A DNA stretch of 64,000 nt from positions 4,194 to 68,193 of the forward strand of contig JAZDHZ010000036.1 in assembly GCA_043805415.1 (NCBI GenBank). Reading direction: 5' to 3'. Made by a program: the position numbers and the translations under genes. This DNA is from Candidatus Omnitrophota bacterium (GTDB lineage: Bacteria > Omnitrophota > Gorgyraeia > B26-G9). How positions within the stretch are numbered: the stretch's first letter is position 1; the number at the start of each line of letters is the position of its first letter. The notes under the pieces were generated by a model. The model was not told the DNA's origin. It did not search any database and saw nothing but the letters and a program-made list of their open reading frames with translations. Positions 1 through 64,000 of this stretch are shown here, piece by piece.

Positions 1-3000
1 TGCCAACCTGATAAACCTGAACTCTGCAGGCAGTGCCAACCATACCCGGAACATCGGGAATAGTCCATAAATACCCTGTACCTGATCCTGGATTAGCGTC
101 TGAAGCCACACCATCAGCAATAAAACCATTATAGTTAGCTCCGCCATCAGTGCTATATCTTATATTTACCATACCAAACGTCGTTGGATCAGCAGTCCAT
201 TTAATGTAAACAACATTTCCGATATTAAACACCAGCCCAGATGCATTGGGATAAACCAAGTCAAGATTTGCCTCAACCGAGAATGTATCACTTTGCCCAG
301 CGGTTCCGGTAAGCAGATTTTCATCTCCGTCTAAAGCAACTTTAATTTTATTATTTGTCCCCATATCTGCTGCTAGCGGACTCCAAGAATACGAAGCAGG
401 GGTAACCGGAACTGTATTAATAAGAGTCAGATAAGATGTCCCGCCATTCTTTGATAAACGGATATTCACATTCCCGGTCATACTGCCGGATACATTCCAT
501 TGAATATTTTTCGTGTCGCCGAGATTAATTATCTCAGACGCATGCGGTTCAGAAACACCAATTGTCCCTTTTATACTAAATGGTCCTACTTCATCATAAA
601 CATTTTCATTGTCTTTATTACATACTCTTAAATATACATTGTTTGTACCAATATTGTCTGGAATAAACCAGGAAAAAATCTGCTCAACCTCAGGAGTTCC
701 CGCAGGCAATAAATCAGCAGGCTCAGCCCCGTTTAAGTATTCAAAATCCCCGGCGCCTACTTTATATTTTATAACCACATAATCCATTGCTCCATGTATG
801 GTCCATTTTACGTCTTCAGTCTGTCCGACCCGCCATACTTCACTGCCTAAAGGACGATTAACATCCAAAGAAGACATAATAGTAAAGCTCGCGCTCTCGC
901 CAGACACAGTCGCGTCACTTGTGCTTACTACTTTAAGTTTAGACAATGGAGCGGAAAGATATGTACTATTGGGAATTGTCCAGTCATATGTTCCGCCTAA
1001 AGCATCTGTACCTGCCGCAACATCGCTGGCTATTGGCATGGATTCATAACTTAAACCGTCATTATATGAGTAATAAATATTCACTGTTCCGTCAGTAATC
1101 CCGGATCCGAAATGCCCTTTTTTCGTCCAGCTTATGGTTTTAGTTTCACCCAGCAGCCACATTTCCTCAGTGATCGGGCTTACTTCATAAATCTGTCCTT
1201 TTAAAGTAAAATTAGTGCTTGTGCTTTCTACTATAGTATCAGGCGTAGAAGGATCATAATTTAATAGGATTTTCAAACGATTAGTTGTAGTAATAAGATT
1301 ATTGCCATCCCAATCAGAAGGAATATCCCAGTTATAACTGCCATTGCCGCTAGCTCCCACGATTTGATTAGCAATAATCGCAGTGGGTAAAAAACTCGAG
1401 CCGTCAGTTGACAAAGTAATTGTTACTGTATTTGGGCTTAAATTTTGCAAATTACCAGTATAAGTCCAGGTAATCGCGTTTGTATCGCCGATTTTCCAAG
1501 TATTTGGCGGCTGATTAATCGTGATCGTTCCTTTAATAATTAAATCATTATTTGACACATCATAATTGCGCACAGTCATATCAGTATCAATAATCTGAAC
1601 TTTTAATTGTTCGCCGATAATATCAGTACCGCTTATTTCTGCCGGGATTGTCCAGGCATAGGTATCCAAAGTCCCGCGTATGCCGGAAATAATAGTCAGC
1701 GGATAATTATCCCCCCCGCTGTTCATGGAAAGTTTAAGATCAACCAAATGATGCCCAACATATCCCGCGTCCACGCATGATCCGCCGGTTTCCAAAGACG
1801 CGGCATGCACCCAGGTAATATCCTCTGTATCTCCCACTTGCCAAACTTCTCCGCCATTGGGAATTTTTAAAGTCAAAGGCGCGAATTCCACGGCAAACCA
1901 GTCAATATCATTGCGGACAACAGATTCTTCACGGGTAAAAGTCACAGTCGTACCATTAGTCTGCGCCACTCGATTTGAGCAATCATCCAGATAAGAGTTT
2001 GTTGTACTGGTTGTATTTGCGTCAACACTCGTAAACACAGCTGTCCGGGTTAAATCCGTAGCTAAACTTAAAGTTGCTGTTCCAGTAAGAGTTCCCCCAT
2101 TAAGCGTGGCTGTTCCTTTTTGCGCTAAGGAGCTTTCATCTGTCAATTCCACCAAATACCATTTAATGTCAACATAATCTGTTGTCCCGCCACTGTTTAA
2201 ACCGCGGACAAAGGTCAAAGTACTTGTATCAGTAATTGTTCCTCTTGGCAGCATTTGCGATTCAACACCATTAAGTCCCGCACCGCCGACAAAATTAAAT
2301 ACTAAAAATGACTTAGTAATATCAGTAATTGCCGGATTAACTGTGGCTGTTTGCGAATACTGATTATAGGCAATTGTATCCAATCCCTTTTTTATCACTG
2401 CGTCAGTCTCAAATTCCACAACCTGATAAGTAATATTAATTGTCCGGGTTATTCCCGCTTCCTGGGCACTGCGCAAGCGTGTCAGCTGGATTTGCGTATC
2501 AGAAATAAGATCAGCTTTTAAAAACAATACTTCTGTATCGCCTGAGGTGGTAATATAACCGCGGGTATAAACAAGCACAAAAGCATTCGCGCTGTTTACT
2601 GAAGAAGGCAGATTAACTGTTTTTACTTTTGTGTCTTTATCCATAGAGGAAAAACCGTGAATAACTTTTACTCCGTCATTAAATTCCACCACCTGAAAAC
2701 TCACATTAGCCGCGCAAGCCCCATAATCCCGCGACAAAGCAATATGCTCAGAATCTTCAAAATACGGAGTAAATAAATAGTTTCCGTCTCTGGTGCTCAC
2801 GCTTCCATCCGCCGAAGTATTGATCAGAATAATACTCTTGGCCGGATCAACCGCGTAAGCGAGAGTTGCTGTATCTACTATATCAATATTAGCATAGGGA
2901 ATCGTCCCTGACTGCACCCGATTGATCTGTACTGCCTGCGCTTGATTCGCCCAAAGCAATACGCCGGCAAACATGCCAGCCAATAGAAACAGCTTACCTG

Positions 3001-3030
3001 AGAAAACTCTTTTTCTAATACCCCACATAT
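1..3030 (-). CDS. Partial giant secreted repeat protein (N-terminal ~1010 aa; C-terminus beyond the window edge). It has a signal peptide followed by tandem ~95-aa beta-sandwich-like repeats with a recurring W-x-x-G-D/E-T-x-x-I-x-W motif.
   Basis: The minus-strand frame is open from the window edge to ATG at 3028-3030, preceded by AGGGAG. It is absent from the ORF track only because no stop lies in the window. The N-terminus MWGIRKRVFSGKLFLLAGMFAGVLLWANQAQA looks like a signal peptide. Repeats include EVWQVGDTEDITW, NTWKIGDTNAITW, EMWLLGETKTISW and EVWRVGQTEDVKW. The only plus-strand ORF here (798..1049) is antisense to this frame. Confidence 0.75.
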
Positions 3031-3039
3031 CAATCTCCC

Positions 3040-3468
3040 TTAGTTCAGCACCCCAGGAGCTGATGTTTCATCTTCCAAAACATCAGTTTCCATTGGTAAT
3101 GGTGCTGCCGGTTTAATAAAAGTGATCACTTTTGCTTTGCGTAATAAAGTCGGTCCTTTTTCTGTTTCCTGAGTTATCTCATCATACTGGATGCTCACAG
3201 TATCACCGACATTAATTTGCTTAATATTTTGTTTGTGGATTATCTGCTCCATCTCGTCTAAAGGCAATAAAATTTCCTCGGCTGTTCCTTTTTCCGCGTC
3301 ACCCTTATACTCCACGGAAATCGAACCATAGCCAATACCGCTGACAATGCCCTGGATTTCCTTACTGGCGATGTCTTTTTTTCCGCCGACAGCTTCGTTC
3401 TCTGCCTGTAAAGGAGAAACACACACACAAACAACTGCTAATAAACCAACTAATAATAAATTTCTCAT
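3040..3468 (-). CDS. Small secreted protein (~142 aa) of unknown function, encoded between the HUH-TM gene and the partial giant gene.
   Basis: The ORF track gives 3040..3594. An internal Met (MRNLLLVGLLAVVCVCVSPLQA) gives a clean signal peptide and is preceded by GGAGAAAAAAA. The earlier in-frame start would encode a non-hydrophobic leader. The stop abuts the giant gene start with a 9-nt gap. Confidence 0.5.
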   Translation of the reverse strand: MRNLLLVGLLAVVCVCVSPLQAENEAVGGKKDIASKEIQGIVSGIGYGSISVEYKGDAEKGTAEEILLPLDEMEQIIHKQNIKQINVGDTVSIQYDEITQETEKGPTLLRKAKVITFIKPAAPLPMETDVLEDETSAPGVLN

Positions 3469-3595
3469 TTTTTTCTCCTGGATTAAATTTTGTATTTTCA
3501 TTTTATTTTCTCCTGTTATTTCGGGCAGGACAAGTCCTGCCCCTACACCCGGCCTCGATATACTATTTTTTATAATTGATCTGGTCTTTTTCACA

Positions 3596-4753
3596 CTATC
3601 TCCTGCGATATTTCAAACTTTTAAACGAAAAATCCTGCGGCTGTTTTCCGTTTAGCTGCAGGCTAAGCATTCCCAGCATCTGGCCATTAACAACTTCCCC
3701 CCGCCATGAAGCGGTTCCCTCTGAAGATGTTTGAATTGTTTCCCAGATAAGTTTATTTCCTTCAATAACACTAGAATAATTAATATTGGGAAATTTAAGC
3801 TGGGAAAGATATCCGGAAATAAATTTTCCCCGGATAAAACTTATAATATCCGCCCGTGCCGGCGAACCGTCAATATTAAACAGTTGAATCTGCCATTCAG
3901 TATTATTAAGATCTTTTAAATCCTGCTCAATTACTGAAACAACTCCAGTATTTTGTTTATTTATATTTTTATTATAATTAAAATATAAATAAACTCCTGA
4001 GGCAGTTAGCGTAACCAGCAATAAAGCAGCTCCCACACTCATAAAATCGTTTTTTACTCCTGATTTTTTTTCTGCTGTTTCCAGCTGATCTATTTTTTTC
4101 CGCTGCATTTCTATCTCGTCTCTAACGCTATTGACAAAATCTCTTGAACCAATTACTCCCTTACGCTGCAGCTTTTTATAATGCTTTTTAAATTCATCAT
4201 CATCCTGCATCCGCTGCATAAACTCGCTGTAATTCTCTCCCACCAATCCATTAATAATGCTTTCTATCTCATTCTTGATATCCAGTCCTCTGTCTGAGGT
4301 TTGAGCATAATCAAGATACAAACCATAACTGCTGTTCTGATCAGTTTGTGCCTGTACTGATAAATTCAACCGCTTAGGATTAAGATGCATATAGGCTGTG
4401 AGATTCAACAGGATTTGCGGATCTTTTTCCACAACCGCTGCCTTGAATCTTTCCCGGAAAAGATGGCCTTTTCGATCATAGCAGCCATTGAAATATTTTG
4501 TATAAGAAGAAGTCAGATCATGCATCAGGGTGGAAACACTTGCTTTTTTATCAACCTCAATTAATAAATGCAAATGATTATACATTAAAGTATAAGCATA
4601 AAGTTTAACTCCGTATTGGTCTTTGTATTTTTTAAGCAATTCAAAATACATCCCGTAATCCCTCGCGTCTTTAAAAATCACCTGGTTTTGCAACCCATTA
4701 CAAGTAATATAATAAACTGAATTTTCAATATACACTCTTGGCAATCTTGGCAT
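3596..4753 (-). CDS. IS200/RAYT-like HUH (Y1) domain protein fused to a linker, a single TM helix and a ~140-aa extracytoplasmic C-terminal domain. The topology resembles a ToxR/CadC-type one-component regulator.
   Basis: The N-terminus YYITCNGLQNQVIF...LYAYTLMYNHLHLLIEV matches the Y1_Tnp/RAYT HUH motif. The catalytic-Tyr region YDRKGHLFRERF matches Y-x2-R-x-G-x-LW-x-R-F. A K/R-rich segment is followed by the TM helix VGAALLLVTLTASGVYLYF and then a C-terminal domain. RBS GGAG precedes the ATG. Confidence 0.8.
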   Translation of the reverse strand: MPRLPRVYIENSVYYITCNGLQNQVIFKDARDYGMYFELLKKYKDQYGVKLYAYTLMYNHLHLLIEVDKKASVSTLMHDLTSSYTKYFNGCYDRKGHLFRERFKAAVVEKDPQILLNLTAYMHLNPKRLNLSVQAQTDQNSSYGLYLDYAQTSDRGLDIKNEIESIINGLVGENYSEFMQRMQDDDEFKKHYKKLQRKGVIGSRDFVNSVRDEIEMQRKKIDQLETAEKKSGVKNDFMSVGAALLLVTLTASGVYLYFNYNKNINKQNTGVVSVIEQDLKDLNNTEWQIQLFNIDGSPARADIISFIRGKFISGYLSQLKFPNINYSSVIEGNKLIWETIQTSSEGTASWRGEVVNGQMLGMLSLQLNGKQPQDFSFKSLKYRRR

Positions 4754-4781
4754 TACTCACTCCGTTTTTATTCCGCTCTTC

Positions 4782-4845
4782 CCTGATTATGCCTGGCACT
4801 TTTTAGGGTTTTACCTGATTATACCTGACACTTTTTAATATTCTC
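4782..4845 (-). repeat. Two tandem copies of a 32-bp element (CCTGATTATRCCTGRCACTTTTTA...) in the promoter region of the HUH-TM gene. On the coding (minus) strand the distal copy has a TATAAT -10 hexamer and the proximal copy has CATAAT.
   Basis: Direct repeat seen at 4782-4813 and 4814-4845. Minus-strand reading gives AAAAAGTGTCAGGTATAATCAGG and AAAAAGTGCCAGGCATAATCAGG immediately upstream of the RBS/ATG at 4753. Confidence 0.5.
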
Positions 4846-4875
4846 AAAAAAAAACCTCAGACAACTCGTCTGAGG
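4846..4875 (-). terminator. Rho-independent terminator: an 8-bp perfect stem (CCTCAGAC/GTCTGAGG, loop GAGTT) followed by a U9 run on the minus strand.
   Basis: The plus strand reads aaaaaaaaaCCTCAGACaactcGTCTGAGG. On the minus strand the hairpin is followed by TTTTTTTTT. It lies downstream of the wecA-small ORF transcription unit. Confidence 0.8.
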
Positions 4876-5114
4876 TAACAGTAACATTATACAGGGCAGC
4901 CTGCCAATCCGCATAAAATCACGGACGCATCAGCTTTGCCACATACCCATAAATACCCAAGGTATGCGATTCCGTAAGATCCAAATAATACAGAATGCCC
5001 TCGCGTTACCACGAGTTTGCCTTTTTCTACTAATATAAGTATACCACGCATTAAAGAATAAGTCAATGCTTTGTAAAAGTTTTTAATAGAACATGCTTTC
5101 AAATATAACTCCTT

Positions 5115-5306
5115 TTATTTGTTTGACTTATCAAGTAAAAGCAATGCTATGGCAGTAAGCAAGCAGGTATCAGTAAACCGCATAAAAGCACTTGCCTCTA
5201 AGCCATACTCTGTTGCAGGAAAAGGCATGACTAAAATACGGGAAACCATGCCCACAACAAAACTAATTCCTGCGATTCCTATCACTAAACCTGCTATTTT
5301 TTTCAT
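5115..5306 (-). CDS. Small hydrophobic membrane protein (63 aa), probably cotranscribed with wecA.
   Basis: Two predicted TM segments. RBS AAGGGAGAAAA directly precedes the ATG. It sits between the wecA stop and the terminator. Confidence 0.45.
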   Translation of the reverse strand: MKKIAGLVIGIAGISFVVGMVSRILVMPFPATEYGLEASAFMRFTDTCLLTAIALLLLDKSNK

Positions 5307-5376
5307 TTTTTCTCCCTTTCTACGCGTATTTATAATTCAAGCAAAGATAAAAAGATTAACTATTATCTAACTTAGA

Positions 5377-6408
5377 TTACTCCAAATCTTTATGGTGTTT
5401 TTTCCCTAATACAATCAATACACCAATAACCCCAAAAATTATTGATGATTGCATTATGGTCATCACTCCCTCAATTGCTGAGTCATTACTGACCATTATA
5501 GCGCTTAATCCCAGGGAAAATGTTATATAGTATATAAATAAAACCGCTCCTTTTTGGCTTAATCCTAAATCAACCAGATAATGATGAAAATGATCTTTTC
5601 CTCCATATTTCAGCCATTCAATAATGTTTTTAATCTTTTGCTCTTTTATCCGCATCACAGTGGTAAATATCATATCAAATATCGGAACTCCCAGGATTAA
5701 AATCGGAATAGATAATCTAACCAGATTATCCCCTGCCCAATCGCCTTGTATCGCGATACAAGCAAGGCAAAACCCGATAAATGTACTGCCAGCATCACCC
5801 AAGAACATTCTTTTCTTTCTTAAAAAATTATATGGTAAAAACCCCAGACAAGAGCCGATAATAATCGCGATTGCTAATCCTAAGGCATATTGATTAGTAT
5901 TATAAAGAATCACAAAAAAACAAAGAAAATTCAGTATTGCTGATCCAGTGGCTAAACCATCTAAACCATCCAGATAATTATAAGCATTAGTTACGCCGAC
6001 AATCCAAATCACGGTAACCAATATTTCCCCGATATTTCCCCAGACATTATGCGGTAAGAAAGTTATCCGCACTCCGTTTAAAATAAGAATCAGCGCTAAA
6101 AGAATTTGAATAAATAACCTTAATCGCGCGGAAAGCCCTTTAATATCATCATATGTGCCCATATATAAGATAATTGTGGCGCAGATAAAAATTGGCGCCA
6201 GGGCACGAAAACTAGTGGCAAAAAAGAAAAATGAGCCAACTACCCCTAAATAAATCGCTAAACCGCCGAGTAATGGAGTGGGATTTGTATGTATTTTTTT
6301 CTGATTAGGAATATCAACTATTTTCATGGATAAGGCCATTTTTCGAAAAAAAGGCGTACTCAGATATGTGATTAAAAACGCGATAACAAAAGCGATGAAT
6401 GTCTGCAC
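5377..6408 (-). CDS. wecA: Polyprenyl-phosphate sugar-1-phosphate transferase of the WecA/MraY (GT4 phosphotransferase) family.
   Basis: Multi-TM protein with the hallmark motifs YDDIKG, NAYNYLDGLDGLATG and FLGDAGS typical of MraY/WecA. Confidence 0.88.
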   Translation of the reverse strand: MQTFIAFVIAFLITYLSTPFFRKMALSMKIVDIPNQKKIHTNPTPLLGGLAIYLGVVGSFFFFATSFRALAPIFICATIILYMGTYDDIKGLSARLRLFIQILLALILILNGVRITFLPHNVWGNIGEILVTVIWIVGVTNAYNYLDGLDGLATGSAILNFLCFFVILYNTNQYALGLAIAIIIGSCLGFLPYNFLRKKRMFLGDAGSTFIGFCLACIAIQGDWAGDNLVRLSIPILILGVPIFDMIFTTVMRIKEQKIKNIIEWLKYGGKDHFHHYLVDLGLSQKGAVLFIYYITFSLGLSAIMVSNDSAIEGVMTIMQSSIIFGVIGVLIVLGKKHHKDLE

Positions 6409-6445
6409 AGGATCAATCCTTTAACATTTAATTTGGATGAACAAA

Positions 6446-7069
6446 CTATTCAATATCCTTTAAAACTCTTACCGCGGAAAACCCTTCCGCGTATTTAACT
6501 CTTGCCTGAAAACCCCGAAAATTTGCCATTGAAGTCGCGATCTCAAGAATAGACAGATCTTCCACTCTAGTCCTGTTCACTTGAGAAGCATGTAATTTAA
6601 GTAAATTTAGTTTTTGCTTAAAAACCTTGCCAATATCAACAAAAATTTCCGGATTAAAATTCTGGGTAGTTGGCACCTCGTAATAAAGCACTTCCTTTAT
6701 ATATCTTGTTGCCGACAAACATGCCTTTGCCAAGGCCCGATGATCTTGATGCACATCATCCAGATAATTGATCAGCACTACCTGGGGATTTACTTTCTGA
6801 ATTATTTGTTCAATTTTATCAATCAGCTCCCGCACATTCATTAAGCGAGTATCTTCAAAGTTGCCCCAAAAAACTTCTTTTGCCCCCATATTTTTTGCGG
6901 ATTCTTCCTGTTCCTGGCAACGCACTTTAGGCTCTCCGCCAACCTCTCCGCAGGTAAGCACTAATAAATAAACATTATGTCCGGCTTGGGCATATTTAAG
7001 CAAACTTCCTCCGCAGCCGATTTCAATATCATCAGGATGCGCTCCGATTCCTAAAACATTCATCTGCAT
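6446..7069 (-). CDS. PIG-L/LmbE-family N-acetylglucosaminyl deacetylase.
   Basis: AHPDDIEIGCGG motif (the HPDDxE zinc site) and the conserved HQDH. The start was moved to the Met preceded by GGGGG (MQMNV...). Confidence 0.82.
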   Translation of the reverse strand: MQMNVLGIGAHPDDIEIGCGGSLLKYAQAGHNVYLLVLTCGEVGGEPKVRCQEQEESAKNMGAKEVFWGNFEDTRLMNVRELIDKIEQIIQKVNPQVVLINYLDDVHQDHRALAKACLSATRYIKEVLYYEVPTTQNFNPEIFVDIGKVFKQKLNLLKLHASQVNRTRVEDLSILEIATSMANFRGFQARVKYAEGFSAVRVLKDIE

Positions 7070-7149
7070 ACCCCCAATGGTCAATAGCTAATAGTTATGA
7101 ATTATGAGTTACAAGTTACGGGTTTTGAGTTTTTTAGAAATTAGTGCAA

Positions 7150-7292
7150 TTAGTAATTTGTTTTCTGTTTTCTGTTTTCTGTTTTCTGTTTTCTGCTTTC
7201 TGCTTTCTGCTTTTTGTTTTTTCTATTAGCTATGAGCTATCAGCCATGAGCCAAGCGCTTTTTGCTTTTCCTAATCGCTAAACGCTAATCGC
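7150..7292. repeat. Composite intergenic repeat element, copy A. It contains tandem heptamer arrays (TTTTCTG)x5-(CTTTCTG)x2-CTTTTTG at 7152-7207, an (AGCYATS)-type array, and the core TTTTTGCTTTTCCTAATCGCTAAACGCTAATCGCTATACGCTG.
   Basis: Read directly from the sequence. The same core recurs at ~24036-24140 and ~33571-33695. Confidence 0.85.
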
Positions 7293-7308
7293 TATACGCT
7301 GTCTTCTA

Positions 7309-8124
7309 TTAGCTCTCAACATCAGAACTTACTTCATTTATCAGATTTTCATCAACAATTTTCGCGTTTTTCCCAAAACCAGCGAATAAAGCTAAGTCAC
7401 ATAAGTGATTAATCCTTCTGGGAATACCCCCGGTTTTTTTATAAATAAGGCTATCTGTACCTTGAGCGAAAATGATTTGGCTTGCCCCGGCGACATTTAA
7501 TCGATGGCTGATATAATCGTTTGTTTCCTGTTCACTTAAAGGCCCAAGATGAAATTTGACTCCAATCCGCTGGGAAAACTGTTTATTAGAATCAATCATT
7601 GCTTTTAATTCCGGCTGGCCCAAGATTAACAGTGTGAGCAGAAACTGATTCTCGATTTGAAAATTTAACAGCAGTCTTAATTCTTCCCAAACCTTTGAAT
7701 CAGTAATAACATGCGCCTCATCAATAACAATAACAGTTTTCTTTCCATCGCGCATATTATTTTCCAGGATTTCACCTAAACGCTCAAGAACAACATTCAC
7801 TAAAACATCCTGCTTGTTTTTAGGCAAATCCCGCGCTCCAAGGCTATAGGCAATATGCATAAGTAATTCGGAATAATTCAAAAAAGGATTGGCAATAAAA
7901 GCGGTTTTATAAATATCCCGGTCAAGTTCTTTAAACAGAGTCTGTCCAAGTAAAGTTTTTCCGCAACCAAAAACTCCGGTAAGCAGCCCTGCCCCTTTAC
8001 CTTCGCTGACAACATAAAGCAATCTGGATAAACCTTCCTCATGCTGCGGAGAATGATATAGAAATTTTGGATCAGGAGTATTTTCAAATGGTTTTACGGA
8101 TAAACCCCAATGCGATTCGTACAT
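7309..8124 (-). CDS. ExeA/GspA-like AAA+ ATPase (AAA_22 family). It is a cytoplasmic domain only, with no peptidoglycan-binding region.
   Basis: N-terminus WGLSVKPF, Walker A GVFGCGKT and Walker B VIVIDEAH, arranged as in ExeA-family ATPases. Confidence 0.75.
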   Translation of the reverse strand: MYESHWGLSVKPFENTPDPKFLYHSPQHEEGLSRLLYVVSEGKGAGLLTGVFGCGKTLLGQTLFKELDRDIYKTAFIANPFLNYSELLMHIAYSLGARDLPKNKQDVLVNVVLERLGEILENNMRDGKKTVIVIDEAHVITDSKVWEELRLLLNFQIENQFLLTLLILGQPELKAMIDSNKQFSQRIGVKFHLGPLSEQETNDYISHRLNVAGASQIIFAQGTDSLIYKKTGGIPRRINHLCDLALFAGFGKNAKIVDENLINEVSSDVES

Positions 8125-8144
8125 AACCTTCCTTGGTTTTAATG

Positions 8145-8846
8145 TTAAGACTTCCCGGCTCTTATAATATCCATACTTTTAGGGCCTTGATTAAACAAAA
8201 GATCAATTACTGACATATACGCAGAGAATTCATGTTTCTCTGATTCGAATTGCTGCAAATATTCAGGATGCGTAAAATTTTGATATTGCAATTTGATATT
8301 ATTTTTAGTAAATTCAGACTCTTCCAAATAATCTTTACCGCCGCGACCGGATAAATAAGTATCAGCGTCAAGCTTTTTACATATTTCTATAAGTCTTAAG
8401 GTACTGACATTCTCGGTTTTTAATTCTGATTCTAAATATATTTCAGTCTTAATCTTAAGCGCGTCTAATATAAATTTAATAATCTGAATATTTAGATCAA
8501 TTAATTTTTCCCATTTTTTCTCATAAACTGTTTTAAAAAAAGGAAAATAATCACTAAAATGCGGGGCAGAGGCATACCAAGTTTGCAGACTATGAATATG
8601 CTCTTTTTGCCAATCTATTTCATTGTCAATCTGCACTTCATTCAGCCTTTGCAGGCTGGCCCCTTTTGTCCTTACCGGTACTGTTAACCAAATAGAACCT
8701 GTTTTGGTGCGAATTTTGTTTCGATTTTGAAATTCTCTCTTTTTATATTGTACCGTATCCAAAAATACAAAGCAATCACTTTTATCAATCTTGTCAAAAT
8801 ATCCAAGCCAGGGTATATATTGGGGTTGATGCGCTGAAAGTATCAT
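8145..8846 (-). CDS. WbqC-like family protein (glycan/O-antigen cluster protein of unknown function).
   Basis: The N-terminus MILSAHQPQYIPWLGYFDKI matches the characteristic QPxYlPWlGYF start of WbqC-like proteins, and the ~230 aa length is typical. Confidence 0.75.
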   Translation of the reverse strand: MILSAHQPQYIPWLGYFDKIDKSDCFVFLDTVQYKKREFQNRNKIRTKTGSIWLTVPVRTKGASLQRLNEVQIDNEIDWQKEHIHSLQTWYASAPHFSDYFPFFKTVYEKKWEKLIDLNIQIIKFILDALKIKTEIYLESELKTENVSTLRLIEICKKLDADTYLSGRGGKDYLEESEFTKNNIKLQYQNFTHPEYLQQFESEKHEFSAYMSVIDLLFNQGPKSMDIIRAGKS

Positions 8847-8871
8847 TGTTTTTCCTTCTTTTACCTGTTTT

Positions 8872-10380
8872 TTAATTTACAAAAATCGGATTAGTGATCA
8901 GATGCAAACCAGTTGATTTAATCTCGATTCGATAAAAATCCTTTTTATCTTTTGATTTTTCCGCGGTAAACTCAATATCAAACAAATCTTTTTCTGAAAA
9001 AATCTTTATAATTTTTCCATTTTTTATCAAATACACTTGAATCACCTGATTTATTTTATTTTTATCAATAAAATGCCCTTTTATTTTAATTTTAATATCC
9101 GGACTATTCGTAATCAAAGTTTGCCCCATGACTTTAACCTCTTGGCTTTCTGGATCTTCGATTGAAAAATTGTCCAAAATAAATTCCGAGGATTTTTGCC
9201 CTCTGATTGCATATACTCTTCCTTGGTTTAAAGCGTCTAAAACCCCTTTATTGCTAAAATCATCAATTAAAACCATATTCCTTAAATCCTTTAGCGATTC
9301 CTTAAGGTCTTTGCTAAAATCAAAAGCCAGGCCAGCAATTGCCCAAACCGGCTTCTGCCTTTTTCCTTCTAAATATTCTTTAAGCACTTTATCCCAAAGC
9401 CCTCCAGGCTTTCCAATTAGCTCATATCCTTCATAAAAAACACTAAAACCCGCATAATTTCGCGTATTATAGAAATCCTGAACATGCTTTTTGGTAATAA
9501 TATCAACATATTGTGTTTTTGAACAATTTTCCGCTTCAGGATGCGCCCAGAATACCATCCCCCCTTGCTTATTCACATAATCAATAACTTTCTGATAAGG
9601 CAATACTCCTCTGTCCCCATGGTATTGGTCAAAGAGCAAAGTTTTAAACGGATAATTGTTCAAACAAAAAATTAAGCCTAAGCAGCTCAGGATAATCGCG
9701 AATATTTTCTTATTCCGATAAGCCTCAATTTCCAGAGAATTTCTAAAATATTTCTTTTTAGAATTAAAAACCAGCAGAAACCCGGTTAATAAAACCAGGA
9801 TCGGCCAAAAATTTATAATACTTTCAAGCTGATAATTTTCATATAAACTAAACCGATTTCCCACTACCGGCAAATTTGCCAAAGCTGTTTGCGAAAGCCC
9901 GATAATTAATAAATGCTTATGCGCATCATTTAGGGTGAAATTTTTAGCAAAAATACTTCCGCTCCAAAAATAAAACGGTGTGGATTCTACTCCCGGAATT
10001 ACAATTATATCTTTTGCTTTCCGGTTTATCTCCTCAATTAATTTAAAGTAGTTTTTAATACCGAAAACAGCCAGGGAATTATTCTCCACGGTTTTTTTAA
10101 TAATATTACGCAAAGGCCAAAGTCCGTATTCCCAGCGCATTATTTCCCGTTCATTAAGAATCACAATCTCAAATCCCGCTTCCCGGGCAATCGCCACTAT
10201 CTGTTCCGGAGCATACAGTCCGTCACTGATTATAGAGCTGATGTGAATCAAGGCCGGAGCTTGCTGATACTGTTCCTGAGCAAAAATATTCTGCGAAAAA
10301 GCAATAACCACAAACATGCTCACTGCCCCAACTATAGGGCCGATTAATTTGGTTTTTATTTTTTGTTTAGTTTTTTGCAT
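8872..10380 (-). CDS. Membrane protein with PHP-like (polymerase/histidinol-phosphatase) metal-dependent phosphoesterase motifs, interrupted by two TM helices. Hypothetical.
   Basis: Signal/TM at the N-terminus. Motifs IHISSIISDG and WAHPE resemble PHP family motifs. Central hydrophobic segments. The call is weak. Confidence 0.5.
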   Translation of the reverse strand: MQKTKQKIKTKLIGPIVGAVSMFVVIAFSQNIFAQEQYQQAPALIHISSIISDGLYAPEQIVAIAREAGFEIVILNEREIMRWEYGLWPLRNIIKKTVENNSLAVFGIKNYFKLIEEINRKAKDIIVIPGVESTPFYFWSGSIFAKNFTLNDAHKHLLIIGLSQTALANLPVVGNRFSLYENYQLESIINFWPILVLLTGFLLVFNSKKKYFRNSLEIEAYRNKKIFAIILSCLGLIFCLNNYPFKTLLFDQYHGDRGVLPYQKVIDYVNKQGGMVFWAHPEAENCSKTQYVDIITKKHVQDFYNTRNYAGFSVFYEGYELIGKPGGLWDKVLKEYLEGKRQKPVWAIAGLAFDFSKDLKESLKDLRNMVLIDDFSNKGVLDALNQGRVYAIRGQKSSEFILDNFSIEDPESQEVKVMGQTLITNSPDIKIKIKGHFIDKNKINQVIQVYLIKNGKIIKIFSEKDLFDIEFTAEKSKDKKDFYRIEIKSTGLHLITNPIFVN

Positions 10381-10400
10381 AAATAAAATTTGGTTTAGAA

Positions 10401-11564
10401 TTAATCTTTGCGTTCAGTTGTTTCCTGGATTAAATCTTCATAAATTTGCGTAATCCTAGCTATGAATACCTCAACCGAATATTTTGCTAGCACATTTTTT
10501 TTCGCGTATTGACCCATTGCTAAGCGCTGGGCAGGATTTTTAATTAACATTTCAATCGCATCAATCAGCGCTTTTCGATCACTGGGATTAACCAGTATGC
10601 CGCTTTTCCCATGTTCAACTATTTCTGGAACTCCTCCAACTTTTGTGGCAATAACCGGCACTCCCAAACTTTGCGCTTCAATAAGTACAAGCCCAACTGC
10701 TTCATTTAAAGATGCCAGCACCATTAAATCCATTGCATGCATATAGTGCATGGGATTTTCCTGCCACCCGGTAAATGTAAACCGGTTGATTAATTTATTT
10801 TCCTTTACTTTTTGTTCTAATAAACCGCGCAGACTGCCTTCGCCGACTAAAACAAACCGCGTCTGGGAAAAATTTTGGGCAACTTCCATTGCCGCTTGAA
10901 TAAAATATTCCACACCTTTGATCGGTTCCAGCCTGCCGACCATGCCGATAACGATTTCCCCTGGCTTAATCATCAGTTTATCCCTGATAGCTGTTTCAAT
11001 CTGAACTTCAGGCATTTCCATTACAGTATTAACAACTTTTATCTTATCCGGACTGCAGATCCTGAATTTCGCCAGATCAATTTTCTCAATTTCAGTAAGG
11101 GTGATAATCTGTGTGGTCAGTTTAGACAAAAATCGCTCAATTACAACAATCAGATTGCTAAACCAGAGATTAAAATATCCGTAAAAGTTATGTCCATGCG
11201 AAGTATGGATAATTACTTTTACTTTAGCCAAAAATGCTGCCACTCTGCCTAAGGCTCCGGCTTTAGCTGTATGCGTGTGCACAATATCAAATTTATGTTT
11301 TCTAAAAATAAAATACAATTCCCAAAAAGCAAGAAAATCAAAAATTGGATTAATATTGCGGCGCAGACTATTTACTTGTATCCGATTAGCTTTAATCGCA
11401 TCAAAAAAAACCTGAGTTTTCTCCGTTAAAAAAGCGCTTGGTCCGCAAATAAACCTTAAGTCAAATCTGTCTTTATCCAGGTATTGGCTTAATATCCGCA
11501 CTATATCCGGCGAACCTCCCCAATCCATGCGCGTAATAACCTGAGCGATTTTTATTTTTTTCAT
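10401..11564 (-). CDS. GT-B fold glycosyltransferase, family 4 (GT4).
   Basis: C-terminal E-x7-E region (EAQSLGVPVIATKVGGVPEIVEHGKSGILV) and an N-terminal Gly-rich donor-binding region. Confidence 0.88.
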   Translation of the reverse strand: MKKIKIAQVITRMDWGGSPDIVRILSQYLDKDRFDLRFICGPSAFLTEKTQVFFDAIKANRIQVNSLRRNINPIFDFLAFWELYFIFRKHKFDIVHTHTAKAGALGRVAAFLAKVKVIIHTSHGHNFYGYFNLWFSNLIVVIERFLSKLTTQIITLTEIEKIDLAKFRICSPDKIKVVNTVMEMPEVQIETAIRDKLMIKPGEIVIGMVGRLEPIKGVEYFIQAAMEVAQNFSQTRFVLVGEGSLRGLLEQKVKENKLINRFTFTGWQENPMHYMHAMDLMVLASLNEAVGLVLIEAQSLGVPVIATKVGGVPEIVEHGKSGILVNPSDRKALIDAIEMLIKNPAQRLAMGQYAKKNVLAKYSVEVFIARITQIYEDLIQETTERKD

Positions 11565-11567
11565 ATT

Positions 11568-12725
11568 TTAATACCTATATAATTCCGTACACCGAATACA
11601 TGTGGCAAACAGCTGATTTGCCTTTAACATTTGGCGATATTGCACTGCTTTTTCACTGTTCCAAATATTTTTAAACTGATCCTCTCTAATATTTCCAAAA
11701 GCATATGTTGAATTAAGGCAAGGCCTTATTCCTCCATCCGGAAAAACATAAGCACATACCCAGGGACTTAAACAACGTTTAGGATATTCCTTGGGCAAAT
11801 AAGAAGGATTGTTATAATACTCTTTCAATCCCTGCTTACTAAGATTAGGATAAAAATCAACGCTAAAAGCATGTTTTTGGTTTAAAATTAACTGCATCTT
11901 AGCATAAAGCCTGTCCGGATCTATTTCCGGAGCAAAAACAAATCCCTGCCAATTATCTGAAGAACATTGTAATTGCTGATCATAAACTTTTTGCTTTTCT
12001 ATCAGATCTTGATTTAAAAAAATCAAATTATGATAAGTCAAGGAATCAGCGCCGATTTCCGCAGCCACATCAATCATTTTCTCTAACTGGAGATAATTAT
12101 ATTTGGTAATTGTGCATTGCAGGTTGATTAAAGGAAATTTAAGCCCTTTGGCTTTTTTATAACTCTGAATTTCTTTTAAGCCATCAGTAATTTTTTCAAA
12201 TAAACCCGGCATGCCGCGAATTTGATCATGCAAATCCTTGGGCCCGTCCAGAGACACATTAAGCTCATCTAAACCTGCCTGAACAATCTCAATTGCCTTA
12301 TCTTTAATCATTGCAGCATTGGTAATCATTAACACATGCATTTTTTTGGTTTTAATATATCTAATCAACTCTATACATTTAGGATAAAGCAGCGGTTCTC
12401 CGCCAAACAAAGTTATACTAGGCTTAAAATAACTTATTTGATCAATAAGATCCTGCAGCATATTAAAATCAAGTTCTTCCTTTACCTCGCCCGCAGATTT
12501 ATTTTTTGTAACTCCGCTTTCCCCCCATTGGCCGCACATCTTACAGCGCAAATTACATTTTTGGGTTAAAAACAAGGTTATTGACTCAGGATTAGGGCTT
12601 TTCCCTTTTCTCAGATAATAGGCTTTTAAAGCCTGGATTCGCTTATAGGCAATAGTTAAAGCATAAACAGGCTGTTTGCAAAATTTCGCCAGAAACCTGC
12701 GCAGATTTTTTAAAGGCAACAACAT
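11568..12725 (-). CDS. Radical SAM protein with a C-terminal SPASM (Cys-rich auxiliary cluster) domain.
   Basis: CNLRCKMCGQWG (CxxxCxxC) plus a C-terminal CLSPWVC...CLNS...CIRC cysteine array. Confidence 0.85.
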   Translation of the reverse strand: MLLPLKNLRRFLAKFCKQPVYALTIAYKRIQALKAYYLRKGKSPNPESITLFLTQKCNLRCKMCGQWGESGVTKNKSAGEVKEELDFNMLQDLIDQISYFKPSITLFGGEPLLYPKCIELIRYIKTKKMHVLMITNAAMIKDKAIEIVQAGLDELNVSLDGPKDLHDQIRGMPGLFEKITDGLKEIQSYKKAKGLKFPLINLQCTITKYNYLQLEKMIDVAAEIGADSLTYHNLIFLNQDLIEKQKVYDQQLQCSSDNWQGFVFAPEIDPDRLYAKMQLILNQKHAFSVDFYPNLSKQGLKEYYNNPSYLPKEYPKRCLSPWVCAYVFPDGGIRPCLNSTYAFGNIREDQFKNIWNSEKAVQYRQMLKANQLFATCIRCTELYRY

Positions 12726-12754
12726 ATCATCTCCTGATTAGATCCAGTTATTTA

Positions 12755-13729
12755 TTAATTTTCCCGCCAATAAATAATTTTTATTGGATCAACTGAGCGA
12801 TCAGCAATCGCAATAATCTGTTTAAAATTTTTCGCTTCATTTACCTTTGCCCAAACAATTATCCTGAATATATCTGAGCGGACAGTAGCCCAGCGCATAA
12901 TAAACTGATTGGTCAGCTTACTAATTGAGGATATGTCCGCGAAATCCTTTTCAGTTTGAAAAGCCTGGGTTTTGCGCTTATTTATAATTGCCTGAGCCCC
13001 TTGCTCCGTCATTCCCGGCAGACTTAAAATAATTTTTTCTGAGACTGTATTTAAATTTATCTTTCCGTCACTATTCACAGTAAAAAAATCTTTTATCCCC
13101 AGCTCTAAAATACCATTTCCATTATCATTCGGCAAGCTATTCGCCTGATCATCTTCCCATTTATCTAAAATGCAATTATCATTGGTATCTTCTCCCCAAA
13201 AAATGTTTTTCTCCATTGATTTTAGGTTTAAAAGCTCATAAACACTTCTTATTATTTGCTTTTCCCCCAAACCGCTTCGATAATCAACAATCGCTTGGAC
13301 CATTTTCGTATTATCTTTTTTTGAGAGTTGATTAATCAGATTGGCGATTATTTCAGATGATATAGTGTTAATATTCAATCTACCATACTCATCAACTATA
13401 TTAATGCTGTATTCTCCGATATCCTGATTCTCACTGTTCTTAAATCTAGAAATTTTTATCCTGTCAAAGTCATGGAATTTTCCATACCATCCATCCTGCA
13501 AACAATCATAATCATTATCTTCTTTATCTGCTTTGAGTTCTGCCAAGGCAAGCAAAACCGCAGACTCCGCGATATTTAAAGACTTTTGATTCTGAACATA
13601 CCTGCTAATAAGTTTTGTATTAATCCGCATTGCGTGTGAAATACTCAAAGCAATACTTGATAAAAAAAAGACAATAAATAATGTAATAATTAAGACCGAT
13701 GCTTGTTTTTCTCTTAAATCTTTTATCAT
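12755..13729 (-). CDS. gspK: GspK-like minor pseudopilin.
   Basis: N-terminal hydrophobic helix, the GKINLNT motif (a GspK hallmark), an HhH-like LPGMTEQGAQAII segment, and a 4-nt overlap with the upstream pseudopilin gene. Confidence 0.7.
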   Translation of the reverse strand: MIKDLREKQASVLIITLFIVFFLSSIALSISHAMRINTKLISRYVQNQKSLNIAESAVLLALAELKADKEDNDYDCLQDGWYGKFHDFDRIKISRFKNSENQDIGEYSINIVDEYGRLNINTISSEIIANLINQLSKKDNTKMVQAIVDYRSGLGEKQIIRSVYELLNLKSMEKNIFWGEDTNDNCILDKWEDDQANSLPNDNGNGILELGIKDFFTVNSDGKINLNTVSEKIILSLPGMTEQGAQAIINKRKTQAFQTEKDFADISSISKLTNQFIMRWATVRSDIFRIIVWAKVNEAKNFKQIIAIADRSVDPIKIIYWREN

Positions 13730-14337
13730 AGACTATTGATTTGCCCTTTATCCGCGCAATGAATCACGGCTACTGTTTCATAAGCATCTTTATAAACGCC
13801 TTGCTGAAAATCAGCTCTGATCTTTACTGCCTGCGGTAATTTTATAGTTGAATCCCATGCTTTTTGCCATTTTTCTCCATCATAAAAAGCAAAAGAAATC
13901 GAACGCATTATATTGGACAGATTTTTTTGTTTAAAATTTTCTTTATTTTTGCCAAGAACATCATAAACTTCATAACTTAAGGCTCTTTGCCCGGTATTTT
14001 GAGCAGTACGCATCATATATGAAACTTTCCGCAAATCAGTCGAATCCGCAACATAGATATCATCATCTATTATCGCGGTTGTTGTAAAGCTAAGTGACGA
14101 CAAGCTTCCCTGAAAACCAAAAGCCGGATCCTGGTCAGGAAAAAGATAAGCACCGCGCAGCTGCCGGGTTAAAGCGATAAGCACTTGGGCGGCATTGTTG
14201 TCATTTTTAGTTTGAACTCTTTTCCAAGTACGCATCGCTAAGGAAAAACTACTATATACGGACATGAGCACAATCCCCATTATTGCTGTTGCTAAAAGCA
14301 ACTCAACTAGACTAAAAGCCTTATTTTTTTTAAGCAA
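13726..14337 (-). CDS. GspJ-like pseudopilin with a prepilin-type N-terminal cleavage/methylation domain.
   Basis: KAFSLVELLLATAIMGIVL prepilin N-terminus. Its length and operon position between the GspI-like and GspK-like genes fit GspJ. Confidence 0.7.
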   Translation of the reverse strand: MLKKNKAFSLVELLLATAIMGIVLMSVYSSFSLAMRTWKRVQTKNDNNAAQVLIALTRQLRGAYLFPDQDPAFGFQGSLSSLSFTTTAIIDDDIYVADSTDLRKVSYMMRTAQNTGQRALSYEVYDVLGKNKENFKQKNLSNIMRSISFAFYDGEKWQKAWDSTIKLPQAVKIRADFQQGVYKDAYETVAVIHCADKGQINSL

Positions 14338-14338
14338 A

Positions 14339-14716
14339 TTATTTCTCCATCAGAGTTGAGACCTGAAGATTTTTCGATTTACCTTGCTGTTGCCACTCAA
14401 TAATCAGATCAACTTTAGCCAAATTGCTAAAATTAGTTCTATCTGTTTTAATCTGCCATTTAAATTGTTCGAATGGTTCTAAAAACTGCCCTTGATTCTC
14501 TACTGTTCTTAGATTACTAAAACTTAAATCAAAAAGCTTTTTTTGGGAAAGAAACATTGCCTTAGTGTAGTTTGATACAGCTGCTTTAGCTGTAATTGCT
14601 TGAGAAAAAGAATAAATAATAACCATTAAAGAAATACTGATAATCGCAAGTGATAACATTACTTCTAAGAGCGTAAATCCTTTTTGATTCTTATTATGCA
14701 TATCAGCGTTTTTCAT
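14339..14716 (-). CDS. GspI/GspH-like pseudopilin (125 aa).
   Basis: KGFTLLEVMLSLAIISISL prepilin N-terminus. It directly follows the platform gene. Confidence 0.7.
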   Translation of the reverse strand: MKNADMHNKNQKGFTLLEVMLSLAIISISLMVIIYSFSQAITAKAAVSNYTKAMFLSQKKLFDLSFSNLRTVENQGQFLEPFEQFKWQIKTDRTNFSNLAKVDLIIEWQQQGKSKNLQVSTLMEK

Positions 14717-15922
14717 TTAAAATGTCTGCAGGTTGAATTGAAAAATTGGAAGAAGTACGGCAGCAACCAATGCGCCAACTATAGCAGCAATAAATAATAT
14801 TATCGCTGGTTCTAAAATATTCAGCATTCGCCTTAGATCTTCTTTTATCTGCTTATCAAATGAATCGGCGACTTTTCGCAATGTTTTTTCCAAACGTCCG
14901 GTTTGTTCTCCGATCGCGATCATATCTACCATAACTAAAGGAAAAACATCTTCTTGCTTCATGCTCGCGGAAAAAGAGCCGCCGCTTTTTATCCGGATGA
15001 TAATCGCATCAACGGCATCTCTCAACATTTTATTTGGTAAAACATCCCGGCTGATATCTAAACAATCAAGGATTGACATTCCATTGGCTGATAAAAGACT
15101 GACAATATAGCAAAACCGGGAAAAAGCGATTTTTTTAAGTATGTCTCCAACCAAAGGCGCTTTATATAAACATCGATCAAAGAATAATTGATTTTTTCTT
15201 TGCGCGTATGATTTTCTTAAAGTGAAAAATAGTACAACCATTATAATAATAAGAACAAACCAGTAATCAGCTAAAAACAGACTAGCGCTAATTAAAAGTT
15301 TCGTAATTAGCGGCAAGGACATATCGCCTTCTTGGAACATAAAAACCATTTTAGGAATGATAAACGTCATTAAAAAAATTACTGTAGCTACCCCGACAAG
15401 CAGAATAATCGCTGGATAAATAAGCATCGAAATTACAGCATCCTTGACTTCTTTTTTTTTCTCAATAAAATCAGCAAGATTACTAAATACACTTTCAATA
15501 TCCCCGCCCATCTCAGCAGCCTTAACCATTCCGACATAAGCCCGAGAGAAAATATCAGGATATTTACTAAGCGCTTCCCAAAGATATCCGCCATCAGCAA
15601 TCTTATTGTATAACTTAGAACATATATTCTTAATTTTTGGATTATTAGTTTGATTAGTTAAAAGATTTAATGCTTGCGCTAGCGGCAGTCCTGAATCTAA
15701 AAGGTGGGAAAGCTGTCTGGTGAAAAACACTCTCTCATTATCATTAAAAACTAGCTTCTTCTTTTTAATCCTTATGTTCTGTTCTGATACTTCTTCTATC
15801 TTTATCGGAAAAAGTCCTGATTGGCGCAATTTAGCCAAAACCTGATTACGATTAGCTGCTTGTTCTATACCGCTAACACTATTACCGGCTTTATCCCGAG
15901 CTTCATATTTGAATTTTTCCAT
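14717..15922 (-). CDS. gspF: GspF/PilC-family inner-membrane platform protein of a T2SS/T4P-like machine.
   Basis: ~400 aa with a duplicated T2SSF-type domain organisation and three TM segments, immediately downstream of the GspE ATPase. Confidence 0.88.
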   Translation of the reverse strand: MEKFKYEARDKAGNSVSGIEQAANRNQVLAKLRQSGLFPIKIEEVSEQNIRIKKKKLVFNDNERVFFTRQLSHLLDSGLPLAQALNLLTNQTNNPKIKNICSKLYNKIADGGYLWEALSKYPDIFSRAYVGMVKAAEMGGDIESVFSNLADFIEKKKEVKDAVISMLIYPAIILLVGVATVIFLMTFIIPKMVFMFQEGDMSLPLITKLLISASLFLADYWFVLIIIMVVLFFTLRKSYAQRKNQLFFDRCLYKAPLVGDILKKIAFSRFCYIVSLLSANGMSILDCLDISRDVLPNKMLRDAVDAIIIRIKSGGSFSASMKQEDVFPLVMVDMIAIGEQTGRLEKTLRKVADSFDKQIKEDLRRMLNILEPAIILFIAAIVGALVAAVLLPIFQFNLQTF

Positions 15923-15948
15923 TAATTTTCATCTCGATTATTATAATT

Positions 15949-17673
15949 CTATTCCTGCTCGGTTACCCTTAAGACCTCTTCTATTGTTGTAATTCCTTGC
16001 TTAACTTTTTCCATACCATCTGCTTTTAAGCTGATCATATTATTCTTAATTGCCTGTTCTTTTAATTGCTGCGCCGAGCCCCCGGCAACAATACAAGCCC
16101 CTAATGTCTCATCCACAATCAAAAGCTCATAAATCCCTAATCTACCGCGAAAACCCGTATCATTACATTCCGCGCATCCGGCTCCTTTATAAAAAATTTC
16201 CGGATAATCACGATTCTGACTAAAACCAACTGCATTAAGAGTGCTTTGATCGGGAATGTATTTTACTTTGCAATGCGTACATATTTTACGTACAAGCCTT
16301 TGGGCAATAACTGCCCTGACTGTTCCGCTAACCAGATATGGCTCAATTCCCAAGTCAAGCAAACGAATTATTGATGATAGCGCGTCATTAGTATGCAACG
16401 TGCTGAACATAAGATGCCCGGTTAAAGCTGCCCGGATAGATATTTGCGCTGTTTCAATATCCCTGATTTCTCCGACCATGATAATGTCCGGGTCCTGGCG
16501 TAAAATTGAGCGCAATCCTGTGGCAAAAGTCAAATCTACCTGCGGATTAATCTGGATTTGATTAATCCCCTGCAGCTGATATTCAATCGGATCTTCTAAA
16601 GTAATAATATTAATTTTCGTATCATTAATATAACTTAAACATGAATAAAGCGTTGTTGTCTTGCCGCAACCCGTTGGCCCGGTAACCAGGATGATTCCAT
16701 TTGTTTTCTTTAAAATATTTTTAAGCTTTTCCATACTTTCCTTAGGAAATCCCAGCTGATCAATTCCAAAATCCAGCATTTTTTTACTTAAAAGTCTAAT
16801 GCTGAGTCCTTCTCCAAATAAAGTCGGAAAAGTCGATAATCGCAGATCAACATCTTCATCAGCAAGCTTTATTTTACACCTGCCGTCCTGAGGCCGCCGG
16901 CGCTCCGCGATATTAATCCCTGCCATTATTTTTAATCGGGAAATAATAAAAACCTGTAACTGTTTTATATCCGGAGATGTTTTAGCTTCTTGCAAAACAC
17001 CATCTATCCGATAGCGAATTCGCAGTTTATCATCAAAAGGCTCAATATGTATATCAGTAGCATTTTTTTGATAAGCTTCCAGCAATATTTGATTTACGTA
17101 GTTTATAATCGAAGCGTTTTCCGCCATTTTTTCCGGAGCATCAGCAACTTGCTTTAATTGGGACAATTCAGCTTGAATACTTTCTTTTGAAGCCTTAACT
17201 AATGTTTCTACTGTCTCGGCCCCAACCCCATAATGCGTTTTAATCGCAGAGGCGATTCCTTCAGTCTTGGCTAATATCGGGGTGATCTTATAATTGGTTA
17301 GCACTTTCAACTCATCAATAACATGAATGCCGAATGGATTTCTCATTGCTACTACAAGACTAAGCCCTTGTTTTTTAATCGCAATGACTTTGTTACGATT
17401 AGCAAATTTTGCGGGTATCAGAGATATTGCTTGCGGATCAATTTCTATTTGAGTCAGGTCAATAATCGGAATATTTAAATGCTTACTATAAGCGCTAAGC
17501 AAATCATTTTCACTCAGCAGACCATTTTGGATAATAAAAGTTTCCAGTTCTTCTTGTGTTTCCGGGAAATTTGATCCGAATTTTTGCTGAAAATCATGTA
17601 CTTGCTCTTGGTTTAAAACAGCTTTTTCAATTAAAATATTAGCAATAAACTGAAAACGGGCATTAATACTCAT
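15949..17673 (-). CDS. gspE: GspE/PilB-family secretion ATPase with an N-terminal GSPII_E_N domain.
   Basis: Walker A GPTGCGKTTT, Asp/His boxes, and the tetracysteine motif CTHCKVKY...CAEC. Confidence 0.93.
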   Translation of the reverse strand: MSINARFQFIANILIEKAVLNQEQVHDFQQKFGSNFPETQEELETFIIQNGLLSENDLLSAYSKHLNIPIIDLTQIEIDPQAISLIPAKFANRNKVIAIKKQGLSLVVAMRNPFGIHVIDELKVLTNYKITPILAKTEGIASAIKTHYGVGAETVETLVKASKESIQAELSQLKQVADAPEKMAENASIINYVNQILLEAYQKNATDIHIEPFDDKLRIRYRIDGVLQEAKTSPDIKQLQVFIISRLKIMAGINIAERRRPQDGRCKIKLADEDVDLRLSTFPTLFGEGLSIRLLSKKMLDFGIDQLGFPKESMEKLKNILKKTNGIILVTGPTGCGKTTTLYSCLSYINDTKINIITLEDPIEYQLQGINQIQINPQVDLTFATGLRSILRQDPDIIMVGEIRDIETAQISIRAALTGHLMFSTLHTNDALSSIIRLLDLGIEPYLVSGTVRAVIAQRLVRKICTHCKVKYIPDQSTLNAVGFSQNRDYPEIFYKGAGCAECNDTGFRGRLGIYELLIVDETLGACIVAGGSAQQLKEQAIKNNMISLKADGMEKVKQGITTIEEVLRVTEQE

Positions 17674-17729
17674 CCTTTGAAAATCCCCCTAAAAACATCC
17701 TTTTTCTTATAATCAAATTTACATATTGT

Positions 17730-17758
17730 ATTATAACAAAATAACTTCAGTCGGTCAA
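17730..17758 (-). promoter_or_regulatory. Sigma-70-like promoter for the gspE operon on the minus strand: -35 TTGACC, 17-bp spacer, -10 TATAAT.
   Basis: Reverse complement of 17730-17758 reads TTGACCgactgaagttattttgtTATAAT, ~55 nt upstream of the gspE ATG. Confidence 0.5.
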
Positions 17759-17779
17759 TGTGATAAAAAAGGACACAAT

Positions 17780-17804
17780 GTCACCAAGACACAAAGTCAC
17801 CAGG
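17780..17804 (-). promoter_or_regulatory. Direct repeat GTCACCAAG-N7-GTCACCAGG (16-bp periodicity) just upstream of the gspE -35. Candidate activator site, shared with 33462-33486.
   Basis: Seen in sequence. A near-identical arrangement occurs upstream of the PQQ/minor-pilin operon. Confidence 0.45.
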
Positions 17805-17884
17805 TAAAAGCGTTGGGTCAATGGCTGATAGTAAAAGCTAATAATGCATAACTAGTAACTATCAAGATGATAGGCAAATTTTAC

Positions 17885-18068
17885 GCTGACACAAATTTTA
17901 TTGATGTAAACATCAATAACGGTAAATCCGCTTTGTATTCTTGGCACTTGCGGAACTCTCCCGCCTAAAAGCGGCGGGAGCAGACAGGTCCTCTCGTACC
18001 CTAAAGGCTCCCAAACGAGACTCACAGCGAACAAATTCAAAAGTCGTAACTGAAAAATTTGTCGAATC
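17885..18068 (-). ncRNA. Candidate structured RNA or rRNA-derived fragment in the znu operon 3' region. It contains a sequence resembling the 23S rRNA domain VI sarcin-ricin loop (GGUACGAGAGGACC inside a GGGAGC...GCUCCC stem), an alternative 8-bp hairpin, and a weak terminator-like hairpin.
   Basis: Minus-strand reading gives ...GUGAGUCUCGUUUGGGAGCCUUUAGGGUACGAGAGGACCUGUCUGCUCCCGCCGCUUUUAGGCGGGAG.... The universally conserved SRL is AGUACGAGAGGACC. The flanks loosely resemble E. coli 23S ~2590-2740. No protein-coding frame is convincing. Confidence 0.35.
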
Positions 18069-18071
18069 ATC

Positions 18072-18929
18072 TTAGTTATTATTGATTATTTTGGGGAATG
18101 TTGCTGCTGCAACTGAAATCACATAAAAGCCCACAGACAATAAAACGATTGTCGCACCGGAGGCAGTGCCCCAATAATAGGATACCACCAACCCGATAAC
18201 TCCTGAAACAAGACTAAAAACAACTGACCAGAATGTGTAATCGCGGGTATTGCGGCTGAAATTACGGCTGGCCGCGGCTGGTAAAATCAGCAAGGAATTA
18301 ATAATCAGCACTCCCACTAAACGAATTGAAAGCATCACTACTATAGCCAGCAATATCGTAAAGCTTGTTTCCAGCCAAAACACTTTTATCCGCCGGCTGC
18401 GGGCTAAGGAGCTGTTCACGCTGGTAAGAATCAAAGCATTTCCCGCGAAAAACCAATAAACCAGCACAATAAAAAACATGCTTACCAGAAACCTGATCTC
18501 CGCGGGGCTGACCGCGAGAATATCTCCGATAAGATAGGTTGTGTATTTTACAAATCCTCCCTGACGGCTTAAGATCGTTATTCCCAAAGCTACCATAAAC
18601 GCGAGTAACACTCCGAGAATTGTATCAGTGGAAGCGCGGGTCAGTCCTTTGAGGATATTAACAAAAACCGCCAAAAATACAGCCAGAATAATCATCGGCA
18701 AAGTCGGGTCATGAAACCCGCATAAAACTCCGATAGCCAGCCCGGCAAGCGCCGAATGGCCAAGCACATCGGTAAAAAAAGCCAGCCGATTGCTGACAAC
18801 CATGGTGCCGAGCAAAGCATAAACCGGAGTAATTACCAGTACAGCCAAAAGCGCGTTTTTCATAAAAATATAACGCGCCCAATCAAAAGGCAGAAACATA
18901 TCAACTAACTTATACCAGATCTCGATCAT
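18072..18929 (-). CDS. znuB: ABC-3 family metal (Zn/Mn) transporter permease, ZnuB-like.
   Basis: ~285 aa polytopic membrane protein in an operon with the ZnuC-like ATPase and the ZnuA-like binding protein. Confidence 0.82.
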   Translation of the reverse strand: MIEIWYKLVDMFLPFDWARYIFMKNALLAVLVITPVYALLGTMVVSNRLAFFTDVLGHSALAGLAIGVLCGFHDPTLPMIILAVFLAVFVNILKGLTRASTDTILGVLLAFMVALGITILSRQGGFVKYTTYLIGDILAVSPAEIRFLVSMFFIVLVYWFFAGNALILTSVNSSLARSRRIKVFWLETSFTILLAIVVMLSIRLVGVLIINSLLILPAAASRNFSRNTRDYTFWSVVFSLVSGVIGLVVSYYWGTASGATIVLLSVGFYVISVAAATFPKIINNN

Positions 18930-19735
18930 AATGGCCTTTCAAAATATAATTCCGGCAAAGAAGAAATATTCCATAAACTTGGACCAAATGCCTTAATCAG
19001 CTTCTCATCGGATAGAACATCTTTCGGCGCGCCTTCAGCCACAACCGATTGATTTAACAGTACAACCCGGTCAACATAACGCGAAATACCCGGCAAATCA
19101 TGGGTAACCAGAATCACTGAAATATCATGCTGTTTTCTTAAATCGCGCACAAGCTGATAAAAAAGCGCCAGGCCTTTTACATCAACCCCGCTGCTCGGCT
19201 CATCTAATAATAACAATTCCGGCCTGTTAGTCATCGCTATGGCCAGCAAAACCCGCTGCAGCTCTCCTCCGGATAATTCTCCGATCTTTCGCTTGATTAA
19301 ATGATCCGCGGAAAATACTTCCAGAATCTTTTTTATATCCTCGATAATTTTCCAGCTAAGCCCCAGCCAAACCGGCTGATTGCTTATTGCCGCGGCAACT
19401 AAATCCGCGACACTGACCGGAGAATCCAGATCAAACTGGAGTTTTTGCGGAACATAACCCATGCGCGGCCTGCGGCGCTGGCCTCCGCCGACAAGAGAAA
19501 CCATTTCTCCGCGATATGGCACTTCGCCTAAGATCGCCCTGAGCAAACTTGTTTTTCCCGCGCCATTTGGCCCGACAATCGCGATGATTTCTCCGCAATG
19601 AATATGCAGGTCAACATTATTTAAAATCAGATTGCCGCCAAGATTAACTGTCAGGCCATTAATCTTGATACAGCAATGCGGGCAAACCGCGGCGCTGGCA
19701 GGCAGAGAATGATTTTGATTATTGGGAGAAGGCAT
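18926..19735 (-). CDS. znuC: Metal ABC transporter ATP-binding protein, ZnuC-like.
   Basis: Walker A GPNGAGKT, LSGGELQRV signature, LLLDEP Walker B. The N-terminal Cys/His-containing extension is uncertain. Confidence 0.82.
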   Translation of the reverse strand: MPSPNNQNHSLPASAAVCPHCCIKINGLTVNLGGNLILNNVDLHIHCGEIIAIVGPNGAGKTSLLRAILGEVPYRGEMVSLVGGGQRRRPRMGYVPQKLQFDLDSPVSVADLVAAAISNQPVWLGLSWKIIEDIKKILEVFSADHLIKRKIGELSGGELQRVLLAIAMTNRPELLLLDEPSSGVDVKGLALFYQLVRDLRKQHDISVILVTHDLPGISRYVDRVVLLNQSVVAEGAPKDVLSDEKLIKAFGPSLWNISSLPELYFERPL

Positions 19736-20624
19736 TTTTTAAAACCTCAAGATTTTTTTCCATAATATTTATATAAGCATTAAGCTCATCAGGCCCGATA
19801 ACCGCCGGATCCAAAGTATAAACCATCGCTCCGGTCTCATTGGCAATTGTTCTGGCTGCCCTGCCGGGATATTGCGGCTCGCTAAACAGTGCTTTAATCC
19901 CGGCTTTTTTAATAATATCCACTGTGTCCGCCAATTCCCTGGCGCTGGGTTCACTTCCCGGCTCTCTTTCAATAACCGCCGCGATCTCAAATCCAAACTC
20001 CTGGGCAAAATAAGGAAATGCTTCATGAAAGGTAATAATCTTTCTTCCTCTATACTTTGCCAGCTCCAATCGCATTTTCTGTAGCAGTGTTTTTAATTTA
20101 GCTACATACTCAGCTGTATTCTTACGGTATATCTGCGCGTGCGCAGGGTCGATTTTTCCCAAATTAGTACCAAGATTATTAACTTCTATAATCGCGTTAG
20201 AAATACTCACCCAGACATGCGGATTATCGCCTTCACCGCCTTCGCCTTTAATCAGCGGGATGCCCTCGGCTAACTGGAATATCTTTATTTGAGGATATTG
20301 AGTAATTATCCGGTTAAGAAAAGATTCCATGCCCGCGCCATTCGCCACAAAAATATCCGCCCCGGACAATTTCTTCATATCATTGGTTGTTATTGTATAA
20401 TCATGCAGACATCCGGTCAGCGGAGGCGTAAGGTTAGTAACTACCACCCCCGGCACATCCTTGGCCACATTCCGCGCCATGATATACATGGGATAAAAAG
20501 ACGCGACAATCTTAAGCGGCTTGCCCTTTGCCTTATCCAAAGATTGGGCGCGCGCGATTAACCCAGACGAAAATACTATTATACTCCCGAAAATTAAACA
20601 TATTGCTATGGTTTTTTTAAGCAT
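19719..20624 (-). CDS. znuA: Periplasmic metal-binding protein of the TroA/ZnuA family.
   Basis: Signal peptide, TroA-like fold motifs, and an acidic/His flexible region GEGGEGDNPHVW. The start was set at the Met preceded by AGGAGG. Confidence 0.82.
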   Translation of the reverse strand: MLKKTIAICLIFGSIIVFSSGLIARAQSLDKAKGKPLKIVASFYPMYIMARNVAKDVPGVVVTNLTPPLTGCLHDYTITTNDMKKLSGADIFVANGAGMESFLNRIITQYPQIKIFQLAEGIPLIKGEGGEGDNPHVWVSISNAIIEVNNLGTNLGKIDPAHAQIYRKNTAEYVAKLKTLLQKMRLELAKYRGRKIITFHEAFPYFAQEFGFEIAAVIEREPGSEPSARELADTVDIIKKAGIKALFSEPQYPGRAARTIANETGAMVYTLDPAVIGPDELNAYINIMEKNLEVLKNAFSQ

Positions 20625-20876
20625 AACTTGCCTCCTATTACGTATTCTCCAGCTGTCTGGTCGGCACACGATGATTTATAAAAACTTCTGTTGGTACAGT
20701 AGTTATCCAAAACGCTTTTTTTCTTTTTTTTCTATTTGGACTACTTTGGCATTATGCACAGTAATCACTAGTTCCCCATACTCCAATTGACTGAGGGCAC
20801 GGGTAATTTCATTCATTATATTTTGATCTGGGGATTTATTATTACTTTTTTCTATCATATTAAATACTTTTCGAAA

Positions 20877-21446
20877 TTATATCTTTTTTCCAACCTGAGC
20901 TTTATTTATGTAAAAAAGCGTATCCAGTCGTTTTTGTCCATCTTCATCAATAAACTGTTCTTTAGTGAAATGAAATATTCCGGTTACTTCCACCAAAGCC
21001 GGAAAAGGCGGCGAAATATTTTTGCCTTCATTCATATCAACTATAACAGCATTAAATATACTCGGGGGATTTCCCCAACTACAGCACGGACAACCATAGG
21101 CATTTTTGCACACAACAAAATTGTTAACCGGATCATTAATATAATAGGCTTCTGGCGGCAGCAAAAGATATCCTGTAATTTTGACCAGTTTACCGTTTAA
21201 TGCTTGAATATTCTGGGGAATCTCTTTTAAGTCAGACTCATCCTCATTAACATACTTTTCTACTTGCCCTAATAAATTAAAATCAATATTAATAATATCC
21301 TGTTTAACCGGCAAAACCTCTTTATTAGAAGCGCCCAAGGCCAATCCATTACAAACGGCTATTAAAAAAATAAACGCAGCGATAAATGTCCGGATATAAT
21401 TGTTTGGGTTTTTAATTTTTAAGTAAATCAACTTTTTTCCTGCCAT
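20877..21446 (-). CDS. Secreted DUF3299-like protein, a family often adjacent to metal ABC transporters.
   Basis: N-terminal signal/TM. The segment KITGYLLLPPEAYY...CPCCSWG resembles the DUF3299 core. Confidence 0.45.
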   Translation of the reverse strand: MAGKKLIYLKIKNPNNYIRTFIAAFIFLIAVCNGLALGASNKEVLPVKQDIINIDFNLLGQVEKYVNEDESDLKEIPQNIQALNGKLVKITGYLLLPPEAYYINDPVNNFVVCKNAYGCPCCSWGNPPSIFNAVIVDMNEGKNISPPFPALVEVTGIFHFTKEQFIDEDGQKRLDTLFYINKAQVGKKI

Positions 21447-22038
21447 GGCTTTCCTTAGGATAATATTTTTGTTCTTCCTGTTCTATTTGTTTTACTTTAA
21501 CCACATTCCCTAATTCTTGATATGACCTTAAAAGTATCGTAAGCGCGCCGCGGTGATAATTCAGGAAATCGCCAGTAGTTGTTTTCCCTTTGTCCGGACC
21601 CGCGACTCTTATTTGTTCAAAATACGGTAAAGCTCTGGCAAATTCTTTTTTCGTGAAATAAGCCATACCCAGATCAAAACAAGCCCCTTTATTCATCGGA
21701 TTTAAAGAAACCACTTTTTCATACGTTGCGATCGCTTCATCTATCTCTCCGTTTTGCTCATAAGCATATCCTAATGATTTCAATGCCGGAATATTTTTCC
21801 GGTCAATAAAAACAATTTTCTTACACACGCGTATCGCGTTATTATAAGAACCGCCATTAAAATACGCGGCTACCCGCGTAAGCATCTGTTGGATTATAAA
21901 CGGCCTTAAAACCAACAACAGTCCTGAAATAATAAACACGCTCATTACCCAACGTATAATCAAACCGGAAAAACGATGACCATGAGCATGCCCACAAGCG
22001 CAGCCTTTTGAATGAGTTTTATGTTCCATATTATTCAC
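21412..22038 (-). CDS. Membrane-anchored TPR-repeat protein with an N-terminal His/Cys-rich metal-binding tail.
   Basis: HKTHSKGCACGHAHGH, one TM helix, then TPR-like repeats (AYEQNGEIDEAIATYEKVVSLNP...). Confidence 0.55.
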   Translation of the reverse strand: MNNMEHKTHSKGCACGHAHGHRFSGLIIRWVMSVFIISGLLLVLRPFIIQQMLTRVAAYFNGGSYNNAIRVCKKIVFIDRKNIPALKSLGYAYEQNGEIDEAIATYEKVVSLNPMNKGACFDLGMAYFTKKEFARALPYFEQIRVAGPDKGKTTTGDFLNYHRGALTILLRSYQELGNVVKVKQIEQEEQKYYPKESHGRKKVDLLKN

Positions 22039-22772
22039 GCGATCATTAAGAGAAATAAACCGGAAACTATCAAAATATTCCCGGCAACAAAACTTATGGC
22101 TTCTTCCAGTTTCTGCGTCCGCGGCCTTATATGCTTTAGGATGCTGGTCGAAAATCCAATCACTAATATCGGGATACTTTGGCCTAGCGCGAAACTAAAA
22201 AAAACCAAGCCTGAATAAAGTAATGAGCCTTTAATCACAACCAAACTGGCTATGACCATTAACACTGCCCCGCAACAAGGACATGCCGGCATTTCCAGAA
22301 AAGCAAACAGCATCCCAAAGATAAATGCCGAATGAAGATTATTTGCCTGCTTTACGGTTGCCGCGCAATGTTTATAAAACCCACTTTTCCCTATAGGAAT
22401 CAGCCCGGAAAAAAACAATCCGCCGCTAATTAATAAAATGCCTAAAGTAAAATAAAGATATTGACTGATCTGAATAAGTTTTCCGGCTAAACCGGAAACA
22501 GTTCCAAATAATAATCCAAGTATCGTGTAACTTACAATCAGCCCGCAGGCAAATGCTGTCGAAAGAAATATCCCTTTCTTTTTCGACTCGGATGTTGCCG
22601 CTACATATCCCCATAGTACCGGAATCCGGGCGATTGTGCAGGAACTCAATGAAGCAACCGCGCCGGCAAAAGCAACCGCGAGCAAAACCACAGGCAATGA
22701 GCCGTGAGCAATTATATTTTGAATAAAAGCAATCAATGAAACCCCCGCACAAATACAATTCCTATATCCCAA
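22035..22772 (-). CDS. DsbD/CcdA-family polytopic membrane protein (thiol-disulfide transporter-like).
   Basis: Six or more TM helices with Cys in TM1 (SSCTIARIP) and a later PACPCC, as in the DsbD_2/CcdA family. Confidence 0.55.
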   Translation of the reverse strand: MGYRNCICAGVSLIAFIQNIIAHGSLPVVLLAVAFAGAVASLSSCTIARIPVLWGYVAATSESKKKGIFLSTAFACGLIVSYTILGLLFGTVSGLAGKLIQISQYLYFTLGILLISGGLFFSGLIPIGKSGFYKHCAATVKQANNLHSAFIFGMLFAFLEMPACPCCGAVLMVIASLVVIKGSLLYSGLVFFSFALGQSIPILVIGFSTSILKHIRPRTQKLEEAISFVAGNILIVSGLFLLMIA

Positions 22773-22915
22773 AAATCCTCTTTTCTCATTTACACTTTTT
22801 CCTAATTCTCATAACCGCTGATTTAAGCATAATCCTCACCCATTTCCAGCCCTTAATTAGAATAGCCCCGTAAAACAAACCGCATAATCCTGTATTCCCA
22901 CAATATTGACACATA

Positions 22916-23332
22916 TCAGCGCTTTTTGGTTAACTCATTAAAAATTTTTTCAGAAACAAATTCCGCGAGTGAATAGTTGCCCGATACCACGACAACCTCC
23001 GAATGGCCTTGATTGACAGGATTAACGAGTATGCAAACTTCAGTGGTATCAATACAGGAATGAAACGATCTGTCAAAACGTTGCGCGACAATCAGAGAAC
23101 GTTTTATATCCTTTTTTATTATTTCGGACTGCATTACTTCTAATATTTTTAGCGTTTTCTCAAATACAGCTTCGCTGCCGGCAGCAAATTCATGCGTATA
23201 TTTTTTCTCAGCATTAGCTATATCGCCAATGGTATATATGCCCAAGAATTCTTGCCGAAGCTCCATCGCAGAACACCCTGAAACAATACCAAACAATCCC
23301 ACCAATAAAATAATTCTAAAATCTGTTTTCAT
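22916..23332 (-). CDS. Predicted lipoprotein of unknown function.
   Basis: Signal peptide with a lipobox-like VSGC. Confidence 0.45.
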   Translation of the reverse strand: MKTDFRIILLVGLFGIVSGCSAMELRQEFLGIYTIGDIANAEKKYTHEFAAGSEAVFEKTLKILEVMQSEIIKKDIKRSLIVAQRFDRSFHSCIDTTEVCILVNPVNQGHSEVVVVSGNYSLAEFVSEKIFNELTKKR

Positions 23333-23389
23333 GATAGACTCTCCATCATAAAATGAAAATAACTTCTATTCAGAAATCAAAAAAATTCT

Positions 23390-23803
23390 TTACTTAAAGC
23401 AAGCGTCACATATGCCGTTAACCTGCATAAAATGGCTAACAACTCTATAACCATTGATCTTCTTGGTGTCATTAATCGCGCAATCATTGATTTCGTCAAC
23501 CTTGCCGCACTTAATACAAGTGATATGATGATGGTGGTAACCGCTGTTAACAGCTGAACAAAGCCCGTAATGCTTCTTGCGATCGAATTGTTGTATACGT
23601 GTTAGGATTCCGCAATTAGCAAGACTCTCAAGATTTCGGTATACGCTCGGCAACCCGCATTGATCAAAATCCTTGCGCAATTCATTCCAGACTTCTTCGG
23701 GTGTTAAATGGCTATCGCAGTAAATAAATAACTCAACAATCGCTTTTCTGCGGGGTGTTAGCTTTAACCCATTCTCTCTTAATCTCTCTAAATAGTTATC
23801 CAT
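23390..23803 (-). CDS. zur: Fur-family metalloregulator, probably Zur.
   Basis: Winged HTH plus HHHHxxCxxCG and a C-terminal CxxC. The start was set at MDNYLERL, preceded by AAGGA. It heads a divergent locus with znuABC nearby. Confidence 0.82.
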   Translation of the reverse strand: MDNYLERLRENGLKLTPRRKAIVELFIYCDSHLTPEEVWNELRKDFDQCGLPSVYRNLESLANCGILTRIQQFDRKKHYGLCSAVNSGYHHHHITCIKCGKVDEINDCAINDTKKINGYRVVSHFMQVNGICDACFK

Positions 23804-24035
23804 GTTTTTCCTTAAATAGAAATTATTTCTGTTTATAATATCACCTAAAAAACACCTTGTCAATTAAATTAAGTTTGTTTTTAGCTTTGTTCGCTCAGTG
23901 TCCAAACTGGCAAAATAAAACCCTTGCAACTTATTACGTTACAGGCTTAGAATTTGACTCCCCAAAAATACAAAACGTATTTACCCCAATTTATGAGAAG
24001 CTTAAAAATTCCCCCATCATCTTTGACAAAGTTCG

Positions 24036-24140
24036 CTTTTCATGCTTTTGTTTTTCTGCTTTTGACCATCAGCCATCGACTATTAGCTATAAGCCAAGCG
24101 TTTTAAGCTTTTGTTTTTCTAAACGCTATACGCTATCCGC
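24036..24140. repeat. Composite intergenic repeat element, copy B (TTTTCTG-type, AGCYAT-type and CGCTAWW-type heptamers with the shared core).
   Basis: TTTTGTTTTTCTGCTTTTG...TTTTAAGCTTTTGTTTTTCTAAACGCTATACGCTATCCGCTATACGCTG matches copies A and C. Confidence 0.8.
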
Positions 24141-24162
24141 TATACGCTGCTTTCTTGAACTC

Positions 24163-24191
24163 AACAAGTTCTTGACAAAACAATCAAAATA
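24163..24191 (+). promoter_or_regulatory. Sigma-70-like promoter (TTGACA, 17-bp spacer, TACTAT) upstream of the merR-like/parA/pilM operon.
   Basis: TTGACAaaacaatcaaaataaggTACTAT, ~60 nt upstream of ATG 24252. Confidence 0.45.
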
Positions 24192-24251
24192 AGGTACTAT
24201 TTTATTGGGTTTAGTACAAAAAGTCGCTAAATTTAACAATTATAGGAAAAA

Positions 24252-24461
24252 ATGAACCTTAAAATTAATAATCTAGCCAAAGAATTAAATGTCTCGATTC
24301 AAACCATTAAGAACTATGAGACTTGGGGGATTTTGCCTAAAGCCAGGCGCGATGAGAAAAAATGGCGCTATTATACAATAGAAGATGTTTTAAAAATAAA
24401 AGCCTTGTTTGCTGAAGAAATAAAACAAGATCTCAATAAACATAAAAAGAGAGCGCAATAA
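24252..24461 (+). CDS. Small MerR-family HTH protein (69 aa, DNA-binding domain only).
   Basis: LAKELNVSIQTIKNYETWGILP...WRYYTIEDV fits the MerR-type HTH. It is the first gene of the plus-strand pilus-machine operon. Confidence 0.55.
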   Translation: MNLKINNLAKELNVSIQTIKNYETWGILPKARRDEKKWRYYTIEDVLKIKALFAEEIKQDLNKHKKRAQ

Positions 24462-25225
24462 TGATTATTGCCGTGACCAATCAAAAAGGCGGAGTAGGAA
24501 AAACCACAACCACAATTAATTTATCTGCCTCTTTGGCTGTCCTGGGATACAGAGTATTAGTTATAGATCTGGATCCTCAGGGCAACTCTTCTGACGGCTT
24601 AGGCATTGATACAAATAAGCTGGACAATACTATTTACGACGCGCTGATAAATGATACCCCCTTAAGTGACATTATTATTCCCAATCAGCTGCGAAATCTT
24701 TTTATTGCTCCGGCGAATATCAGCCTGTCGGGAGCAGAAACTGAACTTGCCTCTGATATTTCTCGGCCGTTTAAATTAAGAAAATCGCTTCGTCCCGAAA
24801 TATCAAAATACGATTATATCATCATTGACTGTCCTCCTTCCCTGGGCATACTTACGGTCAATGCGATTGTGGCCAGTACTGATTTAGTTGTTCCGATAGA
24901 ACCCAGCAGCTATGCTTTAAAAGGCATGAGCATGTTAATGAGCACTATTCTTAAGATAAAGGATGATCTGGAACATTATGTGCGCTTTATGGGTGTGGTT
25001 ATTAATATGTATGACGAATCAATCCCTTTACATTCATCGATTACCGAGGCAATTATCGAGTATTTCACAGCCCGCAAGGTATTTAATTCAAGAATTTATC
25101 GTGACCCCAAAATACCGGAAGCGGAAATTCATGGGCAAAGCATCCAGCAATATGCCCCGGAAAATCCAGCAGCGCAGATGTTTATGGCCCTGGCAAAAGA
25201 AGTGGATAAAAAAGCAAATGAGTGA
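24461..25225 (+). CDS. parA: ParA/MinD/Soj-family P-loop ATPase. No ParB is present.
   Basis: KGGVGKTTTT deviant Walker A and IIIDCPPS. Its stop overlaps the pilM/N start by 8 nt. Confidence 0.88.
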   Translation: MIIAVTNQKGGVGKTTTTINLSASLAVLGYRVLVIDLDPQGNSSDGLGIDTNKLDNTIYDALINDTPLSDIIIPNQLRNLFIAPANISLSGAETELASDISRPFKLRKSLRPEISKYDYIIIDCPPSLGILTVNAIVASTDLVVPIEPSSYALKGMSMLMSTILKIKDDLEHYVRFMGVVINMYDESIPLHSSITEAIIEYFTARKVFNSRIYRDPKIPEAEIHGQSIQQYAPENPAAQMFMALAKEVDKKANE

Positions 25226-27032
25226 TAAAAATAAAGATAAAATCAATGAGGTTGTGAAATCGAAAATTAAAGGATTGGGCCTGGATGCTCTTTTCCATCA
25301 AGTAGATATAACTCAAAAAGATGCGCAAAAAGACACAAGGAAAAAGCCGATTAATTCACAGGATGAGCTAGCGCTTATTAAAAAAATCAGCCGCGGCGTT
25401 CCGCTTAAATATCATAATCCTTTGCCTAAGCTAATTTACACTTTCTTGGCAAATTTTAATGCTAAAAAAACTGATAATAGAATTATCCTTGATATTGGAT
25501 CTAGCAGCATCAAGATAATGATTCTAAAGTATGACAAGCAAAATATTATCCTTCAAGATGCTATTTTCATCCCAATCCCGCATATTGTCACAACAACCGA
25601 AGAAAAATTAAGTAATTTCATCAAAAAAAGCATCATGCCCATAGCCAAGAGTCCCTTATTTAAAAATTCTTCGATTCTCACGCTACTTTCCCGCAACACA
25701 ATGATTGTAAAATTCATTAGTTTGCCGACAATCGAAAAACAAGAAATAGAAAAAATGCTTTCATTTGAAGCAGAACAGCATTTGCCTTTCCCCCTTTCTG
25801 AGATTGAGATGGATTATCAGATTATTTCTCAAGATCCACCTGAGAGCAAAGTGATTCTTATTGCCGCGAAGAAATCTGTAATCAAAGAGCATCTAAACCT
25901 GCTTGAAACTTTAGGTTTATATCCAGATAGCATCAAAGTAAGTTCTATCGCGCTTTATAATAGTGCTTTATCTCGGACAAGAAAATCCGGGCTTTATCTG
26001 CAAGTACATATCGGCGCCGTACATACTGACATAAACATCATTTATAATAATCAATTGAGCTTTTGCCGAAATATTGCCTGGGGATCAAAAGACCTAACTC
26101 TGCGCTTAAGTAAAAACCTTAATCTAAGTTTTGACAATGCCCAAAAATTAAAACATGAAAACGGAATTATTATCACAAAACAAGAAGCAAATGAAATTCA
26201 AAAAAATATTTCTCTAATCTCCGCTAAATGGGCCGATGATCTTATCTTAGAAATTAATCGTACGCTAGAATCTTTTCAGATAAATACTGGTAAAAACGAC
26301 ATCCAACAGCTAAATTTGAGCGGCGGCGGAGCTTGTTTGATAAATTTCAATGAATACTTACGCGAAAAACTAAAAATAAAAACAGCAATGGAAAAGCCTT
26401 TGCCTTTAGAGGGAAACTCTTTGGTTATTAATAATTACGAGAAACATTCTCAAGAATTTCACCTTTGCACTGGACTGATAAACAAAGATCCGCAAGCTGG
26501 TTATTTAAATTTTAATCTTGTTCCTGAGAATATTAAGCATGCGATAAAAGCCAAACAACTAAAAATCAGGCATTTAACCTATATTATTATTTCATTAATT
26601 ATCGGATTGTCTTTGTTTATATTCCCAGCGTGGTTATTATCCTCAAGAGATAATCATATAAAAGATTTAGACAAACAACTAGAGGATTTAGAACCTGATT
26701 TATTAGTTGTTTCTCAATTGCGGGATCGGATTCAAACAATTGAAGATTATGTCGGGGCTAAAAACTCCTGTATGGAAGTTTTACGTGAAATCAGCATAAT
26801 TGTCCCCTATGACATAACAATCAATGATTTTGCCTTTGAAAAAAATGAATCCGTGATTCTTTCAGGCATCGCTCAATCTCATTCTTCGGTGGTAAATTTT
26901 TCTCAACAGTTAAATGAATCAGCTTCATTGACTGATGTGAAAATTGTATTTAGCAGAAAAAAAGGACTGCCTGGAGAAGAAATTATTGATTTTGAGATTT
27001 TTTGTAAAATAAAAAATAACGAGGACAAGTAA
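25218..27032 (+). CDS. PilM (actin-like ATPase fold)-PilN fusion, i.e. a GspL-like assembly protein.
   Basis: The ORF track begins at 24963 inside parA. The start was moved to MSDKNKD at 25218. An N-terminal PilM-like domain (ILDIGSSSIKIMIL...) is followed by a TM helix (LTYIIISLIIGLSLFIF) and a PilN-like coiled-coil periplasmic part. Confidence 0.8.
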   Translation: MSDKNKDKINEVVKSKIKGLGLDALFHQVDITQKDAQKDTRKKPINSQDELALIKKISRGVPLKYHNPLPKLIYTFLANFNAKKTDNRIILDIGSSSIKIMILKYDKQNIILQDAIFIPIPHIVTTTEEKLSNFIKKSIMPIAKSPLFKNSSILTLLSRNTMIVKFISLPTIEKQEIEKMLSFEAEQHLPFPLSEIEMDYQIISQDPPESKVILIAAKKSVIKEHLNLLETLGLYPDSIKVSSIALYNSALSRTRKSGLYLQVHIGAVHTDINIIYNNQLSFCRNIAWGSKDLTLRLSKNLNLSFDNAQKLKHENGIIITKQEANEIQKNISLISAKWADDLILEINRTLESFQINTGKNDIQQLNLSGGGACLINFNEYLREKLKIKTAMEKPLPLEGNSLVINNYEKHSQEFHLCTGLINKDPQAGYLNFNLVPENIKHAIKAKQLKIRHLTYIIISLIIGLSLFIFPAWLLSSRDNHIKDLDKQLEDLEPDLLVVSQLRDRIQTIEDYVGAKNSCMEVLREISIIVPYDITINDFAFEKNESVILSGIAQSHSSVVNFSQQLNESASLTDVKIVFSRKKGLPGEEIIDFEIFCKIKNNEDK

Positions 27033-27033
27033 T

Positions 27034-27561
27034 ATGCATTGGCTAAAAAGTAAACCAATCCTGGTTTTAAGCGCGAGCATCATTGCTATTATTCTGGTTT
27101 ATATCGCCATAATCAGTCCTTTTTTAACAAAATGGAAAGAACAAGATACTCAGATCAAGCAGAAATTAGCCTTGATTGAGAAAAGCCAGGAAATAATTAA
27201 GCAGCAAGGCGATTTGAATGAGTCTTATTCTATTATAAACCGAAAAATACAAGCTAAGCTGCCCTCTGAGCGAGGGCAAAGCAATTTTTTAACTGCCATT
27301 GGAGAAGTTGCCAAAAAAACAGATATTCATATTGAATCGATGAATCCGCAACCCCTAAGAGAGTTGGGGTTTTCTAATGAATTATCCGTAGAAATAAACA
27401 TGGAAGCAAATTTGGGTAATATTGTGCGCTTTCTTTATGAAATGAGAAAATCATCGGTTGTCCTGGTTGCCAACCGTTTAAAGTTACAACCTAAATCAGA
27501 ACGCTCAGCATTATTAAAAGGTCATTTGGTTATTTCAACCATATTTTTAAAGGAGCAATAA
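27034..27561 (+). CDS. PilO/GspM-like bitopic assembly protein.
   Basis: An N-terminal TM helix followed by a coiled-coil and a ferredoxin-like C-terminal region, in the position between pilN and pilP. Confidence 0.55.
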   Translation: MHWLKSKPILVLSASIIAIILVYIAIISPFLTKWKEQDTQIKQKLALIEKSQEIIKQQGDLNESYSIINRKIQAKLPSERGQSNFLTAIGEVAKKTDIHIESMNPQPLRELGFSNELSVEINMEANLGNIVRFLYEMRKSSVVLVANRLKLQPKSERSALLKGHLVISTIFLKEQ

Positions 27562-27562
27562 G

Positions 27563-28156
27563 ATGCCCAGCGATAGAAATAACATGATTAAAAAAATTAC
27601 AAACCAAATTCTCCTGTTTTTGATTTTTCATATCGCGTCTTGCCTTGCTTGTCTTGCTCAATCCGCAGAATCGGATTTATTAGTTGAAAATGACGCGGCT
27701 TTTAATTATTACAAAATAATCGAACAAAGGAATTTTTTCCGTCCTAAAAAAGACCTAAAAAAAGCCGAAACCGAGTTAACGGAAAAAACCCAAAAGCCGG
27801 AAAAAGACAGTTTGGATTTTATTCTTACCGGGGTTATTGAAAGTAAAAATGGATACAAAGCAATTGTTGAGCAAAAAAGCTCAAAAAAAGGATTTTATGT
27901 CTCGGTTAATGAAGCAATTGAAAACTATACAGTTAAAGCAATCATGCCCAATAAAATTTTGATTGAAAAAGATGGTCAGGAATTTGAATTAAAGTTACAG
28001 CAAGGCAGTCAGCAAAAAGAGCAGGCCGCACCTCCCGCGATAACAGCGGCTGATTCTGCTCAACAAACTAATAATGAAGAAACACAACCAACTCCACAAA
28101 CTTTAAGAGAAAATACAATACAACAAATCCGGTCTGGCACTAGGGGGACAAAATGA
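27563..28156 (+). CDS. PilP/GspC-like protein with an HR domain.
   Basis: Signal peptide. The C-terminal segment GYKAIVEQKSSKKGFYVSVNEAIENYTVKAIMPNKILIEKDGQEFELKL fits the PilP/GspC HR-domain pattern. It overlaps the secretin start by 4 nt. Confidence 0.55.
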   Translation: MPSDRNNMIKKITNQILLFLIFHIASCLACLAQSAESDLLVENDAAFNYYKIIEQRNFFRPKKDLKKAETELTEKTQKPEKDSLDFILTGVIESKNGYKAIVEQKSSKKGFYVSVNEAIENYTVKAIMPNKILIEKDGQEFELKLQQGSQQKEQAAPPAITAADSAQQTNNEETQPTPQTLRENTIQQIRSGTRGTK

Positions 28157-29931
28157 AAAAATATAAAATAGTTTTTATTGGGGCATTACTCTTGCTGATA
28201 TTTAATCCCTTAAATATCTTTGCTCAGGAATACACTGAGACAAGCGCGGAATCTGAGGACCTAATTTCTTTAAGTTTTCAGGATGCTGATATAAATCAAG
28301 CGATAAAGGTATTAGGCGATTTAACCGGTACAATAATAATTCCCAATGAAGATCTAAAAGGCACGATTTCCATAGTAAGCATGGAAAAAGTTAAACCAGA
28401 CACAGTAATTAATGTCCTGGAGAGCGCGTTAATGATCAGAGGATTTACCGTGGTAAAATCAGGAGAAGCTTTAAAGATAGTCCCTATCTCTGATATTAAG
28501 CAATCAAATGTCGAAGTTCAAATCGGAAGCTGGCCTGGGTTTATAAAAGATCAGGATATTGTGATTACACAAGTAATGCCGCTGAAATACTCTTCGGCGA
28601 TTAAAATTAAGAATGAACTTCAATCCTTAATCGGAAAACATGGAAATATTCTGGCTAATGAACGCACAAATACTATTATTATAACCGATAGCTCTTCAAA
28701 TATAAAACGCTTAGCTACTATAATTTCCCAGGTTGACCGGCCTTTGCCTGCCGCGATGCAAGTAAAAACATTTGTGGTTAATTATGGCGACGCGGTAAAA
28801 ATAGCAAAAATTTTAAATGACCTTTCCAAAGAAGATAAAGAGGCCAGATATCCGGAATTCAGTGAGCTTGGTTTAGGCGATATTCCTTTAGAGGTTTTTG
28901 GCGGAATAGAAGCTTACTCTGAGGAAGAAACAAATTCGATAGTGGTCGCTACTGCTCTGGTTAACTTCCCGGCCATTGAGCGTTTAATAAATAAACTCGA
29001 TGTCTTCCCTCCGCAAGCAATGATTGAAGTAGTGCTTATGGATGTTACCCTAAGTGATGATTTAACCATGGGAGTTGAATATGGTTCCTCAACTAACCCA
29101 ACACTTACAACCGAAGGAATTAAATCCGGGAGCAATGATCAGAATATATTCCACTCTCTGCTTAATTTATCGACTGAAGCTTCCACGCAAGGATTTACTT
29201 ATCGAATTTTAAGTCAAAATGAGCGGACCAATCTCTTGGGATTTATTTTAAAAACTCAGGAAAATACTAAGGTCCTGTCTACTCCCCGGATTTTAGCATC
29301 AAATAACCAGGAATCTTCGATTACTGTGGGACAGGAAATTCCGATTATTGAATCATCAGTCACGGATTTAGTTAATAATGTTACAACCGTGAATTTTAAA
29401 TACCAGGATGTCGGGCTGGGACTTAAAGTCACTCCGCGCATAAGCCAGGATGGTTTTGTTAATTTAAAAGTTCACGCTGAGTTAAAAGACTTAAGCGCTA
29501 AAACTTTATTTGACGCGAGTATCATTAATAAACGCGAAGCCAATGCCACTGTTATGGTCCCGGATGGATATACGGTTGTCCTTGGCGGGCTAATGCGTGA
29601 CAATGATAGTATAATTGAAAACAAGGTGCCTTTACTTGGGGACATCCCTTTTTTAGGGAATTTATTCAAGAAAACTAAAACCACAACATTAAAAACAGAA
29701 CTGCTTATATTTCTCAGTCCCAAAATACTTAAAAGCATAAAAGAACTTCAGGAAATTACCCAAGCATCTAAAGATAAACTGGATATTATCGGACAAGCGC
29801 AAACAACTCAAGAGTTAAAATCAGCTGTAAAAACTACCGTTGATCCTAAGGCTAAAAAACTAATCAAGGAAAACCAAAAAATAAAGAATAAACATAAGAA
29901 AAATAAACTGGAAAAAGAAGAGAAAAAATGA
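28153..29931 (+). CDS. Secretin (PilQ/GspD family) with a Lys-rich C-terminal tail.
   Basis: Signal peptide, N-terminal secretin domains, and the C-terminal secretin signature VVLGGLMRDNDSIIENKVPLLGDIPFLGNLFK. Confidence 0.9.
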   Translation: MKKYKIVFIGALLLLIFNPLNIFAQEYTETSAESEDLISLSFQDADINQAIKVLGDLTGTIIIPNEDLKGTISIVSMEKVKPDTVINVLESALMIRGFTVVKSGEALKIVPISDIKQSNVEVQIGSWPGFIKDQDIVITQVMPLKYSSAIKIKNELQSLIGKHGNILANERTNTIIITDSSSNIKRLATIISQVDRPLPAAMQVKTFVVNYGDAVKIAKILNDLSKEDKEARYPEFSELGLGDIPLEVFGGIEAYSEEETNSIVVATALVNFPAIERLINKLDVFPPQAMIEVVLMDVTLSDDLTMGVEYGSSTNPTLTTEGIKSGSNDQNIFHSLLNLSTEASTQGFTYRILSQNERTNLLGFILKTQENTKVLSTPRILASNNQESSITVGQEIPIIESSVTDLVNNVTTVNFKYQDVGLGLKVTPRISQDGFVNLKVHAELKDLSAKTLFDASIINKREANATVMVPDGYTVVLGGLMRDNDSIIENKVPLLGDIPFLGNLFKKTKTTTLKTELLIFLSPKILKSIKELQEITQASKDKLDIIGQAQTTQELKSAVKTTVDPKAKKLIKENQKIKNKHKKNKLEKEEKK

Positions 29932-29977
29932 GTTGATGTTTGTTTAAATATAATATATATTAAAACAAGGTGAAATT

Positions 29978-30145
29978 ATGGACAAAAAAGATCAAAAGCC
30001 AAAACAGAAAAAAAAGTATCAGCCGCCACGCGTTGATACTCGGGAAATTTATGAAATAAACGCGTTAGGCTGCGCTAAATGTGTTAATGCTAGCAGCATC
30101 TCGCTGAGTGTCAGCTGTGTTCGCGGATCAAAAAAATATTCCTGA
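29978..30145 (+). CDS. Possible small protein (55 aa): a Lys-rich N-terminus followed by a Cys-containing C-terminus.
   Basis: RBS AAGGTG 5 nt before the ATG. Sequence MDKKDQKPKQKKKYQPPRVDTREIYEINALGCAKCVNASSISLSVSCVRGSKKYS. It is below the ORF-track size cutoff and has no family support. Confidence 0.25.
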   Translation: MDKKDQKPKQKKKYQPPRVDTREIYEINALGCAKCVNASSISLSVSCVRGSKKYS

Positions 30146-30152
30146 ACATAAA

Positions 30153-30710
30153 TCACTGAAACACACCAAAAGCATTCTGCGTATCACTCCAGGAAGTAAT
30201 TGAGTAACTAGTTGCCGCAGAAGCACCTGCTGAGCCTAGCTGAGCATCATAATGAATTCCGCCCTGACCGCTGATTGTAACTGTGTTTCCGACAAAAGCC
30301 CCATACAATGCTCCCTGTCCGGTAAGTTTTAAATCTGAGTCCGGAGCATATATAGCGCCATAAAAATCTCCTTGTCCGGCTAATTTAATATCTTGCGCTA
30401 CGCCAGTGCCGTACATAATCAGATTTGACGGAACGCTGGTTGCGTTAGTTATTCCTTGGCCAGTTAAACTCACATCTCCGTCAAAATAAATATTAACCGG
30501 CCCAGCGCTGGCCGGATCAATATAAACCTGAGCTTGACCAGATATACTTATCGCGGTGGTTCCGGTTAAATAAAGATTTATCGGTCCAGTAAGGGTAACC
30601 GTCTTCTGTCCCGAGAGATTAATCATCCAGTATTGATAATCTCCTGGAGACAAAGTGGTTGTGCTGGAAATACTGCCTAAATTAGTTAATGTAGTTAAAC
30701 TTGTAGGCAC
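30153..30710 (-). CDS. Gly/Gln-rich repeat protein. It is probably the C-terminal part of the PilX-like protein, separated from it by an apparent frameshift.
   Basis: GQG/YGA repeats (LTGQGALYGAF, LAGQGDFYGAIYAP). With a +1 shift near 30712-30741 the upstream PilX-like ORF reads through (..YYS-IQIEEDKPTLTTVSVPTSL..). Confidence 0.45.
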   Translation of the reverse strand: MPTSLTTLTNLGSISSTTTLSPGDYQYWMINLSGQKTVTLTGPINLYLTGTTAISISGQAQVYIDPASAGPVNIYFDGDVSLTGQGITNATSVPSNLIMYGTGVAQDIKLAGQGDFYGAIYAPDSDLKLTGQGALYGAFVGNTVTISGQGGIHYDAQLGSAGASAATSYSITSWSDTQNAFGVFQ

Positions 30711-30741
30711 AGAAACAGTTGTTAAAGTCGGTTTATCTTCT

Positions 30742-31365
30742 TCAATCTGAATAATACGTTGCCGCCGGAGCAGTTTCTCCTACCGGAATATTGATATCCC
30801 CATCAACATAAGCCTGGCCTGAACCGGAAAATTCCGTATTACTGCCCACATCTCCATCTGAACCCACATTACTGCCTCCATACGCGCCTAAAGATGAATC
30901 ATAGCTGTCAGTAGCGCCTTGACCGCTAATCGACATTGTTCCTTCCGCAAAAGCTGCGTACTTAAATAGAGAATTGTTTGCTTTTGCTGCAATTACCTCA
31001 AGCTTACGAGTTAATGGATTTGTTGCTGCTCTGTTTGGGAAAAATCCAGTTGATTCAATCCGGACATTAGAATTCACGTAATCATAAACAGTTATATCAT
31101 AATCACCCGCAGCACCCAAAGATCCTTGCAGGATTTTATTATTTCCCTGAGTTGTCCATCCTGTCCAAGCTCCTGCTCCATTATTAAGCTCATACAAGGC
31201 TGTAGCCAGCCCTGATTCAGCCATCCAAAACGCGCGGGTCTGATCAACAAAACCTTCTGTTCTTTTATTTGCTACTGCTCCTCGCAAAAGCAAAGCACTG
31301 GCCAGAATAGTCAAGATAATAATAATAACCAGATTTAAAGCCATAGCAAAGCCTTTTTTATTCAT
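30742..31365 (-). CDS. PilX-like pilus assembly protein (PilX_N N-terminal domain).
   Basis: MNKKGFAMALNLVIIIILTILASALLLRG matches the PilX N-terminal pattern. Confidence 0.65.
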   Translation of the reverse strand: MNKKGFAMALNLVIIIILTILASALLLRGAVANKRTEGFVDQTRAFWMAESGLATALYELNNGAGAWTGWTTQGNNKILQGSLGAAGDYDITVYDYVNSNVRIESTGFFPNRAATNPLTRKLEVIAAKANNSLFKYAAFAEGTMSISGQGATDSYDSSLGAYGGSNVGSDGDVGSNTEFSGSGQAYVDGDINIPVGETAPAATYYSD

Positions 31366-31376
31366 TATAAACCTCT

Positions 31377-31847
31377 CTAACTTCGTAAAGAAATTTTTTC
31401 TTTTAAAGGAAAAACCATATCCCCTGATCTTAATCTAATCCGTGCCCGGATTTCAATTTCCAGCAGATTTCCGGTTAGGGTAAAAATCAGTGAATCCACA
31501 TTAATTGCTAAAACCTGCTGATTGCCCGGAGGATGCTCCCGGACAATCTGGTTATTAACAATCGAATATCTTATATTGCTTGAATTTACCAAAGGATTAA
31601 CACTTTGGGGAATTATAAAATCAATCTGCGTATTTGCTGAACTTATAGTAATATCCGCCATTTTTGACTGACGCAATTCTTTGACCATTGCCCCCATTGT
31701 TTGCTGGATAATCCGCTGCTTTTCCATTAAAGCCTGATTAGAATCATAAACATTTCTCCCTACTTCAAAAGCCGAGAATAAAGCAATAACCATTCCAGTC
31801 ATAATAAAAACAGAAACTAATAATTCTACTAATGTAAATCCCTTCAT
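31377..31847 (-). CDS. Minor pseudopilin (PilW/GspJ-like) with a prepilin N-terminal domain.
   Basis: MKGFTLVELLVSVFIMTGMVIALFSA. Confidence 0.7.
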   Translation of the reverse strand: MKGFTLVELLVSVFIMTGMVIALFSAFEVGRNVYDSNQALMEKQRIIQQTMGAMVKELRQSKMADITISSANTQIDFIIPQSVNPLVNSSNIRYSIVNNQIVREHPPGNQQVLAINVDSLIFTLTGNLLEIEIRARIRLRSGDMVFPLKEKISLRS

Positions 31848-32255
31848 TTAATCTGTCCTCAGCATTTCTAAAGTATAAGTTCTGTTTGTTCCTCTGCGGT
31901 CCAGCCAGTTTACCTCTAATCTGATTTGCAAAGGATTGCCTGTATTCACCGGCGTTGTAACAATGTTTTCCGCATTCAGACCGGTAAAATTATAGGGATT
32001 TCCCGAAAGCTGATTCGCGTTAAAATCCCAATTATGGTTACTAATATCTGTCTCAAGATTTGTAAACGCAGCATCTCTTATCTCCTCGAGAATGTATTGT
32101 CCGTGCATAGCGGCAAAAGTTTTCTCTTGATTCAATTCATTAAGCAATGCGATATTACTTAATGTGCCTAAAATTGCGACAAGCGCAACTGCCGCGACAA
32201 ATCCAGCTACTAAAATTTCTGCCAGCGTAAAGCCTTTTTTTGATTTTACTTTCAT
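31848..32255 (-). CDS. Minor pseudopilin (PilV/GspI-like).
   Basis: KKGFTLAEILVAGFVAAVALVAILG. The start was set at MKVKSKKGF, preceded by AAAGGA. The longer ORF-track start overlaps the upstream gene. Confidence 0.7.
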   Translation of the reverse strand: MKVKSKKGFTLAEILVAGFVAAVALVAILGTLSNIALLNELNQEKTFAAMHGQYILEEIRDAAFTNLETDISNHNWDFNANQLSGNPYNFTGLNAENIVTTPVNTGNPLQIRLEVNWLDRRGTNRTYTLEMLRTD

Positions 32256-32269
32256 CTCTGTTCCTTTAA

Positions 32270-33403
32270 TCATTCAAATGAATATAACTTCCCATCAATT
32301 GTTGCAATAAATAATTTTCCGTCTGATATTGCCGGAGATGAAAGCACTCCGGCACCTAATTCATGCTGCCATTTCAACTGACCAGTTGTAATTTCAAAAC
32401 CTTTTAGCATTCCTTTAGCTGAAGCAACATAAACAATATCTTCGGTAACACAAGCAGAAGATGAAAATCCATAGCGCGCTGCCGGTCCTAAAACTTGTTT
32501 CCATTGCAAAGCTCCATTTAAAGCATTTAAACAGTAAATATACTGTTGTTCATAGCCAGCAACTATACATAGTCCATTATCTGATACTGCAACCGTGGAT
32601 ACATAATTAGGCGTTGGCTGATTATCTTCAATCGCGTACTTCCATGCCTCAGTTCCTTTATCAATATTAAGCGCGTAAACAGACCAATCAAAATCACCAG
32701 CAGCAATATACAACTTATTTGAATCAATAGCTGGGGATGCCATATAAATACCGCCCTTGGTCTGATATTTCCACACCAAAGCTCCGGTTTCTTTATTTAA
32801 ACAATACACATAACCGTCATTAGATCCAATATATAATTCATCTCCGGATAATGCTGCCGATGAATATACCATTTGATTTGTTTCCACTTTCCATATTTCT
32901 TTTCCAGTTTGACTATCCAAGGCATAAATAAACTTATTCGGAAAACCACTGGCACAAAAAACTTTATTACCTTCAACCAAGGGTGATGAAAAATCAGTGC
33001 CACCAGTTGTATATTTCCATAAAAGCTTTCCATCCTCAAAGTTTAAACAATAGAAATTGCCGTCTCTTGAGCTAATATAAACTTTATCATTAAAAGCAGC
33101 CGGCGAAGCGTCGACCCATCCGCTGGTTTTGAATTTCCAGTTTAAACCGCCGGTTTCGGCATTAACACAATAGATAAACTCATCTCTTGAGCCGATTAAT
33201 ACCGCGTTTTTATAAACACTCGGCGATGAAATAATTTTTCCCTGTGTGCTGAACTGCCACTTTTGTTTTAAAGGCGGCTGCAGGATTTCATTATCCTGAG
33301 CTTTATGCAAAGCATCATTACGGAACATCGGCCAGTCCGCGGCAAATGCCGGTACAGCACACAAGATTACGATTAAAATTAAGACGCAAATAATCCTTTT
33401 CAT
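32270..33403 (-). CDS. Secreted PQQ-like beta-propeller repeat protein (BamB/PilY1-C-terminal-like fold).
   Basis: Signal peptide, then ~7-8 repeats of the ...G.LYaldaxTGkllWky... type (e.g. YCVNAETGGLNWKF, YCLNFEDGKLLWKY, YALDSQTGKEIWKV). Confidence 0.85.
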   Translation of the reverse strand: MKRIICVLILIVILCAVPAFAADWPMFRNDALHKAQDNEILQPPLKQKWQFSTQGKIISSPSVYKNAVLIGSRDEFIYCVNAETGGLNWKFKTSGWVDASPAAFNDKVYISSRDGNFYCLNFEDGKLLWKYTTGGTDFSSPLVEGNKVFCASGFPNKFIYALDSQTGKEIWKVETNQMVYSSAALSGDELYIGSNDGYVYCLNKETGALVWKYQTKGGIYMASPAIDSNKLYIAAGDFDWSVYALNIDKGTEAWKYAIEDNQPTPNYVSTVAVSDNGLCIVAGYEQQYIYCLNALNGALQWKQVLGPAARYGFSSSACVTEDIVYVASAKGMLKGFEITTGQLKWQHELGAGVLSSPAISDGKLFIATIDGKLYSFE

Positions 33404-33461
33404 ACAAACTCCTCGATTATAGTATAAACTCTAAACAGTAAATTATAAACATAAATAACAA

Positions 33462-33490
33462 GTCCCCAGGACAAAAGGTCACCCGGTCAC
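33462..33490 (-). promoter_or_regulatory. Direct repeat GTCCCCAGG-N7-GTCACCCGG(+GTCAC) upstream of the PQQ/minor-pilin genes, the same motif family as 17780-17804. TATAAT-like -10 elements lie downstream of it.
   Basis: Seen in sequence. Same 16-bp periodicity and orientation as the gspE-upstream copy. Confidence 0.45.
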
Positions 33491-33570
33491 AAGTAAACAG
33501 CCAACGGTCGATAGTCAATAGCCGATTCGTTAGGCAAAAATTCTCTTTGAGCGGCGGTCTAGAATCAAGC

Positions 33571-33695
33571 ATTTTTGTTTTTCTGCTTTTCCTAATCGCT
33601 AAACGTTTATCCTGAGCAAAGTCGAAGGGCTATTCGCTAATCGCCGCTTTTTTTGTTTTTCCTAACCGCTAAACGCTAATCGCTATCCGCTGCTT
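33571..33695. repeat. Composite intergenic repeat element, copy C. It has two core copies (...TTTTTCTGCTTTTCCTAATCGCTAAACG... and ...TTTTTGTTTTTCCTAACCGCTAAACGCTAATCGCTATCCGCTG) and abuts the giant gene stop.
   Basis: Read directly from the sequence. Matches copies A and B. Confidence 0.8.
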
Positions 33696-36600
33696 TATTT
33701 TACCGCTTTAAATGAATATATTTTACCAGAATCTGGACCAACAAGGACATAAGTCTCTTGCACATCCCAGGTCTCAGTATTATATATCAAATGCAACGCT
33801 GCTCCGCCTTTAATCGCAGCGCCTGTATCATAAGGCCATCCTGGGACAATCTGGCCTGTAGCTACATCAACCGCATAGAATTTACCATTATCCGCGCCAA
33901 AATAAACTATGCCGTTCTCAACCAGCGGCCAGGAATCAATTGGCGAACCAACATCAACTGGAAAATTCGGTTTCATACTGCCATCCGTAATACTGACCGC
34001 GTACAGTTTTCCATCCTGCGATCCAAAAAATACATAACGGGATCCTGTATCAAACCAGGGAGCTGAGTAAACCGCGCCGCCTACAGAGATTGGATTAACT
34101 GTCCAGCCTGTATCAGCACTGTCTGAGCTTAAATTTGAGGTATTAACCGCATAAAATTTCCCATTTGTTGTACCAAATAGCATTAATCGCCTTGAACTGC
34201 CGACACTTGGGTTTTGCAAAGTAATAGTTGGTGCTGTTTTAATTGCCCCTTCTGAGCCAAACCCTGTATCAAATGTGCGTGCGCCTGTTCCATCAACTGC
34301 TTTAAAACCATAAACTTTTCCGTCACTGGCCCCAAAATATATTTCATCATAATCTAAAGTTGGAACATAAATCATGGCTGGGGATGATTCAATAGCACCG
34401 CCGACAGCAGCCGGAGCTCCCCAGGCATCTGTTCCATCGGCAGAATCAATACAATAGATATTATTCGCGGTTGTGCCAAAATATACCCCAGAAACATAGT
34501 CATACAAGACTGTGGTTGTAAGCGACTCACCCATTACTCTATTCCATCTAAGCGTATTATCTGCCCATAATCCATATACTGTCTTGCCTACAGTTCCAAA
34601 ATAAACAATATCTTTTAAATCCGCGCCGTCAATATCAGTTGATGGATATGGCAAGCCTCTAATCTTTCCGGAAGTTGTGAAACTAGTCTCAAGTTCATGT
34701 GTATCGCCATTTAAGATATATAGATTATTATCATCTGATCCAATATATATTTTATTTTCCATTCCCCAATAAGCTATCGGAATACTGCGTATTGGGCCAA
34801 GCACATTCGCCCCTGTAGGATATATCCAATCCGCGTTTAGGGTGCTAATACTCACATTGGCCGATACATTAGCTATTGAACTTACATCTGCTTGAGAGCT
34901 TGAATCCACACCCGATGCATTTCCCGTAAAATTAACTGTTCCGGAAGTTATCCCTGCTTTATATGTCCAAATAAAATTTTGCTGCGTCTGGGGAGCTATA
35001 TTCGCAGTTAATGGTATCGGGCCAGTTAAAAGATTTGCCGCAGCACTAGTCCCCCCAATAGTTATGATAGATGGAGATACTCCCTGTGCTGTAGCACCTC
35101 CTGTGTTTGCAGTATTAGTTACAGTCATTGTCACTGTTATTGTCGCGTTAGTAAGCAAAGACGATGGAGTTGCCGCAATTGAAGATGTCAAAGCTGCTGA
35201 TTCAGTTAAAATTCTGATATCGCTTGATGCTGAAGCAGCAGACGCTGTTTCGGTTGCATTAGCATGCCCGGTAAAGTTAACAATGCCTAATGTGCTTCCG
35301 GCATTATAAGTCCAGCTGAATTGCTGTGTTGCTCCTGATCCAAGAGTTGCAATACTTGCTGGAATCGGCCCTGTGGCATAAAGCGCGTCTGAAGAACTGC
35401 CTCCCACAGCCAAGCTGGATGGCGTAATATTGTTTAATATACTGCCGCCTGTATTTTGCACATTCATCGTTACTGTGATTGTATCAGATGGTTGAACTGA
35501 ACTCGGAGTTGCACTTATTGATGAAGTCATGGCATATGAAGGCGGTGATTGCACAGTTACTGAATCTTGAGCTTGAGTTGCCGTTAAAACAGCATTAGAA
35601 TTCGCATCTATTCCCTGCGCGATTCCTGCTGCAAAATTCGCAACTCCTGCCCCTGATCCATGACCAATAAATATAAATTCTTTTGATCTGCCGCCTTTTA
35701 TTGTTGCTGTTGTAGGACTTGGCCCAGAATCAATAATTGGATTAGCCGAACCAGAGGGAATAAGTACTGGAGCTACATTTAATGCATCCGCTTGCCCTGG
35801 ATTAGAAACTGTTACTTTAATAGTTATATTTTCATTTGTATTTACTGTTGCCGGCGCAGCATAGACATTTAAAGTTAAACTCGCTTTTTGTACAATCGTA
35901 ATATCATTTGAAGAAACTGTGGTTGATTTAATGATTCCATCTGTATCCGTACCCTGGGCATATCCAGCAAAACTAACTGTGCCGGCACTTGCGCCAGCGG
36001 TATATGTCCATTGAAATTGTTTTTGACCTGCTGGATCAATATTTTGCGCGCTGGGATTTGAACTTGTTGTAGCTGTTGCGCCTCCTGTTGAGCTGACAGT
36101 TAATACACTGGGGTCAACATCATTAACTAAGGAACTTCCAGTATTGTTTACTGTCATAGTAACCGTAAACTGTTGATCTGTGCTGACAATATTTTTTGAA
36201 CTTGCAACTGCAGCTGTTAGATTTCCCCTGCCGATTATGTAAGGTCCTGCATGAGTAACTGTACTTGACCAATTACCCACATTATCCACACTGCGAATAT
36301 GCCCATAATAACTTCCCGAGGCCAGATCATTTGCCGTATATGTGCCTTGACCTTGATCAACATTAATATATTGCGGAGGAATGGTTGTGGGACTTGTATT
36401 CACGATAATACTGTACCCGGCAACCCCTGATTGAGTATCCGTAACATCAGACCAGGTAAATTGGATATCATTATTAATTGATGGAACTCCCTGAGTATGG
36501 GATGAGGATGTAAGCGTTGTTACAAAATTAGGAGCAGTACTATCCAGGACTACACTAAAAGGCACATTAGCCGTGTTTCCAGCATTATCATAAACAACTG

Positions 36601-39600
36601 CATTAACATTATTATAATTTGCTCCAGATGAGGATATCTCATATGTATATAAATACTGATAAGCACCTGCATCTTCAGTTGTGTCAACACCTCCAGTACT
36701 TGTTGTTGTCGGAAATAAAGCTTCTTTTAATCCTGATGCTGCATCGCTTGCGCTAACACAAACCCGGAAAGCCGAATAAGCTAATCCGGAATAATAAATC
36801 AGATTACCGCTTACACTTAAGTAATCTCCGCCGGCATATTCAGTTATTTGGTAAATAGACGTTGCTGTGGGCGCTTGAGTATCTATGTAAAAAGGTCCAA
36901 GATGCGCGGCAGTTAAAGCCCAGTTACCTACATTATCTACACTTCTGATATGCACATAATGCGTATTGCCATTTGCTAGAACAGGGCTTGTCGCTGTATT
37001 CTGTGTTTGTTCTATATCTTTTATATTATCCGGAATTGTTGTTGGATTATTATCCCATAGAACAGAATAACCATCCAAGCCGCTGTCCGCGTCAACAGCC
37101 GGAGTCCAGCTTACAGCCACAGTATTATCTTTTGACTGAGGGTCACTCCACATACTAATCGCATTATTATGCGAGTTTGTAGCCAGGCCGGAAATATTGC
37201 CCGGAACCACAGAATCAACAATATAACTTCCCGTTGAATTCAAAACACTGTCTTCAGCTGTTGGTGAAAATTCAAAACTAATCCCATTTACCGGAACACT
37301 TAGGTCTACTGTTGCCCCATTAGTAACAGTCCCGGCTAAATCCACGGTTGCATACAATTCTTCTGTTCCGGCAATTGGAATATTCACATTAAGATCAGCA
37401 AACGTTGCTGTTCCACTTGAAAAAGTTTTTATTCCAATTTGTGAATCAACCCCTAATTCAAACTCACCTGAATTATTACTATCATAATAAAGTTTTACCG
37501 CGCTTATTTGCGCATCGAAAATTGTTCCGCTATTATTAATCGTAAAGCTCTTAACCGTATCTAAAGCCAAGACATTATTATTCGTAAGCGTAAGGTCTAA
37601 GACTAATTTATTACTTTCTCCCTGTTTTATATATCCGCTGCTAAGCGCGTTAGCAGTAATATCTACAGTAAGCGAAGAAGCCTGGACAACAAGCACTCCC
37701 TCTGTATTATCATCGGTTATTAAGCTGTCAGTGACATCAATATTCAGAGTCTGCGCTGTATTGTCTGTCAGATCAAAAGAAGCGACTCCATTGTCCTGCT
37801 GCGCGAATGTATACATTGCCGTATCCACACTTGCTCCGCCTTCTGTAAAATACCCTGCTCCGCTATGCAGCAACCAGCTGATATTATTCACATCCCCATC
37901 AGTATCTAAAATAATTGTTCCGACATAATCTATTTTTATATTGCCATATTGATCTTTTGCTGTTACATTTATCTCTTCTCCCACAGATTGAACCGCGGTT
38001 CCATCATGACTTATTGTAAAATAATTTAAGACATTTGGATTTACGGTTAAGCCCCCTTCTGTATCATCATCAAATTTACCATCACCGCTAACCGAAATAT
38101 TTAAAATTTCCGCGGTGGTATCATTAAGCGAAAGGCTAACTACCCCATTGTCTGCTGGAGCATAAGTATAAGTCGCGGTATCAGCATTTGCTCCGCCATC
38201 AATAAATGTGCCATTGCCAAAAACATTTGCCCAGGTAATTGTTGTCACGGTCCCGGTTGTATCCAAAGTTATAGTTCCGCTATAATCATTTTGGGTATTA
38301 TTATAATAATCCTTTGCGTAAATACTGATGTTTTCCGCGATACCGGCTGTAGCGCTGGAGTCATGAACAATCTTAAAATGATCTAAACCGCTGGGAGAAA
38401 CTACCATATTTCCTTCTGTATCATCATCAAATTTACCTGAACCGGAAATATCTATGTCTACAGATTCAGCAAATGTATCAGTAAACATCAGCACAACCAA
38501 ACCATTATCTCCGGCAACAAAATTATATGTTGCTGTATCAACCGATGCTCCTCCGTCATTTAAAACGCCTAATCCAGAATCCAAAGCCCAGGCAATAGAA
38601 GTCGCAGAGCCATTAGTATCTATGGTTATGGTCCCTATATAGTTAGTTTTAATGTTCGCGTATATATCATATGCTTTTACTGTAATCAATTCTCCAATAC
38701 CAGCATATGCCGCGGCATCATGACTGATGATAAATTTATCTAAAGCTCCAGCACCGACAACCAAAATACCTTCAGTATCATCATCTGCTTTGCCATCACC
38801 GTTTGCCGAGATATTCAAATTTTCTACTGTAGTATCCGTAATACTTAAAATAACTATCCCATTATCCGCTAAACTAAATGTATAATCAGCAGTATCAACC
38901 AATGCTCCATTATCATTAAATACTCCATGCCCGGAAACATTTGACCAGGTGATTGTTGTGGCTGTACCATTTGTATCTACAGTGATTGTTCCGGTATAAT
39001 TTGTAATTGTGTTGGCATAGGCGTCTTTGGCTGTGATTGTTATATTTTCGGCGACTCCGGCCTGGGCGCTGGCATCATGGTTAATCACAAACTTATTCAG
39101 CGTATTAGGAATAACAGATATATTCCCTTCCGTATTATCATCTGTCTTTCCATCCCCTGACACGGAGATATTAAATGATTCGGTTTTAGTATCCGCTATT
39201 CCCAAAGTAACTGTACCATTATCCGCGGCCGCGAATGTATAAGTCGCGGTATCAACTGTCGGCCCGCCATCATTAAATATGCCATTACCCGAAATATTTG
39301 ACCAGGCAATTGTTCCAGCAGTGCCGTTTGTATCTAAAGTTATCGTACCTGTATAATTTGCAACCGGATTATTATTCGCGTCATGGGCAATAATCGTAAT
39401 ATTCTCAACTACTCCGGCTATTGCATTAGCGTCATGGTTTATTGTAAAGTGATTTAATCCCAAAGGATTAAAAATTAAATTCCCTTCGCTATTATCATCG
39501 GTTTTCCCGCTGCCGCTGGCACTGATATTAATTGTCTGTGTCTGGGTATTAGTAATTGTCAGAACAACAATACCATTATCACTGGAGTTAAAAGTGTAGG

Positions 39601-39868
39601 TTGATGTATCAGCATTTGCCCCATTATCATTAAATATCCCGGCTCCTGATTGCAAAGCCCAGGTTATTTCCGTAGCAGTTCCATTTGTATCCAGCGTCAT
39701 GGTTCCGGTATAATTAGTAACTGTTACATCACTCGCGTCTTTAGCGATTACCGTGATCTGCTCCGGCACACCGGCAATCGCATTGCCGTCATGAATGATT
39801 TTAAAATGATGAAATCCCGCGGCAACTACTTCCAAAACCCCCTTCATAATCATCATCTGTTTTTGCAT
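33695..39868 (-). CDS. C-terminal ~2057 aa of the giant adhesin, as currently framed after the homopolymer frameshift. It has ~8 Ig-like 119-aa repeats, FN3-like modules, DUF11-like repeats and a C-terminal PQQ-type beta-propeller.
   Basis: The repeat signature HF.I.HDG.A.AG...YTG.ITLDTNGT...DTATYTF...DNG.V.L...GDGKTDD continues from the upstream ORF. The C-terminal 600 aa contain YFG..DG.LY/FYAV propeller-like repeats. The apparent start MQKQMMIMKGVLEVV lies mid-repeat. Confidence 0.8.
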   Translation of the reverse strand: MQKQMMIMKGVLEVVAAGFHHFKIIHDGNAIAGVPEQITVIAKDASDVTVTNYTGTMTLDTNGTATEITWALQSGAGIFNDNGANADTSTYTFNSSDNGIVVLTITNTQTQTINISASGSGKTDDNSEGNLIFNPLGLNHFTINHDANAIAGVVENITIIAHDANNNPVANYTGTITLDTNGTAGTIAWSNISGNGIFNDGGPTVDTATYTFAAADNGTVTLGIADTKTESFNISVSGDGKTDDNTEGNISVIPNTLNKFVINHDASAQAGVAENITITAKDAYANTITNYTGTITVDTNGTATTITWSNVSGHGVFNDNGALVDTADYTFSLADNGIVILSITDTTVENLNISANGDGKADDDTEGILVVGAGALDKFIISHDAAAYAGIGELITVKAYDIYANIKTNYIGTITIDTNGSATSIAWALDSGLGVLNDGGASVDTATYNFVAGDNGLVVLMFTDTFAESVDIDISGSGKFDDDTEGNMVVSPSGLDHFKIVHDSSATAGIAENISIYAKDYYNNTQNDYSGTITLDTTGTVTTITWANVFGNGTFIDGGANADTATYTYAPADNGVVSLSLNDTTAEILNISVSGDGKFDDDTEGGLTVNPNVLNYFTISHDGTAVQSVGEEINVTAKDQYGNIKIDYVGTIILDTDGDVNNISWLLHSGAGYFTEGGASVDTAMYTFAQQDNGVASFDLTDNTAQTLNIDVTDSLITDDNTEGVLVVQASSLTVDITANALSSGYIKQGESNKLVLDLTLTNNNVLALDTVKSFTINNSGTIFDAQISAVKLYYDSNNSGEFELGVDSQIGIKTFSSGTATFADLNVNIPIAGTEELYATVDLAGTVTNGATVDLSVPVNGISFEFSPTAEDSVLNSTGSYIVDSVVPGNISGLATNSHNNAISMWSDPQSKDNTVAVSWTPAVDADSGLDGYSVLWDNNPTTIPDNIKDIEQTQNTATSPVLANGNTHYVHIRSVDNVGNWALTAAHLGPFYIDTQAPTATSIYQITEYAGGDYLSVSGNLIYYSGLAYSAFRVCVSASDAASGLKEALFPTTTSTGGVDTTEDAGAYQYLYTYEISSSGANYNNVNAVVYDNAGNTANVPFSVVLDSTAPNFVTTLTSSSHTQGVPSINNDIQFTWSDVTDTQSGVAGYSIIVNTSPTTIPPQYINVDQGQGTYTANDLASGSYYGHIRSVDNVGNWSSTVTHAGPYIIGRGNLTAAVASSKNIVSTDQQFTVTMTVNNTGSSLVNDVDPSVLTVSSTGGATATTSSNPSAQNIDPAGQKQFQWTYTAGASAGTVSFAGYAQGTDTDGIIKSTTVSSNDITIVQKASLTLNVYAAPATVNTNENITIKVTVSNPGQADALNVAPVLIPSGSANPIIDSGPSPTTATIKGGRSKEFIFIGHGSGAGVANFAAGIAQGIDANSNAVLTATQAQDSVTVQSPPSYAMTSSISATPSSVQPSDTITVTMNVQNTGGSILNNITPSSLAVGGSSSDALYATGPIPASIATLGSGATQQFSWTYNAGSTLGIVNFTGHANATETASAASASSDIRILTESAALTSSIAATPSSLLTNATITVTMTVTNTANTGGATAQGVSPSIITIGGTSAAANLLTGPIPLTANIAPQTQQNFIWTYKAGITSGTVNFTGNASGVDSSSQADVSSIANVSANVSISTLNADWIYPTGANVLGPIRSIPIAYWGMENKIYIGSDDNNLYILNGDTHELETSFTTSGKIRGLPYPSTDIDGADLKDIVYFGTVGKTVYGLWADNTLRWNRVMGESLTTTVLYDYVSGVYFGTTANNIYCIDSADGTDAWGAPAAVGGAIESSPAMIYVPTLDYDEIYFGASDGKVYGFKAVDGTGARTFDTGFGSEGAIKTAPTITLQNPSVGSSRRLMLFGTTNGKFYAVNTSNLSSDSADTGWTVNPISVGGAVYSAPWFDTGSRYVFFGSQDGKLYAVSITDGSMKPNFPVDVGSPIDSWPLVENGIVYFGADNGKFYAVDVATGQIVPGWPYDTGAAIKGGAALHLIYNTETWDVQETYVLVGPDSGKIYSFKAVK

Positions 39869-42800
39869 CTCCGCTGACTGCGATATTGATAATCTCTGAA
39901 ACCGTATCAGTCAGCAATAAAGTAACCTGCCCATTATCTGCGCCCGCAAATGTATAAGTCGCGGTATCCACACTTGCCCCGCCATCATTAAACACTCCAT
40001 TTCCCGTGCTAAGCGCCCAGTTTATGGCATTAGCGGTGCCGTCAGTATCAACAGTTATCAAACCAGTATAATCAGTTTTAATATTATTATAAGCATCATA
40101 AGCTTTAATAATAATCGACTCCGGTTGATTCTGTAAAGCAAACCCATCATGGACAATAGAAAAATGGTCGATAATTCCTGGTCCTACATTAAGCATTCCT
40201 TCGGTATCATCATCTGTTTTGCCTGACCCGGATACGGAAATATTTAATTGCTCAAGAGTTGTATCTTGCAAAGATAATACAACCACTCCATCATCCGCTA
40301 AACTATAAACATAAGTAGCTGTATCTACTGATAAACCGCCATCAACAAAAGTACCATTGCCGCTGATTTTTGCCCAGGTTATGGTTGAAACTGTTCCATT
40401 GGTATCCAAAGTAATTTGTTCAGTATAATTTTTTTTCGTATTTCCATACTGATCCTTGGCAGTTATTGTAATTGTATCCAGTATTCCTGCTTGAGCAGCA
40501 CCGTCATGGGCTAGCAAAAAGTGATCCAGCACTGCGGCAGAAACAACAAGATTCCCTTCAGTATTATCATCCGACTTACTATCACCGGTTACCGCGATAT
40601 TCAGACTCTCCGCTGTAGTTGAGGTCAAGGCAAACGTGGCTGTTGAATTATCTGAAGCATTAAACGTATAAGTAGCTGTATCTACTCCCTGTCCACCATC
40701 AGTAAAAATTCCAAAACCGGTTAACAATTGCCAGCTTATTCCAGCGGCAGTGCCATTTGTATCTAAATTAATTTGTCCTGTATAATTAGACACTGTATTA
40801 TTAAAAGCATCCTTTGCTGTTACAGTTACATTTTCGGCAATACCGGCAATAGCCGCGGCATCATGGGTGATCAGAAAATGATCAATCCCTCCGGAAGCAA
40901 TAACTAAATTACCCTCAGTATTATCATCGGTTTTAGCATCGCCGCTGGCAGATATATTGATTGACTCTGCTTTATTGTCAACCAGACTAAATACCGCGGT
41001 TCCATTATCCGAAGCTGAAAAAGCATAAGTAGCAGTATCCACAGATGCTCCGCCCTCTGTAAATATTCCATTGCCTGTTACCTTTGCCCAGGTTATTGCC
41101 GTAGCTGTTCCGGTTGTATCCAAGGTAATTGTTCCGCTATAAGAAGTTTTAATATTTCCATAAATATCCCGGGCTGTCAGAGTAATCTGTTCCGGGATAC
41201 CGGTTATTGCTGATTGGTCATGCTGGATTACAAAATGATCTAGGGCCAAAGATACCGGGATGATCCCCGCTGAATTCAGCACTGTATCTTCTATCTGAAC
41301 GCCATAAACAAAACTTATCCCATTAACCGGAATCTGGATATCCAGCGTATCAGCATCATTAACAGTTTGCGCCAGAGCGCAAACTACAAAAATATCTTCA
41401 GAACCGCTAGCCGGAACACTAATATTTAAACCTGTAAATGTTTTAGTGCCAGAGTTAAACACTCCGGAACCAACCTGATTATCAACACCCGTTGTATAAT
41501 CATTAGAATTATTGCTGTCATAATATAATTTTAATGAAGAGATTTCCGTATCTGATAGCGTTCCGGTATTATTAATCACCAGGGAATTTATTACTCTTGC
41601 CTGGCTGGCAGTATTAGTTACCGTAACATCAAGACTTAAAACATTACTGGCCCCGGCAGCTATCGGAGTTGTGCTAACCGCATTAGCAATCGCGTCCGGA
41701 GGAAGTTCATAATAAATCCGCGCTGGTATCCAATCCAAATATAAATAAATAGTTGTGCTGGGAGTGCTGGCATTAATTCTCACCCGGAAATTAGCATTTG
41801 TAAAATTATCAACTGTCCAGGTTCTGCCCCAAACATCAGTTGGCCCGCCCAGAACATATGTTACTTCTGATGTAATCATATCCGGCGTAATTTTTCCTGT
41901 TGTAGTAAAGCTGGTTCCGCCATCCCAGGAAAGTTCAACCAAACCTTGGGTCAAGCCAGTAGTACTGGACGCATAGGCATCAAGCTGAACCGCAATACCC
42001 AAAATCGTTGACCCAGCCGGAATATTAACCCCATAATTATAGTACTGCTGTGATTGTCCATTGTATGAAGTAGCACGCGAAGCATCATTCGCGTAAGCAT
42101 TTGCAGGGCTGGTAAAATTACCGCTATTAGCTGTTGGCGACAAATACCCGGTATTCAATCCGCCTACTGGATTTATAACTAAATTACTTTCAGTATTATC
42201 ATCACTCTTGCCATCACCGCTAACTAAGATATTTATTGTTTCAGCCGTGCTATCATTTAAGGAAAGCACAACCATTCCATCATCAGCATCACTAAATGTG
42301 TACAAAGCTGTATCAAGTGATGCCCCTCCATCCTGGAACACTCCCACACCAGCGGTTAATGTCCAATCAATCGCTGTCGGCGTTCCATTGGTATCAAGAG
42401 TTATCTGTCCGGTATAATTATCCTTAATATTTTCCCAAACATCTTTAGCATAAATCGTAATTGATTCTCCCAGATTAACAACCGCTGAACCGTCATGGAA
42501 AATTGTAAAATGGTCAATTAGTGACGGTCCGATAATTATATCTCCTTCGGCATTAGTATCATTTTTTCCATCCCCGAAAACCGCGAGATTAATTACTTCT
42601 TTTTTCGTATCAGTAATTGCTAAAACCACAATCCCATCATCAGAGTCAGCATAGGTATATGTCGCTGTATCAACCAAAGCGCCTCCGTCGGCTAATGTAC
42701 CATTGCCAGTTATTTTTGACCAGGTAATTGTTGTCGCTGTTCCATTTGTATCCAAGGTTATTGTCCCGGTATAATTATCTTTGATATTTGAATACAAATC

Positions 42801-45800
42801 ATATGCTCTTACTGTGACATTTTCCGCTACCCCGGCTTCGGCATTTCCATCATGAATAATTACAAAATGATCAATACTGGTCGGGCCGACAATTAAATTA
42901 CCTTCTGAATCATTGTCAGTTTTCCCTCCGCCAAAAACATCAATATCAATATTTTCCTTTTTTGTATCACTAACGCTTAAAACCACAATCCCATCATCAG
43001 AGTCAGCATAAGTATATGTCGCTGTGTCAACCAAAGCTCCGTTATCAGTAAACACCCCATTGCCGGTAATTTTAAGCCAGGTAATCGTTGTCGCTGTTCC
43101 ATTTGTATCCAAGGTTATTGTCCCGGTATAATTATCTTTGATATTTAAATATGAATCATAGGCTTTTATCGTAACAGTCTCCGCTACTCCGGCCTCGGCA
43201 TTACCATCATGATTAACTACAAAATGGTCGATACTGGTCGGCCCAACAATTAAATTACCTTCTGAATCATTGTCAGTTTTCCCGTCCCCGGTTACGGAAA
43301 TATTTAGACTTTCCGCGGTTGTGTCAGTTATCTTTAGTATACATTGACCATTATCTGCCGCTAAGAATGTATACGTAGCTGTATCAACTGATGCTCCGCC
43401 GTCAACAAAAGTTCCCAAGCCAGTAGCTTTAGCCCAGGTTATTGTTCCGGCTGTGCCATTAGTATCCATACTGATCTGCCCGGTATAATTTGTCTTAATA
43501 TTGCCATAGGAGTCATAAGCAACTATTGTTATATTATCCGCAATACCGGCAACCGCGCTTCCATCGTGATTAATGGAAAAATAATCAATCGCTCCTGGCC
43601 CGACGGTTAAGGTTCCTTCTTTATCATCATCAGATTTTCCCGCTCCGCTTACTGATATATTTAAGCTTTCGACTATTGTATCAGTTATACTCAGCACGCA
43701 GGTTCCATTATCACTAGCTACATATGAATATGTTGCTGTATCAGCCAAAGCTCCGCCATCACTAAAACTGCCGTTTCCGGTAATTTTCGCCCAGCTAATA
43801 GTTGTCGCAGTGCCGGTTGTATCCAAATCAATCTGTCCGGTATATGCGGTTAATGTATTATTATTCGCGTCTTTTGCCGCGATTGTTACTGTATCAGCGA
43901 TTCCCGCGACAGCATTACCATCATGCGTAATTGTAAAATGATGCAGGCCCGCGGGATTGAACACAAGATTTCCTTCTGTATTATTGTCAGACTTGCCTTC
44001 TCCGGAAACTGAGATATTTACTGATTCTTCGGAAGAATCAGTAATTGTTAAAACCACTACCCCTAAATCTGAATCATCATACATATAAGAACAGGTATCT
44101 GCATCCGCGCCAGAATCATTAAAAGTTCCATTCCCGGATTGTAATGCCCAGGCAATAGTCCCAGAGGTTCCGGTTGTATCAATGGTTATCTGTCCGCCAT
44201 AACTTGTTAAAGTATCCCCATTAGCATTTTTCGCGTAAATTGAAATACTTTCCCCAATACCGGCAATCGCGTTACCGTCATGGACAATCAGAAAATGGTC
44301 AATCCCGGAAGAAACAAATACTAAATCACCCTCGTTATTACTATCATTCTTCCCGTCACCGGACACAGAGATATTTACAGATTCAGCAGTATAATCAATT
44401 ATACTTAAAATCACGATTCCGGCATCAGCAGGCACAAAAGTATAAGTTGCTGTATCTGCTGAAGAACCCGCATCATTAAAAACTCCTTCTCCGCTGATAA
44501 GTGTCCAGCTGATTGTAGTCACAGTTCCTGTGGTATCAAGAGTAGTCACTCCAGTATAATCATCTTTGATGTTTTCATAAGCGTCATAGGCAGTTATCAT
44601 AACTTGTTCTGATACATCTGTTGTGGCAATCCCATCATGATTAATCACAAAATGATCAATATCTCCAGAAGTAATAACTAAATTTCCTTCTGTATTATCA
44701 TCAGTCACACTACCGGCACTAACCGATATATTAATTGTCTCTGTTTTTGTATCAGTAAGGTTAAACACTGCTGTTCCATTATCCAAAGCATTAAAAGTAT
44801 AAGTTGCCGTGTCTAAGGATGCTCCGTTGTCAGTAAAAATACCATTTCCAGTATTCAGCGCCCAGGTTATTTTGGTCGCTGTCCCGGTTGTATCTAAATT
44901 TATTGTACCAGTATAATTATTTTTTATATTGCCAAACCCATCCAAAGCTGTTATTGAAATAGCTTCGGCATTTCCAGCAATAGCCTGCCCCTCATGACTA
45001 ATCACAAAATGATTAAGTTCTCCAGGAGCAATTATCAGATCCCCTTCACTATCATCATCGTATTTTCCATCTCCGACAGCGATAATATTTAATGTCTCTG
45101 CCTTATTGTCAACAATCTCAAACCTGGCTAAGCCAGTATCACTGGGGTCAAAAGTATAGATTGCTGTACCCGCGCCAGCTCCATTGTTAAAAAACACACC
45201 TGATCCTGAGTCTAGAGTCCAGTTAATATCATCCACAGAACCGTTTGTTCCCAATGTTATCTGTCCGGAGTAATTATTAACTGTATTGCCAAAACTATCT
45301 TTTACCGTAACTGAAATTATTTCTCCCGCACCAGCTATTCCTGAGCCATCATGACTAACTATAAAATGATTCACAAGCCCGGCGGAAACCGTAAGATCAG
45401 TCTCAGTATTATCATCACTTTTACCATCACCGCTTGCTGAAATATTTATTATCTCAGCGATTTCATCACTAATGTTTAATACTACCACACCCGCATCAGA
45501 CTGAGTAAATGTATATATTGCTGTATCTAAACTTACGCCGCCATCATTAAAAACCCCGCTCCCAGCATATTTTGACCAGGTAATTGATTCAGGAGTTCCA
45601 TTAGTATCAACAGTTATTGTTCCAGTATAATCGGTTTTTGTATTGCCATAAGCGTCTTTAGCAATAATCGTAATGTTTTCATCTAAGCCGGCAATTGCCG
45701 CCCCATCATGGCTAATCAAAAAATGATCTAATCCAATATATGTCTGGCGTGTACCGCTGGAGTTTAATACAGCGCTGCCGAGTTTTTTGCCATTAGAAAA

Positions 45801-48800
45801 ACCAATCCCTGAGATCGGAATTGCCACATCAAGCAGTTTTCCTGACGCGCAGGCTGAAGACAAATCAATAACCGCGAATAAATATTGGGTTGCTCCAGCA
45901 GGAATATCAATATTAAAACCTGAAAAAATTTTACTTCCTGAGGAAAAACCGCTATTGCCTACCTGGGTATCTACTTCCGGGGTGTAATCCAAAGAATTAT
46001 TTGAATCATAATACAATTTTACTGCTGAAATCTCGCTATCACTGACTGTTCCTACATTATTTAAGGTAACACTGTTTATCGTTAGCGTGCTCCCTTCATT
46101 ATTCGTAACTGAAACATCAAGAATTAAATTGCCTGTTTGGCCTACTGGGATAGTATCAGTTATTACTGGATTTGCTGTTGCTGTTGCCGCTAAGCCTACG
46201 CTAATAAAAGTCGTTGGTGAATTCTGATTATTATATTCTGTGGCAATCCATTCCGGAGAACGCGCGGTAATTGCGTAGCGTACCTCATCCAACTTTCCAA
46301 GCCAGTATTCCGTGCTATAATTTGACCAGCCAATCAAAGCTGATGTTGCTGTAGGAAATGTTGCGCTATGCGTCCCGGTTCCATGCAGAGCTCCGTCAAC
46401 ATAAAAATAAACCATTGTCCCGACTCTGCGGAAATCAACCTTATGCCATTGACCATCATTATGCGTAGCTGTTCCGCTGGAAGTAATCAATCCATTATGA
46501 TAAACCATGGCCACGCTTTGATTATAAAAACCAAATTGCGGCGCGTAATTATTATGGTCATAAATCGTTGAATATGATGCCGGAGAAGAAATATAATTAA
46601 ACCACGCGGAAATAGTATAATCCCCGGGAGTGCCCACTCCCACCGGACTGGTCTTCTTAAAGTAATCATTACTGCCGTCAAAATCTATTCCTTTGCCGAT
46701 TTTAGCGTCAATCAAATCCGTATTAGTCATGGTTCCGTAAGAAGTCATCGCGTTATTATTGGAAGTTGAATCTTTTTCCTGCGGAGCGGTTGCTGAAGGA
46801 TCATTATTTAAATGCCAGACGCCTTTATATGATGTATCCCATACTCCGCTTTTATTCTGCTGATCACTGGCAGCGCTATTTCCATAATACATATAAATCT
46901 TTGTATCTGCTGATGATAAAAGACTGGGAATTTTTACCCAGGCCACAAGGATTCCGGTTGTTTTATCAAAGCTTTCTATTTCATGATCTAATTTTGTATT
47001 TCCGTCACTGGCAGTAAAAACAATATCAAAACCATCGCTGCGGGCATTATCCCGCAATGCTGTATCTGTAATACTTATCAGTACTGGAAAATTAGTCAGA
47101 TTAGCCATGACTTTTGTCCGGTCAATTGTGATCTCTTTATGAAAAGACCAATTTGCTAGTAAAAACTGAGTGATCACTAAATTGCCTTCAGTATTATCAT
47201 CAGTCATGCCGCCGCCGCTTACCGAAATATTTATTGTCTCCGCGGTTGTGTCGGTCAAATCAAGAGTTACCACTCCGAAATCCGCGGAACCATATGTATA
47301 AGTCGCGGTATCAACACTGGCTCCGCCGTCAACAAAAGCTCCTGCGCCTTGATATTTTGACCAGGTAATTGTTGTCGCGGTTCCGGTTGTGTCAACGATT
47401 ATCGACCCGGTATAATCTGTCTTAATATTATTAAAACCATCATACGCGGCTATCGTAATATGCTCCGGCTGTCCGGTAAAAGCATTATTATCATGAGAAA
47501 TAATAAACTTAGTTAATGCCCCGGGAAGCACCTGCAATAATCCTTCACTATTATCATCAGAAGCACTGCCGGACACAGCAATATTTATTGTCTCAGTAAA
47601 AGTATCAGCCATTGCCAAAACAACAACTCCATTATCCGCAGCGCTAAATGTATAGGAACAGGTATCTGCTGATGATCCGTCATCTACAAATGTTCCGCTT
47701 CCGCTAATTTTCGTCCAATTGATTGTACTAGCTGTTCCATCAGTATCAATATATATGGTTCCAGTATAATCAGTTTTGGTCTGGCCTAATGTATCTTTAG
47801 CCGTAATTGTAATATTTTCATTTGTTCCGGCAATAGCCTGACCGTCATGCGCGATCAGGAAATGATGCAGCAATGCTGTATCAATATTCAGCAGGCCCTC
47901 GCTATCATCATCAGTTTTTCCGCTGCCGCTAATATCAATATCAATATTTTCCACCACATTATCCGTTATTGCCAGGGTTACTACCCCATTATCTAAAGCG
48001 GAAAATGTATATACAGCTGTATCCACAGCTGTACCGCCGTCATTAAATGTCCCATTACCGCTTATCTTAGCCCAGCTGATTGCCGCGGGAGTTCCGCTGG
48101 TATCGATTGTTATGGTTCCAGTATAATCTGTCTTTATCTGACCAATACTGTTTAATGCCGTAATCGTAACAGTTTCCGCTACCCCGGCATTACCCGCTCC
48201 ATCATGTACTACCCGAAAAGACCAAATAATCGCAGGCCCAACCACTAAATTTCCCTCAGCATTATTATCAATTTTTCCATCGCCGGAAACTGAAATATTA
48301 ATTGATTCCGCTGTAATATCAGTTATCGCGAAAACCGCGATGCCATTATCTGCTGAATCAAAAGCATATGTCGCGGTATCGACACTTTCTCCATTATCAT
48401 TAAATATGCCATTGCCTGTTGTTTTTGCCCAGCTGATTGCTGATGCCGTGCCATCTGTATCTAAAGTAATTGTTCCGCTATAATCACTTTTTGTATTGCC
48501 ATAGATGTCTTTTGCTGTCACTGTTACTTGCTCGGAAACTCCGGATGATGCCGCATTATCATGGCTTATCAGAAAATAATCAATTGCCGCGGCACTGACC
48601 ACCATTGTCCCTTCAGCATCAGTATCAGTTTTTCCCTCAGCACTGGCATCAATATCAATTGTTTCTTTTTTTGTATCCGTAATACTCAAAACAACAGCAC
48701 CCGCGTCAGAAAGCACAAAACCATATGTCGCGGTATCAACCGAACTGTCTCCGTCAGTAAGCACGCCATTTCCGCTTATTTTCGCCCAGCTGATTGTTGT

Positions 48801-51800
48801 CGCCGTGCCATTAGTATCCACAGTCATTGTCCCGGCATAATCGGTTTTAATATTATTATAAATATCATACGCGATAATCGTAACATTATCCGCTATGCCG
48901 GCTATGGCTTGAGCATCATGGCCAACAATAAAATGATCCAAAGCTGTTGGAGCAATCACTAGATTTCCTTCAATATCATTATCATGAATCCCTGAATCAT
49001 CAACCAAAATATTCAGCGTTTCGGCTTTAGTATCCTTAATAGTAAATATAGCCACACCATTATCATTGGGATTAAAAGTGTATTGAGCTGTATCAACGCT
49101 TGCCCCGCCTTCGCTAAAAGTTCCCAGTCCAGTACTAATCGTCCAGGAAATAGTTGTCGGAGTACCATTTGTATCAAGATTAATCGTGCCCACATAATCA
49201 GTTTTTGTCTGACCATTTGTATCTTTTGCTGTGACTTTTACGTTTTCTTTAACCCCGGCAACTCCGGCATTATCATGTTCAATAACAAACCAGCCTAAAG
49301 CAGTTGTCGAAACAACCAATGTTCCTTCAGCATCATCATCACTATGCGTTCCATCAGTTACCTCAATATCCAGATTATTTGCCGCGCTGCATGTAAGCTG
49401 CAAAACAACAACCCCATTATCCGCGGCATTAAAAGTATAAGTCGCGGAATCATTATCAACCCCATTATCCACAAAACTACCGCTGCCGCTAACCAATGTC
49501 CAGGTAATCTGGTTTGTTTCATTTAAAGTACTCAGTGTTATCTGCCCGGTAAAATCATTAACCGTACAATTGGTAATATTTTTCGCTGTAATTGTTATGG
49601 TTTCCAAAGTATTAATCAATGCTGAGCCATCATGCGTAATCACAAAATGATCTATTGCTGTATCAATAGTAAAAGTATCATTAGTATCATTAAGCATAAT
49701 ATTTCCGGCAATATCCTTTGCCGCGCTTATTGCTATTGCTGCTGTCCCATCTCCTGTAGCACTATTTATCGCGCTGCTATTATAGACAGTATATGTATCA
49801 TTCGGATTATTCGTGGTTGACCAATAACCATTAAGACTCGCGTTCTGCACGCCGGTTGCTCCGCTAGGATCATAAGTTACAATCGGATTTGTGCCGGTAT
49901 CCATTGACTCGGAAAAAAGCAGAGTAAATGTTAACTCTCCTGGCGCCCGGTGACCGCTGGGATCAGGCAAAACTCCCACACTTACTGTGGGCTTTGTTGA
50001 ATCAAATATAAAAGTAAATAATGTCGCCGCCGGTTCACTATAATGTCCCAAAGCATCAAAAGTCCGTACGCGCAAATAGTAAGTAGTACCTTCATTAGCA
50101 TCAGAAATAACATTATACTGCGCTGTAGCTTGTTCCTGAACTGTTGCCGGATTACCTTCAGGATTAATTCCCCAATAAACTGAATAACCGCTGACTCCTT
50201 GTCCATTGCCGTCAGCAGCTCCGGTCCATTCAAAATAAGGAGTTGAGTCAATTCCCTGCGGAGTATTATCCGAAATAAGCGTGTTTTTTGACGCGGAATC
50301 CCAGGCATTACACGGAATAGCAGGATTTAGCGGAGCAGTGGCATCATATTTAAAAGTAAACAAAGTAACCGGAGTGCTATAATGATTCAGATTATCAAAA
50401 GTTCTTATCCTTAAATAATAAGTACCATCTCCCATAGGAGTACTAACTTCATAATTCGCATTGCCCTGTTCTTGGTTAGTTCCAGGTGCTCCATTTATAT
50501 CAGTGCCCCAATAAACAGAATAACCGCTTAGTCCTGAACCACCGCTGTCATTGGCTCCGGTCCATTCAAAATATGGAGTATCATCCGCTTCCTGCCAGGT
50601 ATTATTACTGATCGGATTTATTTTTAAATTTGTTTGCCATGCCGCACAAGGGATATCTGGATTTAAAGGAGCGCCAACATCATAGCGAAAAGTGAACAGA
50701 GTTATCGGTTCACTGTAATTTCCGATAACATCAAAAGTTCTGACTCTTAGAAAATATACACCGTCTTCAGTTCCGGAAGAAACATTATAATTGCTAGCAG
50801 TCTGGCCTTGAGTCAAGCCTGGTTCGCCGTTCGCGTCATTTCCCCAGTAAACAGAATAACCGCTGACTCCTGTGCCGCCCGTATCAGTTGCTCCTGTCCA
50901 TTCAAAATAAGGAGTATTATCTGATTCCTGCCATGTATCATTAGATATTGGGTTTATTTTACTGCTGGAATCCCATGCGCTGCAAGGTAGCGTAGGATTA
51001 ATCGGAATAGTAGTATCAATAAAAAAAGTATCATTCCCATCCGCGACCATGATATTAGCAGCTAAATCCTGCGCGGCACTCACGCTAACTACCGCGGGGC
51101 CGTCTCCGGTTTGGGCGGTTATTGCATTATCATTATATACGGTATAAGTATCATTCATTTCCGAAGTAGTTGACCAGATGCCCCCGGTACACGGCTGAGC
51201 CAGGGTGTCTCCTTGCGGATCATAAGTTACCGACGGAGTAACTCCTGTATTCATTGTCTCGCTGAATACCAGCTTTATTTCCAGAGAACCTGATGAAATC
51301 TCCCCTACCGGGTTGGGCGTAACACTTATATTTACCGTGGGTTTAATATAATCTGCCGGCCTTCTGATCGCGAAAAGTTCCACATCCTTGGAATATACCG
51401 TTCCTCCACTGGCACGGTGCCATGCCTTTACTTCATGCTGGTTGGCATCAAAGTTAACAATAGCCATATAATTGGCATTCATATAATCCGTCAAATCTTT
51501 ATAGTCTCTGTATTCAGTTGCCTGTATAACATCTGTTGCCGGATCAGCCGCGTCATGCGAAAATTCGTGGTATTGTAGGTAAGAAAGACTGCTTGTCCGT
51601 CCAAATGCCTGGCCGATAATCAGATACTCTCCAGGAGTATCTGCCGGGATTGTTGCCGTAGCCAAAAGCTGGTTTGATGTTGAGGCTGTAGAAGCTTGTG
51701 AGCTTGCGTACTGTTGATCCAAAAAGAAATCATATATTCCGGACAACCGCATAGCAAATATTCTCTGTTTACGGATAGTGCCACTAGTCGCGTCATCCAT

Positions 51801-52640
51801 CCTCGACTCAAGGCCTATGCTATGCGAGCCCGCGCTAAGATTTACCACTGAAGTTATAAATACCGGCTGCCAGTCAGTAGTATCCTGCGCTTCCAGCATA
51901 TAGTGCCGATTTGCCGCATCCGCGTAAGGCTTATACGTACTGTTATCAATATTTATCCTTATTTGCGAAGAGTCTGAGACATTATTAACATCCAGTTCAC
52001 AATACCCCATAATCAGATACTGTCCGGCAGAAGCGGGACTGATACTTAAAGAAGCTCCCAGATTTTCCCAGACCATGCTGGAAGTCATCGCATAACTTGC
52101 CGCGCCGGCATCAGTATCATAAGCATATTGATAACCGGTTTGCGAATTAATCGGGATCGCGATAAGCCGGGAACGCTTTACGCGAGTCGTGGTACCATCA
52201 TCATTGCGGTGGTCAAAATCAACGTACTGCGAACCACTTAAATTTTGCGCCACATAAAATCCGGAAACAGTTGTATAATTAGTTATGTTTACTGTTTCAA
52301 TTTTAACCGCGTCATTAGCTGAATATCCCATCAACTGAATACTGTTATTCAATTGAACCTGCAATTCCACACTATCAGCAGCAGTAGCTCCTTGCCACTC
52401 CAATTCCCACATGATCAGCCAATCAGTATTCGGCTCGGCAGTCCATCCCAAAGTATTATGTTCCGTCCAGGTTGTTGTGCTTGTACTGGTTTGTTCATTG
52501 AGGTTTTCACTGCTATACCATACATCATAAGCTCTAGCAGAGGGAGAAAATGCGCCTATCAGCAAAAAACAAAACAAAATTAAAAAGAGAATTCTGTGGG
52601 ATTTAGCAATCTTAAGTTTTTTAAAAAAATAATTTCTCAT
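39801..52640 (-). CDS. N-terminal ~4280 aa of the giant secreted adhesin. It has a signal peptide, two ~200-aa N-terminal beta-rich domains, three FN3-like modules, ~21 Ig-like 119-aa repeats, and an embedded DUF2341+LamG (MshQ-like) module.
   Basis: The start was set at the second Met (MRNYFFKK...), preceded by GGGGAAGGG. Signal peptide RILFLILFCFLLIGAFSPSARA. The repeats are seen directly. The DUF2341-like segment is WSFHKEITIDRTKV...NFPVLISI...IYMYYGN and the LamG-like segment is ...ISAWFNY...QWHKVDFRRVGTMVYFYVDG. The frame ends at a TAA 37 nt after a C5 tract. Confidence 0.85.
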   Translation of the reverse strand: MRNYFFKKLKIAKSHRILFLILFCFLLIGAFSPSARAYDVWYSSENLNEQTSTSTTTWTEHNTLGWTAEPNTDWLIMWELEWQGATAADSVELQVQLNNSIQLMGYSANDAVKIETVNITNYTTVSGFYVAQNLSGSQYVDFDHRNDDGTTTRVKRSRLIAIPINSQTGYQYAYDTDAGAASYAMTSSMVWENLGASLSISPASAGQYLIMGYCELDVNNVSDSSQIRINIDNSTYKPYADAANRHYMLEAQDTTDWQPVFITSVVNLSAGSHSIGLESRMDDATSGTIRKQRIFAMRLSGIYDFFLDQQYASSQASTASTSNQLLATATIPADTPGEYLIIGQAFGRTSSLSYLQYHEFSHDAADPATDVIQATEYRDYKDLTDYMNANYMAIVNFDANQHEVKAWHRASGGTVYSKDVELFAIRRPADYIKPTVNISVTPNPVGEISSGSLEIKLVFSETMNTGVTPSVTYDPQGDTLAQPCTGGIWSTTSEMNDTYTVYNDNAITAQTGDGPAVVSVSAAQDLAANIMVADGNDTFFIDTTIPINPTLPCSAWDSSSKINPISNDTWQESDNTPYFEWTGATDTGGTGVSGYSVYWGNDANGEPGLTQGQTASNYNVSSGTEDGVYFLRVRTFDVIGNYSEPITLFTFRYDVGAPLNPDIPCAAWQTNLKINPISNNTWQEADDTPYFEWTGANDSGGSGLSGYSVYWGTDINGAPGTNQEQGNANYEVSTPMGDGTYYLRIRTFDNLNHYSTPVTLFTFKYDATAPLNPAIPCNAWDSASKNTLISDNTPQGIDSTPYFEWTGAADGNGQGVSGYSVYWGINPEGNPATVQEQATAQYNVISDANEGTTYYLRVRTFDALGHYSEPAATLFTFIFDSTKPTVSVGVLPDPSGHRAPGELTFTLLFSESMDTGTNPIVTYDPSGATGVQNASLNGYWSTTNNPNDTYTVYNSSAINSATGDGTAAIAISAAKDIAGNIMLNDTNDTFTIDTAIDHFVITHDGSALINTLETITITAKNITNCTVNDFTGQITLSTLNETNQITWTLVSGSGSFVDNGVDNDSATYTFNAADNGVVVLQLTCSAANNLDIEVTDGTHSDDDAEGTLVVSTTALGWFVIEHDNAGVAGVKENVKVTAKDTNGQTKTDYVGTINLDTNGTPTTISWTISTGLGTFSEGGASVDTAQYTFNPNDNGVAIFTIKDTKAETLNILVDDSGIHDNDIEGNLVIAPTALDHFIVGHDAQAIAGIADNVTIIAYDIYNNIKTDYAGTMTVDTNGTATTISWAKISGNGVLTDGDSSVDTATYGFVLSDAGAVVLSITDTKKETIDIDASAEGKTDTDAEGTMVVSAAAIDYFLISHDNAASSGVSEQVTVTAKDIYGNTKSDYSGTITLDTDGTASAISWAKTTGNGIFNDNGESVDTATYAFDSADNGIAVFAITDITAESINISVSGDGKIDNNAEGNLVVGPAIIWSFRVVHDGAGNAGVAETVTITALNSIGQIKTDYTGTITIDTSGTPAAISWAKISGNGTFNDGGTAVDTAVYTFSALDNGVVTLAITDNVVENIDIDISGSGKTDDDSEGLLNIDTALLHHFLIAHDGQAIAGTNENITITAKDTLGQTKTDYTGTIYIDTDGTASTINWTKISGSGTFVDDGSSADTCSYTFSAADNGVVVLAMADTFTETINIAVSGSASDDNSEGLLQVLPGALTKFIISHDNNAFTGQPEHITIAAYDGFNNIKTDYTGSIIVDTTGTATTITWSKYQGAGAFVDGGASVDTATYTYGSADFGVVTLDLTDTTAETINISVSGGGMTDDNTEGNLVITQFLLANWSFHKEITIDRTKVMANLTNFPVLISITDTALRDNARSDGFDIVFTASDGNTKLDHEIESFDKTTGILVAWVKIPSLLSSADTKIYMYYGNSAASDQQNKSGVWDTSYKGVWHLNNDPSATAPQEKDSTSNNNAMTSYGTMTNTDLIDAKIGKGIDFDGSNDYFKKTSPVGVGTPGDYTISAWFNYISSPASYSTIYDHNNYAPQFGFYNQSVAMVYHNGLITSSGTATHNDGQWHKVDFRRVGTMVYFYVDGALHGTGTHSATFPTATSALIGWSNYSTEYWLGKLDEVRYAITARSPEWIATEYNNQNSPTTFISVGLAATATANPVITDTIPVGQTGNLILDVSVTNNEGSTLTINSVTLNNVGTVSDSEISAVKLYYDSNNSLDYTPEVDTQVGNSGFSSGSKIFSGFNIDIPAGATQYLFAVIDLSSACASGKLLDVAIPISGIGFSNGKKLGSAVLNSSGTRQTYIGLDHFLISHDGAAIAGLDENITIIAKDAYGNTKTDYTGTITVDTNGTPESITWSKYAGSGVFNDGGVSLDTAIYTFTQSDAGVVVLNISDEIAEIINISASGDGKSDDNTETDLTVSAGLVNHFIVSHDGSGIAGAGEIISVTVKDSFGNTVNNYSGQITLGTNGSVDDINWTLDSGSGVFFNNGAGAGTAIYTFDPSDTGLARFEIVDNKAETLNIIAVGDGKYDDDSEGDLIIAPGELNHFVISHEGQAIAGNAEAISITALDGFGNIKNNYTGTINLDTTGTATKITWALNTGNGIFTDNGASLDTATYTFNALDNGTAVFNLTDTKTETINISVSAGSVTDDNTEGNLVITSGDIDHFVINHDGIATTDVSEQVMITAYDAYENIKDDYTGVTTLDTTGTVTTISWTLISGEGVFNDAGSSADTATYTFVPADAGIVILSIIDYTAESVNISVSGDGKNDSNNEGDLVFVSSGIDHFLIVHDGNAIAGIGESISIYAKNANGDTLTSYGGQITIDTTGTSGTIAWALQSGNGTFNDSGADADTCSYMYDDSDLGVVVLTITDSSEESVNISVSGEGKSDNNTEGNLVFNPAGLHHFTITHDGNAVAGIADTVTIAAKDANNNTLTAYTGQIDLDTTGTATTISWAKITGNGSFSDGGALADTATYSYVASDNGTCVLSITDTIVESLNISVSGAGKSDDDKEGTLTVGPGAIDYFSINHDGSAVAGIADNITIVAYDSYGNIKTNYTGQISMDTNGTAGTITWAKATGLGTFVDGGASVDTATYTFLAADNGQCILKITDTTAESLNISVTGDGKTDNDSEGNLIVGPTSIDHFVVNHDGNAEAGVAETVTIKAYDSYLNIKDNYTGTITLDTNGTATTITWLKITGNGVFTDNGALVDTATYTYADSDDGIVVLSVSDTKKENIDIDVFGGGKTDNDSEGNLIVGPTSIDHFVIIHDGNAEAGVAENVTVRAYDLYSNIKDNYTGTITLDTNGTATTITWSKITGNGTLADGGALVDTATYTYADSDDGIVVLAITDTKKEVINLAVFGDGKNDTNAEGDIIIGPSLIDHFTIFHDGSAVVNLGESITIYAKDVWENIKDNYTGQITLDTNGTPTAIDWTLTAGVGVFQDGGASLDTALYTFSDADDGMVVLSLNDSTAETINILVSGDGKSDDNTESNLVINPVGGLNTGYLSPTANSGNFTSPANAYANDASRATSYNGQSQQYYNYGVNIPAGSTILGIAVQLDAYASSTTGLTQGLVELSWDGGTSFTTTGKITPDMITSEVTYVLGGPTDVWGRTWTVDNFTNANFRVRINASTPSTTIYLYLDWIPARIYYELPPDAIANAVSTTPIAAGASNVLSLDVTVTNTASQARVINSLVINNTGTLSDTEISSLKLYYDSNNSNDYTTGVDNQVGSGVFNSGTKTFTGLNISVPASGSEDIFVVCALAQTVNDADTLDIQIPVNGISFVYGVQIEDTVLNSAGIIPVSLALDHFVIQHDQSAITGIPEQITLTARDIYGNIKTSYSGTITLDTTGTATAITWAKVTGNGIFTEGGASVDTATYAFSASDNGTAVFSLVDNKAESINISASGDAKTDDNTEGNLVIASGGIDHFLITHDAAAIAGIAENVTVTAKDAFNNTVSNYTGQINLDTNGTAAGISWQLLTGFGIFTDGGQGVDTATYTFNASDNSTATFALTSTTAESLNIAVTGDSKSDDNTEGNLVVSAAVLDHFLLAHDGAAQAGILDTITITAKDQYGNTKKNYTEQITLDTNGTVSTITWAKISGNGTFVDGGLSVDTATYVYSLADDGVVVLSLQDTTLEQLNISVSGSGKTDDDTEGMLNVGPGIIDHFSIVHDGFALQNQPESIIIKAYDAYNNIKTDYTGLITVDTDGTANAINWALSTGNGVFNDGGASVDTATYTFAGADNGQVTLLLTDTVSEIINIAVSGDAKTDDDYEGGFGSSCRGISSF

Positions 52641-52702
52641 TTTACCCTTCCCCACCAACATATTTAAATACTATTTATAATTGATATAAAACACTAAACT
52701 AA

Positions 52703-52722
52703 TCAAGCAATTAATGTGCCAA
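52703..52722 (-). promoter_or_regulatory. Sigma-54 (-24/-12) promoter for the giant gene: TTGGCAC-ATTAA-TTGCT on the minus strand.
   Basis: Reverse complement of 52705-52724 reads TATTGGCACATTAATTGCTT. It has the GG-N10-GC spacing and a near-consensus TGGCAC/TTGC. It lies ~65-80 nt upstream of the MRNYFF start codon (52638-52640). An NtrC-type activator is encoded 1.2 kb upstream. Confidence 0.6.
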
Positions 52723-52883
52723 TATGGATTATAAAAACATGTTTTACCAAACTCATAACATCTTAATTTTAAGCACTTTATGAATAGCGATTTTTAGTAA
52801 ATAATTTACAATTCAAATTAAATTAAATAAGTGTGTAAATATCACCTCATTGTGTATTATTTTACACGCTTAACACAGTAAAA

Positions 52884-52914
52884 CTAACATTTCAAGCAAT
52901 GCTCATTATGTTAT
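52884..52914. promoter_or_regulatory. 29-bp imperfect palindrome TAACATTTCAAGCAATGCTCATTATGTTA (left copy). It overlaps the 3' end of the HUH-HTH gene, ~180-210 nt upstream of the giant-gene sigma-54 -24 element.
   Basis: Outer TAACAT/ATGTTA and inner AGCAATGCT dyad symmetry. A 28/31 match to the copy at 53844-53874. Confidence 0.5.
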
Positions 52915-53801
52915 ATTTGGTTATTATGGCTGGTAGCAGGATTACTGATTAGCTTGCGGGAAATAAGCTGTCGGCTTTTGTGTAACATTTTGGCGATTTC
53001 TGAAATTGTACAGCCGTTAGAAAGTAGCTGCTCCCCTAGATATTTTATAGCCGCTACATCTTCCGGTTGGGTAAAGTGCTTGATTTTTTTAGTTCTTTCT
53101 ATTTCATCACATAGCTTCAAGGTATCTTCATCTACGTTATCTACCTTATTTTTTGACTTCATGTAATATGCAAATTCCAGCCTAAACTTATTTAAGGCAT
53201 TTAAATCCTGAGAGATAGTATTTAGTTGTACATTTATAGCATCGTTTATTAAATTAATATATATTTCTTTTGATTTCTCAGTATTGGCGTTTAACATATT
53301 TAAGATAAAATCGCAATCAACAAAACTTTGCCTGCTAATTCTGTCTACAAATAAATTTAAAGAACTCCACCTGTATTTACCTAATTCCTTTATTAACCTT
53401 GCTTTAAGCGGATTCAAATGAATATACAAAGATATAGCAAGCAAATATTTCTCTTTTAAACATAAACACGCCCTAAAAGGCTTACAAAAAACCGGACCTT
53501 TTCTTGAGTATTTCGCATTAAGATATTTAGCGTATTTTTCAAATAAATATTTTGCTCCCAACGAAAGATTTTCATCTTCTATTTGAACCAATAAATGCAA
53601 ATGATTAGGCATCAAGCAAAATGAGAATATCTTCCAGTTAAATTTCTGCGGAATACTTTTTAACAATGAAAGCATGTAAAGATAATCGCTATCTTCTAGG
53701 AATAGCACCTCTTTCCCCGGCGCCCGGTGAGTAATATGATAAATAGCATTAGGATAGATTATTCTGTCCCTGGACAGCGGAACCCCTTCTATCTTTCTCA
53801 T
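52911..53801 (-). CDS. IS200/RAYT-like HUH (Y1) domain protein with a C-terminal DnaA-domain-IV-like HTH. Possibly a domesticated regulator or a small IS200-like element.
   Basis: YHITHRAPGKEVLF...FCLMPNHLHLLVQIE for the HUH motif, and KYSRKGPVFCKPFRA for the Tyr motif. The C-terminus CTISEIAKMLHKSRQLISRKL is HTH-like. Confidence 0.78.
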   Translation of the reverse strand: MRKIEGVPLSRDRIIYPNAIYHITHRAPGKEVLFLEDSDYLYMLSLLKSIPQKFNWKIFSFCLMPNHLHLLVQIEDENLSLGAKYLFEKYAKYLNAKYSRKGPVFCKPFRACLCLKEKYLLAISLYIHLNPLKARLIKELGKYRWSSLNLFVDRISRQSFVDCDFILNMLNANTEKSKEIYINLINDAINVQLNTISQDLNALNKFRLEFAYYMKSKNKVDNVDEDTLKLCDEIERTKKIKHFTQPEDVAAIKYLGEQLLSNGCTISEIAKMLHKSRQLISRKLISNPATSHNNQI

Positions 53802-53824
53802 TCATCCTCCTTTCTCTCGATATA

Positions 53825-53874
53825 ATTTTAAACTAGATTTCGTAACATTTCAAGCATTGCTCGTTTTGTTACTT
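53825..53874 (-). promoter_or_regulatory. Right copy of the 29-bp palindrome (TAACATTTCAAGCATTGCTCGTTTTGTTA), overlapping a sigma-70-like promoter (-35 TTGAAA, 17-bp spacer, -10 TAAAAT) for the HUH-HTH gene.
   Basis: On the minus strand: ...GAGCAATGCTTGAAATGTTACGAAATCTAGTTTAAAAT... followed by RBS AAAGGAGGA and the ATG. Confidence 0.45.
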
Positions 53875-53882
53875 GTAGGGAA

Positions 53883-55262
53883 TTAGCGGGGTTTTAGCTT
53901 GTGGGTTTTTAATTTCTTGTGCAGGTTCCTTCTGTCCAGGCCTATCTCTTTTGCTGCCCGGCTCACATTTCCTTCATGCCGCATAAGGGCCTCTGTTAAG
54001 AATCTCTGCTCAAAAGCCTCGATCGCCCTTTGCTTTGCTTTTTTAAAATTAAGCGTCCGCGACTTATCTCTTAGCTCAGCAGTCTGAGCAGTTCTCACAA
54101 CCTGCGGCAAATCAGCCAAATCAATCTTATTTTCTGTAGCCATAACCACAGCACGATGCACAATATTTTCTAATTCCCGCACATTGCCAGGCCAGGAATA
54201 ATCCATAAGAATTTTCAGCGCCGCACTGGTCATTCCCTCGACTTTTTTTGCTTCAATCCGGTTATACTTTAAAATAAAATGCTCCACCAGCATGGGAATA
54301 TCTTCCGCTCTATCCATAAGCGGTGGAATCCATAAAGGCACGACATTTAAACGATAGAAAAGATCCTCCCGAAAAGTACCTTTTTTTACCGCGTTTTCAA
54401 TATTTTCATTACTTGCCGCGATTAGCCGCACATCAACTGTCCGATTTAAGGCCTCGCCAACCCGCTTAATCTGCCCGTCCTGAAGAACTCTTAACAGTTT
54501 TGCCTGCACTTCTTTGGAAATATGCCCGATTTCATCCAGGAAAATTGTTCCGCCATCAGCCACTTCAAACAAGCCTTTTTTATCCTGACTTGCTCCGGTA
54601 AAAGCACCCCGGATATGGCCAAATAATTCACTTTCCAGTAAACTTTCAGTTAAAGCCGCGCAATCAACCGGCACAAAACTCTTTTCTTGTCTTGGACTTA
54701 AAGCATGGATTGCCCTGGCAACCAGTTCTTTTCCTGTGCCAGTCTGGCCTTGAATTAAAACCGTGCTTTTCGTGGGAGCTACTTTCTTAATCAATTCAAA
54801 CATTTTAAGCATAAACGCATTTTCCGAAATAATATCAGAAAAAGTATATGTTTTTTTAAGCTCTTGGCGCAAAGCTAAATTTTCCGCTTCCAGCCGCTTC
54901 TTTTCCAAAGCTTTATCTATAACAATCAATATTGCCTCAATCTCAAAAGGCTTTGAAAGATAATCATATGCCCCGGATTTTATTGCCCGGATAGCGTTTT
55001 CCATTGTGCCATATGCTGTCATCATAATAACTATTACCTGGGGAAACTTGGCTTTTATTTTACTTAAAAGCTGCAAACCATCCATACCCGGCATCTTAAA
55101 ATCAATTATTGCCAAATCCGGAACCTGCTTTTCAATTAATTCCAGGGCAACATTGCCATTTTCAGCAGTTGTAACTTTATAACCATTATCAATAAGCAAT
55201 TTATTTAAAAACTGCCTCATGCCTTGCTCATCATCTACAACTAAAATATGCTCTTTTTTCAT
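53883..55262 (-). CDS. Sigma-54-dependent response regulator (NtrC/PilR family: REC + AAA+ + Fis-type HTH).
   Basis: REC domain (DDEQ...D in IIDFKMPGMDG), Walker A GQTGTGKE, GAFTGA motif, ESELFGH, and a C-terminal HTH. Confidence 0.93.
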   Translation of the reverse strand: MKKEHILVVDDEQGMRQFLNKLLIDNGYKVTTAENGNVALELIEKQVPDLAIIDFKMPGMDGLQLLSKIKAKFPQVIVIMMTAYGTMENAIRAIKSGAYDYLSKPFEIEAILIVIDKALEKKRLEAENLALRQELKKTYTFSDIISENAFMLKMFELIKKVAPTKSTVLIQGQTGTGKELVARAIHALSPRQEKSFVPVDCAALTESLLESELFGHIRGAFTGASQDKKGLFEVADGGTIFLDEIGHISKEVQAKLLRVLQDGQIKRVGEALNRTVDVRLIAASNENIENAVKKGTFREDLFYRLNVVPLWIPPLMDRAEDIPMLVEHFILKYNRIEAKKVEGMTSAALKILMDYSWPGNVRELENIVHRAVVMATENKIDLADLPQVVRTAQTAELRDKSRTLNFKKAKQRAIEAFEQRFLTEALMRHEGNVSRAAKEIGLDRRNLHKKLKTHKLKPR

Positions 55263-55271
55263 TATTAATAT

Positions 55272-57227
55272 TTATCCCTTAATTGGTAACAATACTTCTA
55301 CTGAGGTACCTTTACCCCATTGACTTTCAATTTTTATATCTCCTCCATGAGCCTGGACTATGCCATAGCTTAAAGATAATCCCAATCCTGATCCCTTACC
55401 CTGATCTTTTGTGGAAAAGAATGGCTCAAAAATTCTATTTAGATTCTCTTTGGGAATTCCTTCCCCAGTATCTTTAAACAAAACTTTTATTTGATCACCC
55501 GCTCTTTGGGTTGAAATTTTAAGACTGCCGCCTTGCGGCATACTTGCTTCTGCATTCAGAATAATATTTATAAACACCTGCTCAAGATGGATCTGATCAG
55601 CTAAAACACTTGGTAAATTTTCCCCTAGGATTTTAGTAATTTCGATATTTTTATTTAAAATCCGGTTTTGGGTAAAGATTAAAGCATTTTCAATTGCCTG
55701 ATTAATATCCACAAAAACCATCTGCATTTGCTTTTCGCGGGCAAACTGGATTAAACTGTTTACAATATATGAGCAACGTCTTGTATAGCTTTCAATTGTC
55801 TCAAGCAGCTGGATTGATTCCTGAGGATTAGCTAAAGATTTTTTTTCTTTTAATTCTTTTATCAGCATTTGCGCGTGCCCCAAAATTACACCCAAGGGGT
55901 TATTAATTTCATGCGCAATCCCTGCGGATAGCACCCCGAGTGAAGCCATTTTTTCCGATTCAATCAGCATTTGCTGTTTGGCATTAAGATCCTTGGTTAC
56001 TTGTTCAATTTTATCTTGCAAACGCAGATTCCAATCTTCAATTTCTTTTTTAGAACCAGCTAATTCATCGGACATATGATTAAACGCGCGGGTTAAATCA
56101 CCAATCTCATCATTAGAAAAGATCATAACTTTTTTGGAAAAATCTCCCTGAGCAATGGCTTTAGTCATCTTTATAAGCTCATGAATTGGTCCAATAATCG
56201 ACAGCTTGAAAAATATTCCGATTATAAGCACAAACGCGCAAATAATCACAAAACTCATTAGAATAATCGAATTTCTCCGCGCGCGAATCAAGGAAAACAC
56301 TTGCTCTGATGAAATCAAAATCCCTACCGCGCCCAGTGATTTCTTTTGATTGTCTAAACTAATATAAAGCGGACTAATAATCTCCGTTAAATATTCCTTT
56401 TCCCCCACTTTATGCTTTATTACTTTTTCATCTTGCATCACCTTAAGATAAATTGATTTTTCTTGCTCGTTTAGCGCTAAATTACCGCGCCCTTTAGTCG
56501 CGGATATTAAAAACTGCAAATCTTTTAAAAATATTTTTATATCGCGGATTTCTTTATCTTTGAGCATATTACCGATTAAGTCTTCCAAATAAGTAGAATT
56601 TCTTTTAACCTCAGCTAAAACAAGTTCCAAAGATTTTGAAAGTGATGTCGCAAATCTTAAAGCTTCCTCTTTGTAGTAGGCATTGCGATTTTTTCTTAAG
56701 GCTGTAACAATCTCTCCTTTTTGCGAAGGAAACCTTGCTTTCATCTGCATAATCCCCAGCAGCTCATTCTTATTTATATCAGAGGCAAATAAAGGCAGAA
56801 AATGGATAACAATCTCCCGCCCCAACTCAGATTTAACAATAGCTCTTGAGCGCTTAGTTTTAAGCACATCATCAATTATTGATATATACTGAACCTCTGG
56901 CACTGATCCAATTTGATGTTCAGAACTAGCGGCAATAACAACTTTTTCTTGGGCAATAATTACAATTTCTTCAATATCTTCATTGCTCTGAGTTAATTTT
57001 TCTACGTTTTGTTGCAAAGCCTCATAGGCTCGCAAATTACTTCCCAGGATATTATCAAGATGCGCCCCGAGAATAGACGAGAATAACCCAGCCTTATCCA
57101 GGATGCGAGCTTTAAGCTCTTTGGTCTGCATACTGATTAGAAAGGAAAATACTGCGGCAATAATCACCACAATAATAACTATCTGGATTGTAAGTTTTTG
57201 AATCAGCCGATTATTCATAGCCCTCAC
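55272..57227 (-). CDS. Sensor histidine kinase with two TM helices flanking a ~280-aa periplasmic sensor domain, then HAMP, HisKA and HATPase_c domains.
   Basis: H-box HEINNPLGVI. N, D/G boxes (LNAEASMPQGGS, DTGEGIP, GSGLGLS). Confidence 0.9.
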   Translation of the reverse strand: MRAMNNRLIQKLTIQIVIIVVIIAAVFSFLISMQTKELKARILDKAGLFSSILGAHLDNILGSNLRAYEALQQNVEKLTQSNEDIEEIVIIAQEKVVIAASSEHQIGSVPEVQYISIIDDVLKTKRSRAIVKSELGREIVIHFLPLFASDINKNELLGIMQMKARFPSQKGEIVTALRKNRNAYYKEEALRFATSLSKSLELVLAEVKRNSTYLEDLIGNMLKDKEIRDIKIFLKDLQFLISATKGRGNLALNEQEKSIYLKVMQDEKVIKHKVGEKEYLTEIISPLYISLDNQKKSLGAVGILISSEQVFSLIRARRNSIILMSFVIICAFVLIIGIFFKLSIIGPIHELIKMTKAIAQGDFSKKVMIFSNDEIGDLTRAFNHMSDELAGSKKEIEDWNLRLQDKIEQVTKDLNAKQQMLIESEKMASLGVLSAGIAHEINNPLGVILGHAQMLIKELKEKKSLANPQESIQLLETIESYTRRCSYIVNSLIQFAREKQMQMVFVDINQAIENALIFTQNRILNKNIEITKILGENLPSVLADQIHLEQVFINIILNAEASMPQGGSLKISTQRAGDQIKVLFKDTGEGIPKENLNRIFEPFFSTKDQGKGSGLGLSLSYGIVQAHGGDIKIESQWGKGTSVEVLLPIKG

Positions 57228-58239
57228 TTATTAAGAATTGTTTTTGTTTTATTGTCTCATAAACTGCTGCATTAAGGCAAGCAATGCTTGATATCCCAAA
57301 AGCGTCACCGTCTTCAAGATAGGCTAAGCCAGGGCATCTTGTGCAAAAACATGATAGCTTGCAATTATTACATTGCTCAATATTTATTTTTTTTCTCAGC
57401 TTAGTTAAAAATTTCGAATTTGCCCAGATGTCTTTAAAATCAGCTTCAAAAACATTGCCTAATTTTTCCGGAAGCTGAATACAAGGATAAACATCGCCTT
57501 TGGCCGAAATACTGGCCATAACAGTCCCCGCAGGACAAGTAAAATCATCCGCAACTTGATTTTGAAAAACAGCTTTTTGCTTTAATAATGCATCTTGATA
57601 AAAAGCACCCAGCTGCTCCTCAGATAAGCGGTAAATTAAAACATCCTTTGATCCGTCATCTTTAGGCGAAACAATTGGGTCAATAATATAAGGCACCTTA
57701 AGCTCATTTGCCAGTTTAATCACATCTTTATACTCAGCAAAGTTGTCTTTCATTAATGTGCATTTTAAATTAACCGGAATTTGCTCATTTTTTAATAAGC
57801 TTATCGCGTTTATTGATTTAGCAAAAGCTCCTTGGCAGCCAGTAATCTTGTCATGGGTTTTTGCCGACGCGCCTTGAATACTTATCCCTACTTCACTTAG
57901 ATTTAATTTCTGAATAGTCTTAATATTACTCTGATTTATTAAAGTACCATTAGTAAACAGTGATAAGTCAAAGCCGCTTTGGCGCAAATAAAAACATATA
58001 TCAAAAATATCCTGTTTTGTAAAAATCTCACCGCCAGTTAGCGATAAAAACAAAGTCCCTGCCTGCCTTAATTGCCTGGCAATATCCTTAACCTGAGCAA
58101 AACTAAGTTCGGCATTATCTTTAAAATTATAACAGTGACAACAACTAATGTTGCAGCGCCTGGTCAGCTCAAGAACAACACTAATTGGGATTGCTTTTTT
58201 CTTTAAATCTTCTTTTACTTTATCCCAGATAGTTTTCAT
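57211..58239 (-). CDS. Radical SAM/SPASM-domain enzyme (peptide-modifying maturase type).
   Basis: CNISCCHCY (CxxxCxxC) plus the C-terminal SPASM cysteines CPAG...CIQL...CNNCKLSCFCTRCPG. Confidence 0.88.
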   Translation of the reverse strand: MKTIWDKVKEDLKKKAIPISVVLELTRRCNISCCHCYNFKDNAELSFAQVKDIARQLRQAGTLFLSLTGGEIFTKQDIFDICFYLRQSGFDLSLFTNGTLINQSNIKTIQKLNLSEVGISIQGASAKTHDKITGCQGAFAKSINAISLLKNEQIPVNLKCTLMKDNFAEYKDVIKLANELKVPYIIDPIVSPKDDGSKDVLIYRLSEEQLGAFYQDALLKQKAVFQNQVADDFTCPAGTVMASISAKGDVYPCIQLPEKLGNVFEADFKDIWANSKFLTKLRKKINIEQCNNCKLSCFCTRCPGLAYLEDGDAFGISSIACLNAAVYETIKQKQFLISEGYE

Positions 58240-58243
58240 TTAA

Positions 58244-58519
58244 TTATCCAGTTATTTCAATTATCGATTTTTCTGATAATTCTTTTAGAAAAATCTCAAC
58301 ATCTTCTTGTATTTGCCAAGGCGGAGCATCATACTCTGCTTGGATTTGTTCGAGCAATTCTTTCTGCTTTATTGGATTTTCAATCAATTGCCAGATTCTT
58401 CCTCCTACACCTTCGAGAATATGCATTTTTCTAGTTTGGCTTGTTACTACAATAATATTCTCTTCAACCTGCTGCCAAGCTGCTTGGCTGTTCCGCACTA
58501 TTGTTTTTGCTGATTCCAT
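58244..58519 (-). CDS. PqqD-family protein (RiPP recognition element-like peptide chaperone).
   Basis: The 91-aa length and the pattern ...AAWQQVEENIIVV...MHILEGVGGRIWQLI...ELLEQIQAEYDAP...EDVEIFLKELSEKSII fit the PqqD fold signature. Confidence 0.68.
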   Translation of the reverse strand: MESAKTIVRNSQAAWQQVEENIIVVTSQTRKMHILEGVGGRIWQLIENPIKQKELLEQIQAEYDAPPWQIQEDVEIFLKELSEKSIIEITG

Positions 58520-59285
58520 TAATTATCCTCCTAAGATCAAAATTGAATAAATCAACCCTATATCCGCGAATACAATCGCATACAGACTTAACCTGATTGA
58601 TTAACTTCTGATTAGATTCATCATCCCAGGCAAAAAAGAAAATATTTGCCAATAGATTAGAAAACGTTTCCATTTTACTTAAAACCCTAAAACCATTAGG
58701 TATATTTTTACTTAAAAATGATATCATCTGCAAATAAACACATTGACTTGATATTGGCCCATCAAATTCACCTTTAAACGGAGTTGAAAAAAGATAAACC
58801 TTGCCATTCACGTGTCTGATAATAACTAGTTCATCACTCAGAACTTGAAAATCTTTGGCCATTTTTGCTGTGGTTGTTTTCCCGCTTTCTGATGCCCCGG
58901 CAAATAAATAACCATTATCTTGGCAAGCCAGCCCAACCGAATGCACAAGAAAACCATTATTTTCTAATAATACAACGGAATAAAATACCCGTAAAAAACA
59001 ATTAAAAACCCCTGCTAAATCAGCTAAATGCACTTTTGCGGTCTTATGCTCCACATTTATGCTGCCGATAAACTCATCGCCTTGTACTTTAAACACCGCT
59101 TTTTTTTTAAAAACACTGATTGAATCTATTTCTTGAGGGGTATAATCATGGATGACTTCAATTAAAAAATAATCACTGCTGTCTTTGGCTTGGACAAATG
59201 CGCTAAATTCCTGGGCGATTTTTTTAATAAAATCAAGATCGTCACTTTTGATTTTTAAGCATATCCCGCCAATTGATAAATACAT
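58464..59285 (-). CDS. HprK-related kinase-like P-loop protein (HPr kinase C-terminal-domain-like), a family often clustered with PqqD and radical SAM genes.
   Basis: P-loop AGASESGKTTTA and the ~270 aa length. The 56-nt overlap with pqqD suggests translational coupling or a later start. Confidence 0.62.
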   Translation of the reverse strand: MYLSIGGICLKIKSDDLDFIKKIAQEFSAFVQAKDSSDYFLIEVIHDYTPQEIDSISVFKKKAVFKVQGDEFIGSINVEHKTAKVHLADLAGVFNCFLRVFYSVVLLENNGFLVHSVGLACQDNGYLFAGASESGKTTTAKMAKDFQVLSDELVIIRHVNGKVYLFSTPFKGEFDGPISSQCVYLQMISFLSKNIPNGFRVLSKMETFSNLLANIFFFAWDDESNQKLINQVKSVCDCIRGYRVDLFNFDLRRIINGISKNNSAEQPSSLAAG

Positions 59286-59312
59286 AGATGAGCTCGCTTT
59301 GCTTTTAATAAC

Positions 59313-60470
59313 TTAGACCCCAATAAGCTTAAACATTTTTCTGATTCCGTATAAGCTCATTGCGAAAAATCGCTTTAAATAATGCCAGAATGTTATTTTT
59401 TCAACTGCTAAATGAAAAAATTGCTTATCAATAAATATTGACTGCCAAAGGCATTTTAGTTTAGCAATAAATCCTTTTTTTGAAAACAAATAAAGCAGTT
59501 CTCCAGAGACATCTCTTCGTCTATTGTGCATTAACATATCTAGTGACCTTTTCTCAAAACTATTTAGTTTCAAGCATGAGAATTCCTTAATTAGCTTTTG
59601 AGGAACAGGCAAAATTCCATTAGCATCCAGATATTTTAATATGTAAAAAACAGGCTTTTCCAAACCATACTGCCGGGATTTTAAAACTAACTTATCCCAA
59701 TCAAAGTTATCTTTGCAATCAGATATAAGATTGCGAATATCATAAAACCAGATCAGCCTTGAAAATGAATGCTCTTGTAAATGCGCGCAACAATTAATTA
59801 CCGCGTCGTAAACTGATAAGGTTTTCACATAAACACTATTGCTTTTAGAAGCAATTGCTTCCAGCCAAATAACCGTGTTTTTTATATTTGGAGAATAAGG
59901 ATTTTGCGCTAATTTGTAAGAGCAGATATAATCCGCATGTAAATCAATAAATAAAGCACTATTATCAAACAAGTAGGGATAGCCTTTCGGGTGCTGATAT
60001 CCCAGACTTTCCAGTAAATTTTTAACTTTAGATATATCCTCTTTATGAATAACCAGATCCACATCACTCATACTTCGACTGCCCAGGGGATATATTCTAT
60101 TCAAAAAATCAGCACCCCGCAGTAATAATACCGCTATTTGATGCTCTTCAAAAGCTTGGATCACATTTTCCAGATGCGTAGTAATTAATAAATTTCTACC
60201 AAGATTACGCATATAATTCTGTTTAATTTCATACAATACCCATTCAGGCAATTTACTATTCAGCCCCCATTTACTAAGGTTATCAAACAATAAGCCATCA
60301 ACTCCTTCGGCAAAAACCTTTTTTAAAAACAAATGCCAGTTAAAATAAGGCAGATTAACTCGGTCTATTGCCTGTTGACAGTCAGAAGGATTGCGCAAAC
60401 AAGCAATAAGCATCTTGTCTATGGCCGCGGCAGAATTTACAGCATTTCTATAAATATTCATATTATTCAA
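59313..60470 (-). CDS. NTP_transf_5-family (uncharacterised nucleotidyltransferase) protein.
   Basis: LLLRGADFLNRIYPLGSRSMSDVDLVI matches the characteristic G-x-R-x-M-x-D-x-D-L-L-V core. ~385 aa. Confidence 0.65.
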   Translation of the reverse strand: MNNMNIYRNAVNSAAAIDKMLIACLRNPSDCQQAIDRVNLPYFNWHLFLKKVFAEGVDGLLFDNLSKWGLNSKLPEWVLYEIKQNYMRNLGRNLLITTHLENVIQAFEEHQIAVLLLRGADFLNRIYPLGSRSMSDVDLVIHKEDISKVKNLLESLGYQHPKGYPYLFDNSALFIDLHADYICSYKLAQNPYSPNIKNTVIWLEAIASKSNSVYVKTLSVYDAVINCCAHLQEHSFSRLIWFYDIRNLISDCKDNFDWDKLVLKSRQYGLEKPVFYILKYLDANGILPVPQKLIKEFSCLKLNSFEKRSLDMLMHNRRRDVSGELLYLFSKKGFIAKLKCLWQSIFIDKQFFHLAVEKITFWHYLKRFFAMSLYGIRKMFKLIGV

Positions 60471-60473
60471 TTC

Positions 60474-60956
60474 TTAGGTTTGTCTTTGATAAGATAAAAA
60501 AGAGATTAAGCCTCTGACTATCTTTCTTAGCAGTCTTATCGGAATATAAAGAAAAGCTCCTATAATCATAAATCTCGAGATCAAAAAACCAGAGCGTCTT
60601 GCAGAATTAGTATCTAATCTTATTCTTTTCCTACCACTTTTTTTTTCAGCCACTTTCCCGATTAAATCTTGTTCGCGAACCGGCAAGTCAGGAAAAATCA
60701 AAGCATCTGCTTTGGTTTGAAAACTAGCCTTGTTGATTTTAAAAACCCGATGACAAAGCATCCGGCTTCCATTATAAGTTAAAACTATTTCTCCCACAGC
60801 AAGTTGTTCGACTCGGCAAGGAACAAGCTGGATAATATCCCTGCTTTTTAAAAAAGGATACATCGAATTGCCAATAACTGTTATCTGAAGATTACCTTTT
60901 CTTAGGATATCACGCTTATATGTTTCTGCCCGCGCAGCCTGAATAGCATTTTCCAT
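60474..60956 (-). CDS. S24/S26-family serine peptidase (signal peptidase I / LexA-like catalytic domain).
   Basis: VIGNSMYPFLKSRDIIQLVP Ser-nucleophile motif, a later Lys, and a C-terminal hydrophobic helix. Confidence 0.6.
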   Translation of the reverse strand: MENAIQAARAETYKRDILRKGNLQITVIGNSMYPFLKSRDIIQLVPCRVEQLAVGEIVLTYNGSRMLCHRVFKINKASFQTKADALIFPDLPVREQDLIGKVAEKKSGRKRIRLDTNSARRSGFLISRFMIIGAFLYIPIRLLRKIVRGLISFLSYQRQT

Positions 60957-60958
60957 TA

Positions 60959-62359
60959 TTATTTAATATATACTTTTATTGCCGCTTTTTTCTTATAGTC
61001 ATCGACCCATTGCTGGTACATATCATACTGTTTGATCATTTTTACTTTTTTAAGGTAATCCGCTTTTTTATTCTCAAATTCAGCTGGATCAGCCTTGCGG
61101 ATTTTCATTATTTTAAACACTCCATAGCCTTTATAAATCGAAGCCGGGGGATAAAATGCTCCAATTTGTTCATCGAGCATTTTATAAGCATCTTCTTTAG
61201 TAAAACCCCACATATGGATAAGAAAATCCAGCGCCACAAATCCCGGAACTTTAAAAGATCCAGGATCTTTTCTTTTTTCATCTTCCCAGAAACCAGGCAC
61301 TCTCCCTGACGCTGCATAAAATTTCTTTGCTTGGCTTTCCGAACCGAATCTCAGAACATCCGCTCCGCCTTCGGCAAATGTGTCAAAAAAGAAATTATAA
61401 GCAATCGCTACGGTTCTATTCTTTTTTAGAAAATCAGCATATTTCGATTTATCAACAATTTCCGGCTGCTCTTTTGCCGCTATTTTGCGCATTAGTTCAT
61501 CGCTTGTGGTAAAACCAGTAATATATTTTCTGAAATCAGCCGGTTCTACGCCAAATTTGTCCTTGATCCACTGATTATACTTATCAGTTTCCTCTTTCCA
61601 TTTAAAATTCACCTCATTATCGCGTAATAATCCCTCTATTGCTTTATCCACATCCGCGTCTTGCGCTTTGAATTTACGAATTCCTGCTTCATAAGAATAA
61701 ACCAGATCATTCCAAATTAAGTCATCATTCGCTTTTTGCGTAACTGGAATTATAGACTTTTCATAAAACTCTTGAGCTTGTTCTTTATCATCAAACTGCT
61801 TTAATTCAACCATAAGCGTATTGTACTCATTAAGAAACTTGTCATAAGCCTCTTCGTCTGACACTTCCGGATTAAAACCATCAATTATCTGATTTCTAAG
61901 TTTTTCCAGCTTTACCAAATGCTCCATCTGATTGCGAAAAACTTCCACTGGCTCGCCTAATTTTTCTTTAACCCATTGCTGATACTTTTCTTTATCGACT
62001 CTAAAGCTAAAATCAACCTTATTTGTTTGCAAAATCTTCTCGATTTCTGAATCTATCTCATTATCCGTTACAGTAATTCCCCGGTTAAATGACTCATAAG
62101 AAAAAAGCAGTTCTTGCCAAACAAGCTCTTCAAGCTCTGCTTCATCCTTGGGCGAGCCTCTCCATTTAGCGCCAAATGTCATTACTACCCTTTTAGCAAA
62201 ATAGTAATTCCCGACTGAAACTGGCACGCCAAAAAACTCACCCGCAACTTGAGATTCTTCATCCTGAGCATTCTGAGCTAAAACACTAGTGATATTGATT
62301 GTAGTTATTAGACAAATTGCTAAAAAACAAGCAATCCCGTTGCGATATGATTTACCCAT
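60959..62359 (-). CDS. Secreted protein with two SurA-N-terminal-like chaperone-type modules. Hypothetical.
   Basis: Signal peptide. Duplicated segments ...KYQQWVKEKLGEPVEVFRNQ... and ...KYNQWIKDKFGVEPADFRKY.... Confidence 0.45.
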   Translation of the reverse strand: MGKSYRNGIACFLAICLITTINITSVLAQNAQDEESQVAGEFFGVPVSVGNYYFAKRVVMTFGAKWRGSPKDEAELEELVWQELLFSYESFNRGITVTDNEIDSEIEKILQTNKVDFSFRVDKEKYQQWVKEKLGEPVEVFRNQMEHLVKLEKLRNQIIDGFNPEVSDEEAYDKFLNEYNTLMVELKQFDDKEQAQEFYEKSIIPVTQKANDDLIWNDLVYSYEAGIRKFKAQDADVDKAIEGLLRDNEVNFKWKEETDKYNQWIKDKFGVEPADFRKYITGFTTSDELMRKIAAKEQPEIVDKSKYADFLKKNRTVAIAYNFFFDTFAEGGADVLRFGSESQAKKFYAASGRVPGFWEDEKRKDPGSFKVPGFVALDFLIHMWGFTKEDAYKMLDEQIGAFYPPASIYKGYGVFKIMKIRKADPAEFENKKADYLKKVKMIKQYDMYQQWVDDYKKKAAIKVYIK

Positions 62360-62541
62360 AATAATCCCTCCTTAGAAAACTAACTTGAACCGCCCTATTC
62401 AAAAAATCTAAATCTTTATTGTGCTTTATTTTATCATACATCGTAATATTTTTTCAAGTCATATTAGAATAAGAAATATTGCTGCTCTGGGATAAAAAAA
62501 CATCTCTTGACTGCTAATTCGCTATCTGCTAATTTAATTAA

Positions 62542-63333
62542 ATGAGTAATTCAGATATTATACAAGTCAGGAATGTCGAGAAATCTTTCTTTCCCGTGCT
62601 AACTCTAGGGGATATCCTGGGAATTAGACTAAAAAGAAAACCGCCTGTTAAAGCTTTGGAGGATATCAGCTTTCAGTTAACTGCCGGCAAAATATTAGGC
62701 ATTCTCGGACCAAACGGAGCGGGTAAAACCACTTTATTAAAATGTCTTTGCAATTTAATTATTCCGGATAAAGGCACAATACTTATCGATCAATATTCTG
62801 GCGATAAATACCCGGCTAAAATAAAATCCCTGATTGGTTTAGTGGACAATGAGGAACGAAGTTTTTATTGGCGCTTAAGCGGCATGCAAAACCTAGAGTT
62901 TTTCGCTGCTTTGTACGGGTTAAGCCCTAAACAGACAAAACTTAGGATCACTGAGCTTTTATCTATTTTCAATATAGATTTCATGCTCAAACGTTTTGAT
63001 ACTTACTCGACTGGAATGAAAAGAAAGCTTTCGCTATTAAGAGCAATCATCCACAAACCTAAAATACTTTTAGTTGATGAGCTGACTAAAAGCCTTGATT
63101 TTGATACAGCCTTAAGCTTATATAAATTTATTAAGAATTTAAGCAATAATGGCACGACGATTATCTTAACCAGTCACAATATTCCTGAAGCAGAAAATCT
63201 CTGTAATACATTCATGCTGCTGGTGAAAGGAAAAATCTCAGCCATGGGCAATCTTGAAGATTTACGCCGGAAATTTAAAACCGCAAACGCGTCCTTAACT
63301 GATATTTACAAGATGGTGATGGAAAATGCTTAG
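62542..63333 (+). CDS. ABC transporter ATP-binding protein (ABC-2 exporter type).
   Basis: Walker A GPNGAGKTT, signature TGMKRKLSLL, Walker B LLVDEL. Confidence 0.88.
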   Translation: MSNSDIIQVRNVEKSFFPVLTLGDILGIRLKRKPPVKALEDISFQLTAGKILGILGPNGAGKTTLLKCLCNLIIPDKGTILIDQYSGDKYPAKIKSLIGLVDNEERSFYWRLSGMQNLEFFAALYGLSPKQTKLRITELLSIFNIDFMLKRFDTYSTGMKRKLSLLRAIIHKPKILLVDELTKSLDFDTALSLYKFIKNLSNNGTTIILTSHNIPEAENLCNTFMLLVKGKISAMGNLEDLRRKFKTANASLTDIYKMVMENA

Positions 63334-64000
63334 AAAAATTTTCGCGCTGCTTAAAAAAGATTTTTTACTGGAATCAAGCTATAAATTAGCTTTTATTATG
63401 AATATTTTCAGTGTCTGCGCGTCGCTGTTAATATATTTCTTTATTGATAAATTATTTGGTAACAATATGAACAAATACTTGGAAAAATTTGGGGTGAATT
63501 ATTTTTCTTATGTTTTATTAAGCATGGCTTTTTTCAGCTATATTGGAGTCGGAATCGGATCTTTTTCATCCCGGATTCGATTTGAACAATTACAAGGAAC
63601 GCTCGAATCCCTGTTCCTAACGCCCACAAAAACTGAAGTAATCCTATTAAGCATGACCATCTGGAATATTATCTTTGCCACAATAGATGTTATAATCTAT
63701 TTTATTTTTGGTGTATTTTTATTTAAAATAAATTTTAGCAGCATTAACCTAGTCTCGACATTTACCACACTTGTTTTAACTATTATTTCTTTCAGCAGTT
63801 TGGGAATTCTTTCAGCTAGCTTTATTTTAATTTATAAAAGAGGCAATCCCACAGCATGGTTAATCAGTACTTTAGAGGGTGTGGTTGGCGGAGTTTACTT
63901 TCCGATTAGTGTTTTACCAGGGTATTTGCAAATAGTTGCGCATTGTTTGCCGGTGACTTATGCGATCCGCGCCATAGAACTAGCGGTTTATCAAGGTTAT
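63326..64000 (+). CDS. ABC-2 family transporter permease (partial; continues beyond the window).
   Basis: The frame is open from ATG 63326 (8-nt overlap with the ATPase stop) to the window end. Translation MLRKIFALLKKDFLLESSYKLAFIMNIF... contains multiple TM helices. It is absent from the ORF track because it has no stop. Confidence 0.72.
   Translation, partial: MLRKIFALLKKDFLLESSYKLAFIMNIFSVCASLLIYFFIDKLFGNNMNKYLEKFGVNYFSYVLLSMAFFSYIGVGIGSFSSRIRFEQLQGTLESLFLTPTKTEVILLSMTIWNIIFATIDVIIYFIFGVFLFKINFSSINLVSTFTTLVLTIISFSSLGILSASFILIYKRGNPTAWLISTLEGVVGGVYFPISVLPGYLQIVAHCLPVTYAIRAIELAVYQGY

What the first reader, a model, noticed from the sequence alone, without database searches (positions are those of the whole stretch)
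33695..52661. Two giant ORFs are one ~6340-aa gene interrupted at a C5 homopolymer
The 4286-aa ORF ends ...NIAVSGDAKTDDDYEG-GFGSSCRGISSF*. The next ORF begins ...MIMKGVLEVVAAGFHHFKIIHDG, which is mid-way through the same 119-aa repeat unit (EG.L.V......HF.I.HDG). Removing one C from the C5 tract at 39838-39842 joins the two frames exactly (DDDYEGVLEVVAAGFHHFKIIHD). This could be a sequencing or assembly indel in a homopolymer. It could also be a genuine slipped-strand ON/OFF switch, which would truncate the adhesin before its C-terminal beta-propeller in the OFF state.
Basis: seen in the sequence. Interest (0 to 1): 0.8.

Follow-up and report, generated by a model that had tools for sequence, protein, structure and literature searches.

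The report
Large surface-protein gene split by one base
The two huge adjacent ORFs are one 6,321-residue surface-protein gene of an uncultured Omnitrophota bacterium, cut in two by a single extra G that every known relative lacks; this is an ordinary consensus error or a very fresh truncating mutation, not a designed on/off switch.

Summary
ORFs 39801..52661(-) and 33695..39868(-) overlap by 68 nt around a G5 run (C5 on +, 39838-39842). Deleting one G gives one 6,321-aa ORF (not ~6,340) and keeps the 119-aa repeat spacing exact.

- **Relatives are intact.** Five Omnitrophota MAG orthologues carry exactly one base fewer at this site and read straight through. Two are full-length single genes (6,130 and 5,433 aa).
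- **The break is very young.** From residue ~460 the repaired protein aligns to the 6,130-aa orthologue with only two 1-residue gaps. dN/dS is the same before (0.11) and after (0.09) the break.
- **No sign of a programmed mechanism.** The run is shorter than known phase-variable tracts and is not conserved. It has no frameshift-stimulating features. The downstream half lacks a signal peptide and a well-spaced ribosome-binding site.
- **A second split gene.** A DUF7305 pilin-like gene 9 kb away is broken by a net 8-nt deletion.

I cannot separate a consensus error (~0.5) from a genuine recent null allele (~0.38) without reads. A reversible switch is unlikely (~0.05). GenBank lists the halves as two proteins (MFH1062908.1, MFH1062907.1). 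Interest is low.

The parts
33695..52661 (-). The whole interrupted gene. With one G removed it is a single ORF of 6,321 codons.
   Evidence: From residue ~460 to the end it aligns to the 6,130-aa orthologue with only two 1-residue gaps.
39801..52661 (-). Upstream half. The ORF is 4,286 aa. GenBank lists MFH1062908.1, 4,279 aa, starting at 52640, named 'DUF2341 domain-containing protein'. It holds 4,274 native residues plus a 12-residue out-of-frame tail.
33695..39868 (-). Downstream half. The ORF is 2,057 aa. GenBank lists MFH1062907.1, 2,053 aa, starting at 39856, named 'PQQ-binding-like beta-propeller repeat protein'. Its ATG codons come from the out-of-frame reading of GAT GAT GAT TAT G.
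   Evidence: GGAG lies 12 nt upstream of the annotated ATG; most of the other gene starts in the window have a purine-rich stretch about 4-9 nt upstream.
39838..39842 (-). The G5 run (C5 on +) that holds the extra base. The repaired state is GAA GGG GTT TTG (G4).
39801..39839 (-). Out-of-frame tail of the upstream ORF (GFGSSCRGISSF) plus its TAA stop.
52530..52640 (-). Sec-type signal peptide (MRNYFFKKLKIAKSHRILFLILFCFLLIGAFSPSARA|YD).
   Evidence: Read from the translation. No predictor was run, so this is an inference.
51312..52529 (-). N-terminal beta-rich domain of about 400 aa with no Pfam match. It is hypervariable against the closest orthologue: 32% identity over residues 1-300 and 58% over 301-600, with many indels in the first ~460 columns.
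47157..49673 (-). Repeat block 1: 7 Ig-like units of 119 aa.
46290..47036 (-). DUF2341 and LamG-like region.
   Evidence: PF10102 matches at E 1.2e-11. PF02210 is weak.
42180..45749 (-). Repeat block 2: 10 Ig-like units of 119 aa.
37691..41261 (-). Repeat block 3: 10 Ig-like units of 119 aa. The frameshift lies at the boundary between its units 4 and 5.
   Evidence: In the AF2 model of the repaired two-unit stretch (pLDDT 91.8), the junction falls in the loop just before strand 118-122. The best Foldseek matches are invasin/intimin-type Ig domains.
34709..35968 (-). CARDB-like repeats before the propeller.
   Evidence: PF07705 matches at E 3.1e-07.
33707..34555 (-). C-terminal PQQ/BamB-like beta-propeller. 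It is lost from the exported product if the frameshift is real.
30153..31365 (-). Second split gene of the same locus. A DUF7305/pAdhesive_15 pilin-like gene, 405 aa and intact in two relatives, is broken here into 207-aa and 185-aa ORFs by a net 8-nt deletion at about 30748/30749.

Best explanation
This is one gene. It encodes a 6,321-residue secreted or surface protein with this layout:

- a Sec signal peptide;
- a hypervariable N-terminal domain;
- 27 Ig-like 119-aa units in three blocks;
- DUF2341/LamG and CARDB-like inserts;
- a C-terminal PQQ-like beta-propeller.

It sits in a type II secretion / type IV pilus-like cluster of an uncultured Omnitrophota bacterium. The deposited sequence carries one extra G in what should be a G4 run (GAA GGG GTT).

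The insertion is unprogrammed and effectively of zero evolutionary age. I judge its most likely origin to be a base-level error in the MAG consensus (sequencing, assembly or polishing). On that reading the organism makes the full-length protein and the two GenBank proteins are annotation artefacts.

- Shown: the single-gene ancestry, the exact site, and the youth of the lesion.
- Inferred: that it is an error rather than a real mutation.
For: - All five orthologous loci lack exactly one base at the site and read through it.
- Intact full-length orthologues of 6,130 aa and 5,433 aa exist.
- Over the ~5,860 residues from position ~460 to the end, the alignment has only two 1-residue gaps.
- dN/dS is 0.109 upstream and 0.091 downstream of the break.
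- The 2,047 downstream codons contain no stop. If they were evolving neutrally, this bounds the divergence since the lesion at 1.35% or less (95%), against a dS of about 1.0 to the closest relative.
- The site is a homopolymer, the classic place for single-base indel errors.
- There is direct precedent. West-Roberts et al. report that single-base indels in long-read assemblies, and local errors in Illumina-only assemblies, split Omnitrophota giant genes into adjacent ORFs. Curation rejoined them (bioRxiv 10.1101/2023.11.21.568195).
- A second frame-breaking lesion lies 9 kb away in another conserved gene, and both of its halves are also still intact. Two zero-age lesions in 64 kb fit a modest assembly error rate more easily than two independent, near-simultaneous majority null alleles.
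- A smaller homologue in an evidently error-prone 'contig_' assembly is split in the same way, next to a split purD.
Against: - The window shows no general homopolymer problem. The other 26 G/C runs of 5 or more, and 66 A/T runs of 7-9, cause no detectable frameshift: 17 genes compared with the orthologous MAG are intact and colinear, and the Pfam domains of the other ORFs are complete.
- The second lesion is a net 8-nt deletion outside any homopolymer, which is not a typical base-calling error.
- The 200 nt either side of the junction share at most a 20-nt exact match with anything else in the window, so repeat-induced misassembly is unlikely.
- In the two closest relatives' MAGs, none of the compared genes is split.
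- No reads or second assembly of this strain could be found.
Confidence: 0.5

Rival explanations
1. A genuine, very recent truncating mutation that is fixed or in the majority in the sampled population. Polymerase slippage turned G4 into G5. The cell would export a 4,286-aa protein lacking the last 6 Ig units, the CARDB-like repeats and the beta-propeller. Any product of the downstream ORF would lack a signal peptide and be useless. Together with the broken DUF7305 pilin-like gene, the attachment module of this secretion/pilus locus would be decaying or selected against.
For: - No systematic homopolymer errors appear elsewhere in the window.
- The second lesion is an 8-nt deletion that does not look like a sequencing error.
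- Both lesions hit predicted surface or adhesive components of one locus.
- A 19-kb gene is a large mutational target.
- Real frameshift-split giant adhesin genes are known, for example ebhA/ebhB in some Staphylococcus aureus strains (from my own knowledge, not checked here).
- The locus shows real rearrangement in this lineage: a ~6.3-kb insertion and only remnants of a 127-aa gene.
Against: - The gene has been under strong purifying selection throughout (dN/dS about 0.1 on both sides).
- There is no further stop or indel in 19 kb, so the lesion would have to be extremely young.
- Two independent null alleles would both have to reach majority in that short time.
- None of the five orthologues is broken.
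Confidence: 0.38
2. A reversible slipped-strand (contingency) ON/OFF switch. The population toggles between G4 (full length) and G5 (truncated).
For: - The lesion is in a G run inside a surface-protein gene, the usual place for such switches.
- The downstream frame is perfectly preserved, as an OFF state would require.
Against: - The tract is only 4/5 G. Working cut-offs are 7 or more G/C, with 8 or more shown experimentally (PMC6321876).
- The tract is absent or interrupted in four of five orthologues.
- G/C runs are not enriched at repeat boundaries in this gene.
- Longer C6 and C7 runs elsewhere in the window are in frame.
Confidence: 0.05
3. The frameshift is read through during expression, by programmed +1 ribosomal frameshifting at GGG-G or by transcriptional slippage. 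The full-length protein would then be made from the G5 template.
For: - A P-site tRNA-Gly could re-pair perfectly from GGG to the +1 GGG.
- AGGGGG resembles the Shine-Dalgarno-like stimulator of prfB (resemblance recalled from my own knowledge).
Against: - All orthologues are in frame at this site, so there is no conserved recoding site.
- The following 0-frame codons GGT, TTT and GGA are not rare, at 15.8, 30.0 and 32.4 per thousand, and there is no stop.
- No significant RNA structure follows the site (z = -0.96).
- The SD-like element overlaps the slip codon instead of lying 3 nt upstream.
- G5 is far shorter than known transcriptional slippage tracts (my own knowledge).
Confidence: 0.02
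4. True gene fission: two functional proteins, as currently annotated in GenBank.
For: - Both ORFs are long and intact.
- An ATG at 39856 has a GGAG upstream.
Against: - The cut falls at a repeat boundary with no new N-terminal features.
- The downstream product has no signal peptide, although it consists of extracellular-type domains.
- The GGAG is 12 nt from the ATG, whereas most of the other gene starts in the window have a purine-rich stretch about 4-9 nt upstream.
- The ATGs are a by-product of the Asp-rich linker read out of frame.
- No orthologue has an independent downstream gene.
Confidence: 0.03

Closest known systems
Omnitrophota giant genes split by assembly indels and rejoined by curation (West-Roberts et al. 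2023, bioRxiv 10.1101/2023.11.21.568195)
   Same: - Same phylum.
- A very long repeat-rich surface-protein gene next to a type II secretion / pilus-like locus.
- Adjacent same-strand ORFs produced by a single-base or local lesion.
   Different: - This gene is 19 kb and 6,321 aa, below the 25-kb figure mentioned in that paper's introduction.
- The domain content differs: Ig-like 119-aa units, DUF2341/LamG and a PQQ propeller.
- The error could not be verified against reads here.
Frameshift-split giant adhesin genes in cultured bacteria (e.g. S. aureus ebhA/ebhB; from my own knowledge, not checked here)
   Same: A very large repeat adhesin gene cut into two ORFs by a small frameshift in some strains and intact in others.
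   Different: - Those cases are confirmed in isolates.
- They come from a different phylum, with a different repeat type and anchoring.
Poly-G/C contingency loci of Campylobacter and Neisseria (PhasomeIt, PMC6321876)
   Same: A G/C homopolymer inside a surface-protein ORF, where a change of length changes the frame.
   Different: - The tract here is 4/5 nt against 7 or more (mostly 9-10) in those loci.
- It is not conserved in relatives.
- There is no evidence of length heterogeneity.
Invasin/intimin-type bacterial Ig-like (Big) repeat adhesins (InvE 5n40, invasin 1cwv, FdeC 4e9l, intimin 6tpl/6tqd)
   Same: Tandem all-beta Ig-like domains forming a presumed extended stalk. Foldseek probability is 1.00 and the best E-value is 4.8e-10.
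   Different: - No Pfam Big_1 or invasin sequence match.
- No inverse-autotransporter beta-barrel.
- The unit is 119 aa with an HF.I.HDG motif.
- TM-scores are low (0.25-0.36) for the two-domain model.

Membership tests
Single gene disrupted by a frameshift (pseudogene or assembly artefact) | The two ORFs match contiguous parts of one intact orthologous gene. | tested here: met
   From residue ~460 the alignment to the 6,130-aa orthologue has only two 1-residue gaps. The five orthologous loci are open across the site. Products of 6,130 aa and 5,433 aa are called as single genes.
Single gene disrupted by a frameshift (pseudogene or assembly artefact) | An indel whose length is not a multiple of 3 lies exactly at the junction. 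| tested here: met
   A 900-nt blastn alignment to L001 contains a single 1-nt gap, at the G run. The other four loci also lack one base within a few nt of the run.
Single gene disrupted by a frameshift (pseudogene or assembly artefact) | Whether the lesion is in the DNA of the organism or only in the consensus. | not testable with these tools
   There are no reads. No second assembly of this strain was found.
SSR-mediated phase-variable (contingency) locus | A hypermutable tract of sufficient length: poly-G/C of 7 or more. | tested here: not met
   G5 in the OFF state and G4 in the ON state. Cut-offs are taken from PMC6321876.
SSR-mediated phase-variable (contingency) locus | The tract is retained, with varying length, among related genomes. 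| tested here: not met
   Orthologues read GGTG, GGGG, GGAA, GGGGAA and GGAA.
SSR-mediated phase-variable (contingency) locus | Length heterogeneity within a population. | not testable with these tools
   This needs read pile-ups.
Programmed +1 ribosomal frameshift (prfB/antizyme type) | The shift site and frame change are conserved in orthologues. | tested here: not met
   All orthologues are in frame.
Programmed +1 ribosomal frameshift (prfB/antizyme type) | A slow-to-decode or stop codon in the A site, or a stimulatory element at the right spacing. | tested here: not met
   The next codons are common. No RNA structure follows (z = -0.96). The SD-like AGGGGG overlaps the slip codon.
Invasin/intimin-type Big-domain adhesins | Ig-like beta-sandwich repeat fold. 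| tested here: met
   AF2 model with pLDDT 91.8. Foldseek matches to InvE, invasin, FdeC and intimin.
Invasin/intimin-type Big-domain adhesins | Sequence membership (Pfam Big_1 / Invasin_D3) and an N-terminal outer-membrane beta-barrel anchor. | tested here: not met
   No such Pfam hits, even at E <= 1. The N-terminus is a signal peptide followed by an unassigned beta-rich domain.
Omnitrophota giant proteins associated with T2SS-like loci (West-Roberts et al.) | Encoded next to gspD/E/F-like and pilin-like genes. | tested here: met
   T2SSE, T2SSF, pseudopilins, T2SSJ/K, PilM/N/O, GspC and the secretin all lie within 25 kb.
Omnitrophota giant proteins associated with T2SS-like loci (West-Roberts et al.) | Gene size in the 'giant' range (25 kb or more, as stated in that paper's introduction). 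| tested here: not met
   The repaired gene is 18,966 nt.

The most novel reading that the evidence does not exclude
The G4/G5 run is a genuine, reversible slipped-strand switch. It would turn off the C-terminal third of a large adhesin (six Ig units, CARDB-like repeats, beta-propeller) in a putatively predatory or epibiotic Omnitrophota population. It might act together with loss of the neighbouring DUF7305 pilin-like protein. That would be phase variation from an unusually short tract, in a phylum where none has been described.
Probability: 0.04. Interest if true: 0.6.

Novelty: already known. Interest (0 to 1): 0.22.

Why it matters
The practical value is for annotation. GenBank lists two proteins, MFH1062908.1 ('DUF2341 domain-containing protein', 4,279 aa) and MFH1062907.1 ('PQQ-binding-like beta-propeller repeat protein', 2,053 aa). 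They should be read as one 6,321-aa product or as one pseudogene.

Surveys of protein length, and of giant or very long proteins in Omnitrophota, will undercount such genes when a single base splits them.

If both lesions in this locus turned out to be real, the MAG would represent a natural variant that has lost two predicted attachment components of a secretion/pilus module. That would be of moderate interest for the proposed predatory or epibiotic lifestyle of the phylum. It is not a new kind of mechanism.

Tried and rejected
1. **Exact-protein look-ups.** Both ORFs, the neighbouring 377-aa gene and three GenBank proteins of the contig (P0024, P0025, P0027) are not in the gene-position index. 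No alternative assembly of this strain could be fetched.
2. **Exact DNA pattern across the junction, allowing G4-G6, in JGI metagenome contigs.** No match.
3. **Word-indexed protein search with the repaired junction region.** Nothing above 66% identity. The same search with the N-terminal 900 aa gave no hit at all. That tool evidently misses the known giant orthologues.
4. **Programmed frameshifting.** No rare codon, no structure and no conservation. Rejected.
5. **Repeat-driven misassembly at the junction.** The longest exact match shared with the rest of the window is 20 nt. The longest internal repeat (60 nt) lies 3 kb away. Rejected as the cause.
6. **Overlapping ORFs 24461..25225 / 24963..27032 (+) as another frameshift.** This is an artefact of longest-ORF listing. 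The ParA-like and PilM/N genes are both complete and colinear with the orthologue, with the PilM/N start at about 25218.
7. **ORF pair 20877..21446 / 21412..22038 (-).** There is no orthologue to compare and no evidence of a split. Left open.
8. **Linking the MAG to the West-Roberts dataset.** The paper gives no accession numbers.
Full report
**1. Observation**

The six-frame ORF list shows 39801..52661(-) at 4,286 aa and 33695..39868(-) at 2,057 aa. They are on the same strand, in different frames, and overlap by 68 nt.

On the coding strand the sequence reads GAT TAT GAA GGG GGT TTT GGA ... TTT TAA. The G5 run is at 39842-39838, which is C5 on the + strand. The upstream ORF therefore ends ...DDDYEG followed by 12 aberrant residues, GFGSSCRGISSF*. 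The downstream ORF begins MQKQMMIMKGVLEVVAAGFHHFKIIHDG.

Deleting one G yields a single ORF of 6,321 codons reading ...DDDYEGVLEVVAAGFHHFKIIHDG.

The repaired protein contains 27 copies of a unit marked by HF.I.HDG, in three blocks of 7, 10 and 10. Of the 24 within-block spacings, 23 are exactly 119 residues and one is 118. The spacing 4166 -> 4285 -> 4404 is kept at 119 across the repaired junction.

**2. Source and public annotation**

Exact-sequence look-ups place the window on an 82,834-nt contig of an NCBI MAG, 'Candidatus Omnitrophota bacterium', locus tags V1747_.

The two halves are deposited as separate proteins, not as a pseudogene:

| Accession | Length | Start | Name |
|---|---|---|---|
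| MFH1062908.1 | 4,279 aa | 52640 | DUF2341 domain-containing protein |
| MFH1062907.1 | 2,053 aa | 39856 | PQQ-binding-like beta-propeller repeat protein |

**3. Relatives**

A scan of one genome per species, using the unique C-terminal 1,058 aa, found five orthologous loci. All are Omnitrophota or PVC-group MAGs at 64-86% identity.

- In each locus, one open frame of at least 4,467 codons runs across the equivalent of the junction to the same stop.
- A 900-nt blastn alignment to the closest locus (L001) has a single 1-nt gap, in the G run. The other four loci also lack one base within a few nt of the run.
- The orthologues read GGTG-TT, GGGG-TT, GGAATT, GGGGAATT and GGAA-TT, and all encode EG[VIE]LE[VI]VAAGFHHFKI.
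- The unusual AAGFHHFKI motif shows that this is the same repeat unit in every genome.
- A JGI contig (L006, the same contig as L001) holds the complete orthologue. It is one ORF of 6,130 aa followed by the same 377-aa propeller gene. JGI and NCBI both call it as one 6,130-residue product.
- A second relative has a 5,433-residue product.

Every protein in 1.84 billion representatives was scored with HMMER against the C-terminal 1,174 aa. Apart from the window's own product, the only end-to-end match lies at residues 4800-5973 of the 6,130-aa protein.

**4. Age of the lesion**

The repaired protein aligns to the 6,130-aa orthologue from residue ~460 to the end with only two 1-residue gaps, at 75-95% identity.

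Nei-Gojobori dN/dS is 0.109 for residues 460-4273 and 0.091 for 4274-6321, with dS about 1.0. The part after the break has therefore been under the same purifying selection as the part before it.

In the downstream frame, 3.6% of possible substitutions would create a stop. The absence of any stop in 6,144 nt bounds neutral divergence since the lesion at 1.35% or less (95%). The lesion is either not in the organism at all or is extremely recent.

**5. Is it a programmed device?**

*Phase variation.* The tract would be G4 (ON) and G5 (OFF).
- The window has 27 G/C runs of 5 or more, including one C7 and four C6. The other 26 cause no detectable frameshift.
- The tract is not conserved.
- G runs at the EG|x repeat boundary are incidental. 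Another boundary has an in-frame G5.

*+1 ribosomal frameshifting.*
- Orthologues are in frame.
- The following codons are common: GGT 15.8, TTT 30.0 and GGA 32.4 per thousand.
- The 111 nt around the site fold no better than shuffles (z = -0.96).

*Gene fission.*
- The downstream product lacks a signal peptide.
- Its ATGs arise from the Asp-rich linker read out of frame.
- The annotated ATG has GGAG 12 nt upstream. Most of the other gene starts in the window have a purine-rich stretch about 4-9 nt upstream.

None of these readings is supported.

**6. Error or real mutation?**

This cannot be settled without reads. No second assembly of the strain exists in the collections.

*For error:*
- The site is a homopolymer.
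- The lesion is of zero apparent age.
- There is direct precedent. In Omnitrophota, single-base indels in long-read assemblies and local errors in Illumina-only assemblies split giant genes into adjacent ORFs, which curation rejoined (bioRxiv 10.1101/2023.11.21.568195).
- A smaller homologue on a 'contig_'-named assembly with a split purD is broken in the same way.

*Against error:*
- The window shows no general indel problem. Seventeen genes compared with the orthologous MAG are intact and colinear.
- The Pfam domains of the other ORFs are complete.
- 66 A/T runs of 7-9 nt cause no detectable frameshift.
- The junction's surroundings share at most 20 nt of exact sequence with the rest of the window, so repeat-induced misassembly is unlikely.

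*A second lesion.* The 405-aa DUF7305/pAdhesive_15 pilin-like gene is intact in two relatives. In the window it maps in two frames: residues 1-205 at 31368..30748 and residues 209-405 at 30746..30156. The cause is a net 8-nt deletion, not a homopolymer event.

Two zero-age lesions in one 64-kb window fit a modest assembly error rate somewhat better than two independent, near-simultaneous majority null alleles. However, the type of the second lesion, and the fact that both hit predicted surface components of one locus, pull the other way.

My estimates are: consensus error about 0.50, genuine recent truncating mutation about 0.38, reversible switch about 0.05, recoding about 0.02, and fission about 0.03.

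**7. What the gene is**

Domain layout, from N- to C-terminus:
- A Sec-type signal peptide, read from the sequence.
- An N-terminal beta-rich domain of about 400 aa with no Pfam match. It is only 32% identical over residues 1-300 and 58% over 301-600 to the closest orthologue, with many indels in the first ~460 columns, while the rest of the protein is 75-95% identical.
- Three blocks of 119-aa units.
- DUF2341 and a weak LamG match.
- CARDB-like repeats.
- A C-terminal PQQ/BamB-like beta-propeller.

An AF2 model of the repaired two-unit stretch gives two tandem all-beta domains with mean pLDDT 91.8. The junction (E116-G117|V118) lies in the loop before strand 118-122.

Foldseek against the PDB finds invasin/intimin-family Ig domains best: InvE 5n40 (E 4.8e-10), invasin 1cwv, FdeC 4e9l and intimin. 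S-layer SbsC domains also match. There is no sequence-level membership in Pfam Big families.

Neighbouring genes encode T2SSE, T2SSF, pseudopilins, T2SSJ/K, PilM/N, PilO, GspC and a secretin. There is also a sigma-54 response regulator with its histidine kinase. This matches the published association of very long Omnitrophota proteins with T2SS-like loci and their proposed role in prey attachment. An adhesin function is an inference from fold and context.

**8. Verdict**

Its 'ON/OFF switch' option is unlikely. The feature is an ordinary frameshift-split gene. It matters chiefly as an annotation correction and as a reminder that long genes are undercounted in MAGs.

Noticed in passing
window 30153-31365 (-), lesion at about 30748/30749: A second split gene. 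A 405-aa DUF7305/pAdhesive_15 pilin-like protein, intact in L001/L013 and L003/L009, is broken into 207-aa and 185-aa ORFs by a net 8-nt deletion (window TATTATTC-AG-ATTGAAG against orthologue TATTATTC-CGGAACAGTC-ATTGAAG). GenBank annotates the 207-aa piece as a hypothetical protein (MFH1062903.1).
   Followed up: yes
window about 51300-52530 (-): The N-terminal ~450 aa of the giant protein (three roughly 130-aa beta-rich modules, no Pfam hit) is only 32% identical over residues 1-300 and 58% over 301-600 to the closest orthologue, with many indels. The remaining ~5,860 aa are 75-95% identical with only two 1-residue gaps. This looks like a fast-evolving, possibly target-binding tip domain.
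   Followed up: partly
window 17673-24461: Relative to the closest orthologous contig (L013), the window carries about 6.3 kb of extra genes between the T2SSE ATPase and the MerR/ParA genes: znuABC-like ABC transporter, TPR protein, DsbD-like protein and Fur. Only remnants of L013's 127-aa gene survive, at 23959-24239 in two frames.
   Followed up: partly
window 52911-53801 (-) and 3596-4753 (-): Two IS200-like Y1 transposase-domain genes. The first also has a weak helix-turn-helix match (E 5.7e-4, below the Pfam cut-off). It sits immediately upstream of the giant gene, and it does so in the relatives too (L006, L015). It is therefore a conserved neighbour rather than a recent insertion.
   Followed up: partly
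window 32270-33403 (-): A 377-aa stand-alone PQQ/BamB-like beta-propeller gene directly follows the giant gene in all five orthologous loci. It is a distant paralogue (23% identity, E 7e-14) of the giant protein's own C-terminal propeller. It is possibly a partner or anchor.
   Followed up: partly
L018 10001-16319 (ENA ERZ25039495 contig_26665): A much shorter homologue of the same family (768 aa of repeats plus 1,325 aa with CARDB and propeller) is also split into two frames 35 nt apart. It lies next to the same 378-aa propeller and secretin genes. The contig also has a split purD, which suggests an indel-rich assembly.
   Followed up: partly
window 42621-43146 (-): Two adjacent 119-aa units (fused residues about 3138-3375) are near-identical, with exact repeats of up to 60 nt at 42730/43087. 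This indicates a recent unit duplication or gene conversion inside the array. It is the only place in the gene where short-read assembly could be ambiguous.
   Followed up: no
window 20877-21446 / 21412-22038 (-): A 208-aa TPR ORF overlaps a following 189-aa ORF with no Pfam match by 35 nt. No orthologue was available to test whether this is a third split gene.
   Followed up: no

Follow-up and report, generated by a model that had tools for sequence, protein, structure and literature searches.

A complete DUF2341–LamG cassette in the repeat stalk of a giant Omnitrophota protein

The DNA that we analyzed, a stretch of 64,000 nucleotides from Candidatus Omnitrophota (hereafter the window), encodes a giant protein built largely of repeats and interrupted by a segment of different character. 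The initial annotation had placed this segment at 46250–47160 and read it as an MshQ-like pair of DUF2341 and LamG domains. The locus raises two questions: what the inserted module is, and whether its presence connects the giant protein to pilus biology.

A complete module between Ig-like repeats

We searched residues 1820–2320 of the giant open reading frame (ORF) against Pfam and found both proposed domains to exceed their cutoffs. DUF2341 (PF10102) scored 49.0 bits against a cutoff of 23.4 (E=8.4e-13, residues ~1876–1941) and Laminin_G_3 (PF13385) scored 60.4 bits against 27.6 (E=2.8e-16, residues ~1995–2140), the latter match covering profile positions 1–151 of 151. When all 4,286 residues of the ORF were scanned, DUF2341 was kept at 45.3 bits while Laminin_G_3 was unlisted, being seen only with the segment alone; NCBIfam gave no match to the module. 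The plus-strand translation of 46250–47160 is riddled with stop codons and the gene lies on the minus strand, where each of the peptides quoted by the initial annotation was recovered: LANWSFHKEITIDRTKV at residues 1835–1851 (47109–47159), AWVKIPS...YYGN at 1907–1928, ISAWFNY at 2017–2023 and DGQWHKVDFRRVGTMVYFYVDG at 2069–2090. Alignment and structure modeling set the bounds of the module at residues 1838–2156, corresponding to 46194–47150 on the minus strand, and the range given earlier was thus short by about 19 C-terminal residues. The DUF2341 domain and a conserved linker, forming a beta-sandwich in the AF2 model, take up residues 1838–1944 (46830–47150, minus strand), and the LamG half, a concanavalin-like jelly roll, follows at residues 1945–2156 (46194–46829, minus strand). 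The interval 46194–47150 is one complete copy of a widespread DUF2341–LamG cassette.

The gene carrying the module is split into two ORFs, both on the minus strand, as are all features of the giant protein given below. The first (4,286 residues, 39801–52661) contains a signal peptide, head domains, three arrays of 119-residue repeats and two inserts; the second (2,057 residues, 33695–39868) continues the same gene past a frameshift and contains the remaining repeats, the third copy of a domain that we call D3, FN3-like and CARDB-like domains and a C-terminal PQQ/BamB-like beta-propeller (33698–34950; PQQ_2, 50–55 bits). The split is caused by one surplus G in a run of five, GAAGGGGGTTTT (39838–39842). 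At the same position, the orthologue from a related Omnitrophota MAG (P0283) has GAAGGTGTT and an unbroken reading frame, and this single protein of 6,130 residues spans both ORFs gap-free with 83% identity. After correction of the frameshift, the giant protein is 6,321 residues long. Residues 1–44 (52530–52661; ...FSPSARA followed by YDV) read as a signal peptide of the Sec type, not the prepilin type.

We considered the G run as a phase-variation tract and rejected the idea. The orthologue has no homopolymer there and a second gene of the operon, coding for a PilX-like/DUF7305 protein, is also frameshifted (near 30746; the gene is intact with 405 residues in the orthologue), which makes assembly error or recent decay the likelier explanation. 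The two frameshifts may mean that the system is inactive in this genome, or they may be assembly indel errors. Exact-sequence look-ups of the giant ORF, GspE, the response regulator and the protein P0124 returned no record; the GspE of the window is 100% identical to a protein of a Ca. Omnitrophota MAG.

Using a repeat HMM, we found exactly seven contiguous 119-residue repeats before the module (residues 1001–1832, 47166–49661), as the initial annotation had counted, then a gap of 476 residues and a second array of ten (residues 2309–3498, 42168–45737). The gap, the first insert, is closed by D3, a beta-sandwich of ~150 residues with a weak match to BNR_assoc_N (residues 2157–2308, 45738–46193), of which further copies lie at residues 3655–3804 and 4995–5150 of the corrected protein. 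The second insert (residues 3499–3804, 41250–42167) consists of domain X, of ~155 residues, and the second D3 copy, and a third array of ten repeats runs across the frameshift (37679–41249), bringing the total to 27. The repeats are all-beta Ig-like sandwiches in AF2 models (pLDDT 93–97), with Foldseek matches to the Ig-like domains of GH2 enzymes and to FdeC, and have no match to the Ig or Big families of Pfam. The cassette, lying between the seventh and eighth repeats, is thus embedded in an array that is Ig-like at the level of the fold, in agreement with the earlier description. The repeat family itself is almost unique: a word-indexed search of 5.8 billion non-redundant proteins gave three fragment matches.

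The giant protein and its orthologue have a common layout, in repeats and insert lengths, of 7/476/10/306/10. The cassette is found at the same position in both, with 87% identity where the repeats average 81%, and the dN/dS between the two proteins is 0.11 for the module and 0.09–0.12 for the repeats. Judged from these substitution patterns, the cassette is held under purifying selection at a fixed position in the stalk.

Structure and spread of the cassette

The AF2 model of the two-domain module (pLDDT 92, pTM 0.92) predicts that DUF2341 and LamG pack as one rigid unit. Among solved structures, the LamG half comes closest in fold to domains that bind carbohydrates or receptors: domain 4 of the arabinan-binding AbnA (5hon_A; TMt 0.66, rmsd 2.7 A over 169 columns in Foldseek), a clostridial toxin Hc, the lectin domain of a trans-sialidase and the CBM40 of NanA. 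This similarity makes a lectin-like role plausible. The likeness to AbnA domain 4, NanA CBM40 and the toxin Hc-N lies in the jelly roll, however, at 10–20% identity and with ligand residues that are not demonstrably conserved, and these proteins have no counterpart to the DUF2341 half; neither a PDB sequence search nor Foldseek found a solved structure spanning that half, and the sequence search with the module gave only marginal matches to laminin LG domains. An alignment of 109 sequences located the strongest conservation in DUF2341 and the interdomain linker, not in the LamG loops, the central ones of which differ among homologues. D47, W109 and H118 (module numbering, residue 1 being residue 1833 of the protein) are invariant, and both domains with the conserved linker (W.YRK.ITID ... 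VWHL ... DEVR ... TEYNNQNSP) align colinearly to many homologues. With its conserved residues in DUF2341 and the linker, the conserved function of the cassette may not be lectin-like.

In an exhaustive search, we found the cassette in 31,853 protein clusters. Homologues matching the two-domain unit over its full length go down to E=3e-75, far past chance, and the unit is colinear at 35–47% identity and 98–99% coverage across the more than 100 proteins of the alignment. Among proteins of uncultivated bacteria and archaea, a colinear unit of ~320 residues is shared at 35–51% identity. The proteins bearing it, including giant ones of Patescibacteria, are often 2,000–7,800 residues long, with many of 4,000–7,800, and carry it among FN3, Big or PKD repeats, sometimes in many copies and in some cases in up to 22 matched stretches; DUF2341 has been reported as frequent in Patescibacteria proteins longer than 4,000 residues (PMC11809585). 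Unlike these, the giant protein described here has a single copy, 119-residue repeats and an operon resembling those of type II secretion systems and type IV pili (T2SS/T4P). In many homologues, the cassette stands right behind the signal peptide of a secreted or T9SS-tailed protein, and it also occurs in proteins with T9SS tails, PKD domains or pilin N-termini. The whole cassette further aligns, over 99% of its length and at 24–29% identity, to fusions with proteins of the MotA/TolQ/ExbB family, as described in Proteobacteria (PMC12505986).

To survey the gene surroundings of the cassette, we scanned GTDB loci with an alignment of 12 sequences, the 109-sequence alignment being too diverse, and recorded pilus genes within 10 kb. 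A GspE-like gene was found in 2 of 78 loci by tblastn with the T2SS/T4P proteins of this window, a crude measure that would miss divergent archaeal ATPases, and an ORF with a prepilin motif in 5 of 57 by a regular expression, also crude and liable to miss divergent pilins. With pilus genes seldom nearby, we rejected the cassette as a general marker of pilus loci. It turns up very often in surface proteins of huge size, and this copy is thus ordinary and in itself no indication of a pilus.

Gene neighborhood and the role of the giant protein

The giant gene nevertheless has pilus-related neighbors. The same operon encodes a separate secreted PQQ-type beta-propeller protein (32270–33403, minus strand; syntenic in the orthologue's genome) and, at 30153–32273 on the minus strand, two prepilin-like proteins with KGFTLAE and KGFTLVE N-termini and the PilX-like/DUF7305 protein, the three genes taking up 31848–32273, 31377–31847 and 30153–31365. 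A convergent operon on the plus strand (24461–29931) contains genes for a ParA-like protein, a PilM–PilN fusion, PilO/GspM, a GspC-like protein and a secretin, and both the pilin-gene operon and this syntenic secretin operon are kept beside the orthologue. The initial annotation took the cassette as independent evidence tying the giant protein to pili; given the promiscuity of the cassette and the rarity of pilus genes near it elsewhere, that argument is not supported as put, and the link to T2SS/T4P comes from the gene neighborhood.

We know of no DUF2341–LamG cassette with a known ligand. On balance, we lean toward the cassette being a ligand-binding, probably glycan-binding, module of a secreted fibrillar adhesin. 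The Sec pathway would export a fibrillar protein of ~6,300 residues, and the cassette would bind its ligand, probably a glycan exposed on host or prey cells, as one of several binding heads (the N-terminal head, DUF2341–LamG and domain X) placed along a long stalk. The giant protein, for which an adhesive role is likewise suggested, would be made and used together with the adjacent T2SS/T4P-like machinery.

T2SS/T4P genes also flank other giant genes of Omnitrophota, for which a role in prey adhesion has been proposed (10.1101/2023.11.21.568195; 10.64898/2026.06.07.730766). The present locus resembles them in belonging to the same phylum and in its flanks with GspD/E/F, class III signal-peptide and transposase-like genes; GspI/J/K-like genes lie at 12755–14716. 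The giant protein is far smaller than the proteins of >30,000 residues stressed in both preprints (West-Roberts et al. 2023; 2026), however, and whereas those combine many transmembrane segments with a divergent SecA DEAD domain, Pfam detected neither feature in either giant ORF.

A more specific proposal makes the giant protein a tip adhesin of the MshQ/PilY1 type, with the propeller and the last strand docking on a minor-pilin complex encoded downstream; in a tip adhesin of this type, the C-terminal strand would complete the PilK-like minor pilin by beta-strand addition. It would mean an Omnitrophota cell whose type IV-like filament bears at its tip a multiheaded adhesin more than 100 nm long, a fiber of 6.3 thousand residues, and would make the cassette a binding head shared by this fiber and the archaeal and bacterial DUF2341 proteins that are fused to pilins. 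The conserved operon with its propeller protein, prepilin-like genes and PilX-like gene, together with the convergent PilMNO–secretin operon, fits such an arrangement, as does the beta-propeller at the end of the protein. The MshQ of the Vibrio cholerae MSHA system, a large secreted protein of ~1200 residues encoded beside and downstream of the minor pilins mshD/O/P, has itself been proposed as a PilY1-like tip adhesin docking via its C-terminus (PMC13533445), and DUF2341 proteins are found in archaeal T4P loci (PMC4858521). Among the 120 top homologues of the cassette, 13 have pilin N-termini and 4 bear the KO-derived JGI name MshQ; we found no literature joining MshQ and LamG. Against the proposal, the giant protein is five times as large as MshQ, contains 27 Ig-like repeats with a PQQ-type propeller at its end, and is encoded upstream of the pilin-like genes, opposite to the order in mshDOPQ and pilVWXY1; by size and gene order, it is no MshQ orthologue. 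PilY1/PilC proteins share with it a C-terminal beta-propeller and adjacent minor-pilin genes, but they differ in size and in the repeat stalk, and neither the giant protein nor its PQQ/BamB-like propeller has a PilY1 match in Pfam or among PDB sequence matches, those of the propeller being BamB and designed propellers. As the cassette is also seldom near pilus genes elsewhere, we regard both the tip-adhesin assignment and the filament-tip fiber as unlikely.

Similarly doubtful is an explanation in which the cassette attaches to peptidoglycan, LPS or S-layer glycan in the envelope of the producing cell or acts as a structural joint, anchoring or stiffening the fiber and not recognizing a target. 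The MotA/TolQ/ExbB fusions, in which an N-terminal DUF2341 cassette is carried on a membrane proton channel and not, as here, on a secreted repeat fiber, imply a periplasmic, self-envelope setting (PMC12505986); as the ExbB-like fusion is presumably periplasmic, a prey glycan is an unlikely ligand in that setting. The concentration of conserved residues in DUF2341 and the linker and the position of the cassette in mid-stalk, not at an end, point the same way. Multivalent outward binding accounts better, however, for the placement of the cassette behind signal peptides or its repetition, as many as 22 times, in giant proteins, and the variability of the LamG loops suggests that specificity has diversified.

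A catalytic cassette, cleaving glycans as a member of the concanavalin-like lectin/glucanase superfamily, would suit the proposal that Omnitrophota giants degrade the cell walls of their prey (10.1101/2023.11.21.568195), and the superfamily includes glucanases and lyases while the module has invariant D, H and W residues, but we consider it highly improbable: the top structural matches are noncatalytic binding domains, Pfam scans of the segment and both ORFs gave no CAZyme-family match and the invariant residues belong to DUF2341 and the linker and do not line a LamG cleft.

With the ligand-binding adhesin module as our preferred reading, the locus provides a firm domain assignment inside a giant protein that otherwise nearly defies annotation, from a phylum that is uncultivated and may be predatory or epibiotic. 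The conserved operon of giant protein, propeller and pilin-like genes offers a sensible case in which to test whether giant proteins of this sort are presented on type IV-like filaments. For the family, this copy is one further instance, and what DUF2341–LamG binds is a general question worth answering.

The DUF2341–LamG cassette within a giant protein

The giant gene lies on the minus strand, its first part being a 4286-aa ORF (window 39801..52661) and its second a 2057-aa ORF (33695..39868) that overlaps the first and starts mid-repeat. One surplus G in the G5 run at 39838-39842 (within 39801-39868) splits the gene. The DNA at the junction reads GAAGGGGGTTTT, and deleting one G fuses the frames into ...DDDYEGVLEVVAAGFHHF..., in agreement with ...DDDNEGVLEIVAAGFHHF... 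in the orthologue P0283, a 6130-aa protein from a related Omnitrophota MAG that is unbroken at the G-run site, with GAAGGTGTT. The frameshift-corrected protein has 6321 aa and consists, in order, of a signal peptide, by inspection probably of Sec type; a ~400-aa head; a Big-like and three FN3-like modules; a 7+10+10 series of 27 Ig-like repeats, broken by two inserts; more FN3/CARDB-like domains; and a PQQ/BamB-type beta-propeller.

Translation of the plus strand over the interval of the initial annotation gave no open frame, with stops throughout; the peptides quoted there were all found in the minus-strand protein, at aa 1835-1851, 1907-1928, 2017-2023 and 2069-2090 (window 46392-47159). The placement of the module after seven 119-aa repeats proved exact, as an HMM built from the repeats gave seven contiguous copies (aa 1001-1832), followed by a 476-aa insert, ten repeats, a 306-aa insert and another ten repeats. 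Pfam searches of aa 1820-2320 bore out both DUF2341 (49.0 bits, cutoff 23.4) and LamG (Laminin_G_3 over the full profile, 60.4 bits, cutoff 27.6), with weaker matches to Laminin_G_1 and Laminin_G_2. A Pfam scan of the whole ORF reported DUF2341 again and did not list Laminin_G_3, a caveat for automated annotation. The cassette spans aa 1838-2156 (window 46194..47150, minus strand).

The 27 copies of the stalk repeat (window 37679-49661) share the motif HF.I.HDG...YTGTITLDTNGTATTI.W and are predicted to form an all-beta sandwich (pLDDT 93-97), the fold resembling the adhesin FdeC and Ig-like domains of GH2 enzymes. The repeat matched no Pfam family, and a word-indexed search of 5.8 billion proteins returned only three fragment homologues. 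One of these, P0122, is encoded on the 8.4-kb contig L001, which encodes in addition a stretch that shares 53% identity with aa 5255-6008 of the frameshift-corrected sequence. Directly after the cassette comes D3 (aa 2157-2308), a ~150-aa beta-sandwich with a weak BNR_assoc_N match, whose recurrences follow insert 2 and the last repeat array. Its three copies (window 45738-46193, 41250-41699 and 37211-37678) each close a repeat array, giving a supra-repeat of array, optional head and D3; D3 alone has homologues on further metagenome contigs (L100, L105-L107 and L110). The first ~155 aa of insert 2, domain X (aa 3499-3654, window 41700-42167; …YYNYGVNIPAGSTILGIAVQLDAY…WGRTWTVDNFTNANFRVRI…), gave no family match; the orthologue conserves it at 86%, and its dN/dS of 0.08 is the lowest measured along the protein.

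Conservation and predicted fold of the cassette

The word-indexed search with a 324-aa cassette query gave 931 matches. Almost all of the best 120 of these carried PF10102 and PF13385, and most were 35-47% identical over 98-99% of the query. In the alignment the unit is colinear and conserved: its start (W.YRK.ITID.TKV..LTNFPVLI...DG.DI.FT...L.HEIE), the inter-domain linker (VWDSNYKGVWHL) and the beginning (DSTSN.N.G ... FDG..DY) and end (DEVR...ARS..WI.TEYNNQNSP) of LamG are conserved, while the LamG middle is variable. AlphaFold2 predicted from this alignment one body of two packed beta-sandwich domains (pLDDT 92, pTM 0.92), with the lowest confidence (60-83) in the variable LamG loops. Foldseek against the PDB gave good matches for the LamG half only, namely arabinan-binding domain 4 of AbnA (5hon_A; TMt 0.66, rmsd 2.7 A), clostridial neurotoxin Hc, a trans-sialidase lectin domain and NanA CBM40; no PDB structure spanned both domains by fold or matched the DUF2341 half by sequence.

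A metagenome scan with the 476-aa insert found one close relative, 87% identical over all 476 aa, on contig Ga0180007_10000165 (GCA_018817165.1 JAHITY010000072.1). This is the locus of P0283, a single ORF with an identical 7/476/10/306/10 layout. Identity and dN/dS against this orthologue were 88% and 0.118 for DUF2341, 86% and 0.109 for LamG, 87% and 0.11 for the module overall, 86% and 0.104 for D3, and 75-89% (mean 81%) and 0.09-0.12 for the repeats. By these values, the cassette is kept as a functional component of the protein and is no decaying insertion. From aa 440 on, the orthologues are 75-89% identical; in contrast, their N-terminal ~440 aa show no detectable similarity (aa 45-440, window 51342-52529, against L081 5057-5827), and this region may be a swapped head, a putative specificity determinant. 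The GspE of the window is 100% identical to a Candidatus Omnitrophota MAG protein, and its next relatives (82-90% identity), among those with an organism name, are Omnitrophota too.

The surrounding locus

The locus is syntenic throughout in the orthologue. A histidine kinase, a sigma-54 response regulator and a Y1_Tnp-like gene precede the giant gene, which is followed by a secreted PQQ propeller, two prepilin-like genes (KGFTLAE, KGFTLVE) and PilX-like/DUF7305. A second, convergent operon encodes ParA-like, PilM-PilN, PilO/GspM, GspC and the secretin, with GspE, F, I/H-like, J and K 16-20 kb beyond it. These flanks match those described for Omnitrophota giant genes, namely T2SS/T4P components and class III signal peptide genes (10.1101/2023.11.21.568195; 10.64898/2026.06.07.730766).

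At window 30153-31365, a PilX-like ORF (207 aa) and a DUF7305/pAdhesive_15 ORF (185 aa) meet at a break near 30746-30748; together they correspond to one 405-aa gene of the orthologous locus (83-85% identity in two frames), making this the second frameshift of the operon. The two frameshifts suggest assembly indel errors or recent inactivation of the operon in this genome, the low dN/dS arguing against long-standing decay. Two Y1_Tnp (IS200-like) genes are present (52911-53801 and 3596-4753). The copy that separates the giant gene from the sigma-54 regulator keeps its place in the orthologous locus (80% identity); it is possibly no active IS but a domesticated element or a regulator. At 57211-60470, close upstream of the two-component system, a radical SAM/SPASM gene and its neighbours, which carry the annotations ScmC, PqqD and NTP_transf_5 in the orthologous locus, form a probable RiPP-like maturation cluster; another such radical SAM/SPASM gene (11568-12725) adjoins GspK.

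The cassette as a pilus marker and the role of the protein

While the observation of the module was confirmed, its interpretation, a putative MshQ architecture that independently links the protein to pilus biology, held only in part: taken alone, the cassette points to pili weakly, and the evidence against outweighs that for. MshQ, ~1200 aa and encoded downstream of mshDOP (PMC13533445), differs from the ~6,300-aa protein encoded upstream of pilin-like genes, and by these checkable features, size and gene order, the protein is not an MshQ orthologue; NCBIfam gave no match for the module. The protein may nevertheless work like MshQ, for which a PilY1-like tip adhesin role is now proposed (PMC13533445). 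Its C-terminal propeller beside minor pilins brings PilY1 to mind, yet the family matches are to PQQ/BamB and not to PilY1. Among the top 120 homologues, 11 carry an archaeal pilin N-terminus (PF07790), two N_methyl, and a few are JGI-named FimT, flagellin-like or MshQ; methanococcal T4P loci also hold DUF2341 proteins (Makarova et al., PMC4858521).

Against this, an exhaustive HMMER search found 31,853 cluster representatives, of which 19,906 reached E<=1e-10; its top matches were proteins 4,000-7,900 aa long that contained as many as 22 matched stretches. The cassette occurs in at least 523 GTDB species of bacteria and archaea, either right behind the signal peptide or deep within proteins as long as 4,705 aa, and DUF2341 is common in Patescibacteria proteins >4000 aa (PMC11809585). 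The closest cassette of the GTDB genome scan (51% identity) belongs to an unrelated 4705-aa protein (L003 1061-15178, GTDB MAG CAYWNT010000008.1) with two DUF2341-LamG cassettes amid FN3/Big-like repeats; cassette-in-giant-protein architectures thus arise repeatedly. By crude tests, a GspE-like gene lay within 10 kb at only 2 of 78 GTDB cassette loci and a prepilin-motif ORF at 5 of 57. The link of the protein to T2SS/T4P rests on the operon, not on the cassette, and a true pilus-tip adhesin is an unlikely reading. The whole cassette is also fused to MotA/TolQ/ExbB proteins (PMC12505986); these fusions, with its conservation pattern, would suit an anchor in the cell's own envelope or a structural joint, which we regard as improbable. 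A catalytic role in glycan cleavage is very improbable.

The best-supported reading, which we favour slightly on balance, is a Sec-exported fibrillar adhesin with the cassette as its lectin-like head. The long Ig-like stalk would display several binding modules, among them DUF2341-LamG as a rigid head of conserved scaffold and variable LamG loops, and the protein, jointly with the neighbouring secretion/pilus apparatus, would serve attachment to host or prey surfaces.

Follow-up and report, generated by a model that had tools for sequence, protein, structure and literature searches.

A conserved sigma-54 promoter with an adjacent two-component activator is predicted to control a giant secreted-protein gene in Omnitrophota

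How does a bacterium control a gene whose product is thousands of residues long? We addressed this question for a gene on the minus strand (33695-52640; 18.9 kb, ~6,330 aa) of a 64-kb stretch of DNA from a Candidatus Omnitrophota bacterium, hereafter the window. The gene is read as two overlapping open reading frames (39801-52640 and 33695-39868). Because the two frames meet within a repeat unit, in a G5 run (~39845), they are one giant gene with a 1-nt indel. The ~19 kb adhesin gene of the original prediction is therefore frameshifted in this assembly. The encoded protein starts with a Sec-type signal peptide and a ~430-aa head, continues with FN3-like modules and ~120-aa Ig-like repeats, and ends in a PQQ-type beta-propeller. 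Searching for homologues of residues 1-500 returned nothing, so the head can be called an orphan. Pfam matches along the protein (DUF2341, LamG, and the PQQ-type beta-propeller) are weak, and the word adhesin draws solely on these and on the signal peptide. The gene is flanked by pseudopilin, PilM/N/O, secretin, and GspE/F-like genes; in the giant protein itself, Pfam and signal-peptide analysis found neither a prepilin motif nor an N_methyl match.

A candidate answer lies in the non-coding 271-nt spacer preceding the giant gene, in the form of a sigma-54 -24/-12 promoter element (TGGCACATTAATTGC, 52707-52721, minus strand). It reads TGGCAC at 52721-52716 and TTGC at 52710-52707, the next base being a T (TTGCT), and its GG (52720-52719) and GC (52708-52707) doublets are exactly 10 bp apart. 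Taken to that last base (TGGCACATTAATTGCT, 52721-52706), it agrees with the TGGCAC-N5-TTGCW consensus at 11 of 11 positions. The element is on the coding strand, 67-81 nt 5' of the giant-gene ATG (52640, MRNYFF), in agreement with the ~65-80 nt of the original prediction. TGGCAC-N5-TTGC occurs a single time in the 64 kb, both strands scanned, against an expectation of 0.10 per window in shuffled sequence. From base composition, one would expect 0.058 sites per window, 0.0066 across the non-ORF DNA as a whole, and 1.2e-4 in the 271-nt spacer on this strand. A relaxed scan of the window (GG-N10-GC with at least 9 of the 11 consensus positions) revealed no second intergenic sigma-54-like site. 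Counting by rule 12 nt past the GC doublet, transcription of the giant gene would start at ~52695, leaving a 55-nt 5' UTR. The 64-kb window does not contain rpoN; that the genome encodes sigma-54 is implied solely through the conserved activator with its GAFTGA motif, described below.

To see how far this arrangement is kept elsewhere, we compared six independent loci: the window, L081, L082, L161, L163-166 (counted as one locus), and L167. All six carry the 11/11 element on the coding strand, 24-161 nt 5' of the start codon of a protein with a signal peptide. In five of them it is homologous to the giant protein (with 68% identity over 570-607 aa for the L081 orthologue), while in L082 the 119 aa available do not match the others. 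Three distant giant-protein homologues from loci without the activator (L169-L171) served as negative controls, and none of the three has a sigma-54 site. Could TGGCAC-N5-TTGC be the site of another factor, or part of a repeat, that resembles the consensus by coincidence? The repeat and hairpin elements that occur in these spacers speak in favor of this, yet we judge it very improbable: the 11 consensus positions are constant in every one of the six loci while the five N5 bases and the adjoining DNA differ; the element invariably lies on the coding strand, a short way 5' of the gene and beside a GAFTGA activator; and there is one per locus, not a dispersed set as for a repeat. GAFTGA activators are known to work only with sigma-54. 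The comparison with related loci supports the proposal that the giant gene is driven from a sigma-54 promoter.

The activator is a sigma-54 enhancer-binding response regulator of 459 aa (53883-55262, minus strand), with a REC domain, an AAA+ domain bearing GAFTGA, and a Fis-type HTH (Pfam Response_reg, E 3e-33; Sigma54_activat, E 7e-70; AAA_lid_14; HTH_8, E 9e-11). Its GAFTGA, Walker A (GQTGTGKE), and FLDEIG motifs and its phospho-acceptor Asp54 are intact; the GAFTGA, Walker, and Asp motifs are also kept in its orthologues, with the exception of L082, which has GSFTGA. With the full domain set and 1,243 nt between its stop codon and the giant-gene ATG, it corresponds well to the GAFTGA activator predicted ~1.2 kb upstream on the same strand. 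Among NCBIfam models, AtoC and NtrC match it best, and NtrX and a PEP-CTERM regulator are also among the top matches, but all models score below their curated cut-offs (among equivalogs, AtoC 471.8 vs 714, ZraR 393.9 vs 760, and PEP_resp_reg 411.5 vs 502.6); no PilR model is found among the top 25. Among solved structures, NtrC1 comes closest (1ny5, E 6e-102). Judged by its sequence, the activator is a generic member of the NtrC family. Its resemblance to Aquifex NtrC1, coiled-coil linker included, suggests that the receiver domain, when unphosphorylated, would hold the ATPase inactive.

Next to the activator, on the same strand, lies the gene for a 651-aa membrane sensor histidine kinase (55272-57227, minus strand; Pfam HAMP, HisKA, and HATPase_c). 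Hydrophobic segments at residues ~7-36 (TM1) and ~317-352 (TM2) bracket a periplasmic region of ~280 aa, in line with the large periplasmic sensor domain initially ascribed to this protein, and HAMP, HisKA, and HATPase domains follow TM2. NCBIfam places it below the cut-offs for AtoS (211.8 vs 646) and T2SS_HK (155.3 vs 450). A homologue search with the sensor domain yielded two relatives only, and AlphaFold run on the resulting three-sequence alignment gave a pLDDT of 36, which makes the model unusable. A relaxed Pfam scan of the sensor gave no more than a sub-threshold match to Cache_WalK (E 0.012), from which we assign no Cache domain. In L001, L081, L082, L163, and L168 an orthologous kinase lies ahead of the activator; the L001 relative is annotated as Candidatus Omnitrophota, and L001 and L168 belong to one MAG, GCA_018817585.1.

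A regulator of this kind would need a place to bind, and conservation together with a unique motif points to a candidate enhancer (UAS) at 52831-52872 (minus strand). It combines a palindrome (GTGTAAAATAATACAC, 52867-52852) with an additional, third half-site (TTTACACAC, 52839-52831), and its outer arms, TAAGCGTGTAAA and TTTACACACTTA, make up an inverted repeat; the motif is found only once in the 64-kb window. The block is common to the window, L081, L161, and L167 amid diverged flanking spacer, L167 having the variant GCGTAA...TTACGC. When the four closest spacers are aligned, the enhancer and the promoter stand out as two conserved islands from DNA that has otherwise diverged. Relative to the predicted start, the enhancer centers fall at -164.5 and -140.0 in the window and likewise in L081, so that the distance from enhancer to promoter is identical in the two. 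Elsewhere they are at -170.5 and -144 (L167) or at ~-139 (L161), showing that the spacing is not strictly fixed. We infer that the activator binds this candidate enhancer. In L082 and L163 no GTGTAAA-type enhancer could be recognized, and the activators of these two loci also differ in their HTH sequences. The sequence GGTGGGAT, common to both, was dismissed on account of its different distances in the two loci. We also considered that the palindrome might be the terminator of the activator operon and rejected it on three grounds: the predicted RNA folds differ among loci; no hairpin followed by a T-run is present across 52500-54000; and the window palindrome keeps its distance to the promoter rather than to the activator stop codon.

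Activator and promoter are also connected by their evolutionary association. Orthologous activators are 59-92% identical to each other, any other homologue reaching at most 49%, and a perfect -24/-12 element follows the orthologous activator on the same strand in 4/4 other loci with downstream DNA (L081, L082, L163-166, and L167). As a background, 151 unrelated activator loci were examined, and only 11 have an exact site within 1.5 kb downstream. In L081 and L167, the enhancer-like repeat comes directly after the activator stop codon, with the promoter next and the giant-gene orthologue last. L161 has a giant-gene homologue with the same element, and there the upstream gene is cut off by the end of the contig. 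An alternative would be that the sigma-54 promoter is real but answers to a different enhancer-binding protein encoded elsewhere, with the adjacent pair controlling something else, e.g. its own operon with the radical-SAM/PqqD cluster. Indeed, the kinase gene starts within the upstream radical-SAM gene, with an overlap of 17 nt, and this upstream synteny is conserved, so that the two-component system could belong functionally to the radical-SAM cluster; the lack of a recognizable enhancer in L082 and L163 points in the same direction. We nevertheless find this unlikely, given that the activator is upstream of the promoter in all five loci with upstream DNA, with the level of activator identity given above, that the pairing survives the insertion of another gene between the two (in the window and in L163), and that the window offers this activator no alternative sigma-54-like site.

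In the window, the inserted gene (52911-53801, minus strand, 296 aa) encodes a protein resembling REP-associated tyrosine transposases, with a Y1_Tnp domain (Pfam, 35 bits) and a C-terminal HTH; its NCBIfam REP_Tyr_transpos score is 61.8 bits, with a cut-off of 80. Hence, the two-component system is not immediately upstream of the giant gene, as had been proposed. Located between the activator and the enhancer, the transposase-like gene is not part of the regulatory module, and since it was inserted upstream of the enhancer, the geometry between enhancer and promoter is intact. A further alternative is that most transcription of the giant gene reads through from sigma-70 promoters located upstream, sigma-54 providing only a conditional boost. 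A sigma-70-like site (TTGAAA-N17-TAAAAT, 10/12) is present 5' of the transposase-like gene, at 53853-53825, and no intrinsic terminator was detected by a simple pattern search, which can miss terminators, in 52500-54000, the stretch leading from the activator past the transposase-like gene to the giant gene. Read-through from further upstream could therefore contribute. As the main source of transcription, however, it is quite unlikely: L081 and L167 lack the transposase-like gene and its promoter block yet keep the perfect sigma-54 element and the enhancer, and within the spacer the best sigma-70-like match is just 9/12 and overlaps the start codon. Rfam and tRNA scans of the 64-kb window gave no matches.

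From these data we propose, as the likely explanation, a classical sigma-54 module dedicated to one very large secreted Omnitrophota protein. The kinase would sense a periplasmic signal through its ~280-aa domain and phosphorylate the NtrC-family activator; the activated regulator would then bind the inverted-repeat enhancer, ~140-165 bp 5' of the start site. From there, its GAFTGA loop, powered by ATP hydrolysis, would open the closed complex formed by sigma-54 RNA polymerase at 52707-52721, and the 19-kb gene would be transcribed from near 52695. The costly giant protein is probably made only on a signal. Such signal-dependent expression had been suggested from the outset, and the comparative evidence on promoter, enhancer, and activator synteny now supports it.

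The components of the proposed module are familiar from other bacteria. Its activator has the same REC, AAA+ (GAFTGA), and Fis-type HTH layout as that of NtrB/NtrC with glnAp2 and of the NtrC1/DctD subgroup, and, as in NtrC systems, an inverted-repeat enhancer 100-200 bp from a -24/-12 promoter is accompanied by a kinase gene beside the activator gene. The differences lie at both ends of the pathway and in family assignment. NtrB is cytoplasmic, whereas the kinase described here is a membrane protein with a large uncharacterized periplasmic sensor; NtrC and DctD target nitrogen or dicarboxylate metabolism, in contrast with a single 19-kb secreted-protein gene; and the activator stays below the cut-offs of the NtrC, AtoC, and ZraR models. 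The PilS/PilR system, invoked in the original prediction, shares with this locus a sigma-54 two-component activator, a surface-structure gene, and a type II secretion/type IV pilus neighborhood. PilS is a six-helix membrane protein that is without a periplasmic domain and detects pilin within the membrane. Here, the kinase has two TM segments around a ~280-aa periplasmic domain, the activator is closest to AtoC and NtrC, and the target bears a Sec-type signal peptide without a prepilin motif instead of being a pilin. The parallel therefore holds as an analogy, but not as an assignment. A third comparison is with FleQ of Pseudomonas, which governs the giant adhesin gene lapA. Both cases combine a regulator of the enhancer-binding-protein family with a very large, repeat-rich surface protein, but FleQ has no phospho-accepting receiver, responds to c-di-GMP, and has been reported to act at the lapA promoter independently of sigma-54, whereas our locus is predicted to use a phosphorelay and a -24/-12 promoter that are both canonical.

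Earlier work has catalogued very long Omnitrophota proteins and tied them, through their gene neighborhoods, to secretion and pilus systems (10.1101/2023.11.21.568195, 10.64898/2026.06.07.730766). The protein studied here comes from the same phylum and is likewise a very long secreted repeat protein with T2SS/T4P and transposase-like neighbors, but while those two works focus on proteins of >30 kaa with many membrane helices, ours has ~6.3 kaa and a signal peptide only. Term searches of both works for sigma factors, rpoN, promoters, two-component systems, response regulators, and transcription gave no hits, and literature searches combining Omnitrophota with sigma-54 or rpoN retrieved nothing relevant. 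The regulatory mechanism is a textbook one; it is the target and its conserved dedicated control that appear unreported. The value of the locus resides in this target and in the tight evolutionary coupling to its regulators; no new principle is involved. Given a conserved sigma-54 promoter that comes with a kinase and activator of its own, one or more families of these very long proteins are predicted to be inducible and not constitutive. More speculatively, a whole family of very long Omnitrophota surface proteins may have this module as its conserved, dedicated on-switch, with N-terminal heads exchanged among close relatives and promoter, enhancer, and stalk left unchanged. The costly protein would then be made only on a cue coming from a host, from prey, or from a surface; target specificity would lie with the variable head, and the T2SS/T4P-like machinery would export or display the protein. 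We regard this broader picture as tentative and somewhat doubtful; if true, it would provide the first regulatory handle on giant-protein biology in uncultured Omnitrophota.

Two smaller observations concern repeated DNA. Repeat and hairpin elements are present in the spacers of these loci, and in the window a 20-nt direct repeat (GAGCAWTGCTTGAAATGTTA) flanks the transposase-like gene, with copies at 53862-53843 and 52904-52885.

The minus-strand spacer 52910-52641 holds TTGGCACATTAATTGCT, which contains an exact TGGCAC-N5-TTGC, with TGGCAC at 52721-52716 and TTGC at 52710-52707. The original prediction had put a -24/-12 element ~65-80 nt upstream of the giant gene, and the measured position agrees: 67-81 nt before the ATG at 52640 (MRNYFF...). 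This is the single occurrence in the 64-kb window, both strands scanned, for a chance expectation of 0.10 per window from dinucleotide shuffles; base composition lowers the figure to 0.058 per window, to 0.0066 across all non-ORF DNA and, for this spacer read on this strand alone, to 1.2e-4. A relaxed scan of the window (GG-N10-GC required, with nine or more of the 11 consensus positions matched) produced no second intergenic candidate, all other matches falling within coding regions. By the usual rule that transcription begins 12 nt beyond the GC, it would start at ~52695 and give a leader of 55 nt.

Scanning metagenomes with the activator encoded at 53883-55262 (minus strand) yielded related loci L081 (81% identity) and L082 (62%), all other matches being at 50% or less. 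In both, an exact TGGCAC-N5-TTGC follows the activator at a short distance and on its strand. The activator stop of L081 (1683) is directly followed by TGTGTAAAATATTACACA, then by the candidate half-site TTTACACAC, the promoter (1832-1846) and an ATG (1895), from which an ORF extends to the contig end; it is 68% identical to the giant protein and collinear with it from residue ~430 on. A homologue search with giant-protein residues 431-1000, combined with context look-ups, added three independent loci: L161, with the promoter and an enhancer-like block, its upstream gene being lost at the contig end; L163-166 (one locus in four samples), with kinase, activator, a 734-aa membrane/TPR protein, promoter and giant homologue; and L167, with activator (78% identity), enhancer, promoter and giant homologue. 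The consensus is matched at 11/11 positions in 6/6 loci, whereas neither the five spacer bases nor the flanks are constant, and pairwise identity among six activators is 59-92%. As a baseline, among 151 unrelated activator loci only 11 have an exact same-strand site within 1.5 kb downstream, and three distant giant-protein homologues in other contexts have neither the activator nor any near-consensus site. A role of the motif outside sigma-54-dependent transcription is very improbable.

An inverted-repeat search of the spacer gave a candidate enhancer palindrome, GTGTAAAATAATACAC (52867-52852, minus strand), accompanied by a third half-site, TTTACACAC (52839-52831, minus strand). The outer arms of the block form a 12-nt inverted repeat, and the motif occurs nowhere else in the window. 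The same block is found in L081, L161 and L167, and in the last the palindrome reads GCGTAA-N4-TTACGC, its two halves having undergone symmetrical changes. Only two islands are conserved in a four-spacer alignment: this block and the -24/-12 element. Counted from the predicted start, the palindrome is centred at -164.5 and the third half-site at -140.0 in both the window and L081, an identical spacing despite compensating indels in between; in L167 they lie at ~-170.5 and ~-144, and the third site of L161 at ~-139. The block was not recognised in L082 or L163, where the HTH regions differ too. The block could also be read as a terminator. However, predicted RNA folds differ among loci, no T-run hairpin was found across 52500-54000, and the window block stayed with the promoter rather than with the activator stop codon, so that a protein-binding enhancer fits better. 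The failure to detect a terminator upstream of the giant gene does speak for transcription mostly by read-through, an explanation to which we give little credence.

The two-component system had been described as immediately upstream. It is upstream and on the same strand, but a 296-aa REP-associated-transposase-like gene (52911-53801, minus strand; Y1_Tnp match) separates the activator from the spacer. This gene scores 61.8 bits against the NCBIfam REP-associated tyrosine transposase model (cut-off 80) and has no counterpart in L081. On both sides the gene is flanked by copies of a direct repeat of 20 nt, GAGCAWTGCTTGAAATGTTA (52885-52904 and 53843-53862, minus strand), belonging to a hairpin GTAACA...TGTTAC. 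The same repeat/hairpin block follows the activator stop codon in L001, a Candidatus Omnitrophota MAG contig of 2.5 kb, and L082 has a similar hairpin, GGAACA...TGTTCC. The gene has the appearance of a lineage-specific insertion, with the enhancer-promoter unit kept whole. A second instance of an intervening gene tolerated between activator and target is found in L163 (3227-5431), whose 734-aa product, rich in membrane segments and with TPR repeats at its C-terminus, is encoded between activator and sigma-54 promoter. Another Y1_Tnp ORF lies at 3596-4753 (minus strand) of the window. In L082, a hairpin-forming element (GGAACAAAAYAAGTCTGAC...GTTCC; 1815-1850 and 2120-2160) is present on either side of the sigma-54 promoter, one copy being within the 149-nt leader.

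The activator is built from receiver, sigma-54-interaction AAA+ (E 7e-70), AAA lid and Fis-type HTH domains, with GAFTGA, Asp54 and the Walker motifs present; among solved structures, Aquifex NtrC1 (1ny5, E 6e-102) comes closest to it. An exact-sequence look-up returned no record, and the nearest genome match is L001 (92% identity; next best 47%). Since its top NCBIfam matches (AtoC, NtrC, NtrX, PEP-CTERM regulator and ZraR) are each under the curated cut-off, it is a generic NtrC-family enhancer-binding response regulator and no identifiable PilR. That a different activator works at the sigma-54 promoter is unlikely. The kinase (55272-57227, minus strand) has HAMP, HisKA and HATPase_c domains. 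Hydrophobic segments at residues ~7-36 and 317-352 flank ~280 periplasmic residues, which bears out the large periplasmic sensor previously proposed and makes the kinase unlike PilS. The resemblance to PilS/PilR is limited to the control of a surface component amid pilus and secretion genes, and two defining features of that system are missing; the module would work like NtrB/NtrC or NtrC1-type systems. For the sensor domain, a homologue search gave two relatives only, structure prediction was unsuccessful, at pLDDT 36, and the match to Cache_WalK is sub-threshold.

The kinase start overlaps by 17 nt the end of a radical-SAM/SPASM gene, the last of a minus-strand cluster (57211-62359) that also includes SurA-like, S24/S26-like peptidase, NTP_transf_5, HprK-related/ScmC-like and PqqD genes. 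The cluster is kept in L168 (2074-7217), from the same MAG as L001, and likewise ends there in the kinase. Its gene content resembles a peptide-maturation set; no precursor peptide was identified for it. At 62542-63333, an ABC transporter gene is oriented divergently.

Sequence elements, domain content, conservation, spacing and synteny together make it likely that a standard phosphorelay feeds the sigma-54 promoter of the giant gene. A presumably periplasmic signal would be sensed by the kinase, which would phosphorylate the activator; the latter would bind DNA at -140 and -165 and use ATP to drive formation of the open complex at the -24/-12 promoter, with an rpoN presumably present in the genome, and the 19-kb gene would then be transcribed. 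The mechanism itself is ordinary. Its target, and a control that is dedicated and evolutionarily coupled to it, appear unreported in the literature searched: literature searches on sigma-54 or rpoN in Omnitrophota yielded nothing of relevance, and in two surveys (10.1101/2023.11.21.568195; 10.64898/2026.06.07.730766), which describe T2SS and pilus genes flanking Omnitrophota giant/long proteins, a term search met neither sigma factors nor promoters, two-component systems or transcription. The sigma-54 module makes giant-protein expression directly testable.

The target had been called a ~19 kb adhesin gene. In the assembly it is two minus-strand ORFs (39801-52640 and 33695-39868) with a 68-nt overlap. 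Their junction (~39801-39868) lies at a G5 run (GAAGGGGGTTTTGG), mid-unit in a ~120-aa repeat whose consensus there is SGDGKxDDDxEGxLxV......HFxIxHDG. Because this point falls within one repeat copy, we read the sequence as a single gene of ~6,330 codons split by a 1-nt indel; the latter reflects an assembly error in the homopolymer or else a real frameshift/pseudogene. Adhesin is a reasonable guess rather than a finding, since the product offers a Sec-type signal peptide and weak domain matches only (DUF2341, LamG and a C-terminal PQQ-type beta-propeller). Its head had no homologues in the homologue search. The 250-430-aa N-terminal heads of the window (51351-52640, minus strand), L081 (1895-3004) and L167 (1503-2255) are mutually without detectable similarity, and the N-termini of L161 and L163 have a common head that differs from the others (Pfam AF_1625_C). 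The promoter, the enhancer and the FN3-like modules after the head are conserved, suggesting that heads may be swapped on a conserved stalk.

Downstream of the giant gene lie genes for a beta-propeller protein and minor-pseudopilin-like proteins, on the opposite strand PilM/N, PilO, GspC-like and secretin genes, and further off GspE/F and more pseudopilins. The T2SS/T4P-like blocks around it (13726-17673, minus; 24461-29931, plus; 30153-33403, minus) contain GspE/F, GspJ/K/I-like pseudopilins, PilO/GspM, GspC-like and secretin genes, together with a 689-aa ORF that combines PilM and PilN domains, and they also encode a ParA-like ATPase, a DUF7305 protein and a PQQ-type beta-propeller. The relaxed scan found no sigma-54-like site before these genes, and Rfam and tRNA scans of the window were empty. 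A glycosyltransferase/WbqC/PIG-L cluster (5377-12725, minus strand), which includes a second radical-SAM/SPASM gene (11568-12725), adjoins the pseudopilin genes.

Follow-up and report, generated by a model that had tools for sequence, protein, structure and literature searches.

The question raised by this locus is whether two palindrome copies that enclose a gene for an HUH-Y1 protein with an HTH domain belong to that gene, or to the sigma-54 activator gene and the giant surface-protein gene on either side of it. A preliminary description of the 64-kb stretch of DNA analyzed here (the window) had offered two readings of the pair: the ends of a ~1-kb RAYT- or IS200-like element, or UAS or operator sites through which the HUH-HTH protein or the NtrC-type regulator would act. 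We consider it likely that positions 52885-53871 are a self-contained cassette of the RAYT/TIRYT type that is old and fixed at this place, and neither an active multicopy IS nor a sigma-54 enhancer. Its protein would recognize the palindromes by a mechanism that we infer from the family.

The ~1-kb cassette lies between the regulator gene and the giant gene and is not in the control region of the giant gene. The features of the region are as follows.

52885-53871, the whole cassette: 987 bp, an HUH-Y1 and HTH gene between two palindrome copies
53843..53871, 5' (upstream) palindrome: plus strand TAACATTTCAAGCATTGCTCGTTTTGTTA; gene-sense strand TAACAAAACGAGCAATGCTTGAAATGTTA
52885..52913, 3' (downstream) palindrome: plus strand TAACATTTCAAGCAATGCTCATTATGTTA; gene-sense strand TAACATAATGAGCATTGCTTGAAATGTTA; overlaps the HUH stop codon
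52911..53801, minus strand: HUH-Y1 and HTH gene, 296 aa
~53418-53747, minus strand: Y1 domain of the HUH gene
~52947-53066, minus strand: C-terminal three-helix HTH of the HUH gene
53825..53853, minus strand: sigma-70-like promoter of the HUH gene, a consensus match only
52831..52867, minus strand: conserved block GTGTAAAATAATACACAATGAGGTGATATTTACACAC, ~130 nt upstream of the sigma-54 promoter, outside the cassette
52706..52721, minus strand: sigma-54 promoter TGGCACATTAATTGCT of the giant gene, outside the cassette
53883..55262, minus strand: NtrC-type sigma-54 activator (response regulator) gene, outside the cassette
55272-57227: histidine kinase gene, directly upstream of the NtrC-type gene
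39801..52661, minus strand: giant secreted protein gene, 4286 aa with a DUF2341 domain, outside the cassette

The 5' palindrome starts 11 nt past the NtrC stop codon. The reading of the giant gene continues in an overlapping ORF (33695-39868).

The two copies in the window (52885-52913 and 53843-53871) have the same orientation, as had been described, and are identical at 26 of 29 positions (90%). The earlier figure of 28/31 is an overstatement because the bases flanking the copies differ. At up to 3 mismatches, the 29-mer matched only these two places in the 64 kb, and shuffled sequences are expected to give 0 matches. A PWM built from 7 copies scored both at 45 bits, compared to 11 for the next best site in the window and a maximum of 12.7 in shuffles. 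The anatomy of each copy consists of an outer stem of 5-6 bp (TAACA/TGTTA) and an inner stem of 4-5 bp (GAGCA/TGCTT) with a non-complementary A/T tract between them. There is a pair at the two ends of the gene, but the term palindrome applies only in part. Folding of the two copies as single-stranded DNA is weak, at -3.3 and -5.0 kcal/mol for the gene-sense strand (z of -1.0 and -2.4). The position of the 5' palindrome is matched by a homologous copy in two related loci, L004 and L100, and the 3' palindrome aligns with a third copy in L004. The 3' palindrome overlaps the HUH stop codon only because a 1-nt deletion gives this ORF 11 more codons than its ortholog has. No intrinsic terminators were found in 52500-54000.

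Both promoter assignments of the preliminary description held up. The sigma-70-like promoter of the HUH gene matches the consensus at 10 of 12 positions, with a -35 element TTGAAA (53853-53848) and a -10 element TAAAAT (53830-53825) separated by a 17-nt spacer, and the -35 element falls inside the 5' palindrome (53843-53871). The same TTGAAA-17-TAAAAT arrangement can be read in L004 and L100, and the -35 element lies within the upstream palindrome in the window, L004, L100, and L105. The other palindrome copy is indeed upstream of the sigma-54 promoter of the giant gene. This promoter, 164 nt downstream of the 3' palindrome and 45 nt before the giant-gene ATG, is the sole exact match to TGGCAC-N5-TTGCT in the window (52706-52721, minus strand), and its GG-N10-GC element is kept in all orthologous loci.

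The identification of the 52911..53801 product as an HUH-Y1 protein was confirmed. Residues 19-128 match Pfam Y1_Tnp (E = 1.7e-8; 35 bits versus a cut-off of 23), and the HUH motif (H67/H69) and a catalytic-type tyrosine (Y126, in YIHLNP) are invariant in 111 homologs. The tyrosine is followed by a YRWSS motif in which W145, S146, and S147 are nearly invariant across the homologs. Foldseek matched the structures 4er8, 2a6m, 2vjv, and 2f4f (E from 5e-6 to 2e-4). The top PDB fold match was 4er8_A, a structure of the REP-associated transposase of E. coli together with a REP hairpin (E = 4.8e-6; TM 0.75), and the IS608 and IS200 transposases ranked below it (TM 0.58-0.69). Among NCBIfam models, REP_Tyr_transpos gave 61.8 bits (E = 6.6e-17), below the NCBI cut-off of 80 bits, and the IS200 model NF033573 gave no match. 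A search of PDB sequences with the family profile found nothing significant. Exact matches to the HUH and NtrC proteins were not on record. By fold and by family profile, with the REP_Tyr_transpos score below its cut-off, the protein is closest to the REP-associated tyrosine transposases.

The AlphaFold model (pLDDT 90.7) ends in a C-terminal three-helix bundle with pLDDT above 90. The HTH region matched Pfam HTH_23 in 86 of the 111 members, HTH_7 in 78, and HTH_28 in 55; in the protein from the window the match was a weak C-terminal one to HTH_38 (E = 5.7e-4). The earlier label "DnaA-C-like" was not borne out for this domain. Bac_DnaA_C did not appear among the top 25 Pfam families for any of the 111 members, and an hhalign comparison with E. 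coli DnaA domain IV gave a probability of 0.7%. The value of dN/dS among three close orthologs is 0.18-0.20. The HTH of the L004 lineage contains a frameshift, and even so the gene and its palindromes have persisted there.

We compared the 200 nt upstream with the 300 nt downstream of homologous genes from Omnitrophota, Desulfobacterota, and other host groups. In about 60 of 78 distinct loci, the 5' and 3' flanks share a composite palindrome of ~36-46 bp that is specific to the locus; the flanks match at 21-24 of 24 nt (z of 6-13 versus shuffles), and the sequence differs from locus to locus. For example, the HUH gene of V. archaeovorus (CP019384) has its own palindrome, TTAATGAGACTTTAAGGCCAGACCTTAAAGTCTCATTAA. 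The anatomy is common to the family: going inward, each copy has an outer box (..ACA), then 4 nt of A/T tract and an inner box of 5-6 nt, and beyond the centre these elements are repeated in mirror image. The copies are centred 25-75 nt ahead of the start codon on the upstream side and 4-50 nt past the stop codon on the downstream side. The outer boxes are ~99% symmetric, and the A/T tract need not pair. Mismatches in 90 family palindromes comprised 26 G.T and 41 A.C; because G.T is not enriched over A.C, a strand-specific hairpin signature is absent, which would be compatible with a purely duplex operator function.

The palindrome pair belongs to the HUH gene, not to its neighbors, and the two copies evolve in concert and diverge together with the protein. 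Half-sites differ by 4% between the upstream and downstream copies of the same locus, compared to 45-53% between loci where the proteins differ by more than 50%, and half-site distance follows protein distance (Spearman 0.32; Mantel p = 0.001). Paralogs in one MAG are 40-50% identical, each with its own palindrome. The genes have unrelated neighbors in at least 65 of 81 loci, and they are co-oriented with the upstream neighbor in 54 of 64 cases and with the downstream neighbor in 54 of 69. The Desulfobacterota clade includes proteins of 77-99% identity from MAGs that have been placed in different high-level taxa. Additional palindrome copies more than 400 bp from the gene numbered 21 in 13 loci, and 17 of them fall between genes, even with ORFs making up 88% of the DNA (p = 1e-12).

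Further copies and target-site signatures had been proposed as signs of mobility. The search for copies gave the two in the 64 kb and little beyond. A scan of a metagenome collection with the window-type palindrome returned 14 stretches, of which about half were known loci or chance matches; the unrelated stretches were mostly within genes or differently shaped, and one, L096, is a convincing solo copy. The target-site signature did not appear: by eye, no target or cleavage tetranucleotide is conserved beside the palindromes of the family loci. No relatives were found on viral contigs.

Comparison of orthologous clusters separates the cassette from its surroundings. The cassette behaves as a unit in its presence and absence, and it has been in at least two slots of one gene cluster. 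At L101, L102, and L103, which have NtrC orthologs of 64-71% identity, the same upstream cluster is found along with the giant gene and its sigma-54 promoter, and neither an HUH gene nor a palindrome was found. At L105, the cassette lies between the histidine kinase and NtrC genes, where an insert of 987 nt takes the place of the 9 nt seen in the window; the slot between the NtrC and giant genes that is filled in the window is marked there by a solo palindrome. Between lineages with 81-91% protein identity, the position of the cassette is syntenic. The block at 52831-52867 behaves differently from the palindromes. It is common to the window, L001, L004, L021, and the HUH-less L101, L102, and L103, and it is dyad-symmetric in L102. 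It is a likelier candidate than the palindromes for the site of the NtrC-type activator. In the window and L021 the palindromes are very different, and the recognition helix of the activator is near-identical (DRRNLHKKL versus DRRNLQRKL).

These comparisons bear on the two readings of the preliminary description. That the pair marks the ends of a ~1-kb RAYT/IS200-like element is supported: it brackets homologs in dozens of unrelated neighborhoods, gene and palindromes are missing together from orthologous NtrC-giant loci, and one relative has the cassette in the other slot. The reading as an NtrC UAS or operator is not supported, since HUH-less orthologs keep NtrC, the sigma-54 promoter, and another block at UAS distance without the palindromes, and divergence of the palindromes goes with that of the HUH protein, the NtrC helix being near-constant.

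On the RAYT/TIRYT reading that we favor, the HUH-HTH protein, a single-strand-DNA tyrosine nuclease/ligase joined to an HTH domain, would bind the palindromes, with the HTH domain probably taking the duplex form. The HUH/Tyr site would cut and rejoin one strand whenever hairpins of the palindromes are exposed, the lagging-strand template being one example; such cutting and rejoining has been seen in vitro with E. coli TnpA_REP. Over evolutionary time, this nuclease activity, or recombination between copies, could spread, move, or delete palindromes and cassette. Because the -35 element lies in the upstream palindrome, binding there would probably also repress the HUH gene, and autoregulation by the HUH-HTH protein at this copy is plausible.

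That both loci of the window pair an HUH-Y1 protein with a giant adhesin gene had been taken to argue for a functional relationship. The product of the other HUH gene (3596-4753) is from another family, and this gene lacks a flanking pair and has just two tandem 24-bp repeats on its upstream side. The case for a functional pairing stands in part: the order response regulator (RR)-HUH-DUF2341 recurs in a few lineages, but most family members are elsewhere. The order is found with two unrelated types of regulator, NtrC-type and NarL-type. Among 763 genes in 81 loci there are 7 DUF2341 genes, all directly downstream of the HUH gene, and the slot between the NtrC and giant genes holds HUH proteins from two distant clades. 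No more than about 3-5 independent lineages account for the association. A purely selfish or neutral cassette would not explain why the placement between a regulator and a DUF2341 giant gene is repeated, a small oddity that can be tested. It is possible, but improbable, that the cassette is a recruited part of the Omnitrophota loci in which a two-component system leads to a giant DUF2341 surface protein, where it might insulate or repress while bound at the palindromes, or might work as a switch by single-strand recombination and so gate or diversify giant-gene expression.

Three other explanations were weighed against the RAYT/TIRYT reading. A currently active, autonomous IS200/IS605-like IS, with the palindromes as left-end and right-end hairpins for single-strand "peel and paste" transposition, would account for the direct orientation of the copies, as at the ends of IS608, for the presence/absence variation and two slots within one conserved cluster, and for the closely similar Desulfobacterota proteins in distant taxa. 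The co-orientation with neighboring genes is also what targeting of the lagging-strand template would be expected to produce. We think such an element unlikely here. Near-identical copies in different contexts were seen at no two loci, and paralogs of one MAG have diverged to 40-50% identity; MAG assemblies can hide or collapse identical repeats, which bears on the low copy counts. The position is conserved at 81-91% protein identity with dN/dS of about 0.2. The protein is twice the size of TnpA_IS200, matches the REP-associated model and not the IS200 model, and has a RAYT as its top fold match. The lack of viral relatives and of an evident target tetranucleotide (by eye) points the same way.

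Both remaining explanations treat the palindromes as regulatory sites. If the protein were mainly a transcription factor, the palindromes would be duplex operators for self-repression and for gating of the giant gene within the two-component module. The -35 element inside the upstream palindrome at four loci is consistent with this, as are the ~99% symmetry of the outer boxes and the lack of a G.T-over-A.C bias, both predicted by duplex recognition, and the recurrent gene order with NtrC-type and NarL-type regulators, in which 7 of 7 DUF2341 genes directly follow the HUH gene and two distant HUH clades share one slot. A pure repressor, however, would not need the HUH motif and catalytic tyrosine that all 111 homologs retain; the neighbors are unrelated in at least 65 of 81 loci; orthologous clusters function without the cassette; the DUF2341 link comes from about 3-5 lineages; and the L004 lineage retains the gene and palindromes with a frameshifted HTH. 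We regard a role mainly in transcription as quite unlikely. Enhancer (UAS) sites for the adjacent activator are the least probable of all, and we give this explanation very little weight. The palindromes do resemble the sites of bEBPs of the NtrC/NifA type: they are dyad-symmetric, an exact sigma-54 promoter follows one copy at a distance of 164 nt, and the activator gene is immediately upstream of the pair. Unlike such sites, they do not track the activator across orthologous loci. They are absent from HUH-less NtrC/sigma-54/giant loci, they flank HUH homologs in dozens of loci without a sigma-54 activator, they differ greatly between the window and L021 where the recognition helix is nearly the same, and the usual UAS distance is taken by a separate block that all orthologous loci share. 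The candidate identity as NtrC UAS was rejected on the empty sites and the family-wide context. This removes a tempting enhancer reading and indicates a more likely sigma-54 enhancer block.

Among known systems, the cassette resembles the REPtron, in which a RAYT (TnpA_REP) is associated with REPs (E. coli YafM, PDB 4ER8; Nunvar 2010; Ton-Hoang 2012; Corneloup 2021, PMC8266576). The HUH and tyrosine set is shared, the top structure and curated profile are of this type, cognate palindromes flank the gene, extra copies are extragenic, and the position is stable with mostly vertical inheritance. In contrast, E. coli-type RAYTs have ~165 aa and no HTH, compared to 296 aa with an HTH here. REPs bear a GTAG tag at the 5' end and number tens to hundreds, whereas the palindrome of the window type lacks a tag and is rare. 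GTAG was not found beside either copy in the window, and no common tag was visible by eye at the palindromes of other loci. Several observations do not fit a RAYT or TIRYT well: the weak hairpins in the window, the lack of a strand-specific mismatch bias, the missing GTAG tag, the missing GGGGWSAS motif, the REP_Tyr_transpos score below its cut-off, and the very low copy number of the palindrome, which differs from that of classical REPs.

The IS200/IS605 family (IS608, ISDra2, IS200) has in common with the cassette the Y1 HUH fold, imperfect palindromes that lie subterminally at each end and point the same way, no evident target duplication, and an orientation bias consistent with lagging-strand targeting. 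It differs in its transposases, which have ~130-155 aa and no HTH, and in its multiple, near-identical copies. Here, the IS200 profile gave no match, and no target or cleavage tetranucleotide stood out as conserved.

The protein matches the TIRYT or TnpA_REP-like subclass 2.1 type, as judged from described features. Subclass 2.1 has C-terminal domains like HTH_23, HTH_28, or DnaA_C and has been equated with TIRYTs (PMC6006769). TIRYTs are flanked by terminal inverted repeats (TIRs), some of which are self-complementary, make up small repeat families, and appear as dimers or clusters; most TIRs, though not all, carry a GGGGWSAS motif (PMC3733652). As in the TIRYT or "TIRtron" (Di Nocera et al. 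2013, PMC3733652; PMC6006769), the protein here is a RAYT-like Y1 HUH protein of ~300 aa whose C-terminal HTH is of the HTH_23/HTH_28 type and which has a serine motif past the catalytic tyrosine (YRWSS here; the published motif was compared by description). A cognate repeat pair that is not a GTAG REP encloses the gene, and several divergent paralogs can coexist in a genome, each with its own repeat. The repeats themselves are different: they are composite palindromes of ~29-46 bp with an A/T-rich TAACA...AGCAWTGCT...TGTTA form, and GGGGWSAS was not found at them in the window or at the other loci. Because each copy is itself dyad-symmetric, the flanking pair reads both as direct and as inverted.

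Quentin et al. 2018 found no REP-like sequence beside subclass 2.1 genes (PMC6006769). In contrast to that statement, about three quarters of the genes in the clade analyzed here are bracketed by a long cognate palindrome, one on each side, that co-evolves with the protein. The TIRYT surveys (PMC3733652, PMC6006769) did not include Omnitrophota and relatives, the hosts here, and our results extend this little-studied HTH-bearing class to them. The many protein and palindrome pairs make up a natural series on how HUH and HTH domains share one site.

The preliminary description had placed two copies of a 29-bp palindrome around the HUH-HTH gene of the window, and this pair is real: both copies were found bracketing the gene, with 26/29 positions identical. 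There was no third copy with up to three mismatches in the 64-kb window, where none is expected by chance, and no other site in the 64 kb scored close to the pair with a position-weight matrix made from seven copies. The features considered here are the following.

52706-52721, exact match to the sigma-54 consensus (TGGCACATTAATTGCT), 45 nt before the giant gene and 164 nt past the downstream palindrome
52831-52867, minus strand, conserved block (GTGTAAAATAATACACAATGAGGTGATATTTACACAC), pattern CA[A/G]TGAGG...TAC[A/G]CA, ~130 nt upstream of the sigma-54 promoter
52885-52913, downstream copy of the 29-bp repeat, same orientation as the upstream copy
52911-53801, minus strand, ORF of the HUH-HTH protein (296 aa), between the two repeats
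53843-53871, upstream copy of the 29-bp repeat
3596-4753, minus strand, other HUH protein of the window, RAYT-like, 385 aa (REP_Tyr_transpos, 54 bits)

Read along the minus strand, the genes for a histidine kinase (HK) and the NtrC-type activator come first, then the HUH-HTH gene with a palindrome on each side, and finally the sigma-54 promoter and the gene for a 4286-aa DUF2341 protein. Each 29-bp copy is only an imperfect palindrome, with outer arms TAACA/TGTTA, inner arms GAGCA/TGCTT and an unpaired A/T tract in between, and the copies fold weakly as single-stranded DNA (-3.3 and -5.0 kcal/mol, sense strand). The overlap of the downstream palindrome with the stop codon is incidental, because a 1-nt deletion lengthens the ORF by 11 codons relative to an ortholog with 91% protein identity. 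The giant gene is present in the window as two ORFs (33695-39868 and 39801-52661, minus strand; 2057 and 4286 aa, overlapping by 68 nt); the orthologs each have one ORF of about 6,057-6,807 aa. Recoding or a frameshift could explain the split, as could a sequencing error.

In a set of 80 genomic loci, the 200 nt preceding each gene were compared with the 300 nt that follow it. The two flanks have in common a stretch that matches at 21-24 of 24 nt in approximately 60 of the 78 distinct loci (z 6-13 relative to shuffles), and the shared sequence is different in each locus. The common architecture is a composite palindrome of ~36-46 bp in which an outer box, in many cases with ACA at its end, precedes a 4-nt A/T tract and a 5-6-nt inner box; a single central base and the mirror image follow. 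Palindrome centres are 25-75 nt before the start codon for the upstream copy and 4-50 nt after the stop codon for the downstream copy. Complementarity is ~99% at positions 10-19 from the centre, with mismatches mostly within the A/T tract. Within a locus, the best half-sites of one copy and the other show a difference of 4%, compared to 45-53% between loci once their proteins are >50% different, and half-site and protein distances are correlated (Spearman 0.32, Mantel p 0.001). These values indicate that the two copies undergo concerted evolution and co-evolve with the bracketed protein. Gene neighbourhoods of the family loci are highly varied. From these sequence comparisons, we conclude that the pair belongs to the HUH-HTH gene, as its cognate DNA, and not to the neighbours, and that the whole is a discrete cassette. 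There were 21 extra copies of a member's own palindrome >400 bp from the gene in other family members, 17 of them intergenic, in DNA of which ORFs make up 88%. A metagenome scan gave one convincing solo palindrome of the window type, upstream of an unrelated gene.

The protein places this cassette among known elements. Full-length homologs (~290 aa) number in the hundreds, mainly in Omnitrophota, Elusimicrobiota, WOR-3 and Desulfobacterota MAGs, and among 50%-identity representatives the protein matches 78 clusters at E≤1e-30 and 8,840 at E≤1e-10. A Y1_Tnp (IS200-like) domain occupies residues 19-128, and there is a weak HTH match at the C-terminus. The HUH motif (H67, H69) and the tyrosine of YIHLNP (Y126), which is followed C-terminally by a YRWSS motif, do not vary among 111 homologs. 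For the confident AlphaFold model (pLDDT 90.7), the top match in the PDB is 4er8, in which the REP-associated tyrosine transposase of E. coli is bound to a REP hairpin (E 4.8e-6, TM 0.75), with the IS608, IS200 and ISDra2 transposases ranking lower. In NCBIfam, the protein matches REP_Tyr_transpos at 61.8 bits, under the 80-bit cut-off, and does not match the IS200 model. The C-terminal three-helix domain matches HTH_23, HTH_7 or HTH_28 in most family members. The earlier label of a DnaA-C-like HTH was not borne out: Bac_DnaA_C was never among the top Pfam families for the C-terminal domain of any of the 111 members, and there was no similarity to an approximate reference sequence of DnaA domain IV. 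Proteins of this type are already on record. TnpA_REP-like subclass 2.1 has Bac_DnaA_C/HTH_23/HTH_28-like domains at the C-terminus and was equated by Quentin et al. 2018 (PMC6006769) with TIRYTs as described by Di Nocera et al. 2013 (PMC3733652). TIRYT genes have terminal inverted repeats on both sides, some self-complementary and some in small repeat families (PMC3733652). The initial reading of the palindromes as ends of an IS200/IS605- or RAYT-type element was essentially right, and can be narrowed to a TIRYT/RAYT-type cassette.

Comparison of orthologous loci shows that, over evolutionary time, the cassette has been inserted, relocated or lost as a whole. Orthologs at 81% and 91% protein identity are in the same slot, between HK-NtrC and the giant gene, and carry the window's palindrome in two or three copies. 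The NtrC-type activator orthologs form a graded series. Three loci (L101, L102 and L103; activator identity 71%, 69% and 64%) retain radical-SAM/SPASM, PqqD, ScmC and HK genes upstream, as well as the sigma-54 promoter and a 6,000-6,800-aa giant gene, and have in the slot neither a HUH gene nor a palindrome with the cassette-type architecture. At L105 (activator 67%, HUH 51%), the cassette is between HK and NtrC, as a 987-nt insert compared to 9 nt at that site in the window; its left palindrome supplies the last kinase codons, and a solo palindrome of the same type (AAAATTGACAAATGAGCAATGCTCATTTGTTAATTTT, 6426-6462) is in the NtrC/giant slot. L021 and L106 (HUH 41-46%) have the window's arrangement with another palindrome, AAGTCWGACTT instead of GAGCAWTGCTC. 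The data do not indicate recent activity: paralogs that share a MAG reach only 40-50% identity, synteny is kept among close orthologs (dN/dS about 0.2), and no relatives were found on viral contigs.

Sister lineages have apparent signs of decay: the HTH of the 81% ortholog is frameshifted by a 1-nt deletion (L004, ~10765), and in the 91% ortholog foreign DNA lies between the promoter/upstream palindrome and the RBS, where the contigs break (L001 1-164, L100 1-110). In L101 (8396-8790), the NtrC/giant slot has a ~350-bp insert with inverted repeats at its ends (AGTAGCGAGTAGCAAG... / ...CTACTCGCTACT) that looks like a MITE-like element.

The palindromes had alternatively been read as enhancer sites (UAS) for the NtrC-type regulator or as operators coordinating the HUH-HTH gene with the giant gene. 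We rejected the UAS reading. Orthologous loci without the HUH gene lack the palindromes, and the palindromes of the window and L021 are very different despite a nearly constant Fis-type recognition helix in the activator. Instead, all orthologous NtrC-giant loci, with or without the cassette, share the block of 52831-52867, which lies ~110-140 nt ahead of the sigma-54 promoter, has clear dyad symmetry in L102, and is the better candidate for the activator site. In L102, a 1604-aa SecA-like gene (8395-13696) occupies the NtrC/giant slot, with ~50 bp of the block duplicated on either side. The pairing of HUH and giant genes had also been taken to argue for a functional relationship. The order response regulator, HUH, DUF2341 does recur: all 7 DUF2341 genes among 763 genes at 81 loci are directly downstream of the HUH gene, and a second syntenic group, including Candidatus Velamenicoccus archaeovorus, has HK, NarL-type regulator, HUH-HTH and DUF2341 protein (L055, L058, L065, L067, L075, L082; about 5600-12300), with a HisKA_3 kinase and more large surface proteins after the DUF2341 protein. 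In a neighbour-joining tree (no support values), the HUH proteins of the NtrC/giant slot split between two distant clades. However, only about 3-5 independent lineages account for the association and most family members are elsewhere, so we regard a functional link as possible but less likely. The second HUH locus of the window (3596-4753) adds nothing to it. Its protein is of a different family, with 33% identity to the HUH-HTH protein over the N-terminal domain only and no HTH match; two tandem 24-bp repeats (TAAAAAGTGYCAGGYATAATCAGG, 4782-4837) are just upstream, with none downstream and no flanking pair. This gene is followed by a 184-aa ORF and then a secreted protein with a Kre9_KNH-like Ig domain (at least 1022 aa; it continues beyond the window).

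For the TIRYT/RAYT-type cassette, we propose that the HUH-HTH protein binds the flanking palindromes, with the HTH domain reading their duplex form and the HUH/Tyr centre nicking and rejoining one strand once they are exposed as hairpins. TnpA_REP enzymes cut and rejoin cognate single-stranded REPs in vitro (PMC8266576). Binding at the upstream palindrome would probably autoregulate the gene, because the -35 (TTGAAA) of its sigma-70-like promoter falls within that palindrome, as also in L004, L100 and L105. Hairpin and duplex recognition could not be separated by mismatch counts (26 G.T vs 41 A.C, G.T not enriched), and the window hairpins are weak.

A RiPP-like gene set (radical SAM/SPASM, PqqD-like small ORF, ScmC, NTP_transf_5 and SurA_N-like protein; 57211-62359, minus strand) always precedes the HK-NtrC-giant unit in the orthologous loci (L004, L101-L106), which suggests one conserved functional cluster. 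In a Desulfobacterota-centred clade (L042, L063, L064, L071, L072 and relatives; palindrome TTACCCATTTC...), MAGs placed in different high-level taxa encode proteins with 77-99% identity to each other, and 8 kb of L063 contain 9 copies of the palindrome, which may point to horizontal transfer or to a higher activity.
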